Below are positions 1 to 35,109 of a DNA stretch of 35,109 bases, piece after piece. Source of the stretch: an uncultured Dehalococcoidaceae bacterium (lineage in GTDB: Bacteria; Chloroflexota; Dehalococcoidia; Dehalococcoidales; RBG-16-60-22). The stretch's first letter is position 1. The number at the start of each line of letters is the position of its first letter. Location of the stretch: assembly GCA_964652725.1 (NCBI GenBank), contig CAZZAU010000001.1, forward strand, positions 1-35,109. The letters run 5' to 3'. The notes under the pieces are model-generated. The model saw nothing but the letters and a program-made list of their open reading frames with translations. It had not been told where the DNA came from and searched no databases. The translations under genes and the position numbers were made by a program.

Positions 1-55
1 CAAAGGCTACACACGCTCTCCAGGCGTGCCTGATAGGCCACTCCAGCACCTCTCC
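1..55 (-). tRNA. tRNA-Ser(GGA), 5' portion only (3' part lies beyond the left window edge)
   Basis: Reverse complement reads GGAGAGG-TG-CTGGAGTGGCCTATCAGG-CACGC-CTGGAGA-GCGTG-TGTAGCCTTTG. This gives an acceptor half, a Ser-type D arm, anticodon stem CACGC/GCGTG with loop CU-GGA-GA, and the start of a long variable arm. Confidence 0.8.
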
Positions 56-96
56 GCGGTCGGGTAATAAGGGGCGACAATATCTATATTAGCAAA

Positions 97-183
97 CGGA
101 GAGGGTGGGATTCGAACCCACGCTCCGCAAACGCGGAGACCGCTTTTCGAGAGCGGCACCATAAGCCTCTCGGACACCTCTCC
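97..183 (-). tRNA. tRNA-Ser(CGA), complete, no encoded CCA
   Basis: Reverse complement is GGAGAGGTGTCCGAGAGGCTTATGGTGCCGCTCTCGAAAAGCGGTCTCCGCGTTTGCGGAGCGTGGGTTCGAATCCCACCCTCTCCG. Acceptor GGAGAGG pairs with CCTCTCC, followed by discriminator G. Anticodon stem CCGCT/AGCGG has loop CU-CGA-AA. There is a long variable arm (CTCCGC/GCGGAG) and a T loop GGTTCGAATCC. Confidence 0.92.
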
Positions 184-288
184 AGCGGCCCACAAGGAAG
201 CCAAATCAGCTGCGCCAAGCGTTCCGGACGATGGACATAACTATCTCGCCAGCGATTCGGCTACTGAGCTGCTCAGATTTCCATAGCT

Positions 289-317
289 ATTATACCCGCT
301 TGATACCGCCTCGTCAA
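289..317 (-). promoter_or_regulatory. sigma70-like promoter facing the tRNA-Ser genes
   Basis: On the minus strand: TTGACG (312-317), 17-nt spacer, TATAAT (289-294). It lies about 100 nt upstream of the mature 5' end of tRNA-Ser(CGA) at 183. Confidence 0.45.
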
Positions 318-429
318 AGCGGAGCAGCGTCGGGTAAATTAAGGAAAGGCAGCAACTGGCGCTGAAAAAGGCGGAGTGATATGCTATCCTTGGTAGCGGG
401 TAGTGCTGCGCACTGCTTGTGAAGAGAAT

Positions 430-1671
430 ATGCAAAGTGTCAACTCAGCGTCCGAGCCGGCCAGCTTTCTGCTGAGCAGGGTAACCCTGCTTGTGCTGGC
501 CGGAATCTTGCTCGTAGCTGCGTGGAACGGATTGGTGGTCATAGTCATTTTGCTCGGTCTGGCCCTGTCCGCGGCGCTCCTTGCCCGCCTCTGGAGCCGG
601 TTAGCGCTTTCCGGTGTTGGCTGTGAACGGACGTTGAGTGAAGACCACGTCTTCCCCGGCGAGACTATCGAATTGAAGCTGCGGCTCACCAACCGCAAGC
701 TCCTGCCGTTGCCCTGGGTGCGGGCACAGCATTTCGTTCCGCAGCATATGACGGGGGAAGATACGGTCTCCGGAGAGGCTCCGGCCAGAGGCCTTCTGGA
801 GCACAGCGCTTCGCTCTTCTGGTACTCGGCGGTACGCTGGCGCCAGTCTCTGCGTTGTAACCGGAGAGGCTACTATCACCTCGGCGATGTTACCGTTACT
901 TCAGGAGATATCTTCGGCCTGTGCCAGCGCACAGGCGCCTATCCCTCGGCCGACAGTATCACCGTCTACCCGAAAATATACCCCCTGGAGCATCTCGGGC
1001 TGCCGTCCCTGGACCCCCTGGGCGAAAGGAAGGCAGAGAGGCGCATCTTTGAGGACCATACCCGTATCGTCGGAGTGCGGGACTACACCCCCCACGACAG
1101 CCTGCGGCATATCCACTGGAAGGCCAGTGCGCGCCATCAGAACCTGCAGGTAAAGGTGTTTGAACCCACCACGACGTTGAAAGTAGCCCTCCTGCTGGTG
1201 GTGGACAGCTTTGCCGGCGGTGAGCCTGATGATTTTGAGCTCGGTGTGAGCGTAGCCGCCTCCCTGGCCAGCCACGTTATCGAGACCAGGAACCAGGCCG
1301 GGCTGTATGCAAACTCCCGTCTCCCTGTATGGGAGGAAAGAGTGCAGCAGGCTCCGGGCGGAGGTCTCAAGCAACTGGTACACATCCTGGAAGCCCTGGC
1401 CCGCGTGACCTCCCAGCCGAGCGGGCCTTTTGATGCTTTCTTTACGGATATCTGCCGTTCCCTGCCCTGGGGCACCACCTGTGTCTTTATTCTGAATGAG
1501 GTGCCGGAGTATGCAGACCCGCTCCTGCTCCGGTTGAAAGAAAGCGGTTTCAAAACTGTGGTTATGCAAATCGGCAAGAACAAGGAAAACGGTTCTGGGG
1601 CGGTCGGCGCCTGGCACTTCATCGAACGACCGGGGCAGTTTATACAGCACGCTGGAGAGAACGCGTTATGA
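430..1671 (+). CDS. DUF58 domain protein (vWA-like partner of MoxR ATPases)
   Basis: ORF 403-1671. N-terminal hydrophobic helices and the motif VRDYTPHDSLRHIHWKASAR typical of DUF58. ATG at 430 is preferred over GTG at 403. The stop overlaps the next start (ATGA at 1668-1671). Confidence 0.8.
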   Translation: MQSVNSASEPASFLLSRVTLLVLAGILLVAAWNGLVVIVILLGLALSAALLARLWSRLALSGVGCERTLSEDHVFPGETIELKLRLTNRKLLPLPWVRAQHFVPQHMTGEDTVSGEAPARGLLEHSASLFWYSAVRWRQSLRCNRRGYYHLGDVTVTSGDIFGLCQRTGAYPSADSITVYPKIYPLEHLGLPSLDPLGERKAERRIFEDHTRIVGVRDYTPHDSLRHIHWKASARHQNLQVKVFEPTTTLKVALLLVVDSFAGGEPDDFELGVSVAASLASHVIETRNQAGLYANSRLPVWEERVQQAPGGGLKQLVHILEALARVTSQPSGPFDAFFTDICRSLPWGTTCVFILNEVPEYADPLLLRLKESGFKTVVMQIGKNKENGSGAVGAWHFIERPGQFIQHAGENAL

Positions 1672-3044
1672 GAGCAGGGCTGCTGAGAGGCATCCTGACT
1701 GCTTCTATCTTGATAATGGAAGCATCCTGGCTTTTTCTGCTCGTGTACCTGCTCAATGACCGGGGAACAGGCGGAGCCCTGAACATTCCCGGCCTGTTCC
1801 TGGTGTTCTTGCTCGCTTTCGGTGCGAACTGGCCGCTATCCCGGTATGGCTGGCCCCGGGGCTTAAAGGTTGTACTTAACATAATTATCTGGGGGATTGT
1901 CTCTTTGCTGGTCATCAAGTTCCAGATGTACGGGGCCTTCACCCTGGGTGACGTGCGCTGGTTGCAGTCGCTGGGAGAGGCCGTGGCCGGCATATTCCGC
2001 GGCATCAGTCCGGCAGTGGTGGCGCTCATCGGGTGCGCTATACTGTGGTGGTCCGGGCAGAGGCTGGCTTATATGAAGATAGAGTTTAGCACTTCGGTGC
2101 GGGAGTTCCAGTTCGGGTTGCTGGTGGTGCTGCCGCTTCTGTTCGTTGCCGCAGGGCTCGATGTTGACCTCGGTTACGCGGTGCCGGCCGTGCTGGTGTT
2201 CTTCTCTGCGGCGCTGCTTACATTATCGCTGGCGCATGCGCGGGAAAACCATCTTGCGGGTGGCGCGTTCGGCGGCAACTGGCTGGGCATCCTGTTAATG
2301 TGCATTAGCACGGTCCTCATTCTGGGGCTCATTGTCGGTTCCATCATAACGCCCGAACTGCTCCGCATGGCCGCGGCCGGTCTGATATGGCTGTGGAGTA
2401 TCCTGGTGAAAGGAATTGCCTTCATCGCAAGCCTGTTCCCGGCCCCCGATATGCCGGCCCCGGATACCGCGGTCCCGGACGCGGCTCCTGCGCTGCCGCA
2501 GGAGCCGGACTATTCAAAGATATTCGTATTGCCTGAGGTGGTGCGTAATGGTCTGCGTTATGGCTGGTACCTGCTTATGATAGGCTTCTTGCTGGTGTTC
2601 CTGTGGCGTGTCTCGGAGCAGTTCTTCGTCTGGCTGCGGAGAAGCCTGGCTGCAGCGTCCGGCGCCGAGTTCGAGCCGTTGCACGGGGCGTTCGGCGCTG
2701 ACATCCGGGCGCTGCTGGGAGGAGTTTTTGCCTGGTTCGCCGGGTGGCGGAGCCGGTTCAGAAGGCAGGTGGAGACGGAGCCCAGGGAGATTACCTCGGT
2801 GCGCCAGCTTTACCGGCAGCTTCTGCGGTGGGGGGGCAGAGGGGGCCTGCCCAGAGTGGCCAGTCATACCGCTGATGAATACCTGGCCGTCCTGCAGGAG
2901 AGGCTGCCCGCCTACGGGAGCGCCGCTCAATATATTACCGAGTGGTACGTGGTCAGCCGTTACGGTCACGTGGCGCCCTCGGCGGGTGAGATGGAGGAAT
3001 TGAAAAGGAGCTGGCAGCTGCTGAAGCAGCAACGCCTTGCATAA
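1668..3044 (+). CDS. polytopic membrane protein with C-terminal DUF4129-like domain
   Basis: 458-aa ORF with multiple hydrophobic helices, a Pro-rich linker (PAPDMPAPDTAVPD) and one more helix. The soluble tail ADEYLAVLQERLP...YITEWYVVSRYG resembles DUF4129. It sits between the DUF58 and MoxR genes. Confidence 0.65.
   Translation: MRAGLLRGILTASILIMEASWLFLLVYLLNDRGTGGALNIPGLFLVFLLAFGANWPLSRYGWPRGLKVVLNIIIWGIVSLLVIKFQMYGAFTLGDVRWLQSLGEAVAGIFRGISPAVVALIGCAILWWSGQRLAYMKIEFSTSVREFQFGLLVVLPLLFVAAGLDVDLGYAVPAVLVFFSAALLTLSLAHARENHLAGGAFGGNWLGILLMCISTVLILGLIVGSIITPELLRMAAAGLIWLWSILVKGIAFIASLFPAPDMPAPDTAVPDAAPALPQEPDYSKIFVLPEVVRNGLRYGWYLLMIGFLLVFLWRVSEQFFVWLRRSLAAASGAEFEPLHGAFGADIRALLGGVFAWFAGWRSRFRRQVETEPREITSVRQLYRQLLRWGGRGGLPRVASHTADEYLAVLQERLPAYGSAAQYITEWYVVSRYGHVAPSAGEMEELKRSWQLLKQQRLA
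2439..2483 (+). repeat. imperfect 15-nt tandem repeat x3 encoding a P-A-P-D type linker
   Basis: CCGGCCCCCGATATG / CCGGCCCCGGATACC / GCGGTCCCGGACGCG, read directly. It lies in frame inside the 1668-3044 CDS. Confidence 0.6.
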
Positions 3045-3060
3045 GCAACGGAGGTTTATA

Positions 3061-4032
3061 ATGGGGAAAGCATTGCAACCGGTGGATGTTTCCGGGATAG
3101 AGGCGGCTGCCGGCGCCCTGGTGGCGAACATAAACAAGGTTATCGTGGGGAAACGGGATGCCATCCATCTGGTCCTGGTGGCGCTTTTCTGCGAAGGGCA
3201 TGTGTTCATCGAGGATGTGCCCGGCATCGGCAAGACCATGCTGGCCAAATCCACCGCCAGATCGCTCGGCTGCAGTTTCAAACGAATACAGTTCACTCCG
3301 GACCTGCTGCCGTCCGACGTCACCGGCATTTACTACTTTGACCAGAAGAGCGCCGAGTTCCACTTCCGGCCCGGGCCGGTGTTCGCCAATATCGTGCTCG
3401 CCGATGAAATAAACCGGGCCACCCCCCGCACCCAGTCATGCCTGCTGGAGGCGATGCAGGAGCGCCAGGTGACAGTGGACGTCGAGACCATGAGCCTCCC
3501 CCGCCCCTTCATGGTCATCGCCACCCAGAACCCTGTTGAGCTCGAAGGCACGTTTCCGCTGCCGGAAGCCCAGCTTGACCGGTTCCTGCTGCGGGTACGG
3601 CTCGGCTATCCGGATTCCGACGAAGAGGACGCGATACTCACCCGGTTTCAGGAGACCGAGCAGCTGGATAGCCTGGAGCCCGTGGTGCAGGCTCCAGAGC
3701 TGGTTGAATTTCAGAAGCTATGCCGCAGGGTGTACGTGGAAGAATCGGTGCGCAGCTACATCATCGCCATCGTCAGGGCTACCCGGGAGCACAAGGCCGT
3801 CAAGCTGGGGGTCAGCCCGCGGGGCTCGCTCAACCTCTACCTGGCTTCGCAGGCTCTGGCGGCGGTCCGCGGGCGCAACTATGTTACCCCCGATGATGTC
3901 AAACATCTGGCAGCCCCGGTGCTCGCTCACCGCATCATGGTCAGGGCGGAGACGGGCATAAGAGGCCAGTCCGCCGAGCACATTTTGCAGGAGATACTGC
4001 TGACAGTACCGGTGCCCGTGGAAAAAATATAA
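3061..4032 (+). CDS. moxR: MoxR-family AAA+ ATPase
   Basis: Walker A DVPGIGKTMLAK, Walker B IVLADEINRATPRTQS, and TPDLLPSDVTG typical of MoxR. ATG at 3061 is preceded by GGAGG (3050-3054). The ORF opens at 3037. Confidence 0.9.
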   Translation: MGKALQPVDVSGIEAAAGALVANINKVIVGKRDAIHLVLVALFCEGHVFIEDVPGIGKTMLAKSTARSLGCSFKRIQFTPDLLPSDVTGIYYFDQKSAEFHFRPGPVFANIVLADEINRATPRTQSCLLEAMQERQVTVDVETMSLPRPFMVIATQNPVELEGTFPLPEAQLDRFLLRVRLGYPDSDEEDAILTRFQETEQLDSLEPVVQAPELVEFQKLCRRVYVEESVRSYIIAIVRATREHKAVKLGVSPRGSLNLYLASQALAAVRGRNYVTPDDVKHLAAPVLAHRIMVRAETGIRGQSAEHILQEILLTVPVPVEKI

Positions 4033-4035
4033 GGT

Positions 4036-4067
4036 AGCCGGGTAACTTTTGCTTCCGGCTTTCGTTT
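4036..4067 (+). terminator. possible rho-independent terminator after moxR
   Basis: AGCCGG (4036-4041) pairs with CCGGCT (4055-4060), followed by TTCGTTT. The stem is only 6 bp and the loop is 13 nt, so this is a weak call. Confidence 0.3.
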
Positions 4068-4160
4068 GCCACTCTGGCACTGACGCAGGCGCGATGCTCC
4101 GCCGCGGAGCCGGGAAAAATTTCCCCGTACTTTTGTTCCGGGTACTTCCTGTCACAATTA

Positions 4161-4189
4161 TTGACAAATGTCCTGAGAGCACTTATAAT
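4161..4189 (+). promoter_or_regulatory. consensus sigma70-type promoter of the first glycan operon
   Basis: TTGACA (4161-4166), exactly 17 nt, TATAAT (4184-4189). It sits in a 220-bp gap about 64 nt upstream of the GTG start at 4253, which has AGGAGG just upstream. Confidence 0.65.
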
Positions 4190-4252
4190 AGGCCAAATCC
4201 AAGCCAGCATGCTCTCTGAGACCTTTTTATCCGTGACCAGGAGGAAAGAATA

Positions 4253-5095
4253 GTGATTCAAACCAGGGATGCCGAGCAGGCCGATGGCTATTCGCTGAGC
4301 ATCGTCATTCCGGTCAAAGACGAAGCAGACCACATCGGAGACCTGATATCGAGAATCAAGGCCAGCATGAACGGGCATCCCTATGAGATAATAGTGGTCG
4401 ATGACGGGTCGAGGGATGGAACGGAGGAGGTTCTGGCTAAATACGGGGCTCTGGTCATTTCCCATCCAGAGAATCTGGGCAAAGGCGCAGCCATGAAGTC
4501 CGGGGCGGCCAGGGCCACGGGCGATATAGTGGTCTTTATGGATGGTGATGGCGCTCACGAACCACAGGATATTGCCCGGCTCATCGAGCCTATTCTGGAA
4601 CGGAAGGCGGATTTGGTGATCGGCTCCCGGGCATTGCCGGACTCAAGGGTGGTGGTCTCTCCGGGGGGGAGGAGGCTGTGCAACGCGCTGGCCTCCTTCA
4701 TTATTTCTGCGCTAATTTCCCTTCCCCTGCTGAGCTCCGCAGCATTAAAAGGCGTGGTCCGCTATGGCAACAACAATCATAACGGACACCATTCCGCCAA
4801 TTCGAACCACAACGGCAAACGCAAATGGATAGGTATCACTGACTGCACAAGCGGCCTCCGGGCCATAAACAGGGAAAGCTGGCACAAGCTGGGGCTCGTT
4901 TCTCAGGGTTTCCAGATCGAGGCTGAAATGATATATGAAGCGGCCAGGCACCGGCTTAGCATAGCCGAGGTACCCATCAGTTGCAACTGGGACAGCCGTT
5001 TCTCCCATCTTTCCGTGGTCAGAGATGGCCTGAAGACCGCCAATCTGCTCGCCAGGAAGCTGCTGAGAACGAACGGGGCAAAGCCGGCGAGTTAG
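4253..5095 (+). CDS. GT2 glycosyltransferase, DPM1/polyprenyl-phosphate glycosyltransferase-like, with a His/Asn-rich insertion
   Basis: SIVIPVKDEADHI, YEIIVVDDGSRDGT, NLGKGAAMKSG, VVFMDGDGAHEP, DCTSGLRAI and EVPISCNW follow the DPM1-like GT2 layout. GTG start follows AGGAGG. Confidence 0.8.
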   Translation: MIQTRDAEQADGYSLSIVIPVKDEADHIGDLISRIKASMNGHPYEIIVVDDGSRDGTEEVLAKYGALVISHPENLGKGAAMKSGAARATGDIVVFMDGDGAHEPQDIARLIEPILERKADLVIGSRALPDSRVVVSPGGRRLCNALASFIISALISLPLLSSAALKGVVRYGNNNHNGHHSANSNHNGKRKWIGITDCTSGLRAINRESWHKLGLVSQGFQIEAEMIYEAARHRLSIAEVPISCNWDSRFSHLSVVRDGLKTANLLARKLLRTNGAKPAS

Positions 5096-5169
5096 TCAGG
5101 CGCGGGTGCCTTTCCTGCCCCGGATATGGTAAAGTAATTTCTGTCCGCGGTTTACGTGTTTGCTTGTCT

Positions 5170-6135
5170 ATGGAAGCTAGCAGTCATCCCAGGATTTCAG
5201 TGATTATCCCGGTCAAGAATGCGGCTCGTACTATTGAGCAGTGCCTGGAGGCCCTGTTTGACCAGTCCCTCAAACCCCAGGAGGTGATTATCGTGGATGG
5301 GCACTCCACCGACGGCACAGTGGAGCGGGCAAAGAAATATCCGGTAAAGGTCTTCTACCAGGACTACGGTGCCGCGGGCGCGGCGCGCCAGATAGGACTG
5401 GAGCACGCTGAAGGCGAATTTGTGGCCTTTACCGATGGCGATTGCATTCCCGGCCGGGATTGGTTGCGCCATCTGCACGCCGGCCTCGGTGAAGGTATCA
5501 TAGGAGTCGGAGGAAGAATAGAGAACATCGGCGATGGCCTCTGGACACGCTCCGTCAACCTGGCCTTCAGTACTTTCCTGGGCAGCGGACGGTCGGTACA
5601 GGGACGGGCGTTTGCCAGTCAGAAGTACGTCAGAAGCATCAGCGGCTGCAACAGTATGTACCGGCGGGATGACCTGCTCAAAGCGGGAGGTTTCAATCCT
5701 GACCTGTCCGGCGCTGATGAAACCGAGCTGAATGCACGTCTGCTCAAGCACGGCAGGCTACTCTACGTGCAGAAGGCGGGCATCCTCCATGACCACCGGA
5801 GAGGGCTGAGGCAATTTGCCCGGAATATGTTCAATTACGGGGGCTGGCGAAGAGAGTGCGGGGTCTGGGACCTGCCCGTTATCCCGGCGCTGGCGGCACC
5901 GTTTCTGCTCCTCACTTTCATCGCCAGCCGGTGGCTTTTTCCCGGCCTGGTCGCTGCCTATCTGGTGCTGACCGGCATGCTGGGACTCAGGTTCGCCGTA
6001 AAGGAAAGGGATGTCCGTTTCCTCTTCACCATACCGGTAGTCCTCCTGGTAGAGCACTGCTGTTATATCCTCGGTTTCTGGAAGCAGACGGTGCGTCCGC
6101 GCAGGATGACGGCGGCCAACAGGCAAGGAACATGA
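5170..6135 (+). CDS. GT2 glycosyltransferase with C-terminal membrane helices
   Basis: ISVIIPVKNAARTIEQCLEALFDQS, EVIIVDGHSTDGT, AFTDGDCIP, then ADETELNARL...RQFARNMFNYGGW and hydrophobic C-terminal helices. ATG at 5170 chosen; the ORF opens at 4981 inside the preceding gene. Confidence 0.8.
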   Translation: MEASSHPRISVIIPVKNAARTIEQCLEALFDQSLKPQEVIIVDGHSTDGTVERAKKYPVKVFYQDYGAAGAARQIGLEHAEGEFVAFTDGDCIPGRDWLRHLHAGLGEGIIGVGGRIENIGDGLWTRSVNLAFSTFLGSGRSVQGRAFASQKYVRSISGCNSMYRRDDLLKAGGFNPDLSGADETELNARLLKHGRLLYVQKAGILHDHRRGLRQFARNMFNYGGWRRECGVWDLPVIPALAAPFLLLTFIASRWLFPGLVAAYLVLTGMLGLRFAVKERDVRFLFTIPVVLLVEHCCYILGFWKQTVRPRRMTAANRQGT

Positions 6136-7586
6136 ACGTACTCCTGGTTAACCCGCCCTTCAAGGGCAGGTTCTCCCGCACTTCCAGGAGTCCGGCCATT
6201 ACTCTGGGAGGCACCATCTACTACCCTTTCTGGCTGGCCTATGCCGCCGGAGTGCTGGAGCAGAACGGGTACAATGTGCGCCTGGTGGATGCTCCTGCCG
6301 ACGGACTTTCGGTGGAAGATATTATTGCCGGGGCGGAGCCGGCGCCGCCGCGGCTCATAGTGGTGGACACCAGCACCCCCAGTCTCCTTCATGATATCGG
6401 CGTGGCCGGGCGGCTTAAAGACCGCTTTCCTCGGGCCTTTGTCTTGCTGGTGGGAACACATCCTTCGGCCTTCCCCGAACAGACGCTGGCGATGAGCGAC
6501 CGCGTGGATGCAGTGGCTGTGGGCGAGTATGACCATACCCTGCGTGACCTTGCCGGCTGCCTGGAGAGGGGTGGTGACATGGAGGCAGTGGACGGACTGG
6601 TATTGCGGCGAAACGGCCAGGTGACACGCAACCGCCCCCGCGCTCTCATTGAAGAGCTTGACGAACTCCCCTTCGCCAGCGAGGTATACCGCAAACACCT
6701 GAACATCAGGAACTATTTCTTCGCCGCGTCCGATTATCCGATGGTGATGATTATCACCGGGCGGGGCTGTCCGTACAAGTGCTTTTTCTGCGTCTATCCG
6801 CAGACCTTTCACAGTCGGCGGTACCGGCCCCGTAGCGCCGCCAACGTGGTCGACGAGTTCCAGTACATTGCCCGGAACTTGCCGGAGGTAAGGGAGGTCG
6901 GCATAGAGGATGATACCTTCACCGTTGACCAGGAACGGGTCAGGGAGATATGCCGCCTGATAATCGAGCGGGGTATCAGGCTCAAGTGGTACTGTAATGT
7001 GAGGGTCAATCTGGGGCTGGAGACGATGCGATGGATGCGCAAGGCAGGCTGCCGTCTGGTCACCGTGGGCTTTGAGAGCGCGGACCAGGCGTCCCTCAAC
7101 CGTATGCATAAAGGAATAACGGTGGAGCAGATAAAGGAATTCGTGCGCAATACCAGGAAGGCCGGCTTGCTGGTACACGGCTGCTTTATGATGGGCAATC
7201 CCGGCGAGACCAGGGAGAGTATGGAGCAGAGCCTGAAGCTGGCAAAGGAGCTCAACTGCGATACGATGCAGTTTTACCCGCTGCTGGTTTACCCTGGGAC
7301 GGAGGCCTACGCCTGGGCGAAAGAAAGGGGCTACCTTATCTCAGAGAACTATGCCGATTGGGCAGACGAAGCAGGCATGTACCGCAGTCTGCTGGATATT
7401 CCGGGCCTCCCCCACGAGGAAATTGAGGCCTTTTGCCGGCGGGCCATCCGGGAATACTATCTGCGCCCCCGGTATATGGTGATGAAGCTGGGAAGCATGG
7501 TCAGGCACCCGGATGAAATCAGGCGTGTGCTGCCGGCGACGAGGACATTTTTCCAGCGCTATTTCAGGAAACCAGGGGGCTGCTGA
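6132..7586 (+). CDS. B12-binding domain radical SAM protein (class B rSAM, methylase-like)
   Basis: N-terminal Rossmann-like region MNVLLVNPPF...VRLVDAP...IVVDTST...LVGTHPS. rSAM cluster motif GRGCPYKCFFCVYP (CxxxCxxC). ATG at 6132 overlaps the stop of the preceding GT2 (ATGA). Confidence 0.85.
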   Translation: MNVLLVNPPFKGRFSRTSRSPAITLGGTIYYPFWLAYAAGVLEQNGYNVRLVDAPADGLSVEDIIAGAEPAPPRLIVVDTSTPSLLHDIGVAGRLKDRFPRAFVLLVGTHPSAFPEQTLAMSDRVDAVAVGEYDHTLRDLAGCLERGGDMEAVDGLVLRRNGQVTRNRPRALIEELDELPFASEVYRKHLNIRNYFFAASDYPMVMIITGRGCPYKCFFCVYPQTFHSRRYRPRSAANVVDEFQYIARNLPEVREVGIEDDTFTVDQERVREICRLIIERGIRLKWYCNVRVNLGLETMRWMRKAGCRLVTVGFESADQASLNRMHKGITVEQIKEFVRNTRKAGLLVHGCFMMGNPGETRESMEQSLKLAKELNCDTMQFYPLLVYPGTEAYAWAKERGYLISENYADWADEAGMYRSLLDIPGLPHEEIEAFCRRAIREYYLRPRYMVMKLGSMVRHPDEIRRVLPATRTFFQRYFRKPGGC

Positions 7587-7635
7587 TTTGTTTCTGCAGC
7601 GGGGGAAGAAAGGTGGGAAGAAATGGACGAAACCG

Positions 7636-8373
7636 ATGGAACATAACTGGCAGCGGGGCGCTATCAGCAAGATAGTACGAAACATCTGGCAGAGCACCGA
7701 TGCCGAGAACAGAAGAACCGTCCTGAGCCTCTTTGAGAAAAGCAGCACGGCCAGGGTGGTGGACTTGGGATGCGAAGGAGGGAACTTCACCAGGAAACTG
7801 GGAGAGTACATCGGCAGTGGCGAGATATACGGAGTGGACAACCGGCTTGAATATGAAGCCGCCGCCCGGGATAACGGGGTGACCTTCTGCCTCTCCGACC
7901 TCAATAAGCCGCTGTCGCTCGAAAGTGAGCTGTTTGATGCGGCTCACGCCGGACAGGTCATAGAGCATTTGCCCGCCACCGACGTGTTCGTGAAGGAATG
8001 CTACCGCATACTCAAACCGGGCGGCTACATCGTTCTGACCACACCAAACCTGGCGGGATTACATAACATCATCCCCTTGCTGCTCGGAATGCAGCCGCTC
8101 AGCACCGATATAAGCAACGAGGTCTGGCTCGGCAACCGGTTCAGCCCTTACCAGGGTATGCGCCGTCCGGTGGCGGGCTATCAATATCATCTGAGGATAT
8201 TTACATATTCAGGCCTGAAGGAACTTTTCCGGTTTCACGGGTTCCGGGTGGAGAGTATGCTGGGGGCGGGCTTCTATCCCTTTCCGTCGAGTATGGCTCG
8301 GATCATGGCGCGGGTTGACCCCCGCCATGCCGCGTACCTGATTATTAAGGCACGCAAAGTATGTGCAATATGA
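7636..8373 (+). CDS. class I SAM-dependent methyltransferase
   Basis: Motif I VVDLGCEGGNF; post-I and motif II region AGQVIEHLPATD...LKPGGYIVLTTPN. First in-frame ATG after the rSAM stop; the ORF opens at 7513. Confidence 0.75.
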   Translation: MEHNWQRGAISKIVRNIWQSTDAENRRTVLSLFEKSSTARVVDLGCEGGNFTRKLGEYIGSGEIYGVDNRLEYEAAARDNGVTFCLSDLNKPLSLESELFDAAHAGQVIEHLPATDVFVKECYRILKPGGYIVLTTPNLAGLHNIIPLLLGMQPLSTDISNEVWLGNRFSPYQGMRRPVAGYQYHLRIFTYSGLKELFRFHGFRVESMLGAGFYPFPSSMARIMARVDPRHAAYLIIKARKVCAI

Positions 8374-9023
8374 AGGTGAAAAAGAGAAAACGCCGCGCCG
8401 GATACCTGTATAGCCCTGCGGAGATTTTTGACTTCTTCAAGCCACGGGGGCTGGTGCTGGATTTGGGGTGCGGTGGAGGGAGGAACACCCACTTCATGCT
8501 GGAGCAAGGGCTTGCTGTAGTGGCTATGGACAATTCTCCAAAATTGGTGTCACTGGACAACAATGCAGTCCGAAGTGATGGGACAGAGCTTCCCTTCAGA
8601 GACGAATCCTTTGATAGCGTACTATGCAACCATGTGCTGGAGCACCTACCTGATCCGGAACCGTGCATTAAAGAGGTGCACCGCGTGTTGAAAAGAGCAG
8701 GAGTGGCCTGTTTCGCTGCGCCGTGTCTCAATATTCCGCTGAAGATGCTGGTGCCCTTGTATCGCAGGCTCGCGCGTTTCGACCTTACCCGTGCACGGGA
8801 AGAGCATCTACATGTATTCAGCGTCAGACAACTTCTCTCCATGCTGGAGCCCTCTTTCCAGCTTACCGACGTCCGTTATACAGACTTCGCCACCATCATG
8901 CAGCGTCGGATGGGCATCGGTTACGGCCTAGACCACCTGCTATCGGCAGCCACCGAGAAAGTATCTCCCCTCCGCTATTTTGCCGCCAGTGTGCTTGTCA
9001 GGTGCATTAAACTTCAGGATTGA
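8361..9023 (+). CDS. class I SAM-dependent methyltransferase (Methyltransf_11-like)
   Basis: VLDLGCGGGRN, LPFRDESFDSVLCNHVLEHLPDP. The alternative start at 8370 would give an ATGA overlap with the preceding stop (8371-8373). Confidence 0.75.
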   Translation: MCNMKVKKRKRRAGYLYSPAEIFDFFKPRGLVLDLGCGGGRNTHFMLEQGLAVVAMDNSPKLVSLDNNAVRSDGTELPFRDESFDSVLCNHVLEHLPDPEPCIKEVHRVLKRAGVACFAAPCLNIPLKMLVPLYRRLARFDLTRAREEHLHVFSVRQLLSMLEPSFQLTDVRYTDFATIMQRRMGIGYGLDHLLSAATEKVSPLRYFAASVLVRCIKLQD

Positions 9024-9041
9024 CCTAGCGTTAATAATGGA

Positions 9042-10205
9042 ATGGATGGAAAAAGACGCAATATAGCGCTGGTAACCATACCCATCGCCAACCTGAAGGG
9101 CGACCCGGTGCTCCCCCTGGTGGAGATACTGAGAGAAGCCTGTGATGAGCTTCACGTTGTCACCGCCGGGCCGTACCTTGAGAAATGCCTGTCCAGCACC
9201 AGCGTGCATATCCGGAAAGTCAGTCCGGTATCACCGGGCGAGCACTGGATGAAGAAGATGATGAAATATGTGGGCGTGCAGTGGAAGACCTGTGTCAACA
9301 TCAAAAAAATCTCCGGCAGAATCGATACCGTGGTGTTTGCGGCGGGCAGCACCCTTTTCCTGCTGCCGTTGCTTTTGAGCAAGCTCCTGAGGAAGAAGGT
9401 GATATCCATAGTCGTCGCTTCCGAGCCCAGGATGGCCAGAGTGATGTACGGCAAGGCTATCGGTGGAATGGGAGGCATCCTTTTTTACTTCATCTTCAAA
9501 CTACTGGAGATGGCCAACTGCTCCCTGTCCGACCGGATAGTGGTCAGCTTCGAGACCACCGTTGACCACGTGGGCTTGAGGCGGTACGGGGACAAGGTGG
9601 TGATAGGTAACTACAACAACTACTACGTCGGGGAGCATTTCAGCATCCGCAAAAGCCTGGCGGAAAGAGCAAATACCATCGGCTATGTGGGCCGCCTGAG
9701 CCGGGAGAAAGGGGTGCTGGAGCTCGCCGAAGCCATTCCTCTCGTGGTAAGCAGGATAGAAGGAGCGCGCTTTCTCATCATCGGCGATGGCTCCCTGGCT
9801 GCCGAGATGAAGGTGGCGTTGAGAGAGGCAGGCTGCCTGGAACGAGTAGCCTTCGCCGGCTGGGTCTCGCCCGATGAGGTAGCGGCCTATCTCAACCGGA
9901 TGAAGCTCTTCGTCCTGCCATCTTATACGGAGGGGGGCAGCCGCACCTGCCTGGAAGCTATGGCCTGCGGCGCCATCGTGCTGGCGAGCGCGGTGGGCGG
10001 GTTGCTGAGCATGGTGACCGACGGCAAGACGGGGTTTTTGCTGGAGGATAACAGGCCACATACTATCGCCGCGAAGCTTGCGGAGGTCTGGGACCACCCC
10101 GGGCTGGGGGATGTTCAGAAACGGGCCAGCTCCTATGTGAAAAAGAACTTCTCTTATTCGAAGGCGGTGGCCAGGTGGGAAGAGATATTGAGCGGCATAT
10201 CATAG
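9042..10205 (+). CDS. GT4-family (GT-B) glycosyltransferase
   Basis: YVGRLSREKGV, LIIGDGSL, VLPSYTEGGSRTCLEAMACGAIVLASAVGGL...DGKTGFLLE (E-x7-E type GT4 C-terminal domain). Confidence 0.85.
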   Translation: MDGKRRNIALVTIPIANLKGDPVLPLVEILREACDELHVVTAGPYLEKCLSSTSVHIRKVSPVSPGEHWMKKMMKYVGVQWKTCVNIKKISGRIDTVVFAAGSTLFLLPLLLSKLLRKKVISIVVASEPRMARVMYGKAIGGMGGILFYFIFKLLEMANCSLSDRIVVSFETTVDHVGLRRYGDKVVIGNYNNYYVGEHFSIRKSLAERANTIGYVGRLSREKGVLELAEAIPLVVSRIEGARFLIIGDGSLAAEMKVALREAGCLERVAFAGWVSPDEVAAYLNRMKLFVLPSYTEGGSRTCLEAMACGAIVLASAVGGLLSMVTDGKTGFLLEDNRPHTIAAKLAEVWDHPGLGDVQKRASSYVKKNFSYSKAVARWEEILSGIS

Positions 10206-10215
10206 CCTGAAAGAG

Positions 10216-10812
10216 ATGCATATGGCAAAACATACCGACTATAATCTGTGGCTGCTGGAAGAGAAGAAGAAGTATCTGGAGCTTTTCCCGGAAGACGTTT
10301 CCACCGTGCTGGATGTGGGCTGCGGGAGGGGTGAGCTGCTGCATATCCTCAAAGGTCGTGGCTACGAGCGCGTGGAAGGGTGCGACGTGGACGAGAGGTG
10401 CCTGGAAAAAAGCGCGCGGTTCGCTCCGGTAAGCAGGGTAGATATCCTGGAACTGTCAAAGCGTTTTCCGCCGGGTAGTTTTGATCTGACAGTATGCCTC
10501 CATATTCTTGAGCATGTGCCGCATCCGTATCTGGCCTTGCAGGAATTGAAGGCGGTAAGCAGCAAATACATATTGCTCGCGGTGCCCAATGCCCGTTGCA
10601 TTGCCTATGATGAGAGTCCGGCCCATCTTTACAGCTGGAATGGAGACACCTTGCGGAACCTTATTGAAGCTGCCGGACTAAAAGTGATAAAACTGAAGCA
10701 GGACAGGACAAATCTGTTTCCCAATGTCCTGAGATTCGCTCCGGTGATAAACAGGGTGCTGCTCAAATTATTCGTGGGGCCGAATGAGCTGGTAGTATTG
10801 TGCACCAAGTAA
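10216..10812 (+). CDS. class I SAM-dependent methyltransferase
   Basis: VLDVGCGRGELL, FDLTVCLHILEHVPHP. Confidence 0.75.
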   Translation: MHMAKHTDYNLWLLEEKKKYLELFPEDVSTVLDVGCGRGELLHILKGRGYERVEGCDVDERCLEKSARFAPVSRVDILELSKRFPPGSFDLTVCLHILEHVPHPYLALQELKAVSSKYILLAVPNARCIAYDESPAHLYSWNGDTLRNLIEAAGLKVIKLKQDRTNLFPNVLRFAPVINRVLLKLFVGPNELVVLCTK

Positions 10813-10836
10813 CGCCAGATATTGTATGGAATTAAG

Positions 10837-12012
10837 ATGATGAAGAGACCACCAACCATTGCCGTAGTCACCTTCCCTCTGTATAACCAGGTCCCCCTGT
10901 GCTCTCTGGTGCTGATTTTGCGGGAGCTGGCACGGGAGCTGACTGTGATTACGGGCGATTTCCCGCCGGACGGGGTAGGACAGAATGTGCGCGTGGTCAA
11001 CATCAGTTATGAATCGAAGAATCGGTCACTGCCAGGGCGTATACTGGGATACCTGCTCATCCAGCTTAAAATATCGTACCGTCTGCTGACTGATGGGAGG
11101 AAGGCGGACATCGTTTTCTTCTTTGTTGGCGGCGCCATGCTTACCTTTCCCGTCCTTGCCGCCAGACTGATGAACAAGAGGACGGTCCAGCTTGTGGCCG
11201 GCTCCGGCTCTATGAGCGCCAGGGACACCTACCGGAAATATCTGTTCGGTGGTGGCGGTGCCGTTTTCGGCCCCATTCTGGGGGCCGCGGAAAGGCTCAG
11301 CTTTGCTCTCTGCGATAAGATTGTTACGTACACAGGGAGCACAGTGCAGGCTTTGGGACTGGACAGATACCGTCACAAGCTCGTCACCAACGGAGCCCGC
11401 TTCGTGGATACGGACTCGTTCCGGGTGCTCAAAAGACCGGACGAACGGAAAAACATAATCGGCTATGTCGGTCGTTTTAGCCCTGAAAAAGGCATTCTGG
11501 ACCTGGTCAGGGCTATTCCTGTGGTGCTGGCCGGAACGGACAACGCCGAGTTCGTTATCCGGGGAGACGGCCCGTTGCGCGAGCAAATAGAGGCAGGGCT
11601 GGCAGGCTGTCCGGGCAGGGAGCGGGTGACCGTTGCCGGCTGGATTCCCAACAGAGAGATGCCACAGGCCCTCAACCGGCTCAAGTTGCTGGTTTTGCCC
11701 TCGCATACGGAGGGCCTGCCGGGAATCATCATGGAGGCGATGGCCTGCGGGACGCCGGTCCTGGCTACACCGGTTGGCGGCGTACCCGACCTGATAACCC
11801 ATGGTGAAACGGGCTTCTTTCTCGCAGACAGCTCCCCGGAGACAATTGCCCGGGGCATCCTGGAGGCGCTGCAGCACCCGGCATTGCCGGCTATCGTCAG
11901 CAATGCCCGTAGTCTGATTGAGAAAGAATATACGTTTGCCGCGGCCGTAAAACGTTATACTGAAATCCTGGCCCGGCCACAGGAATCCTGCCCTGAAGGT
12001 GCTTCACTATGA
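10837..12012 (+). CDS. GT4-family glycosyltransferase (paralog of 9042-10205)
   Basis: YVGRFSPEKGI, VIRGDGPL, VLPSHTEGLPGIIMEAMACGTPVLATPVGGVPDLITHGETGFFL. ATG at 10837 chosen; the ORF opens with TTG at 10822. Confidence 0.85.
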   Translation: MMKRPPTIAVVTFPLYNQVPLCSLVLILRELARELTVITGDFPPDGVGQNVRVVNISYESKNRSLPGRILGYLLIQLKISYRLLTDGRKADIVFFFVGGAMLTFPVLAARLMNKRTVQLVAGSGSMSARDTYRKYLFGGGGAVFGPILGAAERLSFALCDKIVTYTGSTVQALGLDRYRHKLVTNGARFVDTDSFRVLKRPDERKNIIGYVGRFSPEKGILDLVRAIPVVLAGTDNAEFVIRGDGPLREQIEAGLAGCPGRERVTVAGWIPNREMPQALNRLKLLVLPSHTEGLPGIIMEAMACGTPVLATPVGGVPDLITHGETGFFLADSSPETIARGILEALQHPALPAIVSNARSLIEKEYTFAAAVKRYTEILARPQESCPEGASL

Positions 12013-13367
12013 AAGCTCTGAGCAAGCATATTTTTACCCCGCTGCTGGAAAGACGAGTGCACGGAAGCACCTTCAAGCGGCTGAAAGAACTGGAGCATAC
12101 GCAGTGGTGGCCGCGGGAAAAGCTCGTTGCGCTGCAAAACGTACGGCTCGTCGGGCTGATAAGCGCTGCTTACCAGAACACTGCGTATTACCGGAAAGCG
12201 CTGGCCGAGCGCGGACTCGTGCCGCAGAACATCAGCACGATGGACGACCTCGCGAAGCTGCCCGTGCTGACCAGGGCGGCGGTGAGAGACAACTTCCATG
12301 CCCTCATAGCGGAAAACCTGAAGCCAGGCCGGATGAAGCTGGGAGAGACGGGCGGCACCACCGGCGAGCCGCTGAGATTCATGAAACCCGGGGACGAGGG
12401 GTGGGGCTGGGGCGCCTACTACCGCGGTCTGGAGTGGTACGGGTTGAGCAGCGGAGACAAACATTCCCTTATCTGGGGTTACTCTCCCGCCGCCTCCAGA
12501 GTCGCCTCATTCCTGGCCGGGACAGGGCATTTCCTGAGAAATTGCGCTTTCCTTAATGCCTTTGACCTGTCCGAAGCCAGAATGGCGGCGTTTGCCTCGA
12601 AACTGAAGAAGTTCCAGCCCAAGGCCATAGCGGGATACTCGTCCGCAGTATATATCTTTGCCGAGTACGTAAAACAGAGCCAGATTCAGGGTATCAGGCC
12701 GGGACTGGCGATTACCACTGCCGAGAAGCTGTACGATTACCAGAGACAGGCAATAAAGGAAGCATTTGAGTGCGACGTATTTCAGTACTACGGCTCGCGA
12801 GAAGTCGCCTCTCTGGGCTATGAATGCCCGCAGCATCACGGCTATCACACTTCTATGGAGAACGTGGTGCTGGAAACAGTCGATGAGCGCGGCAATCGGG
12901 TAAAGCCCGGAGAGGTGGGAAGGGTGCTGGTGACCGACCTCCACAACTATGCCATGCCGCTGATTCGCTACGAGTTGGGGGACCTGGGGATTCTATCAGA
13001 TGAAGCATGCCCGTGCGGACGAGGGCTATCAGTCATCGCATCAATCGAAGGGAGAATGACGGACGTCATCGTTTGTTCCCGGGGATTCATATCACCGGTG
13101 GCGCTTACTACCTATGTTTTCAAAGACATGCCTGTCAGGCAATTTCAAGTAGTTCAGGAAACGCTCGATGACGTCCGGGTGAAGGTGGTGCCCGGCGAGG
13201 GGTTCGGCAGGGAAGAAACCGGGCGTATCAAAGAAGCCCTGCAGGCCCGCATGGGTATGGGGACGCATGTCGGCGTGGAGCTTGTTGATGATATCCCGCC
13301 ATCACCATCGTCAGGGAAGCGGCGGGTGGTGATATCAAAGGTGCCTTCTCAGCACAACGGGCTTTAG
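12009..13367 (+). CDS. PaaK/CapK-like adenylate-forming enzyme (phenylacetate-CoA ligase / F390 synthetase family)
   Basis: GETGGTTGEPLRF (AMP-binding P-loop analogue of SSGTTGKP), YYGSREV, and the length and layout of CapK-like capsule proteins. Start overlaps the previous stop (ATGA at 12009-12012). Confidence 0.7.
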   Translation: MKALSKHIFTPLLERRVHGSTFKRLKELEHTQWWPREKLVALQNVRLVGLISAAYQNTAYYRKALAERGLVPQNISTMDDLAKLPVLTRAAVRDNFHALIAENLKPGRMKLGETGGTTGEPLRFMKPGDEGWGWGAYYRGLEWYGLSSGDKHSLIWGYSPAASRVASFLAGTGHFLRNCAFLNAFDLSEARMAAFASKLKKFQPKAIAGYSSAVYIFAEYVKQSQIQGIRPGLAITTAEKLYDYQRQAIKEAFECDVFQYYGSREVASLGYECPQHHGYHTSMENVVLETVDERGNRVKPGEVGRVLVTDLHNYAMPLIRYELGDLGILSDEACPCGRGLSVIASIEGRMTDVIVCSRGFISPVALTTYVFKDMPVRQFQVVQETLDDVRVKVVPGEGFGREETGRIKEALQARMGMGTHVGVELVDDIPPSPSSGKRRVVISKVPSQHNGL

Positions 13368-13374
13368 AGTTCTG

Positions 13375-14481
13375 ATGAGAATCGTCTTTCTGTCGCACTG
13401 GTTTCTGCCGAACAAGATAGGCGGCAGCGAGCTGGCGCTCTACCGCTTCGCCCGGGAGATGGCGGAGCGGGGGCATGAATGTCACGTTATCACCCGGCTC
13501 GATAGCATAGACCGCCCCGCCTTTGAAATCATGGAAGGAATCCACGTGCACCGCCTGAAGAAACCAGGTGCCCGGATTATCGGCCCCTTTCTGTACGGAC
13601 TAAAAGCGGCGCGCCTGGTGCGGCGGCTGGTGCCGGACGTCGTCCACGAGCAGGCCATACAGGGGCTGGGACCCATAGTAAAGCGGTTCTGCCAGGCTCC
13701 GTACATCTTGTTTCCCAGGAGCACCGGGTTCTGCGCCCCGGCAAACGTCTATGCCAGGCTTGTAGCCAGGACCACGTTGAGACACGCCGACGTCCTTCTT
13801 GGCCAGAGCGGAAGCATCGCCATGGAAATGCGGCGGCTTTGCGGGAAAGAGGTTTCAGTGATACCGAACGGGGTGGAGCCGGAGAGATTTGCGGGCATTT
13901 CGAAGCCAGCTGCCAGAAAGAAGCTGGGGATAGCCGATGGTGAGAAAGTACTGCTATGCGTGGCCAACCTGCACCGCATAAAGGGACATTGCTATCTCCT
14001 CCAGGCGATGGAGACGGTAGCGGAAAGCGTCCCCGGCGTTCGCCTGTTCCTGGTGGGCAGAGACCATAACGATGGCAGCATACCCGCTACGGCATTGGAG
14101 AGGCTCAAGCAGCACATCGTCCTGACTGGCCAGGTGCCGCCGGAAGAAATTCCCGTCTATATGGCGGCAGCGGATATCTTTGTGCTGCCGAGCCTGAGCG
14201 AAGGAGTGCCCAACGTGCTGCTGGAGGCGATGGCAGCGGGCCTGCCGGTGGTGGCTACCGACGTGGGAGGAGTGCCGGAGCTGATTGCCGACGGCGAGAA
14301 CGGGTTGCTGGTGAAGCCGGGAAACAGTGAACAGCTGGCGGCAAAGCTCCTCGCTCTGCTGAAGGACGATGCCCTCCGGGAGAGAATGGCGCTACGCAAC
14401 CGGCGAGAAGCCAAAAAGTACGCCTGGCCTGCCATCATCGACTCTCTGGAGAAGGTCTATCTGGAGACAGGTAGGCGATGA
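13375..14481 (+). CDS. GT4-family glycosyltransferase
   Basis: MRIVFLSHWFLPNKIGGSE N-terminus. FVLPSLSEGVPNVLLEAMAAGLPVVATDVGGVPELIADGENGLLV. Confidence 0.85.
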   Translation: MRIVFLSHWFLPNKIGGSELALYRFAREMAERGHECHVITRLDSIDRPAFEIMEGIHVHRLKKPGARIIGPFLYGLKAARLVRRLVPDVVHEQAIQGLGPIVKRFCQAPYILFPRSTGFCAPANVYARLVARTTLRHADVLLGQSGSIAMEMRRLCGKEVSVIPNGVEPERFAGISKPAARKKLGIADGEKVLLCVANLHRIKGHCYLLQAMETVAESVPGVRLFLVGRDHNDGSIPATALERLKQHIVLTGQVPPEEIPVYMAAADIFVLPSLSEGVPNVLLEAMAAGLPVVATDVGGVPELIADGENGLLVKPGNSEQLAAKLLALLKDDALRERMALRNRREAKKYAWPAIIDSLEKVYLETGRR

Positions 14482-16294
14482 CGGCGCCGCTATCGTACAG
14501 GCGGGAAAGCCCCTGCTCGCTAAGCAACTGCAGCAGGTCATAGTCCAGCTTCAGAAATCCCCGCCCGCCCGGAAACACGTGGTTCAGGTTATAGTCCCGT
14601 ATCACCAGCAGACCGCCGGCATTTTCGAAATCCTTTTCAATCAGATATCCAATGGATGATTCCCTGGGCAGACCGTCATCGAAGAGATGATTGTAAGGGA
14701 TTTCCACCATAATCCGGCCCCGGTACAGTGATGAGATGGTCCGGGAGGCGGTAACCTCGGAATGGGTAAAGGCAGTCCGGTAGGTGGTACTCTGAACATA
14801 GACGGGACTATCACGGTTGGCATGCGGGCCGGCCACCTGCAGAAATGTCAGAGCACCGGTGATAACCAGGAGCGCGGCGTACTTCCAGACGCCGCCGCGG
14901 AGCGAGTTGACCAGAAGGATAACTCCCACCGCCACCAGACTTCCGAGCAGAATCTGGGAGTAGGCGAGGAAGCGGTCCGGCAAAAGGTCTCCCAGCCGAA
15001 AAGCCCCGCCGGCGAAAGCTACGGCGGTGGCGACAATCCCCGCCGAGGCAAAGCAGAAACGGTACGGGCTTCTCACACCGCGGGAGAGTAAGGCAAGAAT
15101 GCCGATTATGGCGAGGAAGTAGTACAGCAGCAGACCGCTGCGGCTGAGCACCAGTTCCCCGTAGCTGACCGCTCTTGTCAGGTACTGGCTGGTTATCAGC
15201 AGCGCCGATTGCTGCTCCATCTGAAAAGCGTACTTGATGCTCCAGACGATGTGCCTGAACTGGCCGGAGATGTACGCCCAGTAAGCCAGCGGGACGACCG
15301 CAGAGAAAATGACCAGGTAGGCGTTGACCAGAGGTCTTCCGGCGTGAAACAACCATCCGTAGGTCTTCTGTCCCCCCCACGAGGCCAGGAAGATAAGGCA
15401 GATGGCAAATGAGGCCAGGGCATGGGTCATCACGGTGAGCGCCACCAGGGAGAAGGTCAGGGCGGTGAACCTGGCGTCTCGCTTTCCGGAAAAGACCAGA
15501 TAGGTCAGCAAGATGACCAGAGCGATGCCCAGGGTATTGGGTATGGCCCAAAGGCCGTTGTGGATGTACCATCCCGCCGTGCCCACCATCAGCGCGGACA
15601 AAAGACCGACTCGGAAGTCGAACAGGCGCTCGCCGATAACGAAAACGAAAGCCACTATCGCCAGGTAGAAGGTGCCGATGTACAGTATTCCGGCGAACTT
15701 GTAGCTCAGGCCGGTCAGAAGGGAAGCGGTGCCTATGCCGAAAGGCATGACCGGCATATCGGCGTACACGTAGGTGGGCGCAATACGGCCGGTGGCGAGC
15801 ATCTGCATTACCGCCTCGGCGTGCCCCCAGACATCGATGCCGTTCAGGGAGGGAAACATTATCTGAGGCACCCATTGCAAAGCCATAGCCAGCAGCAGTA
15901 TCTTCGCCAGGCAAAAGCGAATATGTGCCCGGCTATCCGGAATGAGCACCGCCTCCAGGGCCAGAAGGGCGGCCAGAACGGCGACGGCAACGAAGTAGGC
16001 AGTGGGTCGAACATAAGACGCTGAGCGGGAGATGAGAAGCAACATACTGTAAGTGAAGATGGTGAAGAAAGCGATGTTGAACAGCAGATATGCCCGCCGA
16101 CCAAGGCGAAAACCGGCAGGCGCCGTTGTGAAGGGGCTCCTGCGGGCAACGGCCAGGTAGGTTACGCACGCCAGCGCCAGCGCTATACCAAACTCGCCGT
16201 ACTTTGCCTGCCACAGTACCAGCAACAGAACGGCACCCAGCGCCAGCCCGGCCAGCGCGCTTACCCTGTCCAGGTTGTCAAACAGTCTGCTCAC
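14435..16294 (-). CDS. large polytopic membrane protein, GT-C-like candidate, with C-terminal soluble domain
   Basis: 619-aa ORF with a GTG start preceded by GGAGA. The first ~500 aa are almost entirely hydrophobic helices; the last ~120 aa are soluble. Loop motif GIDVWGH is shared with the 19741-21204 protein. No family assignment possible without a search. Confidence 0.6.
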   Translation of the reverse strand: MSRLFDNLDRVSALAGLALGAVLLLVLWQAKYGEFGIALALACVTYLAVARRSPFTTAPAGFRLGRRAYLLFNIAFFTIFTYSMLLLISRSASYVRPTAYFVAVAVLAALLALEAVLIPDSRAHIRFCLAKILLLAMALQWVPQIMFPSLNGIDVWGHAEAVMQMLATGRIAPTYVYADMPVMPFGIGTASLLTGLSYKFAGILYIGTFYLAIVAFVFVIGERLFDFRVGLLSALMVGTAGWYIHNGLWAIPNTLGIALVILLTYLVFSGKRDARFTALTFSLVALTVMTHALASFAICLIFLASWGGQKTYGWLFHAGRPLVNAYLVIFSAVVPLAYWAYISGQFRHIVWSIKYAFQMEQQSALLITSQYLTRAVSYGELVLSRSGLLLYYFLAIIGILALLSRGVRSPYRFCFASAGIVATAVAFAGGAFRLGDLLPDRFLAYSQILLGSLVAVGVILLVNSLRGGVWKYAALLVITGALTFLQVAGPHANRDSPVYVQSTTYRTAFTHSEVTASRTISSLYRGRIMVEIPYNHLFDDGLPRESSIGYLIEKDFENAGGLLVIRDYNLNHVFPGGRGFLKLDYDLLQLLSEQGLSRLYDSGAVIAYLSPDRPSPESR

Positions 16295-16328
16295 GGGCGG
16301 TCTCCGGATGACGTCGGGTGAAAGTGCA

Positions 16329-17330
16329 TCACCGCATTTCCTTCCCGCCGGCGCGCCTGCTCCCGGACAGGAGCGACTTCAAAGCATGGTGCGCCCCGGT
16401 CAGGCCGTCGTTGGCCCTACTGCCCAGGAAAGACATCAGATATGACAGCATGTTCCTTACGTCATGGGGGGCCAGGGCTATTGCCCGGACATACTCTCTC
16501 CGGGCGGCAGTGAAATCGCCACGGCTCAGGCAGGCTCTCGCTACCGAGCGGTGAAGGTAGTGACGCGCCTTCCTGTCCAGGTGCGCATATAAGGCCTCTA
16601 TCCCCTGCTCCTCTATTTGCTCGAGCAGGCGGGCCGATGCCCTTCCGCTGGCTATACGCAGGGCGAGAAGATGGTAGAGAGCGCCTTCCCGCCTCTTTTG
16701 CGCCTGGACACTCTCCCGGTGTCTTCGTTTCCAGTACAGCGGTTCGGTCAGATTGGCCACCGTGTAGCGGCCGGCAATTCTGAGCCACAGCTCGTAGTCC
16801 TGCGAGTAGCGAAAGAGCTCATGGTACGGGCCCACCTGGTCCAGAACGCTCTTGCGCAACATCACCGAGCCGTGAACGAATTGATTGTGCATCCTGAGCT
16901 TGCGTTCGGGGTACGGTGAGGGCGTCTCCCGGCGCAGGACCCGCCCATCCTCGTCGATGATGCAGACTCCCGTACCCAGCAGCCCTACCTCGGGGTGCCG
17001 TTCCAGATAGGTGACTTGTTTGGCAAAGCGGGCGGGGAGAGAGACATCGTCCGCGTCCTGCCTGGCGATGTAGTGGCCGGAGGCCAGGCCGAGGGCGACG
17101 TTGAGCGAGCGGGTGAGGCCAATGTTGCGCCCGTTGCTGACGGACCTTATTCTGGGGTCGGCGTAGCTCCTGATAATGGCTGAGGAACCGTCTGTGGAGC
17201 CGTCATCGACGATGATGAATTCGAAGTCGCCGAAGGTCTGCCCGAGCACGCTTTCCATCGCCCGGCCGAGATAGCGTTCCCCATTGTGGACCGCCATAAT
17301 GACGCTGATTCCCGGCCGGTCTTGTGTCAT
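16329..17330 (-). CDS. GT2 glycosyltransferase with C-terminal TPR-like tail
   Basis: ISVIMAVHNGERYLGRAMESVLGQTF, FEFIIVDDGSTDGS, ARQDADDVS. The C-terminal region RACLSRGDFTAARREYVRAIALAPHD resembles a TPR. Confidence 0.8.
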   Translation of the reverse strand: MTQDRPGISVIMAVHNGERYLGRAMESVLGQTFGDFEFIIVDDGSTDGSSAIIRSYADPRIRSVSNGRNIGLTRSLNVALGLASGHYIARQDADDVSLPARFAKQVTYLERHPEVGLLGTGVCIIDEDGRVLRRETPSPYPERKLRMHNQFVHGSVMLRKSVLDQVGPYHELFRYSQDYELWLRIAGRYTVANLTEPLYWKRRHRESVQAQKRREGALYHLLALRIASGRASARLLEQIEEQGIEALYAHLDRKARHYLHRSVARACLSRGDFTAARREYVRAIALAPHDVRNMLSYLMSFLGSRANDGLTGAHHALKSLLSGSRRAGGKEMR

Positions 17331-17334
17331 AGCG

Positions 17335-18192
17335 CTAGCCCTTCCGTGCCACGTAAAGCATCATATGTCCGGCCAGCCGGCGCAGGACTGCGGACTCCAC
17401 CAGAGCGCCAAACAGGCGGCCCGGCCCGCTAATGGCAGGACGTCCGGCCGGTGGAGCAGCCGTTTCCGTCGCTTTTCCGACCGGTGCACTCCCGGAGATG
17501 AAACGAGACAGGCCCAGGAAGAGGGGCAATTCGTCCTTGAGTCCCTTCCTAGCATTATAGGGATTGAGACTGATGACCGTAAAGCCGGATGCCCGCAGCA
17601 GATGCTTGAACTCGCGCACCGTGAACGCATACTGATAGAACCCGGGGCGCCGGTTTCCGCGGTAGAGGCCGAGACCTCCCTTCAGCCGGCGCAGCCAGTT
17701 GTAATAGGGCACGGTAGCCAGAAGCACGCCCCCCTTTTTCAGGACGCGGCTGGCTTCCGTCAGCGCCTTTTCGGGGCCGTCCTCGAAGTGCTCGACCACC
17801 CCAAGGGACGGGATAGCGTCGAAATGGCCGTCCGGACAGGGCAACTCCAGCACGTTGCCCACCTTAACCGGCAAGTCAGGGATGGCTTCCCTGACCTGTC
17901 TGACCACCTCCCGGCTTATATCGATTCCCTCGACGTCATACCCCTTCTCTCTGAGAATGGCCACGTACTGTCCCAGTCCGCACCCGGCTTCCAGGATTTT
18001 ACCGGACGGAGGCAGATGACCCAGCAGGACCGGAAGCAGGCGCCGGTCGCTGCGGGCCCACTCGACCCACCGGGCGACATCAAGGTCCTGCCAGTGTCGC
18101 CCCCAGTGGTCTGCATCGGCCGGCCGGCCGTAGACCGCCAGGCGCTGCCCGGTTTTTGTCCAGCGACTCAAGAGGCACCCCCCGGGCGGCAC
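17335..18192 (-). CDS. class I SAM-dependent methyltransferase
   Basis: ILEAGCGLGQY, DVEGIDIS, FDAIPSLGVVEHFEDG, LKKGGVLLATVP. The only start at the ORF's 5' end is GTG at 18192. Confidence 0.7.
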   Translation of the reverse strand: MPPGGCLLSRWTKTGQRLAVYGRPADADHWGRHWQDLDVARWVEWARSDRRLLPVLLGHLPPSGKILEAGCGLGQYVAILREKGYDVEGIDISREVVRQVREAIPDLPVKVGNVLELPCPDGHFDAIPSLGVVEHFEDGPEKALTEASRVLKKGGVLLATVPYYNWLRRLKGGLGLYRGNRRPGFYQYAFTVREFKHLLRASGFTVISLNPYNARKGLKDELPLFLGLSRFISGSAPVGKATETAAPPAGRPAISGPGRLFGALVESAVLRRLAGHMMLYVARKG

Positions 18193-18302
18193 GCGGGCAG
18201 CAGAGAGATGAACAGTTCTTCTTTTCTCATTGCGCAGCCGCCAACCGGGAAGGATATCATTCCAGCTCTCCCGTCATCCCTGTTCCGCGTAGAGAAACCA
18301 TG

Positions 18303-19574
18303 CTACAGGCTGCGGTAACAGAACCCAGCCTTTTCCGCCTCCCCTCTGTCGAAGAAGCGCCGCACGTCCACCAGCACCGGCGGGTGTCTTTGCAGCGCCC
18401 TGAGGTCGTCAAGGCTGAACCGGCGGAATGCGGTATGTCCCACGGCCAGTATGATGGCGTCCACCCTGTCCATTCTCAGTGTTTCCATGTCAGCACGGTC
18501 GATTAGCTCTATGCGGAACTGCCCCTCCAGCTCCGGGATGGGCACCAGAGGTTCATAGCCCAGGACGTGTATGCGGTATTCCTCCAGCTTCTTTATGATG
18601 CCGCCCACCGGGCTTTCCCTGGTATCGGCAACATCTTCCTTATAAGTCAGACCGAGAACAAGCACCCGTGAACCCTTGATTACTTTGCCCACCTCGTTCA
18701 ATGCTTTTATGGTCAGCTCGGCGACGTACTCTGGCATGAAGTCGTTTATCGCCCTTCCCGCCAGTATAACCCGCGAATGGTAGCCCAGCTCCCGGGCACG
18801 GTACACCAGGTAATGCGGGTCTACGGGGATGCAGTGTCCCCCCACCAGCCCCGGAGAGTACCGGTGGAAGTTCCACTTGGTGGCCGCGGCCTCCAGCACC
18901 GCCGCGCTGTCCAGCCCCAGCTTGTGGAAGATAATGGTCAGCTCATTGACCAGGGCAATGTTCAGGTCCCGCTGGATATTCTCGATTACCTTGGCCGCCT
19001 CGGCGGTCTTAAGATTGGGCGCTACGTGTATGTGGGGTGTCACCTTGCGGTACAGCTCCGCCACGGCAATAGTGGTTTCCCGGTCCATACCGGCCACTAC
19101 CTTGGTAATCCTGTCCACCGTGTGTTCTGTATCGCCGGGGTTGATTCTTTCCGGGGAATAGGCTACCTTGAAATCAGGCCCCGCTCTGAAACCTGATGCT
19201 TCTTCCAGAATGGGCTGAAGCACTTCTTCCGTGACTCCCGGATATACGGTGGATTCCAGGATTACCATTGCTCCCTTGCCCATATTGCGCCCGATAGTCC
19301 GGGCAGCGTCACGCAGGTGTGAAAGGTCCGGCTCGGAGGAGGTGGTAAGCGGGGTAGGGACGCAGATGATAATGAAACCGGCCTCTTTCATAAGTGAAGG
19401 GTCACCGGTGAAGATGATGGAGTGCTGCGCGGAGTTCCGGAGCCGTTCCAGCTTCCTTGTGTCCGTATCATAACCGATGACCGGCAGGTACGCAGCGAAT
19501 GCTTCCGCGAGTGGCAACCCCACATAACCCATGCCCACCACGCAGACGGTGGTACCTGTTGATTCTGGTTTCAT
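18303..19574 (-). CDS. nucleotide-sugar dehydrogenase (UDP-glucose/GDP-mannose dehydrogenase family)
   Basis: N-terminal Rossmann VCVVGMGYVGLPLAEAF. Catalytic-Cys region VGGHCIPVDP. C-terminal UDP-binding-like domain VLGLTYKEDVADTRESP. Confidence 0.88.
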   Translation of the reverse strand: MKPESTGTTVCVVGMGYVGLPLAEAFAAYLPVIGYDTDTRKLERLRNSAQHSIIFTGDPSLMKEAGFIIICVPTPLTTSSEPDLSHLRDAARTIGRNMGKGAMVILESTVYPGVTEEVLQPILEEASGFRAGPDFKVAYSPERINPGDTEHTVDRITKVVAGMDRETTIAVAELYRKVTPHIHVAPNLKTAEAAKVIENIQRDLNIALVNELTIIFHKLGLDSAAVLEAAATKWNFHRYSPGLVGGHCIPVDPHYLVYRARELGYHSRVILAGRAINDFMPEYVAELTIKALNEVGKVIKGSRVLVLGLTYKEDVADTRESPVGGIIKKLEEYRIHVLGYEPLVPIPELEGQFRIELIDRADMETLRMDRVDAIILAVGHTAFRRFSLDDLRALQRHPPVLVDVRRFFDRGEAEKAGFCYRSL

Positions 19575-19624
19575 TTGTGACCTCGAAATTAAGTAGCTGC
19601 TCTTCTATCTGTGACAGTTGTCCA

Positions 19625-19653
19625 ATTATAGCGCAGATGCCCCTGGCTCTCAA
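19625..19653 (-). promoter_or_regulatory. sigma70-like promoter of the minus-strand operon (dehydrogenase to membrane protein)
   Basis: Minus strand: TTGAGA (19648-19653), 17 nt, TATAAT (19625-19630). About 50 nt upstream of the ATG at 19574, which is preceded by GAGGT. Confidence 0.55.
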
Positions 19654-19673
19654 GGGCTTCCGCAGCGGCCTGG

Positions 19674-19702
19674 TTGAGGCCATGGTTGCCGGAAGGTATA
19701 AT
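19674..19702 (+). promoter_or_regulatory. sigma70-like promoter of the 19741 operon, back to back with the previous one
   Basis: TTGAGG (19674-19679), 17 nt, TATAAT (19697-19702). About 39 nt upstream of the GTG at 19741. Confidence 0.55.
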
Positions 19703-19740
19703 AATGGGCAAATGAAGGATTACGGAAGCGGCGGAAAGAG

Positions 19741-21204
19741 GTGAATCTGCACCGGTATGAGAAACTGGCACCCCTGGCCCTGGTTCCGGTGCTGGCCCTG
19801 GCCTACTATGTGGCGTACATTCCGCACCTCACCTACCCCTATCCCGTGCACATAGACGAGTGGGTGCATCTGGCCTTCTCCAGGGCGATGCTCGAGGCGG
19901 GCAGCACTTCCTTCACCGACCCCTTTCTGGGCCAGTCCGCCGTTGGAGCGGGGAGTCCCCACCTTGAGGCCGGCTTTCACCTGTTCTGGGGGGTGTTCCA
20001 GCGTGTCAGCGGACTTTCCTGGATGGCTATCTACCGTTACTTTCCGGGTATTATCTTCGTACTGACGGTGGCCTCGGTGTACGTGCTGGGGCGGCGGAAA
20101 GGCTTCGGGTGGGAAGCCGCCTTTTTCACCGCTTTGATACCCACCACCGTGGGGATTCTAGGCCCCGGCTTCCTGGTGCCCCTGGCTACAGGTCTGTTCT
20201 TCACCCCCCTCGCTCTTTTCCTGGCTTTTTACCTGAGAAGCCCCCTGGCCTGGATAACCCTCTTCATCTTTATGAGCCTGCTGCTGGTAATGCACGCGCC
20301 TTCGGCGGTCTTCATCGCCCTGATTATTGGTCCATACGCGTTGCTGAATCTGAAAGGAGATTTCAGGCGCGCCCTGGGCCTCGGCCTGGCGCTGCTGGTC
20401 CCTTTTCTGCTACCTTTCCCCTGGATTTTCGATCTGCTGCTCCCCACGGCAAAGAGCGTCCTCGTCCCGCACCCTCTTACTCCCTACGTGGACTTTCCGC
20501 GGGTGCTCCGGGAGTACGGTTACCTGCCGGCAACGTTCTGCCTGGTGGGAACCGCCGTTTTGTTCCTGAAGGGTGGCAGGGAGAATACCGCGCTGGTGCT
20601 GGGTCTGCTGGGGGTGCTGCTGGTGCTGGTGGCGCGCTACACCTTCAACTACGGCATACACATTCTCTACGCTCGCGGGCTTATGTTCATGATGATGATG
20701 GTGGCAGTGGTGGGCGGGGCCGGTCTGGCGACATTCCGGAAACTCGATGCGCCGTTTCTTTCATCCTTCAGAGAAGGAAAACCCGTTCTGGCCAGGGCCA
20801 CCGGTGTGCTGTTGTTACTGGCTGTTTCGGCAGCGACGCTGGCCGTTGCGCTGCCGCAGCGCCTGAACACGCCCTACTATCATATGATCGACCACCAGGA
20901 GTATCAGGACTTCGTCTGGATGCGTGATAACCTGGGCGGCTCCTACCGGAAGGCCATACTGGACCCCTGGAAGGCAACCGCATTCACCGCCATCACCGGC
21001 AAGTTCGCCTATACCAGGATTCACATGGCGCCTACGCCCGTAGACCAGAAAGCCTACGCTTTCCTCGACAGCGGCTGCGAAGATACCGGGTTCCTGAGGC
21101 AGAACGGCATCTCCATCATATACAATCGCTCCGGGTGCCGGAATCCCGACCTTGTGGAGGTGAAGGAGAACATCTACCTCCTGAAGGAAGAAGGCCCGGA
21201 GTGA
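19741..21204 (+). CDS. polytopic membrane protein, GT-C-like candidate (paralog of 14435-16294)
   Basis: 487-aa ORF with a GTG start after AAGAGG. Many hydrophobic helices and a soluble C-terminal ~110 aa. An acidic/His motif HIDEWVH follows the first helix. Confidence 0.6.
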   Translation: MNLHRYEKLAPLALVPVLALAYYVAYIPHLTYPYPVHIDEWVHLAFSRAMLEAGSTSFTDPFLGQSAVGAGSPHLEAGFHLFWGVFQRVSGLSWMAIYRYFPGIIFVLTVASVYVLGRRKGFGWEAAFFTALIPTTVGILGPGFLVPLATGLFFTPLALFLAFYLRSPLAWITLFIFMSLLLVMHAPSAVFIALIIGPYALLNLKGDFRRALGLGLALLVPFLLPFPWIFDLLLPTAKSVLVPHPLTPYVDFPRVLREYGYLPATFCLVGTAVLFLKGGRENTALVLGLLGVLLVLVARYTFNYGIHILYARGLMFMMMMVAVVGGAGLATFRKLDAPFLSSFREGKPVLARATGVLLLLAVSAATLAVALPQRLNTPYYHMIDHQEYQDFVWMRDNLGGSYRKAILDPWKATAFTAITGKFAYTRIHMAPTPVDQKAYAFLDSGCEDTGFLRQNGISIIYNRSGCRNPDLVEVKENIYLLKEEGPE

Positions 21205-21226
21205 ACTGAGCAAACGTGCTTCTTTG

Positions 21227-21235
21227 TGGTATAAT
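21227..21235 (+). promoter_or_regulatory. extended -10 element (TGgTATAAT) upstream of the GtrB-like GT2
   Basis: TGGTATAAT read at 21227-21235 in the 71-bp gap. The -35 is poor (TGAGCA at 17 nt). Confidence 0.4.
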
Positions 21236-21275
21236 TCGGGCACGCAAGTCTGCCCAGGGAAAAGCAGGACGGGAG

Positions 21276-22190
21276 ATGAACAAACAACACGAAACGGGAC
21301 AAAAAGTCCTGGTGGCAATGCCCGCCTACAACGAGGAGAAATATATCGGCAGCCTGGTAGTGCAGGCCCGGCAGTATACGGACGAGGTGCTGGTGGTGGA
21401 TGACGGCAGCACAGACCGTACTGCCCGCGTTGCCGAGCTGGCGGGCGCCACCGTCATCAGACACGGCAAGAACCGGGGCTATGGGGCCAGCATCCAGAGC
21501 ATACTGACCGAGGCCAGAAAAAGGGCTCCGGACGTGCTGGTGCTGATGGACGCCGACGGCCAGCATGACCCCGGACAGATAAGCGCGCTCATCGGGGCGA
21601 TACGCAGCGGCAATGACCTGGCCGTGGGCTACCGCGTCATCGGCCGCGGGGAGATTCCGGCGCACCGGCGAATCGGGCAGAAGGTGCTGACCTTCTTCAG
21701 CGGTGTGCTCTCCAGGAGCGGTCTGTCCGATACCGAGTGCGGCTTCCGCGCTTTCTCGGGCAAGGCCCTGGGGGTGCTTCAGCCAGAGGAAAAGGGCATG
21801 GCAGTGTCCGCAGAAACCATCTCCGAGGCGGCAAGGAAGGGACTCAAAATTACGCAGGTGCCCGTCTCCGCCATCTACACCGGTGATGGTTCCACCTTCA
21901 ATCCCGTCAGACACGGCGTAGACGTGCTAAACCGTGTGCTGGTGATGATTTCCGAGCGGAGGCCACTGCTCTTTTTCGGGGTCGTGGGAGCCGTGCTCAT
22001 CGCTCTGGGGCTGGCAGCCGGGGTAGTGGTGGTGCGGTTGCTGTTTGCCTCAGAGGTCCTGCATGTGGGCACCGCCCTGCTGTCCATGATGCTCATCACC
22101 ATCGGTGTGTTGAGCATCTTCGCCGGGATAATACTGAATGTGCTGGTGAAGCGCATAAAAGAAGCAGGCCTGGCCGATACCCCGGACTGA
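21276..22190 (+). CDS. GT2 polyprenyl-phosphate glycosyltransferase, GtrB/CsbB/ArnC-like, with two C-terminal TM helices
   Basis: VLVAMPAYNEEKYIG, EVLVVDDGSTDRT, GKNRGYGASIQ, VLMDADGQHDP, DTECGFRAF. Two C-terminal helices follow: LLFFGVVGAVLIALGLAAGVVVV and LLSMMLITIGVLSIFAGIILNVL. ATG at 21276 chosen; the ORF opens at 21216. Confidence 0.8.
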   Translation: MNKQHETGQKVLVAMPAYNEEKYIGSLVVQARQYTDEVLVVDDGSTDRTARVAELAGATVIRHGKNRGYGASIQSILTEARKRAPDVLVLMDADGQHDPGQISALIGAIRSGNDLAVGYRVIGRGEIPAHRRIGQKVLTFFSGVLSRSGLSDTECGFRAFSGKALGVLQPEEKGMAVSAETISEAARKGLKITQVPVSAIYTGDGSTFNPVRHGVDVLNRVLVMISERRPLLFFGVVGAVLIALGLAAGVVVVRLLFASEVLHVGTALLSMMLITIGVLSIFAGIILNVLVKRIKEAGLADTPD

Positions 22191-22208
22191 CCGTGAGCGG
22201 AACACCCC

Positions 22209-23051
22209 TCACTCCACCCGCACCTGGAGAAAGAGCTGCCGGTATGCAGCGGTCTGTCCCTGCTTGGAAAGGACAAACTCGACCTTCTGACTGCCGGAGC
22301 GCTCCGGGGTAAAGCTTATCTCCTGCCGCCATTCTTCGCCGTGTCCCAGATTGATAGGCCCGGCCTGCCACCGGGCTTCTCCCTCCAGCTTCATTTCCAC
22401 CCGGTACTGCTCTGTCCGCCTTTCATGATTGATGATGACCAGTACCAAGTCAGCCGTATCGCCGGTATCAAGGGCGAGAGGGTAGTCTATCATGGCCCCG
22501 CCCGGTCCCAGCAGGTAGAACTCGGTGAACCGCTCGGACGTTTTGGGGGTAACCACATAATAGACCAGGCTGGCCGCGGCGGCCAGCAGTACCAGTGCTA
22601 GGAGTCCGGTCAGGACGCGGTCCGTTAGGCCATACCGTTGCCAGAAGGTCAGATGTGGGGTGAAGGCTGGGCAGTATCTCTCCGTTTCCTGAAGTCGCCC
22701 CCGCCGGTACCAGGCTACGGCTGCTCCCGCGGTTACCAGCAGCGCCATCGCCGTTGCCAGGGGCAGCAAACTGAGGCCCCACGGGGAAAAATTGAGCGCC
22801 AGGCCGGCCAGGGCTGTTGCCACGACACTCAGCACCGGGACCATCCCTGCGCGTTCGATGCTGGTGAGAGACGTTCTCCCGGGGAAGATGGCCAGAGTGA
22901 TCAAATAGCCCGGATAGAGCAGTACCAGGGGCAATCCCAGGGCGGTTCTCAGGACGCCGGAGGGAACCACGGCGATGAGAAGCAGTGAGATGAGCGCCGC
23001 GATGCCTGCCAGCAAAATGTCCGCATTGGCTTTGAGTCCGGTGAGTCGCAT
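22209..23051 (-). CDS. DUF1616-like membrane protein (4 TM helices plus C-terminal beta-rich domain)
   Basis: This is the C-terminal 280 codons of the 837-aa ORF, starting at the ATG at 23049-23051. DILLAGIAALISLLL...GLPLVLLYPGYLITLAIFPGR...SIERAGM...LALNFSPWGLSL matches my memory of the DUF1616 N-terminal pattern. After a fourth helix comes a soluble domain, TEFYLLGPGG...LVLVIINHERRTEQYRVEMKL. Confidence 0.6.
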   Translation of the reverse strand: MRLTGLKANADILLAGIAALISLLLIAVVPSGVLRTALGLPLVLLYPGYLITLAIFPGRTSLTSIERAGMVPVLSVVATALAGLALNFSPWGLSLLPLATAMALLVTAGAAVAWYRRGRLQETERYCPAFTPHLTFWQRYGLTDRVLTGLLALVLLAAAASLVYYVVTPKTSERFTEFYLLGPGGAMIDYPLALDTGDTADLVLVIINHERRTEQYRVEMKLEGEARWQAGPINLGHGEEWRQEISFTPERSGSQKVEFVLSKQGQTAAYRQLFLQVRVE

Positions 23052-23065
23052 CACGAATACTACTG

Positions 23066-23094
23066 AGTATAGCACAGACGAGGGCACTTGCCGA
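23066..23094 (-). promoter_or_regulatory. weak candidate promoter for the DUF1616-like gene
   Basis: Minus strand: TCGGCA (23089-23094), 17 nt, TATACT (23066-23071). The leader would be very short. Confidence 0.3.
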
Positions 23095-23115
23095 AGTCGG
23101 GTAGAGTCCGGGGCA

Positions 23116-23144
23116 TTGCGAAAAAGCCGTCTCACCTCTATAAT
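23116..23144 (+). promoter_or_regulatory. sigma70-like promoter of the long right-hand operon
   Basis: TTGCGA (23116-23121), 17 nt, TATAAT (23139-23144). It lies only about 22 nt upstream of the ATG at 23166. Confidence 0.55.
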
Positions 23145-23165
23145 TAAGCAAACCGGTATGCGACG

Positions 23166-24110
23166 ATGAAATATTTTGTGACCGGGGGCGCGGGCTTCAT
23201 CGGGAGCCACCTGGTAGATAGTCTGGCGGAGCGGGGTCAAGTGACCGTCTACGACAATCTGAGCTCCGGCAGACGGGAGCACCTGAAGCATCATCTGCGC
23301 AGCGAAGGGTTCCGGTTTGTGGAGGCCGACCTTCTGGAGACGGTGCTCCTGCGACGCGCGATGAGAGGGAGCGAGGTGGTCTTCCATATGGCGGCTAATC
23401 CGGAAGTGAAAGACGCTGCCGGCAACACGGAGCTGGACTTGAAGCAGGGCGCCATCGCTACCTACAATGTACTCGAAGCGATGCGACTTAACGGTGCCCG
23501 GGAAATCATCTTCGCCTCCAGCAGCACCGTATACGGAGACACGGGAGGGCAGGTCGTTGCCGAGGATTTCGGGCCGCTTCAACCCATATCTCTGTACGGA
23601 GCCAGCAAGCTGGCCGCAGAAGGTCTGATAACCGCTTTCTGCCACCTTTTTAATATGAAGGCCTGGGTTTTCCGCTTCGCCAACGTGGTGGGGAGCAGGG
23701 CGACCCACGGGGTGCTCTTCGATTTCATACGTAAGCTGAGACGGGACCCGGAGCGACTGGAAGTGCTGGGCGACGGCCGTCAGGAAAAGCCATATATCCA
23801 CGTAAAGGACTGCGTGGCCGGTATGCTGCATGGCTTCAAGCACGGGCGGGGGGACGTCAATGTCTATAATCTGGGCAACGCTGACGCGGTCAGCGTTACG
23901 GCTATTGCCCGTATGGTTGCGGCGCAAATGAAGCTGCCGGAGGTCGTACTGAGCTATACAGGAGGTGAGCGCGGCTGGCCCGGCGATGTACCCCGGGTGA
24001 GGCTGGACGTTTCCCGGATGGAAGGGCTGGGCTGGCAGCCGGAACGCAGCTCGGCGGAAGCAGTGCGCGCGGCGATAGCGGAACTCCTGGCAGAAACGGG
24101 GCAGAGGTAA
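23166..24110 (+). CDS. NAD-dependent nucleotide-sugar epimerase/dehydratase (extended SDR)
   Basis: KYFVTGGAGFIGSHLV (GxxGxxG) and catalytic YGASKLAAE (YxxxK). Confidence 0.85.
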   Translation: MKYFVTGGAGFIGSHLVDSLAERGQVTVYDNLSSGRREHLKHHLRSEGFRFVEADLLETVLLRRAMRGSEVVFHMAANPEVKDAAGNTELDLKQGAIATYNVLEAMRLNGAREIIFASSSTVYGDTGGQVVAEDFGPLQPISLYGASKLAAEGLITAFCHLFNMKAWVFRFANVVGSRATHGVLFDFIRKLRRDPERLEVLGDGRQEKPYIHVKDCVAGMLHGFKHGRGDVNVYNLGNADAVSVTAIARMVAAQMKLPEVVLSYTGGERGWPGDVPRVRLDVSRMEGLGWQPERSSAEAVRAAIAELLAETGQR

Positions 24111-24818
24111 ATGCAGGCGGTTATCCTGGCGGGAGGTCTGGGGACGAGGCTGGGCAGGCTCACCGCCAGTATGCCCAAGGTGATGGTGCCTATCCGGCGT
24201 AAGCCGTTCCTTTATTATCTGCTGCGCCTGCTCAAGAGCCGGGGGATGAAACACATCGTGCTGTGTACCGGCTATCTGGGGCATGTGGTGCGGGAATATT
24301 TCGGCGATGGCGGGACGCTGGGTCTCAGCATAAAGTACAGCGAGGAGAGAGAACAGTTGCTGGGCACCGGAGGTGCTCTGAAGCAGACCCGAGCCCTCCT
24401 GGATGAAAGCTTCTGGGTGATAAATGGAGATACCTACTTGCCAGCCGATTACGAGAGGGCTGGCGGGGTTTTCCTGGGTCAGGGACTCAAGGCGTTGATG
24501 ATGGTCTATGACAACGGGATAGATACGGGGGTGAAGAACAACGTGGCGCTGGACGGAAGGCAGAGAGTGGTCAGGTATGACAAAAAGGATAGCAGCCCAG
24601 AGATGAAGTATGTGGAAGCCGGGGTGCTGGCATTGCGGCGTGAGACGCTGGACATTATCGATGAAGGGCAGCCAAGCTCTCTGGAAGAGTCGATTTACCA
24701 GAGCTTGATAGGAGAGGGGCAAATGGGGGCTTTGGTAACAAAGGAAAGGTTCTATGACATCGGCACGCCCGAGCAGAGCCGGGCGTTTGAGGCCTTTATC
24801 GGAGAGGCGGTAGAATGA
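24111..24818 (+). CDS. hddC: sugar-1-phosphate nucleotidyltransferase, D-glycero-D-manno-heptose 1-phosphate guanylyltransferase-like
   Basis: MQAVILAGGLGTRLGRLT...PKVMVPIRRKPFLYYLL, GTGGAL, INGDTY. About 235 aa, and adjacent to hddA-like and gmhA-like genes. Confidence 0.7.
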   Translation: MQAVILAGGLGTRLGRLTASMPKVMVPIRRKPFLYYLLRLLKSRGMKHIVLCTGYLGHVVREYFGDGGTLGLSIKYSEEREQLLGTGGALKQTRALLDESFWVINGDTYLPADYERAGGVFLGQGLKALMMVYDNGIDTGVKNNVALDGRQRVVRYDKKDSSPEMKYVEAGVLALRRETLDIIDEGQPSSLEESIYQSLIGEGQMGALVTKERFYDIGTPEQSRAFEAFIGEAVE

Positions 24819-25795
24819 TTATTACCCGCACCCCTTTTCGTATCAGCTTCGCCGGCGGCGGCACGGACTTCCGCGAGTTCTACCGCCAACAGCCCGGAGC
24901 GGTGGTCAGCACAGCGATAACCAGATATATGTACATCATCGTCAACCGGCGCTTCACTGACGCCATCCGGGTGAGCTACTACGCCAAAACAGAAATCGTG
25001 GACCGCGTGGAAGACATCCAGCACCCCATCGTCAGGGAGGCGCTCAAGCTGGTGGGCATAAGCAAGGGGATAGAGATCGCCTCGGTGGCGGACATTCATG
25101 GCGGGTCCGGCCTGGGATCGTCGGGGAGCTTTACCGTGGGCCTGCTCAATGCCCTGTATGCCTACCAGGGCACCCTCAGGTCCGCGGAGGAACTTGCCCG
25201 TGAAGCCTGCCGTATCGAGATAGACATCCGCGGCGAACCCATCGGCAAGCAGGACCAGTATATCGCCGCCCATGGCGGCTTTCGTTTTCTGCAGTTCAAC
25301 CCGGACGAGACCGTGTTCACCCAACCCATCTTATGGTCGTCACAGAACAAGGAGGAACTGCTCCAGAACCTGCTGCTCCTTTACACCGGGGAGGTGCGGG
25401 ATGCCAGCAGTATCCTGAGAGAGCAGCGTGACAGCATTAACCAAACGGAGAAAATGGATTGCCTGTGCCGTCTGCGCGACATCGCTGTGCAGTTGCGCGG
25501 TAGCCTGAACGATAATGCCGGGCCCGACGTCATGGGGGAGGCGTTGCATCAGGGCTGGTTGCTCAAGAAGCAGCTGGCCAGCGCGGTCAGCAACAACAGG
25601 ATAGACAGGTACTACCAGCGGGCGCTTGACGCGGGCGCGCTCGGAGGCAAGGTGCTGGGGGCGGGCGGAGGCGGTTTCCTGCTGCTATACTGCCCGCAGG
25701 CAAAGCAAGCACAGATAAAAACAGCGCTGAGCGACTTGCGGCCCCTGGAATTTTCCTTTGAGCCTGAGGGCAGCAAGATCATCTACGTAATCTAA
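24815..25795 (+). CDS. hddA: GHMP kinase, D-glycero-D-manno-heptose 7-phosphate kinase-like
   Basis: MIITRTPFRISFAGGGTDFREFY N-terminus is typical of HddA. GHMP motif GGSGLGSSGSF. Start overlaps the hddC stop (ATGA at 24815-24818). Confidence 0.7.
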   Translation: MIITRTPFRISFAGGGTDFREFYRQQPGAVVSTAITRYMYIIVNRRFTDAIRVSYYAKTEIVDRVEDIQHPIVREALKLVGISKGIEIASVADIHGGSGLGSSGSFTVGLLNALYAYQGTLRSAEELAREACRIEIDIRGEPIGKQDQYIAAHGGFRFLQFNPDETVFTQPILWSSQNKEELLQNLLLLYTGEVRDASSILREQRDSINQTEKMDCLCRLRDIAVQLRGSLNDNAGPDVMGEALHQGWLLKKQLASAVSNNRIDRYYQRALDAGALGGKVLGAGGGGFLLLYCPQAKQAQIKTALSDLRPLEFSFEPEGSKIIYVI

Positions 25796-25811
25796 CGCGG
25801 GAGGTGCGCTG

Positions 25812-26387
25812 GTGAGCTCTGGAGGGGACTACATAGAAGGATACCTGGACAGGGTGCGTTCCTGCCTAAATGAGATATCAGAACAGGACATAGCGGGTAT
25901 AGTTGACATAATATTTCAAGCCTGGCGGGACAATAAATGCGTGTTCATCATAGGCAACGGCGGCAGCGCCACCACGGCGGCGCATTTCGCCCGCGACCTG
26001 AACATCGGCACGGCGACGGCGGGCAAGAAGCGCCTCAAAGCATTGAGCCTGGCGGACAATATCGCCACGGTGACGGCGCTGGCGAACGACGTGGGCTACC
26101 AGCATATTTTCACGAAGCAACTGATGGGAAGTCTGGACGCCGGGGACGTGGTCATAGGCATCAGCGCTTCGGGCAACTCGCCGAACCTGCTTGAAGGCAT
26201 CGAGTACGCCAGAAGCCAGGGGGTGGTGACGGCGGGGTTCCTCGGGTTCGGTGGCGGCAGGATGAAAGGACTGGTAGACAGGGCAATCGTCCTTTCCTGC
26301 AAAGAGTACGGGCCGGTGGAGGATGCCCACCTAATCCTCGAGCATATCATCTGCGCCCTGGTGAAAGAAAGAATCGCCGGTGATTAG
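25812..26387 (+). CDS. gmhA: SIS-domain phosphoheptose isomerase
   Basis: FIIGNGGSATTAAHFARDL and ISASGNSPN. About 190 aa. GTG start with GGAGG 7 nt upstream. Confidence 0.75.
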   Translation: MSSGGDYIEGYLDRVRSCLNEISEQDIAGIVDIIFQAWRDNKCVFIIGNGGSATTAAHFARDLNIGTATAGKKRLKALSLADNIATVTALANDVGYQHIFTKQLMGSLDAGDVVIGISASGNSPNLLEGIEYARSQGVVTAGFLGFGGGRMKGLVDRAIVLSCKEYGPVEDAHLILEHIICALVKERIAGD

Positions 26388-26427
26388 ACCGGGGTTCGTG
26401 GGGAGATGGGCGCGTGGGTAGCCGGAA

Positions 26428-27555
26428 ATGATGGTCCTGCTGGTCTCAGAATATTTCCATCCCTACGGAGGCGCCGAGCTCTCCCTGTGGAAGCTGTCCT
26501 GTGCCCTGACCGAAAGAGGCCATACCGTCTACGTAATAACCTCCCGGCGCTCCGGGGAGGCAGCACGCGAAGTGAAAGAGGGCATCGAGATAGTGCGGCC
26601 CTTCGGCACCGGCAATCTGTGGCGGCGACTCCTGTTTTCCCTGAAGTTGTTCCCATATCTGGACCGCTGGCTGAAGGGCAGGCACATAGACGTCGTCTAT
26701 AACCTCGGTTTCGTGCCCACTGTTCCCGCCACCTGGGCGGCGCGCAAACACGGCATCCTCCGGGTGACCATGCTGGGCCATTTCTGCGGCACCGGGTGGT
26801 TCCGGCTGAGAAATCCACTTGCCGCCCTGTTCAACTGCCTGACGGAGACGCTGGCCATACGTTTCGGCAGGCATCAGGTGCTGGTAGTGCAATGCCAGGC
26901 CACGGCCAGGAAAGTGGCGCGGCGCACCGGCGCCCGGGTCAAAGTGGTCTGCAACACGTTTATCGACCCGCAGATGATGGAAGAAGCAAAAAGGGAGACC
27001 GATAGCCGGCGGGTGAGAGATAACCTGGCCGTGGAAGAGGGTGCGGTGTTCCTGCTGATGGCCGGAGGGCTCATCCCCACCAAGAACATCCCCACCACCA
27101 TCAAGGCCCTGGCGGGGTGGGGAAAGGAGTTCAAGCTGGTGCTGGCAGGTGAAGGCCCGGAACGGCGCAGGATAGAAAATGTGATAGACAGGGCACGCAT
27201 GCAGGGCAGGGTGGTGCTTCTCGGGCGCAGGTCCCACGCGGAGACGCTGGCCCTGATGCGGGCCTGTGATGCCCTGCTGATGACGTCCATCTGCGAGCAG
27301 GTGCCCAACGTGGTGCTGGAGGCGCTGGCGCTGGGCCGGCCTGTCATCGCCACCAGGGTGGGGGGCATCCCGGAGATAAACTCGGCTAACCTCCATCTGA
27401 TCGACCGCCTGGAGGAGATACCGGCGCTTCTGGATGATGGCATCCGGGCGGTGGAAGAGGATACAATAGCGGAGGAATACCTGCTGGACAGCATTGTGGA
27501 AGAGTATGAAGAGCTTTTCTCCGGGCTGGCCCGTGAAAGAGAGCGGCGGCGTTGA
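26428..27555 (+). CDS. GT4-family glycosyltransferase
   Basis: MMVLLVSEYFHPYGGAE N-terminus. LVLAGEGPER, LMTSICEQVPNVVLEALALGRPVIATRVGGIPEI. Confidence 0.8.
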   Translation: MMVLLVSEYFHPYGGAELSLWKLSCALTERGHTVYVITSRRSGEAAREVKEGIEIVRPFGTGNLWRRLLFSLKLFPYLDRWLKGRHIDVVYNLGFVPTVPATWAARKHGILRVTMLGHFCGTGWFRLRNPLAALFNCLTETLAIRFGRHQVLVVQCQATARKVARRTGARVKVVCNTFIDPQMMEEAKRETDSRRVRDNLAVEEGAVFLLMAGGLIPTKNIPTTIKALAGWGKEFKLVLAGEGPERRRIENVIDRARMQGRVVLLGRRSHAETLALMRACDALLMTSICEQVPNVVLEALALGRPVIATRVGGIPEINSANLHLIDRLEEIPALLDDGIRAVEEDTIAEEYLLDSIVEEYEELFSGLARERERRR

Positions 27556-27577
27556 ATGGCGCTGCCAGGGATAGAGC

Positions 27578-28654
27578 ATGGCAGGGAATGTTGAACTACT
27601 CCGCGATGAAAGCGAGTGGGAGCGGTTTGTTGCCGCTTCTCCGCAGGCTACTTTTTACCACACCCTGAAGTGGAAAAAGGCCCTGGAAGAGGCTTTCTCT
27701 CTGAAGACGGTATACCTCGTGGTGCGGGGCAACTCGGGGGAGGTGGTGGGGGTTTGTCCTCTTGCCCTGACCCGGAAGCTGGGAATATTCCGCGTCCTGG
27801 ACTCGCTTCCCGAGTCCGACTTCGCCGGTCCGCTGGTTGCGGCGGGATATGAAGAAGAAGCGCTGCACGCCCTGAATGATTACCTGCTCGCCGCCGGCCC
27901 CGGGATGGGCATCACTTATGCCAAACTCAGGTGCCCCCGCCGGGAGATAGCCCGGCATTTCCAGGCTGCGGGCAAAACGCTCGACCTGTCCTCCGGCTCG
28001 ATGAACCTGGACCTCCGCGAAAAGCCCGTGGAATACATCTGGAACAACGTGTTCAGTCAAAAAAGCGGGCAGAGGACCTACATCCGCCGCTTTGAGAAGG
28101 ACGGGTTTCAGAACGTGGAGGCGCGGAGCGCCGAAGACCTGGACACTTTCTACGAGCTGTACCGGCGCAATATGCGCCACATCGGCGGCGTCCCGCACCC
28201 GCACTCATTTTTCCGCCGGTTATGGAAGGAGCTTCATCCGGACTACTTCAACATCCTGCTTACGGTAGGCAATGGCAGGTGCATCGGCGGGGAAGCGTTT
28301 TTCATCTACCCGCCGCGCAAAACTGCATACCAGACGTTCATCGGCCTGGACCGGAACGTGGAAACACAGTACCGCACCTATTTCTACCTTAGCTGGGGGC
28401 TGATAACGTGGTGCGCCAGGAACGGCTTTGAGGTGGTGAGTTTCGGGGGCACCCCGGCAGACCCCGCAACATCAAATCACGCCCAGAAGAGCCGGTTCGG
28501 GGCCAGTTTTAACCAGGACTATGTGGTCTGCCTGCCATTCGACCGCGCCCTCTTCCTGACCCGGCAGGCCGCCCTGAAGCTGGGCCGCGCGGCGCAGAAG
28601 CGGCTGCCAGCCTTCTTGAGGAGCAAAATGCAGCGGGCTGGTTTTGGCATATGA
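27578..28654 (+). CDS. FemAB/CelD-like GNAT-fold acyl- or aminoacyl-transferase
   Basis: WERFVAASPQATFYHTLKWKKALEEAF N-terminus, and later FYELYRRNMRHIGGVPHPHSFF...IGGEAFFIY. This resembles FemAB-related proteins in EPS loci. The call is from memory only. Confidence 0.5.
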   Translation: MAGNVELLRDESEWERFVAASPQATFYHTLKWKKALEEAFSLKTVYLVVRGNSGEVVGVCPLALTRKLGIFRVLDSLPESDFAGPLVAAGYEEEALHALNDYLLAAGPGMGITYAKLRCPRREIARHFQAAGKTLDLSSGSMNLDLREKPVEYIWNNVFSQKSGQRTYIRRFEKDGFQNVEARSAEDLDTFYELYRRNMRHIGGVPHPHSFFRRLWKELHPDYFNILLTVGNGRCIGGEAFFIYPPRKTAYQTFIGLDRNVETQYRTYFYLSWGLITWCARNGFEVVSFGGTPADPATSNHAQKSRFGASFNQDYVVCLPFDRALFLTRQAALKLGRAAQKRLPAFLRSKMQRAGFGI

Positions 28655-29625
28655 TGTGCTGGAGGCGATGGCTGGACCTTTTGCGTGACCCCCGGATGCC
28701 CCAATATGCGTTCTATCACAAGATAGGGCGTAGGGGAGGTAAACGGGGCACAGTTGCCCTGCCAGAGGGCCTGACCATACTCGTGGTGCTTACGTTTGAC
28801 ATAGAATACGACTTCGGCTCGGCGGGCGGGGAGGCGGCTGTGCAAGCCGTGGGGCCTTTTCTCAAGCACGCGGGGCCATGGGGGAAGGAGATGGGAGCCG
28901 CGCTCACGTTGTTCGTCCAGGGGGACCTTGTCGCCGGCCTTGCCGGCTATCTACGGGAGCTGGAAAAGGAAAACGAAATCGGGCTGCACGGTTACTCCCA
29001 TGAGCTGTGGGGTGGAGCAAAATGGTTCCTGCCGCATAAACCCCTGCCGCTAGAAACCAAACGCGGGCTGCTGGAGCGCAGCCTGGAGCAGTTCTCCACC
29101 CACCACCTGGCCCGCCCCGTTTCCTTCCGGGCCCCGGACCTGGTGACCGACCGGGAAACTCTGGAACTGCTGGAAAGCTATGGCTTCACCGTTGACTCCT
29201 CGGCTCCGTCCTACTATGGAGTGGCGCCCGAATTATCCCGACCGCTGGGCCCGGGCAGCAAATTGCTGGAGATACCCGTAACTGCCCGTCCTTATTCCCG
29301 CACGCAATTTAGATGTTTTCTCCCGTTCACCTCCTATGAGGTGTTCAATATGTTCCAGGTAACCGCAGGAGACGACCGGCATTTTACGGACTACGTGGAT
29401 GATGTGCTAACTTTTCAGGTGAAAGCGGGGGTTATGCCGCACCTGGTCTTTCTGGCCCATCCCTGGGAGTTCCAGGAATGGCCGGCCAGGAGAAGACTGG
29501 ACTACTGCGCACAGGCCAACTACGAGCTTTTGCGCCGCAGGTTCTCCCTGCTCAGGGAGAGATACCGGTTGAGCTATGTTACTCTGAGCGAGATGGCCCG
29601 TTATGTTGGCGGGGGAACGGGATGA
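28651..29625 (+). CDS. polysaccharide deacetylase-like (CE4-like) protein
   Basis: CE4-like motif series LTFDIEYD, GLHGYSHE, SFRAPDL. Start overlaps the previous stop (ATGA at 28651-28654). Confidence 0.55.
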   Translation: MMCWRRWLDLLRDPRMPQYAFYHKIGRRGGKRGTVALPEGLTILVVLTFDIEYDFGSAGGEAAVQAVGPFLKHAGPWGKEMGAALTLFVQGDLVAGLAGYLRELEKENEIGLHGYSHELWGGAKWFLPHKPLPLETKRGLLERSLEQFSTHHLARPVSFRAPDLVTDRETLELLESYGFTVDSSAPSYYGVAPELSRPLGPGSKLLEIPVTARPYSRTQFRCFLPFTSYEVFNMFQVTAGDDRHFTDYVDDVLTFQVKAGVMPHLVFLAHPWEFQEWPARRRLDYCAQANYELLRRRFSLLRERYRLSYVTLSEMARYVGGGTG

Positions 29626-30776
29626 ACGCACACCCCGGCTATGACGTGCTGGACTCGCTGCCTGTCGCGACCCTGCGAAAAGCCATAGGCGGGTTGCTGG
29701 GGCACGAGGAGCGGGCGGAGATTGAGCGGCGTCTGACCGGGCAGGGAATAGGGCAGGGCAAGCGTTTCACCTTCTTCAACTACGGCAGGAATGCCCTGTA
29801 TACCCTGCTCAGGGAGAGGTGCGCCGGCAGCGAAGTCATCTTTCCCGGCTTCATCTGCCCGTCGCTTGCCTTGGCCGCGCTAAGGGCGGACGCCAGGCCT
29901 TGGTTTGTCGATGTCAGTCTGGACGATTTCAACCTCGACGCAAGCCTGTTGTCGCCGGAGCTGCTGGAAAGGGCGGGCGCTTTGCTGGTTAATCATACCT
30001 TCGGTGTTCCGGCAGACGTGGACAGGATACGGAGCCGTCCGGGGGGGGAAAGAGTCTATCTGGTCGAAGATATCGCCCAGGCCCTTTTCTCCCGGTGTGA
30101 CGGCTCGCCCGCAGGCGCCCGCGGTGACGCCGTGCTGGTGAGCATGTACAAGCAGGTGCCCAATATTCACGGGGCGGTGATTATCTCGGAGCCGGGGCTG
30201 GAAAACAGAGGCACGGATTGCGGCGGGCCGGGCAGACTGTTGCTGCTGACCAGGGGGCCGCACCAGTCTCTTTTGCGCTATGTGCGCCGCAGGCGAGCAC
30301 TTCCCGCGCAGGGTGGGGAAAAAAGCAGGCCGGCACCGGCGCGCCCATCCCGTCTGGCGCAGGCCATCTTCGCCGCCTCCCTGCCCGACCTGGAAGCTGT
30401 GGTCGAAGGGCGGCGGGCTATACTCCGCCACTACCAGGACAGGGCGCGGGCAAGCGAATACCTGGTGCCGCAACAGATAAGAGAGGGCAAAGAACCGTCC
30501 TGTTTCAACTTCAGCGTACGGTTGCTCCCGGAACTCGCTCATGTCAGGGATGAAGCCGTGCTGGCGTTGCGGAGAAAAGGCATCTTCTGCGACCGCCTGT
30601 GGCACGATTCCCCGGTAGCGCTCGGCGTTTTCAGGGACTATCTTGCTGGGGATTGCCCTAACTCGAGGCTGCTGGCGCGCTCGGTGATAAATCTCCCCGT
30701 AAAGGCGAGCTACGACGAGCATGATGTGGGTTATCTCTTCGATTCCGTGGAAGAGGCTGTGCGCAGGCTGGTCTGA
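29622..30776 (+). CDS. DegT/DnrJ/EryC1-like PLP-dependent aminotransferase
   Basis: FNYGRNALYTLL, VIFPGFICPS, LLVNHTFGVPADVD, VYLVEDIAQA, and VSMYKQVPNIHGAVII with a candidate PLP lysine. ATG at 29622 overlaps the previous stop (ATGA). The ORF opens at 29478. Confidence 0.6.
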   Translation: MNAHPGYDVLDSLPVATLRKAIGGLLGHEERAEIERRLTGQGIGQGKRFTFFNYGRNALYTLLRERCAGSEVIFPGFICPSLALAALRADARPWFVDVSLDDFNLDASLLSPELLERAGALLVNHTFGVPADVDRIRSRPGGERVYLVEDIAQALFSRCDGSPAGARGDAVLVSMYKQVPNIHGAVIISEPGLENRGTDCGGPGRLLLLTRGPHQSLLRYVRRRRALPAQGGEKSRPAPARPSRLAQAIFAASLPDLEAVVEGRRAILRHYQDRARASEYLVPQQIREGKEPSCFNFSVRLLPELAHVRDEAVLALRRKGIFCDRLWHDSPVALGVFRDYLAGDCPNSRLLARSVINLPVKASYDEHDVGYLFDSVEEAVRRLV

Positions 30777-31555
30777 TGGACGGCAGGGCCAATGTTGACA
30801 AGTGGCAGCGCTACTGGAGCGCCAGCCGGCCTTCGGTAACGTTACAGGCATACCACCGCCAGGTGGCAGAGAGAATCGTGGGTAGGTTGGGCCGCCTGTT
30901 CCCGCCCGCTGCGGAAGAGACAGAACACCCCCTCAGACTTCTGGATGCGGGCTGCGGGCAGGGTAACCTGACCGTCATGCTGGCCGGAAAGACGGGGTAT
31001 GAGACAGCTGCGCTAGACATCATCGCGGAGCCGCTGCGGCACTGTCATCAGCTGGCCGGGGAGCGGCAGATTGACCGCGTCAGTGTTGTCAGGGCCAGCG
31101 TTTTCCGGATGCCCTTCCGGGACGGTACCTTTGACATTGCTGTCAGCACTGGCAGCGAGAGCGCGGCGGCCTACCCGGGAGCAGCAGAGGAAGTGATAAG
31201 GGTGGTGAAGAAAGGCGGCACCCTGTTCATCGATTTCACGGCTATGCCCAATCTCTACCAGCCGGTGCGCTCGTTGAAAGACCTTTTCCGGTACCTGCAG
31301 GCAAGGCGAACCGTGGCCCGGGGCGGAAAGACGAAACGCTTCCATTATGGTAAACTTGGACTCAAGGAACGATTTGAACGGCGGCTCGGCCTGAGAATCA
31401 GGCAGACGTGGTATATGAATACGGCTCCGCCCTGGGGAGGGGTGAGGGCTCGCTTGCTCTTCGAGAAGAGCGCGGGCAGGTGGCTGGGGCCTCTTCTTGC
31501 CAGAACGGTGCTGGTGGAGATGGAGAACAGCAAGAAGGATGAATGCGGTTATTAG
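30776..31555 (+). CDS. class I SAM-dependent methyltransferase
   Basis: LLDAGCGQGNLTVML, MPFRDGTFDIAVS, VKKGGTLFIDF. The ATG shares a base with the previous TGA (TGATG at 30774-30778). Confidence 0.7.
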   Translation: MDGRANVDKWQRYWSASRPSVTLQAYHRQVAERIVGRLGRLFPPAAEETEHPLRLLDAGCGQGNLTVMLAGKTGYETAALDIIAEPLRHCHQLAGERQIDRVSVVRASVFRMPFRDGTFDIAVSTGSESAAAYPGAAEEVIRVVKKGGTLFIDFTAMPNLYQPVRSLKDLFRYLQARRTVARGGKTKRFHYGKLGLKERFERRLGLRIRQTWYMNTAPPWGGVRARLLFEKSAGRWLGPLLARTVLVEMENSKKDECGY

Positions 31556-31594
31556 CGGAGAGAAGACGCTGACTCTTCCGTGGAGAGTGCATCG

Positions 31595-32758
31595 ATGAGA
31601 ATACTGATGCAGCAGGGGGCCTATTTTCCGTGGGTCGGCGGCGCCGAGATATTCATGCAGAAACTCGCCGAGCATATGGTGGCCGGAGGGCATCACGTCG
31701 ATGTGGTGACGGGGCTGTGGAGCAAGCCGGATATCTATACGGAAAACTGGAACAAGGAGTTCGAGGTCATCAACGGCGTCAATGTCTACCGCGTGCCGAC
31801 GGCCGCCCGGAAGTATGCCGGCGCCCTGTCCTGCATATGGCAAACGGTGTTGAAGAGCAAACAGCTTGACCGCGCCAGCAGTTATGACGTTATTCACAGT
31901 CACATATCTCCGGCGCTGATCTGCGGCGCCGCCAGCAAGGGAAAGAACAGGTTAATGATTACCCTTCAGGGGGGTGACTTCGGGGAGTACAAAGAGTCGA
32001 AGATGGCATTGAGAGTCATGGAGGCCCCGTTCATCGTCTGGGCATTGCGCCGGGCAGACCTGGTGCACGCCGTCAGCACCCATATCGCCAGGCAGGCGGG
32101 GAGATACGGCGCAAGGAAAATAAGAATCGTGCCTAACGGCGTTGACGCCCGCCTGTTCCGCCCCAACGAGAAGAACAAAGCCAGGCAGAAGCTGGGGTAC
32201 AGGGTTGACCAGAGGATCGTGATAAGCTCGTCCAGACTGACGCCGAAGAACGGCCTCGAATATCTGGTCAGGGCCGTGGCCAGGATTCCGAATCTGAGCT
32301 TGCTCATCATCGGCGATGGCGAGCAAAGGAGCTATCTGGAGGCACTTATAGCCGAATTGAACCTCCGGGGGAGGGTCGAGCTGCTGGGCTATCTGGAACA
32401 CACGCGGCTGCCCGACTACCTGAACATGGCCGATGTCTTTTGCCGTCCATCAATCGACGAAGGGTTCGGCATCGCGTTCATCGAGGCTATGGCCTGCCGG
32501 ATACCTACCATAGGCACTGCCGTAGGCGGCATCACCGATATCATAGAAGACGGCAGGAACGGTCTGCTGGTGGCTCCGGGAAGCTCCGACGATGTGTTGC
32601 GTGCCTTGAAGAAGGTGCTGCATGACAAGGAGCTGGCACGGCGGATAGCAGGAGAGGGATATCTCACCGTCCAGAAGAAGTTCACCTGGCCGGCGGTACT
32701 CGAGCGGATGGACAGCTTATATGGAGAGTTGGTGCAGCAACCGGGAGGGAGGAAATGA
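31595..32758 (+). CDS. GT4-family glycosyltransferase
   Basis: MRILMQQGAYFPWVGGAE. LIIGDGEQRS, CRPSIDEGFGIAFIEAMACRIPTIGTAVGGITDIIEDGRNGLLV. GGAGAG lies 7 nt upstream of the ATG at 31595; the ORF opens with GTG at 31580. Confidence 0.85.
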   Translation: MRILMQQGAYFPWVGGAEIFMQKLAEHMVAGGHHVDVVTGLWSKPDIYTENWNKEFEVINGVNVYRVPTAARKYAGALSCIWQTVLKSKQLDRASSYDVIHSHISPALICGAASKGKNRLMITLQGGDFGEYKESKMALRVMEAPFIVWALRRADLVHAVSTHIARQAGRYGARKIRIVPNGVDARLFRPNEKNKARQKLGYRVDQRIVISSSRLTPKNGLEYLVRAVARIPNLSLLIIGDGEQRSYLEALIAELNLRGRVELLGYLEHTRLPDYLNMADVFCRPSIDEGFGIAFIEAMACRIPTIGTAVGGITDIIEDGRNGLLVAPGSSDDVLRALKKVLHDKELARRIAGEGYLTVQKKFTWPAVLERMDSLYGELVQQPGGRK

Positions 32759-32801
32759 TTATACAGGGCTGGATTGAAGCCCGTATGATTGCGAGAGTTC
32801 A

Positions 32802-33962
32802 ATGAAGATTCTCATCACCACCCCCATCTTCCCTCCGGAAATCGGGGGACCGGCGACGTATACGCTGGAGGTGTCTCGGAGGTTGAAAGCCTGCGGGCAT
32901 ACGGTGCGCATTGTCACCTTCGCTGATGCCGCTCCGGACGTGCCGGACCTGGACGTCGCTGCGATAAGAAACAGGACTGTTGTGCCGGGCAGCGTCAGCA
33001 GGCAAAGCAGGCTATTTGCCGCGCTCCTGCGTGCCTCCAGGGGCATGGACCTGGTCTACGCACAGGGGCCGGTGGTGGTGGGCCTTGGCTCCATCGCCGC
33101 CGGGAAGCTGACCGGAAAGCCGGTGGTAGTCAAGTTCGTGGGGGATGTGGCCTGGGAGGGGGCAACGAGCAGAGGAGAGACGGTGAAGTCTCTGGACGAC
33201 TTTCTGCGGCAGCCGGAAGGAGGCTGGCAGACAGCATTGACCAGACGAATAGAGAGCTTTGTCCTGCGGCATGCGGACAGAATAATCACCCCCTCCCTCT
33301 ATCTCAAGCACGTCCTGGCCAAATTCTACGGAATACCTGACAGCGGCATCGAGGTTGTTTACAATGCGGTGGCGCCGGACGCATTTGCCCCGGTGGCGGA
33401 CAGTAACGCCGGCTACGGGAGGCCGCTGCTGACCACGGTGGGCAGGCTCGTTCCCTGGAAAGGGGTCGATGAGCTTATAGAAATGGTGCCTGTGCTGGTG
33501 AAGAAATATCCCCGGGTGAAGCTGCAGGTGATAGGGGAAGGACCCGAAGAGAGCAGACTCAAACACCTCTGCCGGAAGCTGGGGGTGGAAACCCACGTCG
33601 TCTTCGCCGGAAAGCTGGAGCATAAGGAGACCATAGCGCGTGTCAGTAGTTCAGACCTTTTCATTCTGAACTCGCGCTATGAAGGCCTCCCCCACGTTGT
33701 GCTTGAGGCCATGGCCTGCGGTTGCCCGGTGGTAGCCACGGACATCGCGGGCACCAGAGAGGCGCTGGGAGACGGCAGCTACAGCGCTGCCTTCACTCCG
33801 GGAAACCGGGAGGAGATGGAGGAGAAGATTACCCGGCTGCTGGAGGACTGCAAAGCAAGAAAAGAGATGGCCGAGCAGGCCTACCGGAATGTCATCTCCC
33901 GTTTCACCTGGGAAAAGACGCTCGACCGGCTGGAGAGTGTTCTGGGCTCGGTCTTGAGTTGA
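32802..33962 (+). CDS. GT4-family glycosyltransferase
   Basis: MKILITTPIFPPEIGGPATY. VIGEGPEESRL, ILNSRYEGLPHVVLEAMACGCPVVATDIAGTREAL. Confidence 0.85.
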   Translation: MKILITTPIFPPEIGGPATYTLEVSRRLKACGHTVRIVTFADAAPDVPDLDVAAIRNRTVVPGSVSRQSRLFAALLRASRGMDLVYAQGPVVVGLGSIAAGKLTGKPVVVKFVGDVAWEGATSRGETVKSLDDFLRQPEGGWQTALTRRIESFVLRHADRIITPSLYLKHVLAKFYGIPDSGIEVVYNAVAPDAFAPVADSNAGYGRPLLTTVGRLVPWKGVDELIEMVPVLVKKYPRVKLQVIGEGPEESRLKHLCRKLGVETHVVFAGKLEHKETIARVSSSDLFILNSRYEGLPHVVLEAMACGCPVVATDIAGTREALGDGSYSAAFTPGNREEMEEKITRLLEDCKARKEMAEQAYRNVISRFTWEKTLDRLESVLGSVLS

Positions 33963-33979
33963 GAAGTTAAGATTAAGAA

Positions 33980-35109
33980 ATGCGCGTTTTGATGCTCAGC
34001 TACGACAAAGCGCTCGTCGCCGACAATAGTATAGGCGATGCCCTGCAAAGGCACCGGCATTACGCCGCCTGCCTGGACCGCCTAGACGTGGTAGTACCCT
34101 GCCCGGGCGGGAAAAAGCGCTCCGCCATCGAGCTGGACGGCAGGCTGGCCATCCACCCCAGCCACGGCCCCAAACCGCTTGCGTGGCTGCGGGCCTATCA
34201 AAAAGCCCGGACGGTCTGCCGGGCCGGCGGCATGGACCTGGTCATTACCCAGGACGCTCTGCTGGGCTGCCTGGGCGTGATGCTGAAACGGGAGTTCGGG
34301 ACCGGGCTTATCGTTAACGCCTTTGCCCTGGACATTTTCAGTCGCGTCTGGCTGGAGGAAAAGCTGCTGCACCGGCTGTACGCGGTTCTGATGCGCCAGG
34401 CATTGCGGCGCGCGGACCTGGTCCGTACCGATGGCACCGGTGACCGGAAAAGCCTCATTGAGGAGCTGGGGTTGCCTGCTGATAAGGTGATAACACTGCC
34501 GATGGTGCCCAGCCCGGAGAATATCACACGGTTCACCCGGGCCGACGGCACGGCGGTGCGGGGGGAGTTGCTGAACGGCAGGTATGACAGTCTGGTGCTT
34601 TTCGTGGGGATGCTGATCAGGCAAAAGAACCTGCCGAATCTGCTGGCGGCAGCCCGCCTGGTGCTTGCTGACCATTCCCGGACCCTGTTCGTCATTATCG
34701 GGGATGGGCCCGAGCGGGGACATCTGGAAATGCTGGCCCGGGAGCTGGGCATAGAAGACAATGTGCGTTTTGCGGGCTTGATGTCCTATGACCTGCTGCC
34801 CGCATATTATGCCGCCTGCGATTTGTTCGTCCTGCCTTCCTGGTACGAAGGCTTCGCCCGGGTGCTGATGGAGGCGGCGTTCGCCCGGAAACCGATAGTT
34901 GCCACGGACGTGAGCGGCGTTTCCGACCTTATTGAGGACGGGCGCAGCGGGTACATCGTGGCGGTGAACAGCCCGGAACAGCTTGCCGCAAAGATAGGGC
35001 GGCTGCTGGATGACCCCGCAACGGCCCGGCGGATGGGAATGAGTGGATATGAGCGAGCAATGGAATACTGCGATTTCGATAACAATATCGAGAAGCTGGT
35101 CGCGGTCTG
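33980..35109 (+). CDS. GT4-family glycosyltransferase, 3'-truncated by the window edge
   Basis: Not in the supplied ORF track because it has no stop in the window. My manual translation from the ATG at 33980 is open to 35109: MRVLMLSYDKALV...FVGMLIRQKNL...VIIGDGPERGHL...FVLPSWYEGFARVLMEAAFARKPIVATDVSGVSDLIEDGRSGYIV. Confidence 0.8.
   Translation, partial: MRVLMLSYDKALVADNSIGDALQRHRHYAACLDRLDVVVPCPGGKKRSAIELDGRLAIHPSHGPKPLAWLRAYQKARTVCRAGGMDLVITQDALLGCLGVMLKREFGTGLIVNAFALDIFSRVWLEEKLLHRLYAVLMRQALRRADLVRTDGTGDRKSLIEELGLPADKVITLPMVPSPENITRFTRADGTAVRGELLNGRYDSLVLFVGMLIRQKNLPNLLAAARLVLADHSRTLFVIIGDGPERGHLEMLARELGIEDNVRFAGLMSYDLLPAYYAACDLFVLPSWYEGFARVLMEAAFARKPIVATDVSGVSDLIEDGRSGYIVAVNSPEQLAAKIGRLLDDPATARRMGMSGYERAMEYCDFDNNIEKLVAV

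Follow-up and report, generated by a model that had tools for sequence, protein, structure and literature searches.

In this study, we analyzed a 35,109-bp stretch of DNA (the window), which is an entire NCBI contig, and found that about 31 kb of it form a glycan island with two homologous GT-C glycosyltransferases, POLY1 and POLY2, both members of uncharacterised families without a Pfam model. In the most likely reading, which we hold with about even confidence, the island encodes an archaeal-style, lipid-phosphate-linked pathway decorating a surface protein, probably of the S-layer type. This estimate applies to the explanation as a whole, including an uncultured Chloroflexota (Dehalococcoidia-like) bacterium as source and a cell-surface glycoconjugate as product. 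The named homologues came from Chloroflexota or Dehalococcoidales, and GreA, a bacterial gene, was present in POLY2 loci. Such a route would be nearer to archaeal and actinobacterial pathways than to those for O-antigen or capsule in proteobacteria.

Scanning each ORF against Pfam showed that all 29 genes between positions 4253 and 35109 are glycan-related. They are listed below with E-values; L numbers denote loci of relatives.

4253–5095, plus: GT2, polyprenyl-phosphate-sugar-synthase-like (DPMS/AglJ/PpgS/ArnC/GtrB type; PF00535, 5.3e-32)
5170–6135, plus: GT2 with about three predicted C-terminal TM helices (PF00535, 3.5e-28)
6132–7586, plus: B12-binding radical SAM enzyme, HpnJ-like (PF02310 and PF04055)
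7636–8373, plus: class I SAM methyltransferase (PF13489 and PF08241, ~1e-15)
8361–9023, plus: class I SAM methyltransferase, first unit of a tandem methyltransferase-GT4 pair (PF08241, 1.7e-23)
9042–10205, plus: GT4, paralogue of the GT4 at 10837 (38% identity; PF00534, 3.6e-35)
10216–10812, plus: class I SAM methyltransferase (PF13489, 1.4e-17), syntenic with a 195-aa methyltransferase in L081 and L082
10837–12012, plus: GT4 (PF00534, 4e-36), syntenic with a 385-aa GT4 in L081–L083
12009–13367, plus: adenylate-forming enzyme, CapK/PaaK/F390-synthetase-like (weak PF00501 match; NCBIfam DVU_1553-family AMP ligase 2.4e-42 and PaaK 1e-30, both below cutoff)
13375–14481, plus: GT4, convergent with POLY1 (PF00534, 5.3e-43), syntenic with a 369-aa GT4 adjoining POLY1 homologues
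14435–16294, minus: POLY1, a membrane glycosyltransferase of the GT-C superfamily (619 aa, at least 12 TM helices) from a large family without a name
16329–17330, minus: GT2 with C-terminal TPR, EpsE/TuaG-like (PF00535, 7.4e-31; weak TPR match; NCBIfam EpsE 4e-46, below cutoff)
17335–18192, minus: class I SAM methyltransferase (PF13489, 1.1e-21)
18303–19574, minus: nucleotide-sugar 6-dehydrogenase, TviB/WbpA-like (PF03721, PF00984, PF03720)
19741–21204, plus: POLY2, a GT-C glycosyltransferase (487 aa) from a family conserved in Chloroflexota (Foldseek, homologues)
21276–22190, plus: GT2, polyprenyl-phosphate-sugar-synthase-like, with C-terminal TM segments (PF00535, 4.6e-24)
22209–23051, minus: DUF1616 membrane protein with 4–5 TM helices and an extracytoplasmic domain (PF07760, 1.9e-57)
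23166–24110, plus: SDR NDP-sugar epimerase/dehydratase (PF01370, 5.9e-48; GalE-like 6e-41, below cutoff)
24111–24818, plus: sugar-1-phosphate nucleotidyltransferase, HddC/ManC-like (PF00483, 5e-21; NCBIfam HddC 7.9e-34 and Man-1-P guanylyltransferase 8e-36, both below cutoff)
24815–25795, plus: GHMP kinase, HddA-like (heptose-7-phosphate kinase; PF00288 and PF08544; NCBIfam HddA 5e-40 over full length, below cutoff)
25812–26387, plus: SIS isomerase, GmhA-like (PF13580, 1e-19; TIGR00441 gmhA 1.5e-31, below cutoff)
26428–27555, plus: GT4 (PF00534, 8.5e-23; PF13439, 4e-15)
27578–28654, plus: FemAB-family acyl/aminoacyl transferase-like, Acetyltransf_6 (PF13480, 4.4e-12; TIGR03019 FemAB PEP-CTERM-associated 6e-24, below cutoff)
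28651–29625, plus: CE4 polysaccharide deacetylase-like (PF01522, 5.7e-06)
29622–30776, plus: DegT/DnrJ/EryC1-family PLP enzyme, divergent (PF01041, 1.2e-25; weak NCBIfam matches)
30776–31555, plus: class I SAM methyltransferase (PF08241, 1.9e-15)
31595–32758, plus: GT4 (PF00534, 3.7e-45)
32802–33962, plus: GT4 (PF00534, 2.6e-43)
33980–35109, plus: GT4, truncated by the contig end (PF00534, 4.1e-41; ORF runs beyond the window)

Thereby, the 31-kb cluster with eleven glycosyltransferases described in an earlier note on this DNA was reproduced, with seven GT4 (PF00534; E 1e-23 to 1e-45) and four GT2 enzymes (PF00535; E 1e-24 to 1e-32). Intergenic gaps do not exceed 220 bp, so that no gene is hidden between annotated ORFs, and the stop of the GT2 gene at 5170 overlaps the radical SAM start (ATGA). 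The island comprises five transcription blocks and two divergent intergenic regions, and the 3′ end of the contig lies inside the cluster, within the last GT4 gene. The start of the DegT gene, listed from 29478, was reassigned to the probable ATG at 29622, overlapping the CE4 stop, and a minus-strand 837-aa ORF (22209–24722) is genuine in its last 281 codons only. The polytopic proteins are POLY1, POLY2 and DUF1616, as noted before, and additionally the two GT2s with C-terminal TM segments. Also, six methylases had been counted. The five class I methyltransferases were recovered, while the B12-binding radical SAM enzyme is nearest to NCBIfam HpnJ among curated families (3e-120, 402 bits; cutoff 577.6). 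HpnJ is a hopanoid-glycolipid enzyme family and not a methylase, so that the set becomes five methyltransferases and one enzyme that may or may not methylate.

The relationship of the two GT-C-like proteins was confirmed by several approaches. Alignment of both families with hhalign gave a probability of 96.9% (E 1.5e-10, 310 columns), pairwise BLASTP an E-value of 6e-6, and in both families an invariant Asp directly follows a TM helix. POLY1 has no Pfam or NCBIfam match; its family (1,966 representatives, close relatives being rare) is characterized by the motif GxDPWxH and invariant R96, D154, Y177, H291, G398 and R441, and 7 of 53 members matched PMT_2. The low-confidence POLY1 model (pLDDT 55) gave weak Foldseek E-values, the top 14 matches being PglB, AglB, STT3 or AftA. 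For POLY2, more than 811 homologues with 54–61% identity form a tightly conserved family with invariant H37, D39, W41, H43 and DPWK (408–411). With its AF2 model (pLDDT 65, pTM 0.66), the top 32 PDB matches in Foldseek were all GT-C structures, including STT3, AftA, AglB, PglB, DPY19, ALG12, AftD, ArnT and Pmt4, with STT3 8pn9 as best match (1.3e-7, TMq 0.57). Among loci with flanks of ≥ 1.5 kb, 26 of 35 have DUF1616 next to the POLY2 homologue, and with flanks of ≥ 6 kb, 8 of 10 do; on the evidence of these neighbourhoods, both constitute a conserved gene pair.

Two GT2 enzymes, encoded at 4253 and 21276, are predicted to belong to the polyprenyl-phosphate-sugar-synthase class (DPMS, ArnC, GtrB, AglJ, PpgS). 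The former matched NCBIfam AglJ (6e-34) and PpgS (2e-27), both below cutoff, and in the PDB DPMS (5mlz, 3.1e-18), ArnC and GtrB. The latter matched AglJ over its full length (1.3e-40), PpgS (6e-33), Dol-P-hexose transferase (1.4e-22) and ArnC (5e-14), as well as the structures of DPMS (3.9e-14) and, over full length, ArnC (7.6e-10). Scores remained far under the AglJ equivalog cutoff (140 vs 325 bits). These GT2s are also conserved as neighbours in relatives: copies with 53–55% identity occur in the POLY1 loci L081 and L083, the one in L083 being 55% identical to the enzyme at 4253, and the enzyme at 21276 shares 55% identity with the GT2 following AglB in the AglB and POLY2 neighbourhood L132. 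Pairing of GT-C enzymes with such GT2s implies sugar transfer from lipid-phosphate donors outside the membrane.

As reported before, no WbaP/WecA-type phosphoglycosyl transferase (PGT), Wzx, Wzy/Wzz, Wza or Wzm/Wzt exporter was detected in the window: no ORF matched PF02397, PF00953, PF01943, PF04932, PF02706, PF02563, PF01061 or PF00005 at E ≤ 0.01, and tblastn searches of the window with Wzx, AglB and GmhB of a relative gave no match at E ≤ 1. The absence of an initiation gene holds for canonical PGTs; the AglJ-like GT2 is a candidate if initiation of the archaeal type is allowed. The synteny comparison with relatives gave a different picture for flipping. Four POLY1 loci of Chloroflexota-type relatives, L081–L084 (two of them NCBI MAG contigs), are syntenic with the window and share its GT4-GT4-methyltransferase arm, and in each of them Wzx (PF01943) is encoded upstream of the POLY1 homologue, at a distance of two genes; the more distant POLY1 locus L171 contains Wzx, too. 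Since the contig also ends within the cluster, the lack of a flipping gene described in the earlier note is probably not a trait of the pathway, and truncation of the contig or variation between clusters probably explains the gap here.

Adjacent to POLY2, AglB (STT3 and AglB_core, WWDYG motif) was found in L086, L115, L132 and L136, i.e. in 4 of 81 loci overall and in 2 of 10 with long flanks. The AglB homologues include Dehalococcoidales/Chloroflexota NCBI entries named 'oligosaccharyl transferase, archaeosortase A system-associated'. In some relatives, AglB lies between the POLY2 and AglJ-like GT2 genes, which indicates glycosylation of a protein, probably of S-layer type. The previously suggested glycosylation of an envelope or S-layer protein thereby gained support from relatives; acceptor and AglB are not encoded in the window. 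Heptose genes recur beside POLY2 in L085 and L086. The HddC-, HddA- and GmhA-like genes noted before were found, while GmhB is missing from the set. The dehydrogenase exceeded the cutoff of TIGR03026 (363 bits), stayed below that of TviB (334 bits) and appears closest to TviB-type UDP-GlcNAc 6-dehydrogenase. CE4 genes are recurrent in POLY1 loci. The best NCBIfam matches of the FemAB-like, CE4 and GT4 proteins are PEP-CTERM/EPS-associated families, all far below cutoff, and would fit an exopolysaccharide equally.

In the proposed pathway, cytoplasmic enzymes would supply activated sugars: probably UDP-N-acetylhexosaminuronic acid via dehydrogenase and SDR, GDP-heptose via GmhA, HddA, HddC and a GmhB from outside the cluster, as well as amino or acylated sugars via the DegT, CE4, FemAB-like and CapK-like enzymes. 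The seven GT4s and the soluble GT2 would assemble an oligosaccharide with polyprenyl phosphate as carrier, initiated by the AglJ-like GT2 in the Haloferax manner or by a PGT encoded elsewhere; the five methyltransferases would O-methylate the glycan and the HpnJ-like enzyme would modify a sugar. A Wzx-type flippase, in-cluster in relatives and off-contig here, would take the lipid-linked glycan outward. On the outer face, POLY1 and POLY2, the latter probably together with DUF1616, would move sugars from polyprenyl-P-monosaccharides made by the DPMS-like GT2s to the glycan or acceptor. Finally, an AglB-type OST whose gene lies elsewhere, or perhaps one of the two GT-Cs, would transfer the glycan en bloc, most likely to a surface (S-layer-type) protein. 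A polymerase would not be needed, because the product would be an oligosaccharide going onto protein. As genes for an acceptor protein, AglB, a flippase and a PGT are all absent from the window, the assembly/initiation, flipping and protein transfer steps rest on relatives with 43–61% identity. In the Haloferax Agl pathway, AglJ initiates on Dol-P, AglD, AglR and AglS add the last sugar, and AglB, AglM and AglP are also used (PMC3871713). An S-layer is present in D. mccartyi, and terrestrial Chloroflexi strains have no peptidoglycan synthesis genes (PMC4959059).

Alternatively, the island could specify an exopolysaccharide, capsule or wall polysaccharide of the conventional type, dependent on Wzx/Wzy or an ABC exporter, with the genes for PGT, flippase, polymerase and chain length or export located past the end of the contig or at another site. 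The pairs of GT-C and GT2 would then only attach side branches on the outer side of the membrane, in the manner of Gtr-/Arn-type three-component decoration. We regard this as unlikely overall. It agrees with the contig end within a GT4 gene, Wzx in relatives, eleven glycosyltransferases fitting a complex repeat unit, an ABC2 transporter beside the glycan cluster of L173, and the EPS-associated NCBIfam matches, although these lie 3–5 fold under cutoff. However, Wzy_C, Wzz, Poly_export, Bac_transf and Glycos_transf_4 were absent from seven POLY1-family loci (10–22 kb each) and from the Pfam-annotated POLY2 loci, and the POLY2 module shows synteny to loci containing AglB. This synteny favours protein also over a membrane-anchored glycolipid or lipoglycan resembling mycobacterial PIM/LM/LAM, which we consider quite improbable. 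There, no PGT would be needed because the GT4s would start directly on a membrane lipid, naturally accounting for its absence from the window and seven related loci, and the GT-Cs would extend the flipped product from polyprenyl-P-sugars; GT-C enzymes with a Ppm1/PpgS-like GT2 (PpgS matches) follow mycobacterial logic, and the HpnJ-like enzyme belongs to a hopanoid-glycolipid family. The GT4s moderately match glycolipid synthases (MGlcDAG synthase, GlcNAc-PG synthase), but no better than many other GT4 families; a CDP-alcohol phosphatidyltransferase adjoins the POLY1 homologue in L171, but in this locus only, and the window contains no acyltransferase or lipid-synthesis gene.

The non-canonical route suggested earlier was thus supported in part, by the GT-Cs with their DPMS/ArnC/AglJ-like GT2s and by AglB in relatives, and weakened regarding the flippase gap, initiation, polymerisation and a single pathway. 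Rather than encoding one pathway, the island probably consists of two or three modules placed side by side, with a conserved POLY2/DUF1616/heptose module probably fused to a variable, methyltransferase-rich POLY1 module. That these are independent adjacent loci with different products, the former for protein glycosylation, we rate at slightly short of even. POLY1 was found in 0 of 81 POLY2 loci, and no AglB, POLY2 or DUF1616 in the POLY1 loci examined, so that POLY1 may act on another glycan; the division into five transcription blocks, the two divergent regions and the tight conservation of POLY2 versus the rarity of close POLY1 relatives point in the same direction. Tight packing without a non-glycan gene between the modules and uniform base composition argue against separate loci, which would be compatible with, not opposed to, lipid-linked protein glycosylation.

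The glycan island between position 4253 and the contig end comprises 29 genes, every one of them glycan-related, and the ORF map and Pfam scans of all ORFs reproduced the gene inventory and coordinates of the earlier note. Pfam E-values lay between 1e-12 and 1e-48 for nearly all genes of this inventory, with a weaker match for the CE4 gene (5.7e-06). The region is a real and unusually rich glycan island with the following gene families.

Gene families of the glycan island assigned by Pfam (gene starts or coordinates)
9042, 10837, 13375, 26428, 31595, 32802, 33980 (truncated): seven GT4 glycosyltransferases
4253, 5170, 16329 (-), 21276: four GT2 glycosyltransferases
7636, 8361, 10216, 17335 (-), 30776: five class I SAM methyltransferases
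6132-7586: one B12-binding radical SAM enzyme
Sugar-nucleotide genes: dehydrogenase, SDR epimerase, and an adjacent trio of nucleotidyltransferase, GHMP kinase and SIS isomerase
Tailoring genes: CapK/PaaK-like, FemAB-like, CE4 and DegT-like

On the left, the island is bordered by a tRNA-Ser(CGA) gene (96-184, minus strand) and by an operon of DUF58, DUF4129 (9 TM helices) and MoxR AAA+ ATPase genes (403-4032, plus strand), both unrelated to glycan synthesis. The window is a whole NCBI contig of exactly 35,109 bp, and its proteins are singletons in the protein collection. On the right, it stops inside a GT4 gene, for which none of the GTDB representative genomes scanned offered a match above 35% identity. 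Five transcription blocks were distinguished, and the start of the DegT gene was placed at probably 29622 and that of the radical SAM gene at 6132. An 837-aa minus-strand ORF (22209-24722) is a gene only in its last 281 codons, which encode DUF1616 (22209-23051), while the remainder is an antisense artefact over the plus-strand SDR and HddC genes. A unit of a small methyltransferase and a GT4 is tandemly duplicated at 8361-12012; its two GT4s share 38% identity, and both have the C-terminal GT4 Pfam domain only and a hydrophobic segment near residue 100.

The absence of initiation, flipping, polymerisation and export genes from the window was confirmed. No ORF matched the phosphoglycosyl transferase (PGT), Wzx, Wzy_C, Wzz, Wza or ABC exporter families (Pfam, E<=0.01), including PF01061 (ABC2_membrane, Wzm) and PF00005 (ABC_tran, Wzt), and the GtrA family (PF04138) had no match in the window either. 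Using proteins of a relative as tblastn queries (E<=1), no remnants of Wzx, AglB or GmhB were detected in the window, and no hidden gene is possible since the largest intergenic gap of the island is 220 bp. The window therefore contains neither the set of PGT, Wzx, Wzy and PCP/Wzz genes that defines the Wzx/Wzy pathway nor the Wzm and Wzt genes that define the ABC-transporter-dependent pathway.

A hydropathy scan identified as membrane-embedded cluster proteins POLY1 (619 aa, 14435-16294, minus strand; at least 12 TM helices), POLY2 (487 aa, 19741-21204, plus strand), the DUF1616 protein, and two GT2s with C-terminal TM helices. POLY1 and POLY2 had no match in Pfam, in NCBIfam or among PDB sequences, the latter searched with single-family profiles. 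The POLY2 family is tight, with more than 811 matches at 54-61% identity, and an AF2 model built from 35 homologues (pLDDT 65, pTM 0.66) gave GT-C proteins for all of the top 32 Foldseek matches in the PDB (best E-value 1.3e-7, TM-scores 0.45-0.61), including STT3, AftA, AglB, PglB, DPY19, ALG12, AftD, ArnT and Pmt4. For POLY1, a word-index search retrieved only 9 relatives, whereas an exhaustive profile search retrieved 1,966 representatives, of which 812 had E-values below 1e-30; the length of nearly all is about 620 aa. Comparison of the two families by hhalign became significant only after this enlargement: the probability was 5% with the 9-sequence POLY1 alignment and 96.9% with a 53-sequence alignment (E 1.5e-10, 310 columns). 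Pairwise BLASTP of POLY1 against POLY2 gave 6e-6, and 7 of the 53 POLY1-family members matched Pfam PMT_2 with E-values as low as 2.5e-7. The top 14 Foldseek matches of the POLY1 AlphaFold model were PglB, AglB, STT3 and AftA (E 4.5e-3 to 7e-2 for PglB, AglB and STT3); the model is of low confidence (pLDDT 55), and this result is therefore weak support only.

In GT-C enzymes the catalytic acid sits just after a TM helix. An invariant or nearly invariant Asp follows a predicted TM helix in both families (D39/E40 in POLY2, motif HIDEWVH; D154 in POLY1, motif GxDPWxH), and its loop is predicted to face outward. Together, the Foldseek, hhalign and PMT_2 results bear out the earlier description of two related GT-C-like proteins, and POLY1 and POLY2 are highly likely to be GT-C glycosyltransferases. 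They stand outside the STT3 family, with neither an STT3 or AglB_core Pfam match nor a WWD/WWDYG motif; the C-terminal domain of POLY2 carries an invariant DPWK motif. In one 1,122-aa homologue (P0146), a POLY1-family domain at residues 494-1115 is fused behind an N-terminal half of about 490 aa.

Directly downstream of POLY2 lies the GT2 gene starting at 21276 (GT2_21276), which matched the NCBIfam models of AglJ (full-length, 1.3e-40), PpgS (NF058614, 6e-33), a haloarchaeal dolichyl-phosphate hexose transferase and ArnC. Its best PDB relatives were the dolichol-phosphate mannose synthase (DPMS) of Pyrococcus and ArnC, the alignment with ArnC running along its full length, with the membrane segment at the C-terminus included. 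The GT2 starting at 4253 (GT2_4253) matched DPMS, ArnC and GtrB in the PDB. Judged from these similarities, both proteins very probably belong to the polyprenyl-phosphate-sugar synthase class; since all of their NCBIfam scores are below the equivalog cutoffs (for AglJ, 140 bits for GT2_21276 against a cutoff of 325), the class is supported but not the exact sugar. Two GT-C proteins plus two such synthases are a signature of sugar transfer at the outer face from lipid-monophosphate donors. A polyprenyl-phosphate-linked sugar as putative donor of POLY1 and POLY2 is supported by context, namely the presence of DPMS/ArnC-like GT2s in the same loci.

The heptose gene set claimed earlier (hddC/hddA/gmhA) is present as an adjacent trio of HddC-, HddA- and GmhA-like genes, all scoring under the NCBIfam equivalog cutoffs, but it is incomplete: the HAD phosphatase GmhB is absent from the window according to Pfam and tblastn, whereas in relatives' loci a HAD phosphatase gene adjoins the SIS gene. 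The nucleotide-sugar dehydrogenase was closest to TviB-type UDP-GlcNAc 6-dehydrogenases (NCBIfam). Out of six proposed methylases, the five class I methyltransferases stood. The radical SAM enzyme (6132-7586) had HpnJ as its best NCBIfam family (402 bits), followed by BchE (165) and far above PhpK (139), HpnR (101) and the other methylases; HpnJ is not known to be a methylase. The enzyme may rearrange a sugar instead of methylating it. The start of its gene and the stop of the gene for the membrane-anchored GT2 (5170-6135) overlap, and similar radical SAM genes recur in relatives' POLY1 loci (L083; two copies in L171).

Four related loci (L081-L084, of which two are Chloroflexota MAG contigs at NCBI) are syntenic with the window and share its GT4-GT4-methyltransferase arm on one side of the POLY1 homologue. 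Across from it they encode further methyltransferases, a GT4-like protein and a Wzx of 496 aa (PF01943), whereas the window has GT2-TPR, methyltransferase and dehydrogenase genes there instead. Three more distant POLY1-family loci (L168, L171, L172) are GT4-rich, with methyltransferases in two and B12-radical-SAM genes in one of the three, and Wzx is present in L171. PGT, Wzy, Wzz and Wza were found in none of the seven POLY1-family loci. Copies of both DPMS-like GT2s with 53-55% identity also occur in POLY1 loci. POLY1 and POLY2 were never found together outside the window among the loci examined. In the L171 cluster, which also contains two asparagine synthase-like genes, two B12-radical-SAM genes and the Wzx gene, a CDP-alcohol phosphatidyltransferase gene (11881-13155) directly adjoins the POLY1-family gene, and the glycan of this cluster may have a phospho-alcohol or lipid link.

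For POLY2, 80 metagenome loci, one Chloroflexota MAG contig and another metagenome contig were compared. A DUF1616 gene, often a TM-only form of 110-120 aa, adjoins POLY2 in 26 of the 35 loci with flanks of at least 1.5 kb and in 8 of the 10 with at least 6 kb, and heptose genes, among them that of the HAD phosphatase, are found repeatedly in the vicinity. Two loci (L115 and L132) have the order DUF1616 (divergent), POLY2, AglB, AglJ-like GT2, GT4 and further genes, which is the gene order of the window plus an inserted AglB; the AglJ-like GT2 of L132 is 55% identical to GT2_21276. In two other loci (L086 and L136), AglB lies immediately upstream of POLY2. The AglB proteins of POLY2 loci have STT3 and AglB_core domains and the WWDYG motif.

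AglB/STT3 genes with WWDYG motif on Chloroflexota-type contigs
L132, 4568-6952
L115, 2759-5146
L086, 7209-9977
L136, 7628-9904
L173, 10001-12367 (distant locus)

The search yielded 1,382 AglB homologues. Several of them, from MAGs of Dehalococcoidales or Chloroflexota, bear the NCBI name 'oligosaccharyl transferase, archaeosortase A system-associated'. The POLY2 proteins linked to AglB share 70.5% identity with a POLY2 labelled Dehalococcoidales; the POLY2 of the window is less close to any of them. Papers linking AglB, STT3 or oligosaccharyltransferase to Chloroflexota or Dehalococcoidia were not found in the literature searched. The DUF1616 domain has been described mainly from archaea. Its one appearance in the literature searched is in a membrane protein that Haloferax N-glycosylates (PMC8241124). 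On the 2.3-Mb contig of L173, a GT4 gene and a Wzm/Wzt-like ABC transporter come after AglB, the only place where PF01061 and PF00005 were seen. A subset of Chloroflexota-type AglBs of about 860-950 aa (P0304, P0305, P0310, P0313, P0316 and others) has an extra DnaJ domain (PF00226).

Named homologues of POLY1 and POLY2 come from 'Chloroflexota bacterium' and 'Dehalococcoidales bacterium' MAGs, and related POLY2 loci carry the bacterial factor GreA. On these grounds an archaeal origin, as considered from DUF1616 and the AglJ-like GT2, was rejected; a lone 'Methanosarcinales' label on a 3.5-kb contig is probably a binning error. An anammox origin, suggested by a Brocadiaceae MAG as best match of a GT4, was rejected because this match has no more than 35% identity and the distinctive genes all indicate Chloroflexota.

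By analogy, the island may work like archaeal Agl systems and like the bacterial three-component type (Gtr, Arn, PMT, PpgS); membership in any characterised family could not be demonstrated. In Haloferax, AglJ initiates the glycan on dolichol phosphate and AglB transfers it, the final mannose, carried on a Dol-P of its own, is added through AglD, AglR and AglS, and AglM, AglF and AglP serve uronic acid formation, nucleotide activation and methylation, respectively (PMC3871713). Like the Agl pathway of Haloferax volcanii (AglJ/G/I/E, AglB, AglD-AglR-AglS, AglM, AglF, AglP), the island has a DPM1-type GT2 that might start a glycan on polyprenyl or dolichyl monophosphate, a polytopic enzyme that could move a second lipid-P-monosaccharide outside the cell, and clustered dehydrogenase, nucleotidyltransferase and SAM methyltransferase genes, and a Wzx-like flippase and AglB occur at matching positions in relatives. 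Unlike that pathway, the island belongs to a bacterial host, lacks AglB and AglR/Wzx in the window, has GT2s far under the AglJ cutoff and GT-C proteins matching no NCBIfam or Pfam model, and contains 11 glycosyltransferases, 5 methyltransferases, heptose genes and DUF1616.

GtrA/GtrB/GtrC, ArnC/ArnT and CsbB/GtcA/YfhO are three-component systems of extracytoplasmic glycosylation. The Gtr and Arn systems resemble the island in the adjacency of a GT2 polyprenyl-P-sugar synthase and a GT-C enzyme, with alignments to ArnC over the full length (GT2_21276) and to GtrB (GT2_4253), but the island has no GtrA, its conserved third gene is DUF1616, and its GT-Cs belong to unnamed families. Ppm1-PMT and PpgS-Rv3779 of mycobacteria are likewise GT2 plus GT-C systems. 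With these the island shares the PpgS-like GT2 accompanied by GT-Cs, the PMT_2 matches of some POLY1 members and a monoderm-type envelope chemistry; it differs in scores below the equivalog cutoff, in taxon and in the setting of the genes within a large GT4/methyltransferase island. The slg clusters of Geobacillus and Aneurinibacillus combine the GDP-D-glycero-D-manno-heptose route (GmhA/HddA/GmhB/HddC) with a PGT (WsaP), a Wzm/Wzt ABC exporter and a Wzy_C-type O-oligosaccharyltransferase. The heptose-activation trio, glycan methylation and a likely S-layer protein target are common features, while PGT, Wzm/Wzt, the Wzy_C-type transferase and GmhB are lacking in the window. A bacterial precedent for a heavily methylated S-layer glycan is the extensively methylated O-glycan on the S-layer protein of Kuenenia stuttgartiensis, as described in PMC5088730, where a term search found no description of a biosynthetic gene cluster; this organism belongs to a different phylum, and the right-edge GT4 of the window has only 35% identity to a Brocadiaceae gene. 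Archaeal-type surface machinery in Chloroflexota also has a precedent, since transfer of an archaellum from Archaea to Dehalococcoidia and Anaerolineae has been described (PMC12488501).

On the gene identities, GT-C homology, synteny and co-occurrence observed, we propose that a Dehalococcoidia-like bacterium uses the island to make a surface glycoconjugate; which carrier, donors and acceptor take part, in what order the steps follow and whether DUF1616 has a role in them are inferences. Nucleotide sugars would be produced in the cytoplasm, and GT4 and GT2 enzymes would build an oligosaccharide on polyprenyl phosphate, followed by O-methylation. The lipid-linked glycan would then be flipped by Wzx, which is in-cluster in relatives and presumably off-contig here. 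The DPMS-like GT2s would load polyprenyl phosphate with single sugars, which POLY1 and POLY2 (with DUF1616) would transfer outside the membrane. Three observations make a surface protein the likeliest acceptor: the synteny of the POLY2 module with AglB loci, the S-layer of D. mccartyi, and the lack of genes for peptidoglycan synthesis in terrestrial Chloroflexi strains (PMC4959059). For this mechanism as a whole we see an even balance of being right or wrong, and a protein as acceptor is plausible while falling somewhat short of probable.

The same genes could also make a polysaccharide of the ordinary Wzx/Wzy- or ABC-dependent kind; the genes not seen here would then be located off-contig, and the GT-Cs would decorate its side chains. 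Truncation of the contig, the Wzx genes in relatives' clusters and the matches of FemAB and GT4 genes to PEP-CTERM/EPS-flavoured families speak for this reading; the absence of Wzy, PCP, OPX and PGT from all related loci speaks against it, and we consider it unlikely. A lipid-anchored lipoglycan assembled in mycobacterial style would account for the missing PGT and fits the PpgS-like and HpnJ-like matches as well as the CDP-alcohol transferase of L171; its support is thin, and it appears improbable. That the 'supercluster' consists of several independent loci is nearly an even call, given the five transcription blocks and the separation of POLY1 and POLY2 elsewhere, and is compatible with the proposed surface-glycoconjugate pathway. 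The most far-reaching version of that pathway is a wall-less, S-layer-bearing member of the Chloroflexota with archaeal-style protein glycosylation, in which POLY1 and POLY2 with DUF1616 would be new glycan-to-protein transferases beside or replacing AglB. This is quite unlikely; if true, bacterial oligosaccharyl- or glycosyl-transferases would gain a new class, and DUF1616 would be a new obligatory subunit or lipid-sugar flippase, the first function for this domain.

The apparent lack of 'canonical' genes is partly explained by each of three factors: a bacterial-centric checklist, contig truncation, and a real lipid-phosphate/GT-C chemistry carried out by two sizeable uncharacterised families. 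The first two call for caution whenever a flippase or initiator seems to be 'missing' from a MAG contig. As the envelope of Dehalococcoidia-type Chloroflexota is poorly understood, the island and its relatives provide a testable parts list for surface glycosylation. On it are synthases of lipid-phosphate sugars, both of the large unnamed GT-C families, DUF1616 as their partner and an AglB of the archaeosortase-A type, the last of these in relatives. The island strengthens the case for an acquisition of archaeal cell-surface machinery by this phylum, of which the archaellum is an example (PMC12488501). Both GT-C families, with at least 1,966 (POLY1) and 811 (POLY2) representatives, merit a Pfam model and biochemistry.

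Two further proteins recur in POLY2 loci. Downstream of POLY2, at position +1 or +2, the locus L135 (3290-5734) and about 14-16 others encode a large protein that combines a pair of XRE-type HTH domains at the N-terminus with a TM helix and an extracellular repeat region containing CARDB/Ig-like domains. Its C-terminus, '...VEP' followed by a TM helix and 'RRRRA', resembles an exosortase/archaeosortase-type sorting signal, and the protein is a candidate surface protein or acceptor. At position -2, the locus L146 (792-2006) and 12-13 others encode an FAD-dependent geranylgeranyl reductase-like protein with a weak GGR_cat match plus Lycopene_cycl and DAO matches, so that it may have to do with the saturation of the polyprenol carrier.

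Follow-up and report, generated by a model that had tools for sequence, protein, structure and literature searches.

Class B radical SAM enzymes are mostly methylases, and both MoeK5 and GenK C-methylate glycosides. For HpnJ, the contraction of a glycoside ring has been proposed on genetic evidence only, and Cds is likewise proposed, again from genetic evidence only, to contract a ring on archaeal lipids (PMC13459092, PMC9204698). At a stringent similarity-network threshold, HpnJ is reported to co-cluster with the C-methylases Fom3 and MoeK5 (PMC9204698). The substrate of AprD4 is an aminosugar glycoside, and this enzyme does not bind cobalamin (PMC12931638). Regarding glycosyltransferases, PcManGT binds GDP-mannose (PMC12595478), and undecaprenyl-P-GlcNAc is made by GacI/GacJ (bioRxiv 10.1101/180810). 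These systems were compared with a gene pair that encodes a membrane glycosyltransferase (GT2b) and a radical SAM protein (rSAM) in a glycan operon of a window of 35,109 nucleotides, the whole stretch of DNA that was analysed (Table 1).

Table 1. Positions of the gene pair and of further relevant features in the window
Feature	Positions	Strand	Remarks
GT2a, AglJ/PpgS-like GT2 (polyprenyl-phosphate sugar synthase type)	4253-5095	+	PF00535, E 5e-32
GT2b, conserved partner glycosyltransferase	5170-6135	+	ATG 5170, TGA 6133-6135; PF00535, E 3.5e-28
ATGA overlap of GT2b stop and rSAM start	6132-6135	+	rSAM ATG 6132-6134 shares TG with the stop; translational coupling
rSAM	6132-7586	+	484 aa; PF02310 and PF04055 (Pfam); member of the family sister to HpnJ
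CX3CX2C cluster motif C213-P-Y-K-C217-F-F-C220	6768-6791	+	From translation
MT1, class I SAM methyltransferase	7636-8373	+	PF13489/PF08241; ATG 7636 most likely start
MT2, class I SAM methyltransferase	8361-9023	+	PF08241, E 1.7e-23
Class I methyltransferase	10216-10812		Pfam
MT4, class I methyltransferase	17335-18192	-	Methyltransf_23/11 (Pfam); 63 bits to module methyltransferase profile
Second PpgS-like GT2	21216-22190
SDR epimerase/dehydratase and HddC-, HddA-, GmhA-like genes (GDP-heptose-type pathway)	23166-26387	+	Pfam, NCBIfam
Class I methyltransferase	30776-31555		Pfam

Genetic organization of the GT2b-rSAM locus

The deduced rSAM protein comprises a B12-binding domain (PF02310, residues 27-140, E 2.6e-14) and a Radical_SAM domain (PF04055, residues 207-371, E 9.1e-24), and its AF2 model has a pLDDT of 91.8. 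Translation and Pfam domains thus confirmed the B12-binding-domain radical SAM protein with a CPYKCFFC motif that had been predicted to start at position 6132. This motif is invariant in 62 aligned homologues, and its cysteines C213, C217 and C220 are unchanged throughout alignments A1 and A3 and common to HpnJ. The ATGA overlap of the rSAM start codon with the GT2b stop codon was read directly from the sequence, and a 4-nt overlap is likewise present in the loci L001, L007, L008, L010, L011, L012 and L014 and, in general, in most Chloroflexi loci. A 4-nt overlap alone is common in operons; the coupling is considered a non-chance feature because the adjacency is kept in 56 of 82 loci of many phyla, in which a GT2 gene is located on the same strand within 250 bp of rSAM. 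The number rises to 66 loci within 2.5 kb, and the approximately 16 loci without a same-strand GT2 gene at this distance include several short contigs. The order of the two genes flips between clades, and the junctions remain tight. GT2b and rSAM form a gene pair that is retained in many uncultured anaerobes, and the domains, the overlap and the conserved adjacency bear out the prediction that a B12-domain radical SAM protein is coupled with a membrane GT2 within the glycan operon.

In GT2b, a GT-A catalytic domain (approximately residues 1-210) is followed by an interface helix and, at the C-terminus, by three membrane helices. Homology to the rSAM-adjoining GT2 proteins of other phyla spans the entire protein (69% identity in L001 and 28% over 317 amino acids in L005), and the residues D43, D89-x-D91 and H207 are invariant in the GT2 family alignment A2. 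A Foldseek search with the AF2 model of GT2b (pLDDT 90.1) yielded PcManGT (6yv7) as the top match (E 4e-15), followed by hyaluronan synthases (TM 0.63-0.66). PcManGT is also the only PDB chain covered by the GT2b family profile over positions 5-267, and BcsA is weakly aligned at positions 161-309. GT2b thus has a minimal synthase-like membrane fold of the PcManGT type. The synthase-like fold of the original prediction was thereby retained, whereas its degenerate QxxRW motif was not, as the Q is not retained throughout the GT2 family in alignment A2. An assignment of GT2b to the GtrB/DPMS/ArnC type of enzymes making polyprenyl-phosphate sugars was ruled out by profile and fold comparison.

The GT2a gene ends 74 nt upstream of GT2b, and its best NCBIfam matches are AglJ (118 bits) and PpgS (96 bits), both under the cut-off. 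The order PpgS-like GT2, GT2 and rSAM recurs in the Chloroflexi loci L012, L015 and L016, and 18 of the 82 loci contain a PpgS-like GT2 gene within 6 kb of rSAM. The patescibacterial locus L003 includes a GacI/GacJ-type pair of a short GT2 and a DUF2304 protein, with the stop codon of the DUF2304 gene overlapping the rSAM start. DUF2304 genes were found near the module in eight further loci, and the minimal module of L001 includes a DedA/VTT gene. The heptose-type genes of the window are located 16 kb downstream of the module, with NCBIfam scores for HddC, HddA and GmhA (117, 138 and 110 bits) that are all under the cut-off, and GDP-heptose-type families occur within 6 kb of rSAM in 10-17 of the 82 loci.

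As predicted, two class I methyltransferase genes follow rSAM, and five are present in the whole window. The MT1 open reading frame opens at position 7513 and overlaps rSAM as far as the rSAM stop codon (7586). Two start codons, 8361 and 8370, are possible for MT2, and the one at 8370 would create another ATGA overlap, here with the stop codon of MT1. In other phyla, rSAM and GT2 are accompanied by a small methyltransferase, which in P0090 is fused to rSAM. Against a profile of 17 module methyltransferases and the P0090 C-terminus, MT1 gave no match and MT2 only 37 bits, and MT4 was the best, though weak, match in the entire genome. Judged by these profile comparisons, MT1 and MT2 are local to this operon and lie outside the conserved rSAM-GT2 module, which weakens the original prediction.

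The rSAM family and its relationship to HpnJ

Homologues of rSAM with identities of 49-77% were detected in more than 15 phyla, and family members are also encoded by CPR and DPANN organisms, the genomes of which are ultra-small (0.5-1.0 Mb). Judged by sequence comparison, rSAM belongs to a large, widespread, highly conserved and uncharacterised family. The HpnJ model (TIGR03471, NCBIfam) scored rSAM with 402 bits, below its cut-off of 577.6 and hence below equivalog level, and no other modelled class B family exceeded 164 bits (BchE). ML trees computed without Fom3, MoeK5, GenK and Cds resolve the rSAM family as a clade (100/98) that is sister to true HpnJ (100/99). Full-length sequences of the two groups are 33-37.5% identical, and HpnJ shares 48 of the 79 family-invariant residues, whereas an N-terminal FSRTSRSP motif and the conserved C351 and C435 are specific to the rSAM family. 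The identification of rSAM as a true HpnJ was rejected owing to the score below the cut-off and to three genomes in which a true HpnJ (617-755 bits) coexists with a separate family member (approximately 390-400 bits). Because these genomes carry both proteins, the rSAM family is regarded as a distinct paralogue of HpnJ; in the Brocadiaceae carrying both, true HpnJ adjoins HpnK.

One reading of this kinship is that the pair replaces HpnI/HpnJ here, with GT2 glycosylating bacteriohopanetetrol and rSAM contracting the sugar to the cyclitol ether head group. The genome does contain a hopanoid operon on contig C12, the composition of which is normal for the bin, with genes for a squalene-hopene cyclase (784 bits), HpnH (427 bits), HpnA (438 bits) and an HpnG-like protein, and the genome of the closest relative (G006) has a cyclase too. 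Since a genome search revealed no true HpnJ, HpnI or HpnK, the HpnJ-like rSAM would be the sole candidate for the cyclitol step. However, the pair is located in the 30-kb glycan operon and outside the hopanoid operon, GT2b did not match HpnI, and the neighbourhoods of the family loci lack a conserved deacetylase of the HpnK type. Moreover, only 6-7 of 50 genomes with the rSAM family contain the cyclase, and the family represents a separate locus in genomes holding true HpnJ, which renders a hopanoid role highly improbable.

The original prediction regarded rSAM as a cobalamin-dependent C-methyltransferase that methylates an unactivated carbon of the GT2-handled sugar or lipid and thereby generates a branched-chain sugar. 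The class B architecture of the Pfam domains is consistent with this function, as is the similarity to the cobalamin binders TokK and CysS, which spans residues 84/95-390 and, unlike the similarity to AprD4, extends into the N-terminal domain. The putative cobalamin-binding GE motif (G131-E132) is invariant and the S/T-rich downstream motif (D79-T-S-T-P-S84) is conserved across the family alignments, both as defined in PMC9204698. Additionally, characterised class B enzymes are mostly methylases, and HpnJ groups with Fom3 and MoeK5 (PMC9204698). The suggested check on cobalamin supply revealed CobS and CobT in the genome, which makes a corrinoid supply plausible. On the other hand, the Gly-Gly base-off motif is imperfect and reads G108-T109, and the modelled methylase families HpnR (100 bits, cut-off 650), PhpK (139 bits), KedN5 (76 bits) and RiPP C-methyltransferase (106 bits) all score far under HpnJ. 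The top structure match is a non-methylase, AprD4, and the family extends to ultra-small CPR/DPANN genomes. Such carriers would need imported cobalamin. In the proposed phylogeny check, rSAM grouped with the non-methylating HpnJ among the sequences available, i.e. without Fom3, MoeK5 and GenK. The functional coupling of rSAM to a membrane GT2 thus stood, while C-methylation was weakened by the HpnJ sisterhood and the AprD4 fold and is considered somewhat unlikely.

AprD4 is the top PDB match of rSAM both by sequence (E 1.4e-22, 23% identity) and by fold (Foldseek with the AF2 model; 6FD2, E 8e-26, TMq 0.75, TMt 0.80). These matches, along with the imperfect Gly-Gly motif, would fit an AprD4-like, cobalamin-independent radical dehydratase, or an epimerase or oxidase, with the sugar installed by the GT2 as the substrate for deoxygenation or isomerisation and the N-terminal Rossmann domain as a structural relic. 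Such an activity is nevertheless quite improbable, as the sequence similarity is confined to residues 194-427, representing the radical SAM barrel, the score with the AprD4 family model (NCBIfam) is 101 bits and thus far below the cut-off of 500, the GE and downstream cobalamin motifs are invariant in the rSAM family, and the surroundings of the 82 loci show no conserved reductase partner of the AprD3 type.

Proposed function of the gene pair

GT2b and rSAM probably constitute a module for radical sugar tailoring that depends on the GT2 and belongs to a distinct family, the sister of HpnJ. The best explanation as a whole, held with slightly less than even confidence, is a two-enzyme module for the HpnJ-type, non-methylating remodelling of a GT2-placed sugar. 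A non-methylating rearrangement is tentatively taken as the single most likely chemistry of rSAM, with confidence a step further below even, and is favoured because HpnJ, Cds and AprD4, the nearest characterised relatives, have glycosides as substrates and do not belong to the methylases. As HpnJ and Cds are known by genetic evidence only, an HpnJ-like chemistry would itself rest on an unproven reaction. A C-methylated sugar is just one of several possible products of the module.

With regard to acceptor, donor sugar and type of reaction, the following scheme is inferred. The membrane-embedded, synthase-like GT2b would move a sugar from a nucleotide sugar to a membrane-bound acceptor, which may be either a lipid or a glycan intermediate carried by a lipid; this membrane or lipid link is suggested by the GT2b fold, the GacI/GacJ-type pair of L003, the DUF2304 genes, the PpgS-like GT2s and the DedA/VTT gene. 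A GDP-activated donor with manno or heptose configuration is possible, because GDP-heptose-type genes are recurrent and PcManGT binds GDP-mannose. The soluble rSAM, presumably produced in a fixed ratio to GT2b via the ATGA overlap, would take a hydrogen atom from the newly attached sugar by means of the 5'-deoxyadenosyl radical and then remodel this sugar, either by an HpnJ-type contraction of the glycoside ring to a carbocycle or by a related redox-neutral rearrangement. The remodelled product would join the surface glycan made by the remainder of the operon.

Comparison with known systems

The rSAM family resembles HpnJ in the same-length architecture of B12 domain and radical SAM domain, in its position as sister clade (100/99) and in the cooperation with a GT2 that attaches the sugar before its remodelling; in the case of HpnJ, which acts with HpnI and HpnK in bacteriohopanetetrol cyclitol ether synthesis, this GT2 is HpnI. 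Unlike HpnJ, the family is found mostly in genomes without squalene-hopene cyclase, and its genes lie within glycan clusters that frequently include heptose-activation genes, next to a GT2 that is not HpnI-like and without a conserved HpnK. AprD4 (6FD2), the radical SAM 1,2-diol dehydratase of apramycin, shares the N-terminal Rossmann-like domain, the barrel, a similar size and a sugar within a glycoside as substrate, whereas the rSAM family retains the GE and S/T-rich cobalamin motifs, in contrast to the cobalamin-free AprD4, and is devoid of an AprD3-type partner. The cobalamin-dependent sugar C-methyltransferases GenK, GenD1, MoeK5 and Fom3 and the hopanoid methylases HpnP/HpnR belong to the same enzyme class with the same domain order, and several of them act on glycosides or lipid-linked sugars; rSAM differs from them by the scores of 76-139 bits for the modelled families and by the G-T reading of the Gly-Gly motif, Fom3, MoeK5 and GenK being outside this comparison.

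With respect to GT2b, PcManGT (6YV7) from Pyrobaculum calidifontis, a minimal membrane GT2 of the cellulose-synthase-like type, uses a GDP-sugar donor and shares the arrangement of GT-A domain, interface helix and membrane helices. GT2b differs from it in an identity of only about 20%, the missing N-terminal helix, the three C-terminal membrane helices and the lack of a conserved QxxRW motif. GT2b is not of the type of GacI/GacJ and PpgS/Rv3632, which combine a polyprenyl-phosphate HexNAc synthase with a DUF2304 helper, and its C-terminus gave no DUF2304 match, but genes related to these systems accompany the module in many loci.

Gene organization of the GT2b-rSAM region

The coordinates and features originally predicted for the stretch of the window comprising the GT2, radical SAM and methyltransferase genes were borne out by the analysis. 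The start codon of the rSAM gene, located at 6132-6134, shares the proposed ATGA overlap with the stop codon of the GT2b gene. The predicted CPYKCFFC motif and B12-binding-like N-terminus of the rSAM protein were likewise recovered, the former as C213-PYK-C217-FF-C220 and the latter as a match to the B12-binding domain PF02310 (residues 27-140, E 2.6e-14), along with a match to the Radical_SAM domain PF04055 (residues 207-371, E 9.1e-24). Two class I methyltransferase genes, MT1 and MT2, are indeed located downstream of rSAM, and five class I methyltransferases were counted across the window.

Features of the window containing the GT2b-rSAM pair
Feature	Coordinates	Strand	Description
Operon	4253-14481		tightly packed; GT2a, GT2b, rSAM, MT1, MT2, GT4, MT3, GT4, PaaK-like ligase, GT4
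GT2a	4253-5095		PpgS-like GT2, directly upstream of GT2b
GT2b	5170-6135		GT2 partner of rSAM; ATG 5170, TGA 6133-6135
rSAM	6132-7586		B12-binding-domain radical SAM protein, 484 aa
Mini-ORF	7623-7646		seven codons (ATG GAC GAA ACC GAT GGA ACA TAA)
MT1	7636-8373	+	class I methyltransferase; most likely start 7636
MT2	8361-9023	+	class I methyltransferase; start 8361 or 8370
MT3	10216-10812		class I methyltransferase
PaaK-like ligase	12009-13367		
MT4	17335-18192	-	class I methyltransferase
PpgS-like GT2	21216-22190		
Over-extended ORF	22209-24722	-	DUF1616 match confined to C-terminal ~22209-23050
Epimerase and nucleotidyltransferase genes	23166-24818	+	
SDR/HddC/HddA/GmhA-like block	23166-26387		
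Fifth methyltransferase	30776-31555		class I methyltransferase

Several additional details of the gene layout were recorded. If MT2 starts at 8370 instead of 8361, its start codon shares a further ATGA, at 8370-8373, with the stop codon of MT1. A strong Shine-Dalgarno-like stretch rich in purines (AAGGTGGGAAG) precedes the mini-ORF, which overlaps the MT1 start codon in a different frame; the mini-ORF may serve as a leader or in coupling, or its presence may be due to chance. For the PaaK-like ligase the best match was the 'DVU_1553 family AMP-dependent CoA ligase' with 145 bits, and for MT2 it was the 'DVU_1556 family methyltransferase' with 71 bits, neither score reaching its cut-off. These matches hint at a connection with a set of uncharacterised Desulfovibrio genes. 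The minus-strand ORF at 22209-24722 is an over-extension, and plus-strand epimerase and nucleotidyltransferase genes lie at 23166-24818.

Relationship of the rSAM protein to HpnJ and other radical SAM enzymes

The best NCBIfam match of the rSAM protein by a wide margin was the model of HpnJ (TIGR03471), an enzyme of bacteriohopanetetrol cyclitol ether synthesis, with 402.3 bits (E 3e-120) across almost the entire protein, which is below the equivalog cut-off of 577.6 bits. The next scores were those of BchE (164 bits), PhpK (139), a P-methyltransferase (115), AprD4 (101) and HpnR (100). The protein was assigned to none of the modelled methylase families HpnR, PhpK, KedN5, RiPP C-methyltransferase, Mmp10/MgmA and TsrM, with scores of 41-139 bits versus cut-offs of 282-700, nor to the AprD4 family (NF033070; cut-off 500 bits), and no NCBIfam model matched it to Fom3, MoeK5, GenK or Cds. 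At E <= 1e-40 the HpnJ model also matches genes in the control genomes of Sulfolobus acidocaldarius and Thermotoga maritima, the former gene possibly encoding the calditol synthase Cds.

The relationship to HpnJ was resolved by a maximum likelihood tree of 47 sequences (LG+C20+F+G4), with other B12-domain radical SAM paralogues of the same loci as outgroups. The original prediction had drawn on class B methylases such as GenK and Fom3 for comparison; the present tree, calculated without Fom3, MoeK5, GenK and Cds, places the rSAM family as sister of HpnJ in a joint clade with support 100/99, in agreement with a quick tree. The family itself forms a clade with support 100/98, in which one divergent copy on a long branch is nested. 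Moreover, a family member and a true HpnJ (617-755 bits) coexist in an Acidobacteriota MAG, a Sulfotelmatobacter MAG and a Brocadiaceae genome, in the last of which the true HpnJ gene is located two genes away from hpnK; the window's rSAM protein is 33-37.5% identical to these three HpnJ proteins. Of the 79 residues that are invariant in the family, 48 are common to HpnJ, and the N-terminal FSRTSRSP motif as well as the conserved residues C351 and C435 are family-specific. On account of the tree, the coexistence with true HpnJ and the family-specific residues, the rSAM protein is a member of a distinct sister family of HpnJ and not an HpnJ orthologue.

This family of thousands of sequences is strongly conserved, its members being at least 49% identical throughout bacteria and archaea, and has no described function; no characterised member was found in a literature search. 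In 5.8 billion proteins searched, over 4,000 homologues were detected, of which the top 120 are 55-77% identical to the rSAM protein and carry generic names only, and a scan of species-representative genomes detected 80 family loci at 46-76% identity. The mean column identity of the family alignments is 68-69%. The carriers include Dehalococcoidia and other Chloroflexota, Patescibacteria, Scalindua, Brocadiaceae, Magnetococcales, Acidobacteriota and Nitrospirota, as well as Clostridia, Gastranaerophilales, Muribaculaceae, Omnitrophota, and DPANN and other archaea. A cultured organism, Halanaerobacter jeridensis DSM 23230, also has a family gene, with a GT2 gene next to it (L058). Occurrence is patchy, with a family gene in six of 151 sampled genomes of the window's own class, and the family tree is discordant with organismal taxonomy, which together suggest horizontal spread along with glycan loci. 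Near-identical members were observed across gut phyla, in two Gastranaerophilales loci and one of Muribaculaceae (L045, L065 and L056; branch lengths 0.09-0.12), and between a 'Maribacter' MAG (L023) and a Brocadiaceae genome (L031), pointing to either recent horizontal transfer or mis-binning.

In the AlphaFold2 model of the rSAM protein (pLDDT 91.8), a Rossmann domain of five strands precedes the radical SAM barrel. Residues 2-146 form five beta-alpha units of a Rossmann-type cobalamin-binding domain, and the CX3CX2C motif with the invariant residues C213, C217 and C220 is located in a partial TIM barrel. In the PDB, AprD4 ranked first in the sequence search (E 1.4e-22) as well as in the fold comparison (E 8e-26, TMq 0.75, TMt 0.80), in the latter ahead of TsrM, CysS, MgmA, OxsB and TokK. 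Structures of OxsB, TsrM and TokK define three cobalamin-contact motifs, namely a downstream G-x-S/T-x-X after beta3, a Gly-Gly position and a GE at the start of alpha5 (PMC9204698). Two of these are recognizable in the rSAM protein: the GE motif corresponds to G131-E132, with E132 invariant in the family, and the S/T-rich stretch D79-T-S-T-P-S84 follows beta3, while the Gly-Gly position reads G108-T109. Given this motif state in the family, cobalamin binding is plausible. Cobalamin supply, a point raised with the original prediction, is represented in the genome by CobS and CobT. The CobS match on contig C7 of the same genome (32-701) falls into two adjacent pieces, 32-304 and 336-701, which suggests that this corrinoid salvage gene is frameshifted, misassembled or a pseudogene.

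Coupling of the rSAM family to membrane glycosyltransferases

The genetic context of the family was surveyed by calling and clustering ORFs around rSAM in 82 non-redundant loci. In 56 of them a GT2 gene was detected on the same strand within 250 bp of rSAM, and the number rises to 66 when the distance is extended to 2.5 kb. The order in Chloroflexota is GT2-rSAM, mostly with the same 4-nt overlap as in the window; in other phyla it is rSAM-GT2, the two genes being separated by up to 2 nt or overlapping by up to 17 nt. The partner GT2 proteins are homologous over their full length, GT2b being 69% identical to that of locus L001 and 28% identical over 317 aa to that of L005, and share the invariant residues D43, D89-x-D91 and H207. 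Apparent rSAM-GT2 fusion proteins in L024 and L029 were rejected as over-extended ORF calls, the two reading frames being different and overlapping. These data show that the family is obligatorily coupled to a synthase-like membrane GT2 within surface-glycan loci.

GT2b exhibits the characteristics of such a protein, namely the DXD motif (invariant D89-x-D91), a conserved (A/E)(D/E)xEL acidic motif near residue 185, an interface helix and membrane helices. Its AlphaFold2 model (pLDDT 90.1) consists of a GT-A domain followed by four helices (213-230, 235-252, 256-278 and 284-308). The top Foldseek match was PcManGT (6yv7; E 4e-15), a 'minimal cellulose-synthase-like' archaeal mannosyltransferase, and the highest TM scores were obtained with hyaluronan synthases (TMq 0.63-0.66). 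The GT2b family profile covered PcManGT over positions 5-267 and aligned weakly with BcsA over 161-309. The original remark on a synthase-type GT2 is supported by these fold matches and the profile coverage; its second element, a degenerate QxxRW, did not hold up, as the window has RQFARNMFNYGGWR and the Q is not conserved across the 34 aligned partners, only G224 and R227 being nearly invariant. The Q(Q/R)xRW motif of processive synthases was accordingly not recognized in GT2b. The protein is not of the GtrB/DPMS/ArnC type either: single-sequence comparison gave E 1e-3 for DPMS (5mlz) and E 3e-3 for ArnC, and these proteins ranked low even with the family profile, matched the N-terminal region only and were absent from the top 50 fold matches. 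Unlike GT2b, the adjacent GT2a is a glycosyltransferase of the polyprenyl-phosphate type. A fusion of a GacI-like GT2 with DUF2304 was also considered for GT2b and rejected, the C-terminal 101 residues lacking a Pfam match at E <= 1 and the fold being PcManGT-like.

Within 6 kb of rSAM, the families enriched in the 82 loci comprised GT4 glycosyltransferases (23 loci), SPASM radical SAM proteins (20), SDR epimerases (19), PpgS/GacI-like short GT2s (18), HddC-like nucleotidyltransferases (17; fused to GmhB in L003), HddA-like kinases (15), phosphoglycosyl transferases (14), GmhA-like isomerases (10) and DUF2304 proteins (8). A minimal stand-alone module on a Dehalococcoidia contig consists of genes for DedA, a methyltransferase, GT2 and rSAM. 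GacI and GacJ, a GT2 and a DUF2304 protein, synthesize undecaprenyl-phosphate-GlcNAc (bioRxiv 10.1101/180810). From the neighbouring families, the PpgS-like GT2s, the role of GacI/GacJ and the minimal module we infer a membrane-bound, lipid-linked substrate, often with a GDP-heptose-type donor. The loci L003 (Patescibacteria, 6999-17434) and L005 (Scalindua, 1-11145) contain, around the family gene, three to five further B12-domain radical SAM paralogues as well as SPASM radical SAM genes, and those of L003 are interleaved with the GDP-heptose pathway genes for the HddC-GmhB fusion, HddA and GmhA.

Additionally, a small methyltransferase of approximately 205 aa is encoded within 6 kb of rSAM in 17 loci, usually just downstream of the GT2 gene. 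The metagenome protein P0090 (ENA, 709 aa) is a natural fusion, residues 1-478 being a family rSAM with 60% identity to that of the window and the C-terminal part a class I methyltransferase. This argues that a methyltransferase takes part in the same sequence of pathway steps as rSAM. The best match of the module methyltransferase profile in the window's genome was MT4, at only 63 bits. MT1 and MT2 were discarded as the conserved partners, since they are not orthologous to the methyltransferases of L001 or of the L005 type and the module profile did not match MT1.

Hopanoid genes and the predicted reaction of the family

The same genome, which is small (1.75 Mb) and Dehalococcoidia-like, has on contig C12 (locus L098, 2166-10889) a hopanoid operon that looks complete. 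The operon encodes Dxs, a polyprenyl synthase, a type 2 IPP isomerase, HpnH (427 bits), an HpnG-like protein, HpnA (438 bits) and the squalene-hopene cyclase SHC (784 bits). C12 showed no sign of being a binning contaminant, its tetranucleotide distance lying at the 39th percentile of the bin, and the cyclase is also encoded by the closest relative (G006), most relatives being without it. The unexpected presence of SHC and HpnH in a genome without HpnI, HpnJ and HpnK would fit a role of GT2b and rSAM in decorating bacteriohopanetetrol, but SHC and HpnH are encoded on a contig other than that of the pair, which resides in a glycan operon, and HpnI (TIGR03472) was neither among the GT2b matches at E <= 1e-3 nor matched anywhere in the genome. 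Moreover, the family gene is retained in genomes that have a true HpnJ, and only 6-7 of 50 family-carrying genomes possess the cyclase, so that hopanoid specificity of the family in general was dismissed and a hopanoid substrate in this organism is considered very improbable.

The rSAM protein would act on the sugar that has just been attached by GT2b to a membrane-bound acceptor. The reading ranked first, although tentatively, is a non-methylating rearrangement of this GT2-installed sugar, because the nearest characterised relatives, HpnJ and AprD4, are non-methylating sugar-remodelling enzymes. These relatives, the only characterised ones, stand for a rare kind of radical chemistry on sugars, deoxygenation by AprD4 and the proposed ring contraction by HpnJ. 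The substrate of AprD4, a radical SAM 1,2-diol dehydratase, is an aminosugar glycoside, and the enzyme does not bind cobalamin (PMC12931638); ring contraction by HpnJ and Cds has been proposed on genetic evidence only (PMC13459092). The C-methylation of a sugar, as initially predicted, ranks second and is somewhat doubtful: methylases make up most of the class B enzymes, and similarity networks are reported to put HpnJ close to Fom3 and MoeK5 (PMC9204698), but the rSAM protein misses the cut-offs of every modelled methylase family.

The GT2b-rSAM pair may be viewed as the counterpart, in glycan loci, of the HpnI/HpnJ logic. Once defined, the reaction of the family would extend the surface-glycan chemistry of bacteria and archaea by a new kind of sugar modification, also in CPR bacteria, DPANN archaea and gut anaerobes, groups in which this chemistry is almost unexplored. 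Should the enzyme prove to require cobalamin, the surface structure of the carrier cells would be linked to a cobalamin supply. With respect to genome annotation, a B12-binding radical SAM gene in a glycan locus should not automatically be regarded as a C-methylase gene, and members of the family should not be named HpnJ.

A more specific and rather unlikely form of the rearrangement is that the family represents a general 'glycan carbocyclase', a radical SAM enzyme of the cobalamin type that would contract or rearrange a pyranose, possibly a heptose, delivered by the partner membrane GT2 into an ether-linked, acid-stable carbocycle. Cyclitol-type residues are to our knowledge confined so far to the head groups of hopanoids and Sulfolobus lipids; if such a carbocyclase exists, these residues would occur widely among the surface glycans of CPR bacteria, DPANN archaea and uncultured anaerobes.

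Follow-up and report, generated by a model that had tools for sequence, protein, structure and literature searches.

Two distantly related membrane protein families with a predicted GT-C glycosyltransferase fold in a Dehalococcoidaceae bacterium

The locus considered here encodes, in separate operons, two polytopic membrane proteins that share short motifs, and raises the question of whether they are related, what fold they have, and what they may do. The window, i.e., the whole stretch of DNA analysed, comprises 35,109 nucleotides from an uncultured Dehalococcoidaceae bacterium. An earlier note, made from the sequence by eye, had described the two proteins as paralogues with three collinear sites, one of them in an outward loop, and as GT-C-like candidates. 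Both open reading frames are present exactly where that note had placed them, and are called proteins A and B below. They lie in a surface-sugar gene cluster, Dehalococcoidia-like in character. Their main parts are as follows.

14435-16294, minus strand: protein A, 619 aa, GTG start, predicted 15-TM GT-C fold glycosyltransferase
15932-16294, minus strand: N-terminal extension of A (aa 1-121), four TM helices, without counterpart in B
14438-14833, minus strand: C-terminal soluble alpha/beta domain of A (aa 488-619), conserved D495 and E513
19741-21204, plus strand: protein B, 487 aa, GTG start, predicted 11-TM GT-C fold glycosyltransferase
20866-21201, plus strand: C-terminal soluble alpha/beta domain of B (aa 376-487), D-P-W-K motif

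The extra N-terminus of A, estimated previously at about 115 residues, is confirmed and corresponds to four helices in the AlphaFold model (8-28, 33-50, 66-88 and 98-117), with residue 8 of B set opposite residue 123 of A by hhalign. It carries a conserved D9 (122/128 family A sequences) and a Y94-x-R96-P97 motif (nt 16004-16015; Y94 in 122/128, R96 and P97 each in 126/128). Soluble C-terminal ends of about 110-120 aa had also been expected; both exist as alpha/beta domains in the AlphaFold secondary structure, are predicted to be extracytoplasmic, and measure 132 aa (A) and 112 aa (B). D495 is found in 119 and E513 in 126 of the 128 A sequences, and the D-P-W-K motif of B (nt 20962-20973) is almost invariant (P409 and W410 in 103/103, K411 in 102/103). 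The C-terminal domains of A and B are not significantly similar in sequence (hhalign E-value of 0.037).

In a BLASTP comparison, residues 128-301 of A align with residues 13-195 of B at 25% identity over 186 aa (35.0 bits, pairwise E-value of 6e-6), and the alignment runs through IDxWxH, (T/S)GLS and V(I/L)G(E/R)R. Shuffling B 900 times never gave 35 bits (mean 18, maximum 31.6), also when residues were permuted only within windows of 10 or 20, which preserves the hydrophobicity pattern, and the reversed-sequence control yielded 18.9 bits. With deep family profiles (128 sequences for A and 103 for B, which also underlie the conservation counts), hhalign aligned A123-464 with B8-335 over 316 columns, at a probability of 97.25% and an E-value of 2.8e-11, and the family A HMM gave scores of up to 46 bits for members of family B. 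A and B are thus two anciently diverged, distantly related families of common descent; the term paralogous holds only in this sense, given that the families also differ in taxonomic range. The opposite view, that the similarity is an artefact of hydrophobic membrane-protein composition without common descent, was tested and rejected, and has next to no chance of being correct: the mere 25% identity and the comparison of shallow profiles made first (9 vs 30 sequences, hhalign probability of just 4.5%) would agree with it, but no local-composition-preserving shuffle matches the real score, the deep profiles align at high probability, residues independently invariant in each family pair up, and both models match the same set of solved structures.

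The shared sites and paired residues are located as follows.

15821-15841, minus strand: A motif G-I-D-V-W-G-H (G152-H158), start of the first helix of a long outer loop
19849-19869, plus strand: B motif H-I-D-E-W-V-H (H37-H43), beginning of the first helix in outer loop 1
15701-15718, minus strand: A site 2, LTGLSY (aa 193-198), where the outer loop ends and the next TM helix begins
20005-20022, plus strand: B site 2, VSGLSW (aa 89-94), aligned with LTGLSY of A
15626-15646, minus strand: A site 3, VFVIGER (aa 217-223), cytoplasmic end of the TM helix begun at site 2
20077-20097, plus strand: B site 3, VYVLGRR (aa 113-119), cytoplasmic end of TM2
15422-15427, minus strand: A T290-H291, outer tip of a helical hairpin, aligned with B H185
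20293-20295, plus strand: B H185, outer tip of the TM5/TM6 hairpin, paired with A H291
14972-14974, minus strand: A R441, outer start of TM14, paired with B R312
20674-20676, plus strand: B R312, outer start of TM10, paired with A R441

The nucleotide positions reported before for GIDVWGH and HIDEWVH are correct, and all three collinear sites are aligned by both BLASTP and hhalign. Their spacings are indeed similar, but the previous counts are about one residue off: the distance from site 1 to site 2 is 41 aa (A) or 52 aa (B), and from site 2 to site 3 it is 24 aa in both (counted before as 23). In both families, conservation peaks at the motif residues. At the first site, conservation is 128/128 for D154, 95/128 for W156 (F in 13) and 121/128 for H158 in A, and 103/103 for H37 and D39, 97/103 for E40 and H43, and 102/103 for W41 in B. 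The second site retains T194 (88/128), L196 (94/128) and Y198 (113/128) in A, and S90, G91 (102/103 each) and W94 (103/103) in B, while the third keeps a basic position 222 in A (R or K in 90/128) and R119 in B (96/103). Both families have four invariant or almost invariant outer-face residues that pair up: D154 with D39, H158 with H43, H291 with H185, and R441 with R312. H291 (127/128) occupies a hairpin tip without charged residues, flanked by positive inside loops, and H185 (103/103) coincides with a helix break in the model. Both arginines are invariant (128/128 and 103/103), hhalign pairing 'DRFLAYSQ' with 'ARGLMFMM'.

Searches of A and B against Pfam, NCBIfam and PDB sequences returned nothing above threshold, consistent with the earlier failure to assign either protein to a named family. 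Sub-threshold Pfam PMT_2 matches occur in 11 of 60 A-family representatives (best E-value of 2.5e-7), and one A homologue is named 'ArnT family glycosyltransferase' by NCBI; neither family profile matches E. coli ArnT. Family A is large, with 1966 representatives at 50% identity, all of about 620 aa, and extends into archaea. Family B has at least 811 relatives, 55-60% identical and none annotated, and is almost confined to Dehalococcoidales (95 species-level genomes, nearly all Dehalococcoidia).

The fold was assessed with AlphaFold models built on deep alignments, both confident (pLDDT 93.8 and pTM 0.94 for A; pLDDT 84.8 and pTM 0.85 for B). In Foldseek searches against the PDB, the best 31 matches of B and the best 25 of A are all GT-C enzymes, and for both proteins only GT-C enzymes match at E-values below 1e-3. 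B matches STT3, AglB and PglB best (E-value of about 3e-8, TM-score of 0.62), followed by AftA, AftD, DPY19, ArnT, ALG3 and PimE, and A matches AftA (1.9e-6), then STT3, ArnT, PglB, AglB, ALG9 and DPY19. The structure search, which could have led to a non-glycosyltransferase family, hence returned GT-C enzymes, as first proposed, and not transporters. That A and B might be transporters, flippases or non-catalytic scaffolds whose shared motifs are purely structural is very improbable. In its favour are the lack of a sequence match to any glycosyltransferase family and the weak matches of A to BetP and other transporters. These transporter matches, however, have probabilities of at most 0.35 and TM-scores of about 0.1, against a probability of 1.0 and TM-scores of 0.35-0.62 for GT-C enzymes, and the invariant polar residues are grouped at the outer face, the arrangement of GT-C active sites.

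Family-wide charge counts on the model helices (103 + 128 sequences) show that all predicted inside loops carry a net positive charge. For the D-x-W-x-H loop the net charge is negative (-3.4 in B, -2.4 in A), which places it outside the membrane, as had been suggested; the C-terminal domains, with net charges of -3.7 (A) and -5.9 (B), are likewise placed outside. The claim that the motif lies in the first outward loop holds for B, but in A this loop is the third, because four extra helices precede it. We assign A and B to the integral-membrane glycosyltransferases of the GT-C superfamily (class GT-C_A), and are highly confident that they are glycosyltransferases of this fold.

As the earlier note had observed, each protein adjoins a GT2 in its own operon. 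The relevant neighbours are listed below.

16329-17330, minus strand: soluble GT2 (EpsE/TuaG-like), directly upstream of A
21216-22190, plus strand: GT2 with C-terminal TM helices (Pfam Glycos_transf_2), 11 bp downstream of B
22209-23051, minus strand: DUF1616 membrane protein, 280 aa (Pfam DUF1616, 1.9e-57), convergent with the B operon
4253-5095, plus strand: second AglJ/PpgS-like GT2 (NCBIfam AglJ 6e-34, PpgS 2e-27), possibly the maker of a second lipid-linked donor

The GT2 behind B has as its best NCBIfam matches AglJ (1.6e-40), PpgS (7e-33), dolichyl-phosphate hexose transferase and ArnC, and is 23% identical to E. coli ArnC over 284 aa (E-value of 9e-13), an alignment reaching into the TM tail; it is probably a polyprenyl-phosphate sugar synthase that makes B's donor. 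A DUF1616-type gene is the commonest neighbour of family B, within 6 kb in 44 of 78 loci (24 of the 38 with full flanks). Geranylgeranyl-reductase family genes are found near B in 12 of the 78 loci and an AglB/STT3 with WWDYG in 10, and in related Dehalococcoidales loci B adjoins DUF1616, AglB and geranylgeranyl-reductase genes. The operon of A reads UDP-sugar dehydrogenase, methyltransferase, GT2, A. Relatives of A sit in glycan clusters with GT4s and methyltransferases (Chloroflexota, Methanoregula). One locus has a Wzx gene immediately upstream of the A relative and another has it two genes upstream, and in P0137 Wzx and the A domain form a fusion. The window yielded no flippase gene (GtrA, SMR, MATE, Wzx).

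This context bears on two further readings. A could be the polymerase of a Wzx-dependent pathway, joining flipped repeat units outside in place of a missing Wzy, since A-family members are the sole large unannotated polytopic proteins in clusters with Wzx and several GT4s but no Wzy/O-antigen-ligase family gene, and a Wzx-A fusion is known. We consider this improbable: Wzy, WaaL and SEDS proteins differ in fold and none is among the best 50 structural matches of A, the window has neither Wzx nor a chain-length regulator, and we know of no GT-C enzyme that polymerises pyrophosphate-linked repeat units.

It is likewise unlikely, if less so, that A and/or B is an STT3-like oligosaccharyltransferase or ligase, transferring a Wzx-flipped polyprenyl-pyrophosphate-linked glycan en bloc to protein or another acceptor. 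STT3, AglB and PglB are the best Foldseek matches, and D-x-W-x-H resembles 'D-A-Y-Y-H' of Dehalococcoidia AglB: the family A profile matches nine such sequences (E-value of 7.5e-5, probability of 62%), pairing GIDVWGH with 'SIDAYYH', while the family B profile gives no significant match to AglB (E-value of 0.041). Moreover, A relatives immediately follow Wzx or form a fusion with it, in clusters without Wzy or a WaaL-type gene, and both outer domains have a strongly conserved motif (SE in A, DPWK in B) about 25-33 residues past the last TM helix, the place of WWDYG in STT3. However, neither WWDYG nor WWD is present in any of the 128 A and 103 B sequences; the outer domains have just 112-132 aa, and Pfam STT3 and AglB_core do not match A or B. 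In B, the loop equivalent to EL2 contains no acidic residue in 103 sequences, so that B lacks the metal site of three carboxylates found in oligosaccharyltransferases. A genuine AglB often adjoins B, which makes a second oligosaccharyltransferase less needed, and B is paired with a monophosphate-sugar synthase.

We favour, with some reserve, the reading of A and B as outer-face, polyprenyl-phosphate-sugar-dependent GT-C enzymes that decorate glycans. Both would reside in the cytoplasmic membrane with the N-terminus inside, and the D-x-W-x-H loop and C-terminal domain outside. A GT2 would make a polyprenyl-phosphate-linked sugar on the cytoplasmic face, the donor would be flipped across the membrane, and A or B would pass its sugar to a glycan or glycoprotein at the cell surface. 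At the start of the loop helix, the invariant Asp (D39 in B, D154 in A) may serve as catalytic base and position the acceptor, with D39 and E40 proposed as catalytic acid/base in B, and the paired His (H185/H291) and Arg (R312/R441) at outer TM helix ends may hold the donor phosphate. Acceptor choice would differ through the divergent C-terminal domains.

A monosaccharide on polyprenyl monophosphate is the somewhat more probable donor for B, and for A its chances are about even. The context for the donor type is weak, because a polyprenyl-phosphate sugar synthase-like GT2 lies near B in about a quarter of loci (18/78) and the GT2 of A is soluble and EpsE-like; against it, too, the best structural matches are oligosaccharyltransferases, which use pyrophosphate-linked oligosaccharides. 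B would work with its adjoining AglJ/PpgS/ArnC-like GT2, a pair that resembles ArnC-ArnT, GtrB-GtrC, PpgS-Rv3779 and AglD-AglS. A would act on the product of the adjoining GT4/GT2/methyltransferase cluster, together with a Wzx-type flippase; in Haloferax, the Agl pathway has a Wzx-like protein, AglR, which serves the Dol-P-mannose enzyme AglS.

A and B hence very probably represent two GT-C families outside the coverage of Pfam and NCBIfam, and the finding is a useful annotation of a known GT-C type, not a new kind of system. In Dehalococcoidales, B may be part of an archaeal-style lipid-linked protein or S-layer glycosylation system.

The window as a whole is a single long surface-glycan region: seven GT4 and five GT2 glycosyltransferases are accompanied by six methyltransferases, one B12-radical-SAM enzyme, and genes for a UDP-sugar dehydrogenase, an epimerase, an aminotransferase and a deacetylase. 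Two membrane proteins, here called A (619 aa) and B (487 aa), are encoded in it exactly as an earlier note had described, and the nucleotides named there translate to GIDVWGH in A and HIDEWVH in B.

Genes of the window discussed in the text (coordinates, strand, description)
403-4032, plus: trio of DUF58, DUF4129 (about eight hydrophobic segments) and MoxR AAA+ ATPase genes, flanking the glycan cluster
4253-5095, plus: AglJ/PpgS-like GT2, overlapping the next GT2 ORF
4981-6135, plus: MftF/EpsD-like GT2 with three hydrophobic segments, overlapping the preceding GT2 ORF
12009-13367, plus: PaaK/F390-synthetase-like adenylating enzyme, among glycosyltransferases
14435-16294, minus: protein A
19741-21204, plus: protein B
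21216-22190: polyprenyl-phosphate sugar synthase-like GT2, next to B
22209-23051, minus: DUF1616 membrane protein, convergent, just beyond the GT2 downstream of B and about 1 kb from B
24111-26387, plus: HddC-like heptose-1-phosphate guanosyltransferase, HddA-like heptose-7-phosphate kinase and GmhA isomerase, three consecutive genes
27578-28654, plus: FemAB-family protein, among glycosyltransferases

A is the last gene in an operon ordered dehydrogenase, methyltransferase, EpsE-like GT2 and A. Its 3' end overlaps that of a convergent GT4 gene (13375-14481) by 47 bp (14435-14481), and a convergent overlap of 44 bp is kept in the related locus L085 (9747-9790). The GT2 that starts 11 bp 3' of B carries C-terminal membrane helices; its best NCBIfam matches are AglJ (1.6e-40), PpgS (7e-33), dolichyl-phosphate hexose transferase and ArnC, and its alignment with E. 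coli ArnC spans 284 residues (E 9e-13) and reaches the membrane tail. By analogy, B and this GT2 appear to form the classic arrangement of a donor synthase and a GT-C enzyme, GT-C being a fold class of membrane glycosyltransferases. No Pfam family of flippases (GtrA, SMR, MATE or Wzx type) was found in any ORF of the window, nor did tblastn find a Wzx.

Regarding the remaining genes, the HddC/HddA/GmhA-like trio suggests, from sequence likeness, a GDP-glycero-manno-heptose pathway, and the PaaK/F390-like and FemAB-like genes suggest acyl or aminoacyl decoration of the glycan. The heptose trio recurs near B in the related locus L001. The overlap of the two GT2 ORFs suggests that the true start codons lie further downstream; both are followed, within 4253-7586 on the plus strand, by a B12-binding radical SAM enzyme that matches the hopanoid-associated HpnJ best (401 bits, under the cutoff of 578). 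An 837-aa ORF (22209-24722, minus) is spurious save for its last 280 codons, which are the DUF1616 gene, the remainder being antisense to the epimerase and nucleotidyltransferase genes.

The earlier note had aligned A and B by eye at three collinear sites, namely an IDxWxH motif (GIDVWGH/HIDEWVH), LTGLSY/VSGLSW and VFVIGER/VYVLGRR. A BLASTP alignment of A128-301 with B13-195 crosses all three at 25% identity (35 bits, pairwise E 6e-6) and adds a fourth common feature, M-T-H-A in A and V-M-H-A in B. When B was shuffled 900 times, either globally or inside 10- and 20-residue windows that preserve the transmembrane pattern, the best score against A was 31.6 bits (mean 18), and the reversed sequence scored 18.9. 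Because all 900 shuffles and the reversed sequence fall below the real alignment, the similarity is not an effect of composition. Comparison of deep profiles (128 versus 103 sequences) with hhalign gives a probability of 97.25% and an E-value of 2.8e-11 over 316 columns (A123-464 with B8-335); shallow profiles (9 versus 30 sequences) give just 4.5%, such that the comparison is convincing only at the greater depth. Moreover, members of the B family score up to 46 bits with the family-A HMM, and residues that are independently invariant, or nearly so, pair in the alignment: D154 with D39, H158 with H43, H291 with H185, and R441 with R312. Given the shuffles and the deep-profile result, chance similarity was rejected, and A and B are, as judged from their sequences, homologous. 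The roughly 115 extra N-terminal residues noticed in A correspond to four additional helices. The C-terminal domains are alike in their alpha/beta secondary-structure pattern, yet hhalign finds no significant sequence similarity between them (E 0.037), and hence a common origin of these two domains is unproven.

Both proteins belong to large families. For B, a word-indexed search gave at least 811 relatives, of which the best 120 share 54-61% identity from end to end; none carries a Pfam domain, and the few that are named are called hypothetical. A pattern scan of species-representative genomes found the family in 95 genomes, and the 80 listed are nearly all Dehalococcoidales/Dehalococcoidia MAGs. 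Judged by the best homologues, the window itself is probably of Dehalococcoidia origin. Two genomes hold two copies each: OY970123.1, a complete chromosome in which the copies (L071, L078) lie about 20 kb apart, and a CAYWAU01 MAG (L033, L046). For A, a word search returned just eight close relatives, one of which NCBI names 'ArnT family glycosyltransferase', and a further word-indexed search with the 128-sequence alignment gave nothing new. An exhaustive HMM search found 1966 representatives at E <=1e-3 (812 at E <=1e-30), nearly all about 620 aa long and matching end to end, N-terminal extension included. One member comes from Methanoregula, and cluster look-ups of the relatives' taxonomy returned only Chloroflexota, Methanoregula and one Methanosarcinales-labelled MAG.

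Across family A (n=128), D154, Y177, G398 and R441 are invariant, H291 is found in 127 sequences, R96, P97 and E513 in 126, D9 in 122, and H158 in 121, with a motif consensus of G-x-D-P-W-x-H. Across family B (n=103), the invariant residues are H37, D39, H185, R312, P409 and W410, followed by W41 (102/103), E40 and H43 (97/103 each).

The earlier note could not assign either protein to a named family, and the searches agree: scanning A and B against Pfam and NCBIfam gave no relevant match even at E-values up to 10, and profile searches with both families against all PDB sequences gave none. AlphaFold models built from the deep alignments have a pLDDT of 84.8 and a pTM of 0.85 for B, and of 93.8 and 0.94 for A. 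When these models were searched against the PDB with Foldseek, GT-C glycosyltransferases alone were matched at significant scores, which bears out, at the level of predicted fold, the GT-C-like proposal made earlier. The top 31 matches of B and the top 25 of A are all GT-C enzymes, at probability 1.0. B matches human and yeast STT3, archaeal AglB and PglB at E-values of 3e-8 to 4e-6 (query TM-score about 0.6), followed by AftA, AftD, DPY19, ArnT, ALG3 and PimE; A matches AftA, STT3, ArnT, PglB, AglB, ALG9, DPY19 and Pmt4. A transporter identity was rejected, as transporters appear with a probability of at most 0.35 and a TM-score of about 0.1, and so was a Wzy/WaaL/SEDS polymerase-ligase fold, given that no WaaL, RodA, FtsW or Wzy is among the top 50 matches of either protein.

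The predicted topology also has the features of GT-C enzymes, which are polytopic, have their N-terminus inside and cross the membrane with 7-13 or more helices: B has 11 and A has 15, with the C-terminus outside. Helices were taken from the models and charges were counted over the family alignments according to the positive-inside rule. Loops assigned to the inside are all net positive (+0.85 to +3.3 in B, +0.25 to +2.25 in A), and those assigned to the outside are mostly neutral or negative, two short ones in the N-terminal extension of A being mildly positive (+0.62, +0.80). The motif loop, for which a cytoplasmic location had been considered as a counter-case, carries a net charge of -3.4 (B) or -2.4 (A); for the C-terminal domain the values are -5.9 and -3.7, respectively. 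Accounting for the four extra helices of A leaves the orientation unchanged. In both models, the D-x-W-x-H loop, the hairpin-tip His, the outer end of a late helix bearing the Arg, and the C-terminal domain are thus all predicted to lie outside, so that the cytoplasmic counter-case does not overturn the earlier proposal. Both models also show the long extracytoplasmic loop that follows core TM1 in GT-C enzymes (27-93 of B, 147-197 of A); in each case it holds two helices and the conserved, putatively catalytic acidic residue (D39 in 103/103, D154 in 128/128).

In order to place B in a wider context, ORFs within 6 kb of it were clustered across 78 related loci.

Recurrent neighbours of B
DUF1616-type gene: 44/78 loci, 24/38 of those with full flanks, usually adjacent
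AglJ/PpgS-like GT2: 18/78 loci
Geranylgeranyl-reductase family gene: 12/78 loci, TIGR02032 above cutoff
STT3/AglB carrying WWDYG: 10/78 loci

The DUF1616-type neighbours come in two sizes, the full-length protein (about 276 aa) and a 119-aa N-terminal form of four helices (loci L005-L084). The short form is of the same size as GtrA- or SMR-type lipid-sugar flippases, and we know of no function assigned to DUF1616. The reductase is a flavoprotein scoring 201 bits with TIGR02032 against a cutoff of 159 (e.g., L025 8301-9482 and L021 8300-9577, both minus); stricter clustering retains 10 loci, in eight of which it adjoins B, and its presence there hints that the lipid carrier may be dolichol-like and partly saturated. 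The AglB loci are L002-L004 (5209-7977), L013, L020, L024, L028, L041, L055 and L057, mostly with AglB immediately beside B, which in one contig set follows it after 23 bp. These Dehalococcoidales MAGs encode archaeal-type STT3/AglB proteins, of 778-922 aa with WWDYG and an AglB core domain. A tblastn search with the window proteins found no strictly conserved enzyme partner in the B loci, and A co-occurs with B in only 1/80 of them. In Chloroflexota and Methanoregula, A-family genes are found in glycan clusters rich in GT4s and methyltransferases. In two contigs, a separate Wzx gene lies 5' of the A homologue (L085 5149-6639, and the contig of the homologue P0136), immediately before it in one case and two genes ahead of it in the other. 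In the metagenomic homologue P0137 (1122 aa), a Wzx domain (Polysacc_synt, 34-231) is fused N-terminal to the A-family domain (494-1115). The contig of P0136 also has a MoxR-DUF58-transglutaminase set flanking the A homologue.

The evidence best supports the prediction that A and B are outer-face GT-C transferases using polyprenyl-phosphate sugars. In ArnT, PMT, PglB and the Aft enzymes, the loop Asp is the catalytic base, and by analogy the invariant loop Asp of A and B would play this role; the paired His and Arg may bind phosphate, and the choice of acceptor may fall to the divergent outer domains. The pointer to a polyprenyl-phosphate-linked donor is indirect, namely the AglJ/PpgS/ArnC-like GT2 that starts 11 bp beyond B.

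The ArnT/PMT_2 group (Pfam PF13231; CAZy GT83, GT39), which works with ArnC, shares the GT-C_A fold (Foldseek E 1.8e-5 for A, 3.3e-4 for B), the inside N-terminus, a putative catalytic Asp starting the first outer-loop helix, and a C-terminal domain that is small and lies outside; the GT2 adjoining B resembles ArnC. Of 60 A-family members, 11 match PMT_2 weakly, across about residues 189-347 of A and with a best E-value of 2.5e-7; two matches taken singly score 23.8 and 16.6 bits, both under the threshold of 26.1. Visual comparison shows a resemblance between the loop helix of B, DEWVHLAFSRAMLEAG, and that of E. coli ArnT, DETRYAEISREMLASG, a likeness to be read as a lead only. However, A and B themselves lack any PMT or PMT_2 score (PF13231, PF02366), no GT-C match was found in Pfam for any of 30 B-family members, A has D-P instead of D-E plus four extra N-terminal helices, and no ArnE/F-type flippase genes lie near A or B. 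Since hhalign, run with either family profile against E. coli ArnT, aligns only unrelated segments (E 0.098 and 0.48), neither protein is filed in the ArnT family, and the name NCBI gives to one A homologue was not adopted.

The main rival is STT3-like en-bloc transfer by one or both proteins. STT3/AglB/PglB (GT66) are the best structural matches (E 2.8e-8 and TM-score 0.62 for B, E 2e-6 for A), and the D-x-(W/Y)-x-H outer-loop motif resembles 'SIDAYYH' of the AglB genes that adjoin B in Dehalococcoidales. In hhalign, the family-A profile aligns with nine Dehalococcoidia AglB proteins (E 7.5e-5, probability 62%), with GIDVWGH opposite 'SIDAYYH' and D154 on its Asp; the family-B profile gives a non-significant E-value of 0.041 and is out of register at the motif. 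Against this rival, WWD(YG) occurs in none of the 128 A-family and 103 B-family sequences (WWDYG in 0/231), whereas WWDYG is present in 9/9 neighbouring Dehalococcoidia AglB. Neither A nor B has an STT3 or AglB_core Pfam match, and their outer domains are small, 112 aa in B and 132 aa in A compared with several hundred in STT3. The second acidic motif (DxD/ExD, metal binding) was not found: the TM3-TM4 loop of B, equivalent to EL2, has 0.00 D+E per sequence (n=103), and the TM7-TM8 loop of A has 0.45. Furthermore, a genuine AglB often adjoins B. It is also possible that A, with its Wzx-coupled relatives, substitutes for Wzy, although there is no known precedent for a GT-C fold in this role.

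Returning to outer-face transfer from polyprenyl-phosphate sugars, ArnC/ArnT, GtrB/GtrC, PpgS/Rv3779 and Haloferax AglD/AglS are pairs of a synthase and a GT-C enzyme, and B with its GT2 resembles them. The coupling of A relatives to Wzx-type flippases resembles the flippase/GT-C coupling of AglR/AglS. The three-component systems compared were GtrA/GtrB/GtrC, CsbB/GtcA/YfhO, PpgS/Rv3779, Haloferax AglD/AglR/AglS and the Citrobacter GT136 system (PMC11127046), the last being part of the basis for these parallels. As in these systems, the A and B genes are embedded in a surface-glycan cluster, and a synthase-like gene lies beside B, but not beside A, whose adjacent GT2 is soluble and EpsE-like. 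The differences are that the window holds no flippase gene, that a synthase is near B in just 18 of the related loci, and that the most constant partner of B, DUF1616, is absent from every described three-component system. Among mycobacterial arabinosyltransferases (AftA, AftD, Emb), AftA is the top Foldseek match of A (E 1.9e-6) and the fifth of B; yet these have no detectable sequence similarity to A or B, belong to another host phylum, and the window has no genes of the decaprenyl-phosphoarabinose pathway. Emb and AftD proteins have extra helices beyond the 13-helix GT-C core.

The linkage of B, DUF1616, AglB and the reductase in Dehalococcoidales is strong, and is the most interesting loose end of this analysis. 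One reading, which we consider rather unlikely, is that B and DUF1616 are a conserved, undescribed two-gene module of archaeal-type protein glycosylation with AglB and a dolichol-like (partly saturated polyprenol) carrier, in which B would complete or branch the N-glycan outside, as Haloferax AglS does, and the four-helix N-terminal part of DUF1616 would be the missing flippase or an obligate subunit. In a bolder version, B would be a second transferase recognising the acceptor peptide, with DPWK replacing WWDYG. Members of the Dehalococcoidia are known to lack peptidoglycan and to have an S-layer.

Neither the fold nor the logic of the system is new, whereas both families are uncharacterised and without a Pfam or NCBIfam model, and our literature search found no paper on either. 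For two large families now labelled 'hypothetical' (at least 1966 clusters at 50% identity for A; for B, at least 811 relatives, with 95 or more species-level genomes carrying the family), the analysis would supply a fold, a topology and an active site open to testing (D, H, H, R), and the only sizeable membrane proteins still unassigned in these glycan clusters would receive a correct label. GT136 was founded as a CAZy family in 2024 once activity had been shown (PMC11127046); families A and B are likewise candidate new CAZy GT-C families once activity is shown. B is unusually conserved (55-60% identity) for a surface-glycan enzyme, and its linkage gives the first functional context for DUF1616. 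In uncultured Dehalococcoidales, the association of B with DUF1616, AglB and a gene of the geranylgeranyl-reductase family points to archaeal-style lipid-linked glycosylation in a bacterial class of importance to organohalide respiration and the subsurface carbon cycle.

What the first reader, a model, noticed from the sequence alone, without database searches (positions are those of the whole stretch)
19674..22190. GT-C-like membrane protein paired with a GtrB/CsbB-type polyprenyl-phosphate GT2: an extracytoplasmic glycosylation module without a visible flippase
The GT2 at 21276-22190 has the DPM1/GtrB catalytic layout plus two C-terminal transmembrane helices, the architecture of GtrB, ArnC and CsbB. 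These enzymes load a sugar on undecaprenyl phosphate. In known systems (GtrABC, CsbB/YfhO, GtlA/GtlB, ArnC/ArnT, Ppm1/PMT) such enzymes feed a GT-C enzyme that acts outside the membrane. Here the GT2 lies directly downstream of the 487-aa GT-C-like protein, under one promoter plus an internal extended -10. No small 4-TM GtrA/GtcA-like flippase gene is present in the window. A second soluble DPM1-like GT2 (4253) and a second GT-C-like protein (14435) suggest two such decoration steps.
Basis: partly seen in the sequence, partly recalled or inferred. Interest (0 to 1): 0.65.

Follow-up and report, generated by a model that had tools for sequence, protein, structure and literature searches.

The report
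Unannotated membrane glycosyltransferase beside lipid-sugar synthase
Two neighbouring genes in a cell-surface sugar cluster of a Dehalococcoidia-type bacterium encode a lipid-phosphate sugar synthase and a membrane glycosyltransferase from a large unannotated family, but the transferase's usual neighbours in related genomes are a DUF1616 membrane protein and often an archaeal-type N-glycosylation enzyme, not this synthase.

Summary
19741-21204 encodes a 487-aa polytopic protein with no Pfam or NCBIfam match. Its AlphaFold model matches only GT-C glycosyltransferases (STT3/PglB/AglB, AftA, ArnT, ALG12, PMT). 21276-22190 encodes a GT2 with the DPM1/GtrB/ArnC/AglJ layout (PAYNE, DDGSTD, DADGQH) and two C-terminal TM helices. 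No GtrA-like, Wzx, MATE or ABC gene lies in the 35 kb.

In 83 related loci, almost all from Dehalococcoidia MAGs, the orthologous GT2 is adjacent to the GT-C gene in 3 and within 10 kb in 8. From the GT2 side, 0 of 5 ortholog loci have the GT-C nearby. The GT-C gene's usual neighbour is DUF1616, here at 22209-23051. It lies within 300 nt in 43 of 83 loci, and its N-terminal TM bundle is fused to the GT-C in some relatives. An archaeal-type AglB is adjacent in 8 loci.

A missing flippase is ordinary, because it is unlinked in characterised Gram-positive systems. My best reading is an AglD/AglS-like or GtrB/GtrC-like step: a polyprenyl-P-hexose is made inside, and the GT-C with DUF1616 transfers the sugar to a surface glycan outside. 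I rate this a new variant of a known kind, of moderate interest.

The parts
19674..19702 (+). Sigma-70-like promoter match (TTGAGG-17-TATAAT) upstream of the GT-C gene. A mirror-image match on the minus strand (19653-19625) faces the divergent UDP-sugar dehydrogenase gene.
   Evidence: a consensus scan only: 5 sites found against 1.1 expected in shuffles for the region.
19741..21204 (+). 487-aa polytopic membrane protein, a member of a large unannotated GT-C-fold family with a P-x-H-x-D-E-W/Y motif in the first outer loop. D39, H185 and R312 are conserved in at least 223 of 226 relatives (invariant across the 63-sequence alignment A2). A small C-terminal alpha/beta domain carries a co-varying Cys pair.
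   Evidence: no Pfam or NCBIfam hit; 811 hits; 779 clusters at 50% identity; conservation; Cys446/Cys466 both present in 110, neither in 92, one only in 21; AF2 pLDDT 66.6, pTM 0.67; top 40 Foldseek PDB hits are all GT-C enzymes; hhalign 84% against the AglB family.
21227..21235 (+). Extended -10-like element TGGTATAAT in the 71-nt gap between the two genes.
   Evidence: Read directly from the sequence. The two-hexamer scan did not report it. Function untested.
21276..22190 (+). 304-aa GT2 of the polyprenyl-phosphate sugar synthase class (DPM1/GtrB/ArnC/AglJ layout): PAYNEE, DDGSTD and DADGQH motifs, and two C-terminal TM helices.
   Evidence: orthologues at 63-78% identity in Dehalococcoidia; collinear with E. 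coli GtrB/YfdH, 21% identity; motif-by-motif alignment with Pyrococcus DPMS and ArnC.
22209..23051 (-). DUF1616 membrane protein (280 aa): about five TM helices followed by an extracytoplasmic CARDB-like beta-sandwich. It is convergent with the GT2 gene. It is the most frequent neighbour of the GT-C family, and its N-terminal TM bundle is fused to the GT-C in some relatives.
   Evidence: PF07760, 2.3e-57; C-terminal domain matches CARDB 2kl6/3idu, E 5e-7; fusions, e.g. P0139 at 109.5 bits; within 300 nt in 43 of 83 loci.
14435..16294 (-). 619-aa, 13-TM protein with no family hit. It is probably a distant GT-C relative of the 487-aa protein, with an N-terminal extension of about 115 aa.
   Evidence: pairwise E 9e-6; the D and H of the motifs are kept. 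Not detected by HMM or hhalign. A homologue in L046 lies next to DUF1616 and a GT-C homologue.
4253..5095 (+). Soluble DPM1-like GT2 (280 aa), a second candidate polyprenyl-P-sugar synthase or primer enzyme.
   Evidence: AglJ 117.8 bits and PpgS 96 bits, N-terminal half only; no TM segments.

Best explanation
[quoted passage not shown] They sit inside a large cell-surface glycan cluster of a Dehalococcoidia-type bacterium (inferred from the homologues' source names); cultivated Dehalococcoides lack peptidoglycan genes and carry an S-layer.

Proposed steps:
1. Inferred from family membership. On the cytoplasmic face, the GT2 at 21276-22190 transfers a hexose from a nucleotide sugar to a polyprenyl (possibly partly saturated, dolichol-like) phosphate.
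2. Inferred. An unlinked flippase moves the lipid-linked sugar to the outer face.
3. Fold shown, chemistry inferred. The 487-aa GT-C enzyme binds the lipid-phosphate sugar in the groove formed by its first outer loop. The conserved H37-x-D39-E40-W41, H185 and R312 act as catalytic or phosphate-binding residues. The enzyme transfers the sugar to an extracytoplasmic acceptor.
4. Inferred from neighbourhood and fusions. The adjacent DUF1616 protein is an accessory subunit. Its TM segment or segments dock on the GT-C, and its CARDB-like outer domain helps hold the acceptor.

In related genomes the GT-C gene often lies immediately downstream of an archaeal-type AglB. The acceptor is therefore most likely a protein-linked (S-layer-type) glycan, as in the Haloferax AglD/AglR/AglS step. 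The GT2 is better seen as a general, well-conserved supplier of lipid-linked sugar than as a dedicated partner of this GT-C.
For: GT2 class:
- PF00535, and top NCBIfam hits AglJ, PpgS, Dol-P-hexose transferase and ArnC.
- PDB hits to DPMS and ArnC, with DAD-x-QH aligned and the alignment running through the TM hairpin.
- Collinear with E. coli GtrB.

GT-C fold:
- All top 40 Foldseek hits are GT-C enzymes, E down to 3e-7, TM-score 0.52-0.61.
- hhalign gives 84% probability against the Dehalococcoidia AglB family over TM1, the first outer loop and on to about TM6.
- One relative hits PMT_2 at 1e-6, and IMG names one relative Stt3.
- H37, D39, H185 and R312 are kept in at least 223 of 226 relatives.
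- A co-varying Cys pair points to a disulfide-bonded, extracytoplasmic C-terminal domain.
- Other family members carry C-terminal CBM_4_9, Laminin_G_3 or PKD domains.

DUF1616 link:
- Within 300 nt in 43 of 83 loci and within 10 kb in 53.
- It is the top neighbour in unbiased clustering, in 51 of 83 loci.
- Its N-terminal TM bundle is fused to the GT-C in P0139 and P0170, above the Pfam cutoff.

AglB link:
- STT3 lies within 300 nt in 8 of 83 loci, mostly directly upstream on the same strand.
- It passes the TIGR04154 cutoff.
- Compact AglB / GT-C / GT2 / DUF1616 groups occur in L023, L042, L055 and L057.

Lipid link: a geranylgeranyl-reductase family gene lies within 4 kb in 14 of 83 loci.

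Same arrangement as the window: GT-C followed by the GT2 in L055.

The Haloferax paradigm is taken from PMC3871713.
Against: - The GT-C/GT2 adjacency is rare: 3 of 83 loci adjacent and 8 of 83 within 10 kb. None of 5 GT2-ortholog loci has the GT-C nearby.
- No AglB is encoded in the 35-kb window.
- No flippase is identified.
- The AF2 model has only moderate confidence (pLDDT 66.6).
- The GT2 falls far below every NCBIfam equivalog cutoff (139.7 bits against 325 for AglJ), so neither the sugar nor the role (donor or primer) is defined.
- There is no biochemical evidence of any kind.
Confidence: 0.5

Rival explanations
1. Primer model. The GT2 is an AglJ-like initiating enzyme. It makes polyprenyl-P-hexose, and the cluster's many GT4 and GT2 enzymes then build an oligosaccharide on it. 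The GT2 does not supply the GT-C with a monosaccharide donor. The GT-C (and/or the 619-aa protein) acts later on the flipped product, or on something else.
For: - The best NCBIfam hit is AglJ over its full length.
- No phosphoglycosyltransferase, or any other obvious initiating enzyme, lies in the 35-kb cluster.
- GT2 orthologues sit at the head of NDP-heptose/GT4 operons that also lack a phosphoglycosyltransferase (L087, L089).
- Linkage to the glycan cluster is more consistent than linkage to the GT-C.
- The AglJ precedent is described in PMC3871713.
Against: - The AglJ score is far below the cutoff (139.7 against 325).
- An orthologue stands alone among housekeeping genes in L088, which fits a general lipid-sugar supplier.
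- The window also has a second DPM1-like GT2 (4253) that could be the primer.
- An initiating enzyme may simply lie outside the window.
Confidence: 0.25
2. Transferase or ligase model. The 487-aa GT-C with DUF1616 is an STT3-related enzyme that moves a complete lipid-linked glycan en bloc onto a protein or another polymer, like an oligosaccharyltransferase, ligase or polymerase. The neighbouring GT2 is then just another gene of the same glycan cluster.
For: - The closest structural and profile relatives are STT3/PglB/AglB.
- The window has no Wzy, WaaL/PglL or AglB, so the two GT-C-like proteins are the only candidates for an extracytoplasmic transfer step.
- Relatives carry carbohydrate-binding-type outer domains.
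Against: - There is no WWDYG motif and no PF02516 hit. The family has DPWK in its small C-terminal domain instead.
- In many genomes the gene lies directly next to a true AglB, so it does not replace AglB.
- Foldseek also matches monosaccharide-transferring GT-Cs (AftA, ArnT, ALG12, PMT).
Confidence: 0.15
3. The 487-aa protein is not a glycosyltransferase but a transporter or a structural membrane protein, and the GT-C resemblance comes from a mediocre model.
For: - The model has pLDDT 66.6.
- The window protein has no hit in Pfam, NCBIfam or PDB sequences.
Against: - Forty consecutive GT-C hits and nothing else with E below 0.2.
- Independent profile similarity to AglB.
- Nearly invariant acidic, His and Arg residues at loop and TM-end positions, as expected for an enzyme.
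- A consistent glycan-gene context.
Confidence: 0.04

Closest known systems
Three-component / multi-component transmembrane glycosylation systems (GtrA-GtrB-Gtr*, CsbB-GtcA-YfhO, GtlA-GtlB, CsdA-CsdB; PMC8035078, PMC11127046)
   Same: A membrane-anchored GT-A/GT2 polyprenyl-P-sugar synthase lies next to a polytopic GT-C enzyme. The GT2 here is collinear with E. coli GtrB and ArnC. The flippase need not be linked to the pair.
   Different: The GT-C has no detectable sequence similarity to E. coli YfdI, which is annotated as a serotype-specific Gtr* glucosyltransferase, and no PMT_2 or YfhO Pfam hit. The GT-A/GT-C pairing is not conserved across relatives. The usual partner is DUF1616, which is not part of any described system. 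No GtrA-like gene is visible.
Haloferax volcanii AglD / AglR / AglS step of N-glycosylation (PMC3871713; PMC4973528)
   Same: A DPM1-type synthase charges a separate lipid phosphate. A polytopic enzyme then adds that sugar to the glycan already transferred by AglB. In related Dehalococcoidia loci the GT-C gene lies directly beside an archaeal-type AglB, and sometimes near a Wzx/AglR-like gene.
   Different: No sequence comparison with AglS was possible. No NCBIfam model hits the protein. The window itself shows no AglB. The organism is a bacterium.
STT3 / AglB / PglB oligosaccharyltransferases
   Same: These are the best structural matches (E 3e-7 to 2e-5, TM-score 0.52-0.61). hhalign gives 84% probability over the N-terminal TM core. 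The layout is the same: TM1, then a long first outer loop with an acidic motif, then a C-terminal outer domain.
   Different: The protein is about half the size. It lacks WWDYG and does not hit PF02516. It coexists with genuine AglB in the same operon in relatives.
Citrobacter youngae ORF12, founding member of GT136 (PMC11127046)
   Same: This is a GT-C enzyme with no similarity to existing families, recognised by predicted fold and context. Its relatives carry carbohydrate-binding modules, and it works with a lipid-phosphate sugar synthase.
   Different: It uses a different donor pathway (PRPP-derived pentofuranose) and has a linked MATE flippase. No relationship to the present family was tested.

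Membership tests
Polyprenyl-phosphate sugar synthase GT2 (DPM1 / GtrB / ArnC / AglJ class) | GT-A catalytic domain of family GT2 | tested here: met
   PF00535 at 4.6e-24, residues 13-141.
Polyprenyl-phosphate sugar synthase GT2 (DPM1 / GtrB / ArnC / AglJ class) | DxD metal and nucleotide-sugar motif followed by QH, as in Pyrococcus DPMS | tested here: met
   LMDADGQHDP aligns with VMDADLQHPP of 5mlz. PAYNEE and DDGSTDRT also align.
Polyprenyl-phosphate sugar synthase GT2 (DPM1 / GtrB / ArnC / AglJ class) | C-terminal membrane anchor (TM hairpin) after the catalytic domain | tested here: met
   Two hydrophobic segments, at residues 257-275 and 295-313 of the stop-to-stop ORF, about 237-293 of the protein. 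The alignments with ArnC (9-285 against 8-290) and E. coli GtrB (10-284 against 2-287) run through them.
Polyprenyl-phosphate sugar synthase GT2 (DPM1 / GtrB / ArnC / AglJ class) | Closest relatives are lipid-phosphate-charging enzymes rather than other GT2s | tested here: met
   The top four NCBIfam hits are AglJ, PpgS, Dol-P-hexose transferase and ArnC. The top PDB hits are DPMS and ArnC.
Polyprenyl-phosphate sugar synthase GT2 (DPM1 / GtrB / ArnC / AglJ class) | Reaches the curated cutoff of a specific equivalog, which would fix the sugar and the role | tested here: not met
   AglJ 139.7 against 325, PpgS 114 against 370, ArnC 52 against 529. Class membership holds, but no specific assignment is possible.
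Polyprenyl-phosphate sugar synthase GT2 (DPM1 / GtrB / ArnC / AglJ class) | Formation of polyprenyl-P-sugar in membranes | not testable with these tools
   Needs an enzyme assay.
GT-C fold glycosyltransferases | 7-13 TM helices with an extracytoplasmic loop after TM1 that carries conserved acidic residues | tested here: met
   At least 9 hydrophobic segments. The model shows TM1 (residues 3-30) and then a loop with two helices (38-53 and 77-90). H37, D39 and E40 are kept in 224, 223 and 215 of 226 relatives.
GT-C fold glycosyltransferases | Structural similarity to solved GT-C enzymes | tested here: met
   The top 40 Foldseek PDB hits are all GT-C enzymes, with E down to 3e-7. Caveat: model pLDDT is 66.6.
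GT-C fold glycosyltransferases | Sequence membership in a described GT-C family (STT3, PMT, PMT_2, YfhO, ArnT and others) | tested here: not met
   No Pfam or NCBIfam hit for the window protein, and 0 hits of the family profile against PDB sequences. Only remote signals exist: hhalign 84% to AglB, and PMT_2 at 1e-6 in one relative and DUF6541 at 1e-5 in two.
GT-C fold glycosyltransferases | Extracytoplasmic location of the soluble domain | tested here: met
   Cys446 and Cys466 co-vary: both present in 110, neither in 92, one only in 21. This fits a disulfide bond, but the location is an inference.
GT-C fold glycosyltransferases | Use of a lipid-phosphate-linked donor | not testable with these tools
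   Needs biochemistry.
Three-component extracytoplasmic glycosylation system (Gtr / CsbB-YfhO type) | Synthase and GT-C genes genetically coupled across relatives | tested here: not met
   The orthologous GT2 is within 300 nt in 3 of 83 loci and within 10 kb in 8 of 83. From the GT2 side the count is 0 of 5.
Three-component extracytoplasmic glycosylation system (Gtr / CsbB-YfhO type) | A flippase (GtrA/SMR-like, Wzx or MATE) | tested here: not met
   None in the window. DUF1616 against E. coli GtrA gives hhalign probability 0.1%. A Wzx-like gene lies near the GT-C in 10 of 83 related loci. Flippases are often unlinked in known systems (PMC8035078).
STT3 / AglB / PglB oligosaccharyltransferase | PF02516 domain and the WWDYG motif in the C-terminal domain | tested here: not met
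   No PF02516 hit. The alignment shows DPWK and no WWDYG. The neighbouring STT3 of related loci does have WWDYGYW and passes TIGR04154.
AglS (Haloferax Dol-P-Man:N-glycan mannosyltransferase) | Sequence similarity to AglS | not tested
   No AglS sequence was available, and the original paper is not held. No NCBIfam model hits the protein.

The most novel reading that the evidence does not exclude
The 487-aa family together with DUF1616 is a compact, STT3-related, two-part glycosyltransferase. It is a previously unrecognised protein-glycosylating or glycan-finishing enzyme of S-layer-type envelopes. It would have been acquired alongside archaeal-type AglB by Dehalococcoidia, and it might correspond to the kind of AglB-independent transferase still missing in some archaeal pathways, for example the Haloferax low-salt pathway (PMC11407970).
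Probability: 0.12. Interest if true: 0.8.

Novelty: new variant of a known kind. Interest (0 to 1): 0.45.

Why it matters
- **The concept is textbook.**
- **The family is large and unannotated.** The GT-C here belongs to a family of 779 clusters at 50% identity with no Pfam or NCBIfam annotation. It has a sharp signature (P-x-H-x-D-E-W/Y, H185, R312).
- **It has a recurrent partner.** DUF1616 is a domain of unknown function. It is adjacent in about half of the loci and partly fused in some proteins.
- **It sits beside archaeal-type AglB in several Dehalococcoidia.** Cultivated Dehalococcoides lack peptidoglycan genes and carry an S-layer (PMC4959059).
- **If confirmed,** this would give DUF1616 a function, add a GT-C family, and provide a handle on archaeal-style surface glycosylation in a widespread, poorly cultivated bacterial class.

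Tried and rejected
1. The family profile searched against PDB sequences gave 0 hits. Only fold comparison worked.
2. DUF1616 as the missing GtrA-like flippase: hhalign against E. coli YfdG gave 0.1% probability. Many neighbouring DUF1616 genes are short forms that match only the C-terminal half (the last TM helix plus the CARDB-like domain). I dropped the idea, although a single-sequence template is a weak test.
3. The GT-C family against the E. coli GtrS-type enzyme YfdI: no similarity.
4. AglB in the window: tblastn and an STT3 HMM found nothing.
5. The 619-aa protein as a clear family member: not detected by the family HMM or by hhalign. Only a pairwise BLASTP alignment links it, so I kept it as 'likely'.
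6. The metagenome scan from the GT2 side returned mostly distant GT2s at 30-49% identity, because the MDADGQHD pattern is generic. None had the GT-C family nearby, so the scan says little about orthologues.
7. The AF2 model of DUF1616 from 7 sequences has a poorly predicted TM part (pLDDT 40-60). Only the beta-sandwich is interpretable.
8. Literature: nothing on DUF6541, PF07760 or PF20176. DUF1616 appears in one paper, only as an N-glycosylated Haloferax protein. No paper on AglB in Dehalococcoidia was found. The AglS paper is not held.
9. Distant family representatives could not be looked up for genomic context because of tool restrictions, and carried no taxon names.


Full report
**1. What is in the sequence**

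The window is a 35-kb stretch at 55-63% GC. It is dominated by a surface-glycan gene cluster running from about 4250 to the 3' end.

- It contains six Pfam-confirmed GT4 genes plus a partial ORF at 33980-35109 that looks like a further GT4, four GT2 genes, and five Pfam-confirmed methyltransferases plus one read by eye (30776-31555).
- It also contains a B12-radical SAM enzyme, a UDP-sugar dehydrogenase, an epimerase, a DegT aminotransferase, and an NTP-transferase / GHMP-kinase / SIS set typical of NDP-heptose synthesis.
- The 5' end holds an unrelated MoxR / DUF58 / DUF4129 operon.

The two genes of the finding are real.

- 19741-21204(+) encodes a 487-aa polytopic protein.
- 21276-22190(+) encodes a 304-aa GT2.
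- The 71-nt gap between them contains TGGTATAAT at 21227-21235.
- A TTGAGG-17-TATAAT match lies at 19674-19702.
- Convergent with the GT2, 18 nt beyond its stop, is a DUF1616 gene at 22209-23051(-) (PF07760, 2.3e-57).

Named homologues of all three proteins come almost exclusively from Dehalococcoidales, Dehalococcoidia or Chloroflexota MAGs.

**2. The GT2**

- It hits PF00535.
- Its best NCBIfam matches are AglJ (139.7 bits, aligned 11-295 to model positions 2-287 of 293), PpgS, haloarchaeal Dol-P-hexose transferase and ArnC.
- Its best PDB matches are Pyrococcus Dol-P-Man synthase and ArnC. PAYNEE, DDGSTDRT and DADGQH align with the corresponding motifs, and the ArnC alignment runs through the C-terminal TM helices.
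- It is collinear with E. coli GtrB/YfdH.
- It has two C-terminal hydrophobic segments.

It is therefore a member of the polyprenyl-phosphate sugar synthase class. It reaches no equivalog cutoff, so the sugar is undefined, and so is the role: donor synthase like GtrB or AglD, or primer like AglJ. Orthologues are well conserved in Dehalococcoidia, at 63-78% identity.

**3. The 487-aa protein**

- It has no Pfam or NCBIfam hit, and the family profile finds nothing among PDB sequences.
- The family is large: 811 hits in the indexed search and 779 clusters at 50% identity in the exhaustive search.
- An AlphaFold model (pLDDT 66.6, pTM 0.67) matches only GT-C enzymes in the PDB. The top 40 hits are STT3/PglB/AglB, AftA, AftD, DPY19, ALG12, ArnT, Pmt4, Emb and PimE, with E down to 3e-7 and query TM-scores of 0.52-0.61 for the best.
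- Independent support exists. hhalign against an alignment of Dehalococcoidia AglB proteins gives 84% probability over 171 columns from TM1 through the first outer loop to about TM6. One relative hits PMT_2 (1e-6) and two hit DUF6541. IMG labels one relative Stt3.
- The motif P-x-H-x-D-E-W/Y follows TM1 in almost every representative.
- Among 226 relatives, H37 is kept in 224, D39 in 223, E40 in 215 (plus 7 Asp), E76 in 217, H185 in 223 and R312 in 224.
- Cys446 and Cys466 in the C-terminal alpha/beta domain are either both present (110) or both absent (92), and rarely single (21). This fits a disulfide bond and an extracytoplasmic location.
- Other family members carry C-terminal CBM_4_9-like, Laminin_G_3 and PKD domains.

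I conclude that this is a GT-C-fold glycosyltransferase of an undescribed family. Its nearest relatives are the STT3 family, but it lacks WWDYG and PF02516.

**4. Is the pair conserved?**

I fetched 80 loci, one per species-level genome, around relatives of the GT-C, plus four from metagenomes. I scanned their ORFs with BLAST and HMMs. Results for the 83 non-duplicate loci:

| Neighbour of the GT-C gene | Within 300 nt | Within 10 kb |
|---|---|---|
| Orthologous GT2 | 3 (L033, L041, L055) | 8 |
| DUF1616 | 43 | 53 |
| STT3 | 8 (usually directly upstream, same strand) | 10 |

- Unbiased clustering of all ORFs within 4 kb ranks the neighbours as follows: DUF1616 in 51 loci, epimerases in 18, DPM1-like GT2s in 16, a geranylgeranyl-reductase family protein in 14, GT4 in 13, STT3 in 11 and a Wzx-type flippase in 10.
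- From the GT2 side, the closest orthologues (L085 and L086, 77% identity) have GT2 / DUF1616 / epimerase / NTP-transferase / GHMP-kinase exactly as in the window, but another GT2 in place of the GT-C upstream.
- L087 and L089 place the GT2 at the head of a heptose/GT4 operon, and in L088 it stands among housekeeping genes.
- Two MAGs (CAZBMB01 and DAOUMS01) carry both genes on different contigs.
- Three further close GT-C relatives (L171-L173) have no TM-anchored GT2 next door. They have a reductase of the type identified as geranylgeranyl-reductase family in L074, or a short DUF1616 gene.

Linkage is still about ten-fold above what a random 20-kb window in a 2-Mb genome would give. Four loci (L023, L042, L055, L057) show compact AglB / GT-C / GT2 / DUF1616 groups.

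**5. DUF1616**

- The protein has about five TM helices and a C-terminal beta-sandwich that matches the CARDB domain of Pyrococcus PF1109 (E 5e-7).
- In several GT-C family members the 100-160-aa N-terminal extension is the DUF1616 TM bundle. P0139 scores 109.5 bits and P0170 scores 63.4 bits, against a Pfam cutoff of 31.6, matching profile positions 5-134. Weaker matches occur in P0168, P0161, P0125, P0154, P0157 and P0214.
- Many neighbouring DUF1616 genes are short forms that match only the C-terminal half, the last TM helix plus the beta-sandwich.
- The adjacency and the fusions point to a physical partnership. An acceptor-binding accessory role is the simplest reading, because other family members carry carbohydrate-binding-type domains in cis.
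- A GtrA-like flippase role found no support.
- The only literature mention is that Haloferax HVO_2173, a DUF1616 protein, is itself N-glycosylated by AglB.

**6. The AglB context**

The STT3 genes beside the GT-C relatives pass the NCBIfam cutoff for archaeal STT3 (TIGR04154). L002 scores 524.7 bits and L057 scores 605.7 bits, against a cutoff of 450. They are closest to Archaeoglobus AglB in the PDB (5.7e-46) and carry WWDYGYW. The window itself has no AglB, but the rest of the genome is unknown.

In Haloferax the pathway runs as follows (PMC3871713):
1. AglJ primes Dol-P.
2. AglB transfers the tetrasaccharide.
3. AglD charges a separate Dol-P with mannose.
4. AglR helps flip it.
5. AglS adds it to the protein-bound glycan.

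A GT-C gene directly next to AglB, with a DPM1-type GT2 and sometimes a Wzx-like gene nearby, fits the AglD/AglR/AglS pattern best.

**7. The 'missing flippase'**

No candidate lies in the window. This is the norm in characterised Gram-positive systems. GtcA and CflA are unlinked and shared among several GT-A/GT-C pairs, and the B. subtilis YkoT/YkoS and YkcC/YkcB pairs have no known flippase (PMC8035078). Flippases can also be of the MATE or Wzx type (PMC11127046). The absence should therefore not be counted as unusual.

**8.

- 4253-5095 is a DPM1-like GT2 without TM segments.
- 14435-16294(-) is a 13-TM protein without family hits. Its residues 128-301 align with residues 13-195 of the 487-aa protein (25% identity, pairwise E 9e-6). 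The alignment matches IDVWGH to IDEWVH and THALAS to MHAPSA. HMM and hhalign do not confirm the relationship.
- A homologue in L046 lies next to DUF1616 and a GT-C relative.
- Two synthase-like GT2s and two GT-C-like proteins in one cluster are compatible with two outer-face steps, but this remains an inference.

**9. Verdict**

- The most likely mechanism (confidence about 0.5) is an extracytoplasmic sugar transfer from a polyprenyl-P-sugar by a new-family GT-C enzyme working with DUF1616, on a surface (probably protein-linked) glycan. The neighbouring GT2 would be a plausible but not dedicated donor synthase.
- The main rival (about 0.25) is that the GT2 primes glycan assembly, like AglJ.
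- A further possibility (about 0.15) is that the GT-C acts en bloc, like an oligosaccharyltransferase or ligase.
- Shown here: gene structure, family class of the GT2, GT-C fold, conservation pattern, neighbourhood statistics and domain fusions.
- Inferred: donor, acceptor, topology, DUF1616 role, and the AglS-like placement.

Noticed in passing
L002 5209-7977, L057 6218-8557, L076 7076-9952 and other related loci (not in the window): Dehalococcoidia MAGs encode archaeal-type AglB/STT3. It passes the curated cutoff of NCBIfam TIGR04154 ('archaeosortase A system-associated'), is closest to Archaeoglobus AglB in the PDB, and carries WWDYGYW. It usually lies immediately upstream of the GT-C family gene. 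I found no paper on this.
   Followed up: partly
L074 5208-6410; L171 6417-7598; 14 of 83 related loci: A protein that passes the geranylgeranyl-reductase family cutoff in L074 (TIGR02032, 194 bits against 158.8) recurs within 4 kb of the GT-C gene. This hints at a partly saturated, dolichol-like lipid carrier. No such gene is in the window.
   Followed up: partly
Proteins P0139, P0170, P0168, P0161 (N-terminal ~130 aa); P0189, P0209, P0128 (C-terminal extensions): Some GT-C family members are fused to the DUF1616 N-terminal TM bundle. Others carry C-terminal Laminin_G_3, PKD or CBM_4_9-like domains. DUF6541 (PF20176) weakly matches across both the DUF1616-like and GT-C parts, so it may be a related fused family.
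   Followed up: partly
window 4253-35109: About 31 kb of glycan-synthesis genes contain no phosphoglycosyltransferase, Wzx, Wzy, ABC transporter or O-antigen-ligase-type gene. The only polytopic proteins are the two GT-C-like proteins, DUF1616 and two TM-anchored GT2s.
   Followed up: partly
window ~5170-6135 (+): A third GT2 has three or four C-terminal hydrophobic segments. Its best NCBIfam hits are MftF-like or EpsD-like rather than DPM1-like, and its role is unclear.
   Followed up: partly
window ~6140-7586 (+): A B12-binding radical SAM enzyme sits inside the glycan cluster, next to three SAM methyltransferases. It may carry out C-methylation or another unusual sugar modification.
   Followed up: no
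window 24111-26387 (+): An NTP-transferase, a GHMP kinase and a SIS-domain isomerase lie in a row, as in GDP-glycero-manno-heptose pathways. The HAD phosphatase seen in related loci (L001, L087, L089, L173) is absent here.
   Followed up: no
window 403-4032 (+): An unrelated DUF58 / 10-TM DUF4129 / MoxR AAA+ ATPase operon flanks the glycan cluster on the 5' side.
   Followed up: no
window 19625-19702: Back-to-back promoter-like sites (minus strand TTGAGA-17-TATAAT, 11 of 12; plus strand TTGAGG-17-TATAAT, 10 of 12) lie in the 166-nt divergent gap between the UDP-sugar dehydrogenase gene and the GT-C gene.
   Followed up: no
L064 (JBEKIG010000019.1, labelled Nitrososphaeria archaeon) versus L063 and L065: The GT-C match has the same score, identity and query range (415 bits, 45%, residues 13-480) as in contigs labelled Dehalococcoidia, and L064 and L065 share a downstream GT2 match. 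The archaeal label is probably a binning error.
   Followed up: no
L173 15511-17169: A PEP mutase (phosphonate synthesis) lies at the end of a related glycan cluster next to the GT-C/DUF1616 pair. This suggests phosphonate-decorated glycans in some relatives.
   Followed up: no

Follow-up and report, generated by a model that had tools for sequence, protein, structure and literature searches.

A DUF1616 membrane protein encoded beside a polyprenyl-phosphate sugar synthase and a GT-C-type protein in an uncultured Dehalococcoidaceae bacterium: a possible non-catalytic partner in surface glycosylation

The window, i.e. the whole stretch of DNA analysed here (35,109 nt, positions 1 to 35,109 of contig CAZZAU010000001.1 from an uncultured Dehalococcoidaceae bacterium), carries 31 called genes, including a minus-strand DUF1616 gene (PF07760, COG4743, arCOG02884-type) at 22209..23051. 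Its open frame stops at 22209 and, read from the ATG at 23051, encodes 280 aa plus stop; all peptides cited by an earlier note on this DNA were located in this product. A longer mechanical ORF reaching 24722 was rejected, since its extra part runs antisense to the genes for the epimerase and the NTP-transferase, and the 23051 ATG was favoured because the homologues begin at the equivalent place. A sigma-70-like promoter match (TCGGCA-17-TG-TATACT, minus strand, 23066..23094), at the level of consensus only, precedes the ATG by about 15 nt; it would make the DUF1616 unit monocistronic, with a very short leader.

The gene is set in a glycan cluster, as had been described, with sugar-nucleotide, GT4, GT2 and GT-C genes around it. 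The plus-strand GT2 gene (21216..22190, possibly truly starting at ATG 21276) is convergent with it across the 18-nt gap given by the earlier note, and is preceded on the same strand by a gene for a 487-aa multi-pass membrane protein (19741..21204). On the other side, at the divergent boundary also read correctly before, a 114-nt gap separates it from an SDR epimerase gene starting at 23166, which is followed by NTP-transferase (HddC-like), GHMP kinase (HddA-like) and SIS isomerase (GmhA-like) genes (23166..26387, plus strand; all NCBIfam heptose-pathway matches below cut-offs) and then by GT4 genes. The claim that DUF1616 is the sole gene on its strand holds between 19.7 and 34 kb, but 14435-19574 is likewise minus-strand. 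A DUF58/DUF4129/MoxR AAA+ operon occupies 403..4032 (plus strand). No recognisable GtrA, Wzx, MATE, SMR or ABC exporter was found among the 31 called genes, and no unassigned hydrophobic ORF remained.

The DUF1616 assignment, first made from the letters alone, was borne out by the Pfam search, in which residues 17-277 matched positions 5-306 of the 307-position PF07760 profile with E 1.9e-57 and 195.2 bits (gathering threshold 31.6). The protein is thus a genuine full-length member, and an additional one, of an already known family, for which NCBIfam holds no model. It is a divergent bacterial sequence on a long branch inside the Chloroflexota clade, sharing 56-61% identity with its two closest relatives and ~40% or less with all others. 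The description of the family as mainly archaeal agrees with the historical view, in which COG4743 was classed as a euryarchaeal signature with Dehalococcoides as the exception (PMC1852104), but ~51 of the best 80 species-level genome matches were bacterial, mostly from Dehalococcoidia and Desulfotomaculia-type Bacillota. DUF1616/COG4743 has been counted in 293 archaeal genomes and ranks among the most widespread uncharacterised archaeal membrane protein families (PMC6393860); overall, the family comprises thousands of sequence clusters.

The AF2 model of the window protein (pLDDT 90.6) shows five TM helices (10-28, 32-55, 64-87, 95-118 and 142-167) and seven beta strands, so that the soluble beta domain expected from the strand pattern is indeed predicted as a beta-sandwich (177-280), but is preceded by five helices rather than four. 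An N-module (aa 1-118, TM1-TM4, 22698..23051) with the core residues R35, P47-G48-Y49, E66-R67 and N87 is followed by an Arg-rich linker (YRRGR...), probably cytoplasmic by the positive-inside rule, with TM5 (aa 119-170 together, 22542..22697), and by a seven-strand Ig domain (aa 171-280, 22212..22541) carrying the invariant T176-E177-F178 and N208-x-E210. P47, G48, Y49, P57, R67, T176, E177, F178, L181, N208 and E210 were invariant in 42/42 sequences including the window copy, which keeps all the family motifs, i.e. PGY in TM2, ER before TM3, TEF after TM5 and NxE in the Ig domain. In Foldseek the C-terminal domain was matched best by CARDB (2kl6/3idu; E 2e-7, TM-score 0.68-0.73 on target); as modelled, the fold is one of TM helices plus a CARDB-like Ig domain. 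This whole-chain search gave Ig-domain matches only, the membrane module matching no solved structure, and a PDB sequence search with the DUF1616 profile gave nothing meaningful. Matches of MFS_1 and DUF6541 to the TM region of some members were weak and mostly sub-threshold; they were treated partly as hydrophobic bias, which the MFS_1 ones resemble, and partly as a lead that has no explanation, a literature search on DUF6541 having found none.

By prediction, the chain starts inside the cell, crosses the membrane with TM1-TM4, continues through the cytoplasmic Arg-rich linker and passes via TM5 to an extracytoplasmic Ig-like domain. We infer the outside position of this domain from the positive-inside rule and from the N-glycosylation of the homologous domain in the Haloferax volcanii DUF1616 protein HVO_2173, which bears four AglB-dependent N-glycosites. 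A non-canonical site of HVO_2173, also glycosylated in an AglB-dependent manner, aligns with the Asn that the family keeps invariant in its N-x-E motif; such a modification would put the domain on the outer face of the membrane, where a GT-C active site can reach it.

Judged by sequence, DUF1616 consists of two separable modules, membrane and Ig. The membrane half is also encoded alone, as a ~110-aa gene that lies 10-40 bp upstream of GT-C and divergent from it; this mini-DUF1616 retains R35, PG[YF], ER and N87 and has three clear TM helices only. The membrane module also occurs as two to four tandem copies within single proteins, and such repeats suggest that it may act as an oligomer. Proteins longer than the 280-aa core contained mostly internal DUF1616-module repeats, besides one VanZ/CarboxypepD_reg/CARDB giant, and none was an enzyme fusion.

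The GT2 product, with two C-terminal TM helices, falls by sequence into the polyprenyl-phosphate sugar synthase class (GtrB/AglJ/DPMS/ArnC), its closest NCBIfam models being AglJ, PpgS, Dol-P-hexose transferase and ArnC, all below equivalog cut-offs, and its PDB sequence matches being DPMS (3e-14) and ArnC. A tblastn search of this GT2 against phages, aimed at GtrA sequences, returned distant, unannotated matches only. For the 487-aa protein, neither Pfam, NCBIfam nor PDB gave a sequence-level match, and its profile likewise found nothing meaningful in PDB; as judged from a structure model of modest confidence (pLDDT 64), it is a previously unrecognised GT-C glycosyltransferase, all of the best 25 Foldseek matches being GT-C proteins (STT3/AglB/PglB, AftA, ALG3, DPY19, ArnT; TM-score 0.35-0.58, top E 2e-5). 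Its first loop carries an invariant HxDxW motif (H37-x-D39-x-W41), and its family, with >800 homologues, has no Pfam model. Homology to the other orphan membrane protein of the window (14435-16294) was considered and rejected, since hhalign gave a 41-column motif match only (P 0.07).

GT-C and DUF1616 genes recur together in related genomes. Linkage was scored as a DUF1616-family gene ≤1.5 kb from GT-C, and a locus counted as well-flanked when the contig extended ≥1.5 kb to either side. A DUF1616-family gene was linked in 54/80 GT-C-anchored metagenomic loci, in 27/34 (79%) of the well-flanked ones, and in 35/52 clusters after redundancy collapse at 80% identity, and the linked gene could be complete or encode just one half, either the membrane part (~110 aa) or TM5+Ig. 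The arrangement varies as well: one locus (L084) has DUF1616-epimerase-GT-C on one strand, and in the closest genome relative (L004) DUF1616 is divergent from a GT2-GT4-GT4 operon. In some Chloroflexota contigs GT-C directly adjoins an AglB/STT3 homologue, and AglB/STT3 stood beside DUF1616 in only 2/83 DUF1616-anchored loci. The density of GtrB-class GT2 genes was 8.6 per 100 kb in the nearest 1 kb around DUF1616 genes, ~6-fold the ~1.5 per 100 kb farther out, in bacteria and archaea alike, and a geranylgeranyl-reductase homologue (TIGR02032, above cut-off) was a frequent neighbour. The GT2, the reductase and the CPBP-type proteases described below appear to share a theme, namely that they belong to classes acting on isoprenoid-linked substrates. 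Taken together, the analyses show the family membership, the fold, the neighbour classes and the conserved gene linkage.

As the pairing of DUF1616 with a lipid-sugar synthase and GT-C recurs in related genomes, DUF1616 probably helps in cell-surface glycosylation, and on genomic context we tentatively favour, at somewhat less than even confidence, a role as a partner without catalytic activity in surface glycosylation of the polyprenyl-P-sugar/GT-C type. GT2, GT-C and DUF1616 would then form a compact three-gene membrane module, in which GT2 would put a sugar on polyprenyl phosphate at the cytoplasmic face, and GT-C, acting outside the membrane, would use the lipid-linked sugar to modify a glycan or glycoprotein on the cell surface. 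DUF1616 would be the non-catalytic companion of the GT-C step, its membrane module handling the lipid-linked donor, by transbilayer movement or by presentation to GT-C, and its Ig-like module docking extracytoplasmically onto GT-C or its acceptor. We infer the physical DUF1616-GT-C partnership, the topology, the donor-handling and the docking. Several observations count against the partner model: the window DUF1616 lies on the strand opposite to the GT-C/GT2 pair with its own promoter-like site; no more than about one in four DUF1616 loci has GT2 nearby; and, with the 487-aa GT-C family and a single AglB as probes, the GT-C linkage was seen only in Chloroflexota and two unclassified/other bacterial loci, with 0/29 archaeal ones. 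The earlier proposal of a membrane step of glycosylation has statistical backing in the GT2 enrichment and the GT-C linkage, while the specific functions it offered, chain-length control, an adaptor or acceptor recognition, are candidate ones. Across the family, however, the genes found most often beside DUF1616 encode a CPBP protease and a small membrane protein rather than glycosyltransferases.

A structural role was predicted for arCOG02884/pfam07760 by Makarova, Galperin and Koonin in 2015 (PMC5898192, section 3.2, Table 2), in which DUF1616 would be an S-layer-like membrane anchor or part of a putative secretion/membrane-remodelling machine with MoxR AAA+, vWA/DUF58 and DUF4350; the Ig domain would form or hold the surface layer, and glycan genes would be near only because surface proteins are glycosylated. 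Consistent with this, the DUF58-DUF4129-MoxR operon is present in the window, the neighbours in Methanosarcinales include secreted, sequon-rich, surface-protein-like genes (17/29 loci), and members that carry Ig modules in tandem or are extended by CARDB/CarboxypepD_reg resemble surface stalks. However, MoxR was found within 7 kb of DUF1616 in only 4/83 loci (L027, L046, L083 and L045, the last with DUF58 and MoxR directly adjacent), it is 18 kb distant in the window, and DUF4350 was not detected there. The anchor reading also leaves unexplained both the conserved intramembrane PG[YF] and ER residues and the Ig-less stand-alone 3-TM mini-genes fixed beside GT-C and the polyprenyl reductase homologue, and we regard it as unlikely, though the strongest of the competitors.

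The membrane module could instead be a polyprenyl-phosphate-sugar flippase in the GtrA/AglR slot of a three-component system. The synthase and GT-C are adjacent here with no known flippase family in the window, the slot is filled elsewhere by unrelated families (GtrA, SMR, MATE and the Wzx-like AglR), for none of which there is biochemical proof (PMC11127046, PMC3871713), the two- to four-fold module repeats recall the evolution of small transporters, and conserved Arg residues stand at both membrane boundaries (R35, R67). The size and context are also GtrA-like, with an N-module of 118 aa and 4 TM and a mini form of ~110 aa beside a Pren-P sugar synthase and GT-C, a resemblance but not homology: the GtrA (PF04138) HMM matched neither the window DUF1616 at E≤1 nor five mini-DUF1616 proteins at E≤0.1. 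Against a flippase stand the lack of any sequence or structural match of the module to transporter families apart from the bias-like MFS_1 ones, the mere three clear helices of the mini form, and the extracytoplasmic motifs TEF and NxE, whose invariance it does not explain; a flippase gene could, moreover, sit elsewhere in the genome. We consider this quite unlikely.

Improbable in turn is a core function with an Rce1-like CPBP protein (a glutamic-type intramembrane protease) and a small Thr-rich protein, for example in protein sorting, processing or immunity, of which the window copy would be an orphan paralogue with an incidental position in a glycan cluster. These two are the tightest partners of the family: of 83 loci, ORF clustering placed CPBP near DUF1616 in 41 and the small Thr-rich 2-TM protein (~89 aa, encoded after CPBP in the typical module) in 33, the HMMs in 42 and 36, respectively. 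CPBP lay directly downstream on the same strand in 16/20 Bacillota and 23/29 archaeal loci, at a density that fell from 24.6 per 100 kb in the nearest 1 kb to <2 beyond, and weakly resembles, below cut-offs, Mrt/myxosortase-type sorting proteases; CPBP, the small protein and the geranylgeranyl-reductase homologue are fixed DUF1616 partners in Bacillota and Archaea. CPBP and the small protein are absent beside the window copy, a further point against the partner model; their HMMs gave no match in the window, where the convergent GT2 stands downstream instead. In the window's own clade, the Chloroflexota, CPBP occurs in only 2/28 loci, yet the GT2 and reductase neighbours are kept, as is GT-C, the conserved partner of DUF1616 modules there. 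In addition, Bathyarchaeia encode GT2, DUF1616, CPBP, the small protein and two GT4 genes in a single same-strand array, which indicates that the CPBP and glycan contexts are not mutually exclusive.

That DUF1616 is merely a glycosylated surface protein, a substrate and not a component of the pathway, fits the N-glycosites of HVO_2173 but is highly improbable, since neither an invariant membrane core, nor Ig-less mini-genes, nor synteny with GT-C across sequences down to 55% mutual identity is what one would expect of a substrate.

Together with its related loci, the window yields a testable partner set for DUF1616, made up of the synthase for polyprenyl-phosphate sugars, a GT-C family that lacks annotation and a polyprenyl-reductase homologue. 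Should the link be functional, DUF1616 would be an extra component for the transfer of lipid-linked monosaccharides or their delivery to GT-C. Dehalococcoidia are not known to have peptidoglycan, and such a role, if true, would bear on how they build surface glycans. A bolder version, a long shot in our view, is that the 3-4-helix module represents a new cross-domain family that, as an oligomer, moves polyprenyl/dolichyl-phosphate-linked monosaccharides or hands them to GT-C, with the Ig module docking on GT-C/oligosaccharyltransferase and its invariant Asn glycosylated without a sequon in Haloferax. If true, archaea and S-layer-bearing bacteria would gain a candidate for the Dol-P-sugar flippase/donor-delivery factor that has long been missing from them.

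Compared with other family members and with related systems, the window copy resembles the DUF1616 proteins MMP0360, HVO_2173 and PAB1055 in the 4+1 TM plus Ig-like architecture and in all family-invariant residues, but differs in having neither CPBP nor the small protein as a partner, as members from archaea and Bacillota typically do. CARDB (PF1109, Pyrococcus furiosus), structurally closest to the C-terminal domain, shares only ~15% identity with it; the window sequence has no Pfam CARDB match, and TEF and NxE are DUF1616-specific. The MoxR-vWA-DUF4350 system (DUF4350 = arCOG01314), to which DUF1616 was assigned by neighbourhood analysis, may have a distant link to the MoxR-DUF58 operon of the window, although the distance between operon and gene, the missing DUF4350 and the rarity of the association in the sampled loci set the two apart. 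Closer in logic are the three-component systems (GtrA/GtrB/Gtr*, CsbB/GtcA/YfhO, ArnC/ArnEF/ArnT and Citrobacter ORF15/ORF14/ORF12; PMC11127046), which likewise combine a synthase GT2, a GT-C and a small membrane protein gene, but the third gene of the window is not GtrA, SMR, MATE or Wzx, its extracytoplasmic Ig domain is absent from known flippase candidates, and its role as the third component is a putative one. Finally, although the window has a bacterial host and no homologue of the Wzx-like AglR, it shares with Haloferax volcanii AglD/AglR/AglS (Dol-P-mannose synthase, flippase-associated protein and GT-C-like mannosyltransferase; PMC3871713) the logic of an AglJ/AglD-class synthase coupled to an outside-acting transferase on surface glycoproteins.

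The gene at 22209–23051 (−) adds a new, divergent copy to DUF1616, a family already known but uncharacterised. The minus-strand open frame terminating at 22209 yields a 280-aa protein from an ATG at 23051, and each peptide cited in the earlier note was found in its translation, confirming the ORF as real. Because the upstream extension of the mechanical ORF, which reaches 24722, lies antisense to two well-supported plus-strand genes, and because the homologues begin at the same point, ATG 23051 was taken as the start. Residues 17–277 matched positions 5–306 of the 307-position Pfam profile PF07760 (E 1.9e-57; 195 bits, cut-off 31.6), a near-complete match that bears out the family assignment made earlier; no NCBIfam model exists for DUF1616. 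The gap to the convergent GT2 gene is 18 nt, as claimed, and that to the divergent epimerase gene is 114 nt. A sigma-70-like match (TCGGCA-17-TG-TATACT, 23094 to 23066) lies directly upstream of the ATG and another is oriented toward the epimerase gene, both being consensus matches alone.

An AF2 model built from 42 homologues was confident (pLDDT 90.6) and displayed helices at 10–28, 32–55 (kinked at P47-G48-Y49), 64–87 and 95–118, followed by an Arg-rich linker, a fifth helix at 142–167 and a seven-strand sandwich at 177–280. Thus, five TM helices, not the four counted previously, precede the soluble domain, while the β-strand nature predicted for that domain was upheld. The best Foldseek match of the sandwich in the PDB was the CARDB domain of PF1109 (2kl6/3idu, E 2e-7); the remainder had no Foldseek match in the PDB, and no solved relative was found by sequence profile search. 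Invariant in the 42 sequences were P47, G48, Y49, P57, R67, T176, E177, F178, L181, N208 and E210. By the positive-inside rule, the N-terminus and the YRRGR linker would be cytoplasmic and the Ig domain outside, a location supported by four AglB-dependent N-glycosites determined by glycoproteomics in HVO_2173, the Haloferax volcanii DUF1616 protein (PMC8241124). One of these is non-canonical and lies within the peptide LVRGEPASLVLGVGNQE, the sole Asn of which, in the best ungapped placement, falls on the invariant N208 column of N-x-E (42/42 aligned members); to judge from the searchable literature this mapping is new, and a glycosylated invariant Asn fits a position near a GT-C active site. 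The TM2–TM5 region also gave recurrent sub-threshold matches to the first ~110 of 646 positions of Pfam DUF6541, a family of unknown function, in the window protein and in the proteins P0002, P0026, P0099, P0103 and P0136; DUF6541, on which nothing was found in the literature, may be a remote relative of the membrane module.

Scanned in full, 1.84 billion representatives yielded 4578 DUF1616 clusters at E≤1e-3, and in GTDB contigs, searched with one genome per species, 590 of the first 600 pattern matches, those assessed, encoded a relative. The best 80 genome matches comprised both bacteria (mostly Dehalococcoidia and Bacillota of the Desulfotomaculia/Peptococcaceae/Syntrophomonadaceae type) and archaea (Methanosarcinales, Methanothrix, Bathyarchaeia and Halobacteriota). 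The archaeal character ascribed to the family by the earlier note agrees with the historical view, in which COG4743 was counted among the euryarchaeal signature proteins and a homologue was also flagged in Dehalococcoides (PMC1852104), but not with this split. The Dehalococcoides homologue and the DUF1616 annotation in bacterial MAGs are already known; the window copy, on a long branch within the Chloroflexota group of a neighbour-joining tree and just 56–61% identical to its nearest relatives, is a bona fide DUF1616 of that clade. Its position in the tree and the affiliation of the named homologues of the nearby 487-aa protein (below) make Chloroflexota the most likely source phylum of the contig. 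In several Methanosarcinales genomes (archaeal loci L043, L068, L072), two full-length paralogues lie ≤10 kb apart and adjoin secreted, sequon-rich surface-protein-like genes.

The GT2 gene beside DUF1616 and the gene that precedes it probably encode membrane-associated glycosylation enzymes. GT2 (21216–22190, +), bearing two C-terminal TM helices, was nearest to AglJ, PpgS, Dol-P-hexose transferase, DPMS and ArnC, which places it among the polyprenyl-phosphate sugar synthases. Its neighbour, a 487-aa multi-pass membrane protein (19741–21204, +), had no sequence match in Pfam, NCBIfam or PDB, and yet is well conserved, with >800 homologues, 55–61% identity among the best 120 listed, and named homologues almost all from Chloroflexota or Dehalococcoidales. 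The best 25 Foldseek matches of its moderate-confidence AF2 model (pLDDT 64) were all GT-C glycosyltransferases (TM-score 0.35–0.58), and an invariant H-x-D-x-W in the first loop is consistent with the GT-C catalytic loop. Since the model matched GT-C enzymes alone, the protein seems to represent a GT-C family that has escaped annotation and belongs mainly to Chloroflexota, and 19741–23051 would then encode a lipid-sugar synthase, a GT-C and DUF1616 end to end.

Neighbourhoods anchored on GT-C are the most informative test of this linkage. Of three long contigs, L084 carries DUF1616, epimerase and GT-C on a single strand, L085 has a DUF1616 fragment gene convergent with GT-C, and in L086 an STT3/AglB homologue (4209–6977) is directly followed by GT-C. 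A metagenome scan added 80 GT-C loci (L087–L166), 54 of which have a DUF1616-family gene ≤1.5 kb from GT-C; where ≥1.5 kb was available on both flanks, the frequency was 27/34 (79%), and of the seven loci without such a gene four have AglB directly upstream. The linkage persisted after redundancy collapse (35/52 clusters at 80% identity, 9/13 at 70%). Those 27 genes were full-length in 6 cases, TM5 plus Ig alone in 4 and membrane core alone in 17; C-terminal halves scored 86–132 bits against PF07760. The core-only ones, mini-DUF1616 genes of ~110 aa, are divergent from GT-C, 10–40 bp upstream, usually with a geranylgeranyl-reductase homologue next (e.g. L087:6481–6816 and L090:1112–1462, both −); their products match PF07760 at 45–53 bits (profile 15–121), have no GtrA match in Pfam, and keep R35, PG[YF], ER and N87. 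Given these separate genes and longer members that are tandem arrays of either module (e.g. A-A-A-AB, AB-B-B-B), the family is modular, and the tandem membrane modules suggest that the membrane module functions in oligomeric form. Within the searchable literature, the close genomic tie to a hidden GT-C family is new, and so is the two-module architecture with stand-alone mini-genes. STT3/AglB-type oligosaccharyltransferase homologues adjoin GT-C in L086, L113, L126, L129, L133, L153 and L157, apparently Chloroflexota contigs, a hint that N-glycosylation of the archaeal type occurs in these bacteria; the literature yielded no paper on Dehalococcoidia together with oligosaccharyltransferase. Nor did it yield an experimental study of DUF1616 function. 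From genomic context, we tentatively favour DUF1616 as a non-catalytic partner of the GT-C step, in which handling of the lipid-linked donor may fall to the membrane module and docking on the outer side to the Ig module.

The surrounding glycan cluster spans 4253 to 33962 and contains GT2 and GT4 transferases, several methyltransferases, a UDP-glucose dehydrogenase, an aminotransferase, a deacetylase-like and a FemAB/GNAT-like protein, and a gene set weakly like the GDP-heptose pathway. A B12-binding radical SAM enzyme (5856–7586, +) among glycosyltransferases, followed by several class I methyltransferases (7513–10812), suggests unusual C- or O-methylated sugars. A 619-aa protein (14435–16294, −; ~13 predicted TM helices and a soluble C-terminal domain) had no Pfam or NCBIfam match and could represent another enzyme of a GT-C-like or polymerase-like kind; it has a short IP..P....ID.W.H motif in common with GT-C, but hhalign found no significant kinship (P 0.07). 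A tRNA-Ser(CGA) gene (96–184, −) lies at the contig start, and a stop-free frame of 377 codons (33977–35107, +; MRVLMLSYDK...), ending two bases short of the window's 3′ end, looks by eye like a GT4, the 213-aa ORF at 34082–34723 (−) being probably its antisense shadow. At the cluster border, a DUF58-DUF4129-MoxR (AAA_3) operon (403–4032, +) is of the same kind as the archaeal MoxR/vWA module of Makarova et al., who assigned the family from neighbourhoods to a putative secretion/membrane-remodelling system with DUF4350, MoxR ATPase and vWA (PMC5898192), a label carried over in PMC6393860. MoxR also directly adjoins DUF1616 in one locus (L045), yet the operon lies 18 kb from the window DUF1616 and MoxR occurs ≤7 kb from DUF1616 in just 4/83 loci. 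A structural S-layer or secretion component is an unlikely alternative reading of DUF1616. Searches of the window for Wzx, Wzy, ABC, MATE, SMR and GtrA families were negative, and no hydrophobic ORF remained unassigned.

Clustering and HMM searches of ORFs ≤7 kb from DUF1616 in 83 loci revealed an Rce1-like/CPBP protease directly downstream on the same strand in 41 (42 by HMM), namely in Bacillota 16/20, archaea 23/29 and Chloroflexota 2/28. In Archaea and Bacillota the DUF1616-CPBP pair is followed by a protein of ~89 aa and two TM helices, Thr-rich at its N-terminus (MISTVTTTTVTT...; e.g. L001:10092–10361), present in 33 loci by clustering and 36 by HMM, without a Pfam family, which might serve as a substrate of the protease or be O-glycosylated. 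That DUF1616 functions chiefly in sorting or processing centred on CPBP seems improbable. GtrB-class GT2 genes occurred in ~24/83 loci of bacteria and archaea, and geranylgeranyl-reductase homologues (TIGR02032, above cut-off) in 22/83 at E<1e-6, mainly bacterial. Within 1 kb of DUF1616, densities reached 8.6 GT2 and 24.6 CPBP per 100 kb versus ~1.5 and <2 farther away, a decay that supports real linkage. Bathyarchaeia carry GT2, DUF1616, CPBP, the small protein and two GT4 genes as a single same-strand array, and L004, the best genome match, has a window-like GT2-GT4-GT4-dehydratase operon divergent from DUF1616. A Pfam census of 139 neighbour ORFs in 26 Chloroflexota loci was headed by GT2 (7), followed by epimerases, histidine phosphatases, Laminin_G_3 domains and methyltransferases (4 each), and Wzx-like proteins and NTP-transferases (3 each). 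In Methanosarcinales, secreted sequon-rich proteins resembling surface proteins were found, in 17 of 29 loci. That DUF1616 itself is a mere glycoprotein substrate is very improbable.

The placement reported by the earlier note was confirmed, and the glycosylation role that it proposed gains partial support from the GT2 and GT-C linkage. A non-catalytic partnership with GT-C is tentatively favoured because the conserved partners of the Chloroflexota clade (polyprenyl-P sugar synthase, the unannotated GT-C, polyprenyl-reductase homologue) correspond to the genetic logic of three-component systems for extracytoplasmic glycosylation, where synthase, flippase and GT-C are all needed and the flippase slot is taken by unrelated, biochemically unproven families (PMC11127046). 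A strict flippase role of DUF1616, a special case of this partnership, is less probable than the S-layer or secretion reading. The Haloferax AglD/AglR/AglS step (PMC3871713) has this three-component gene logic as well.
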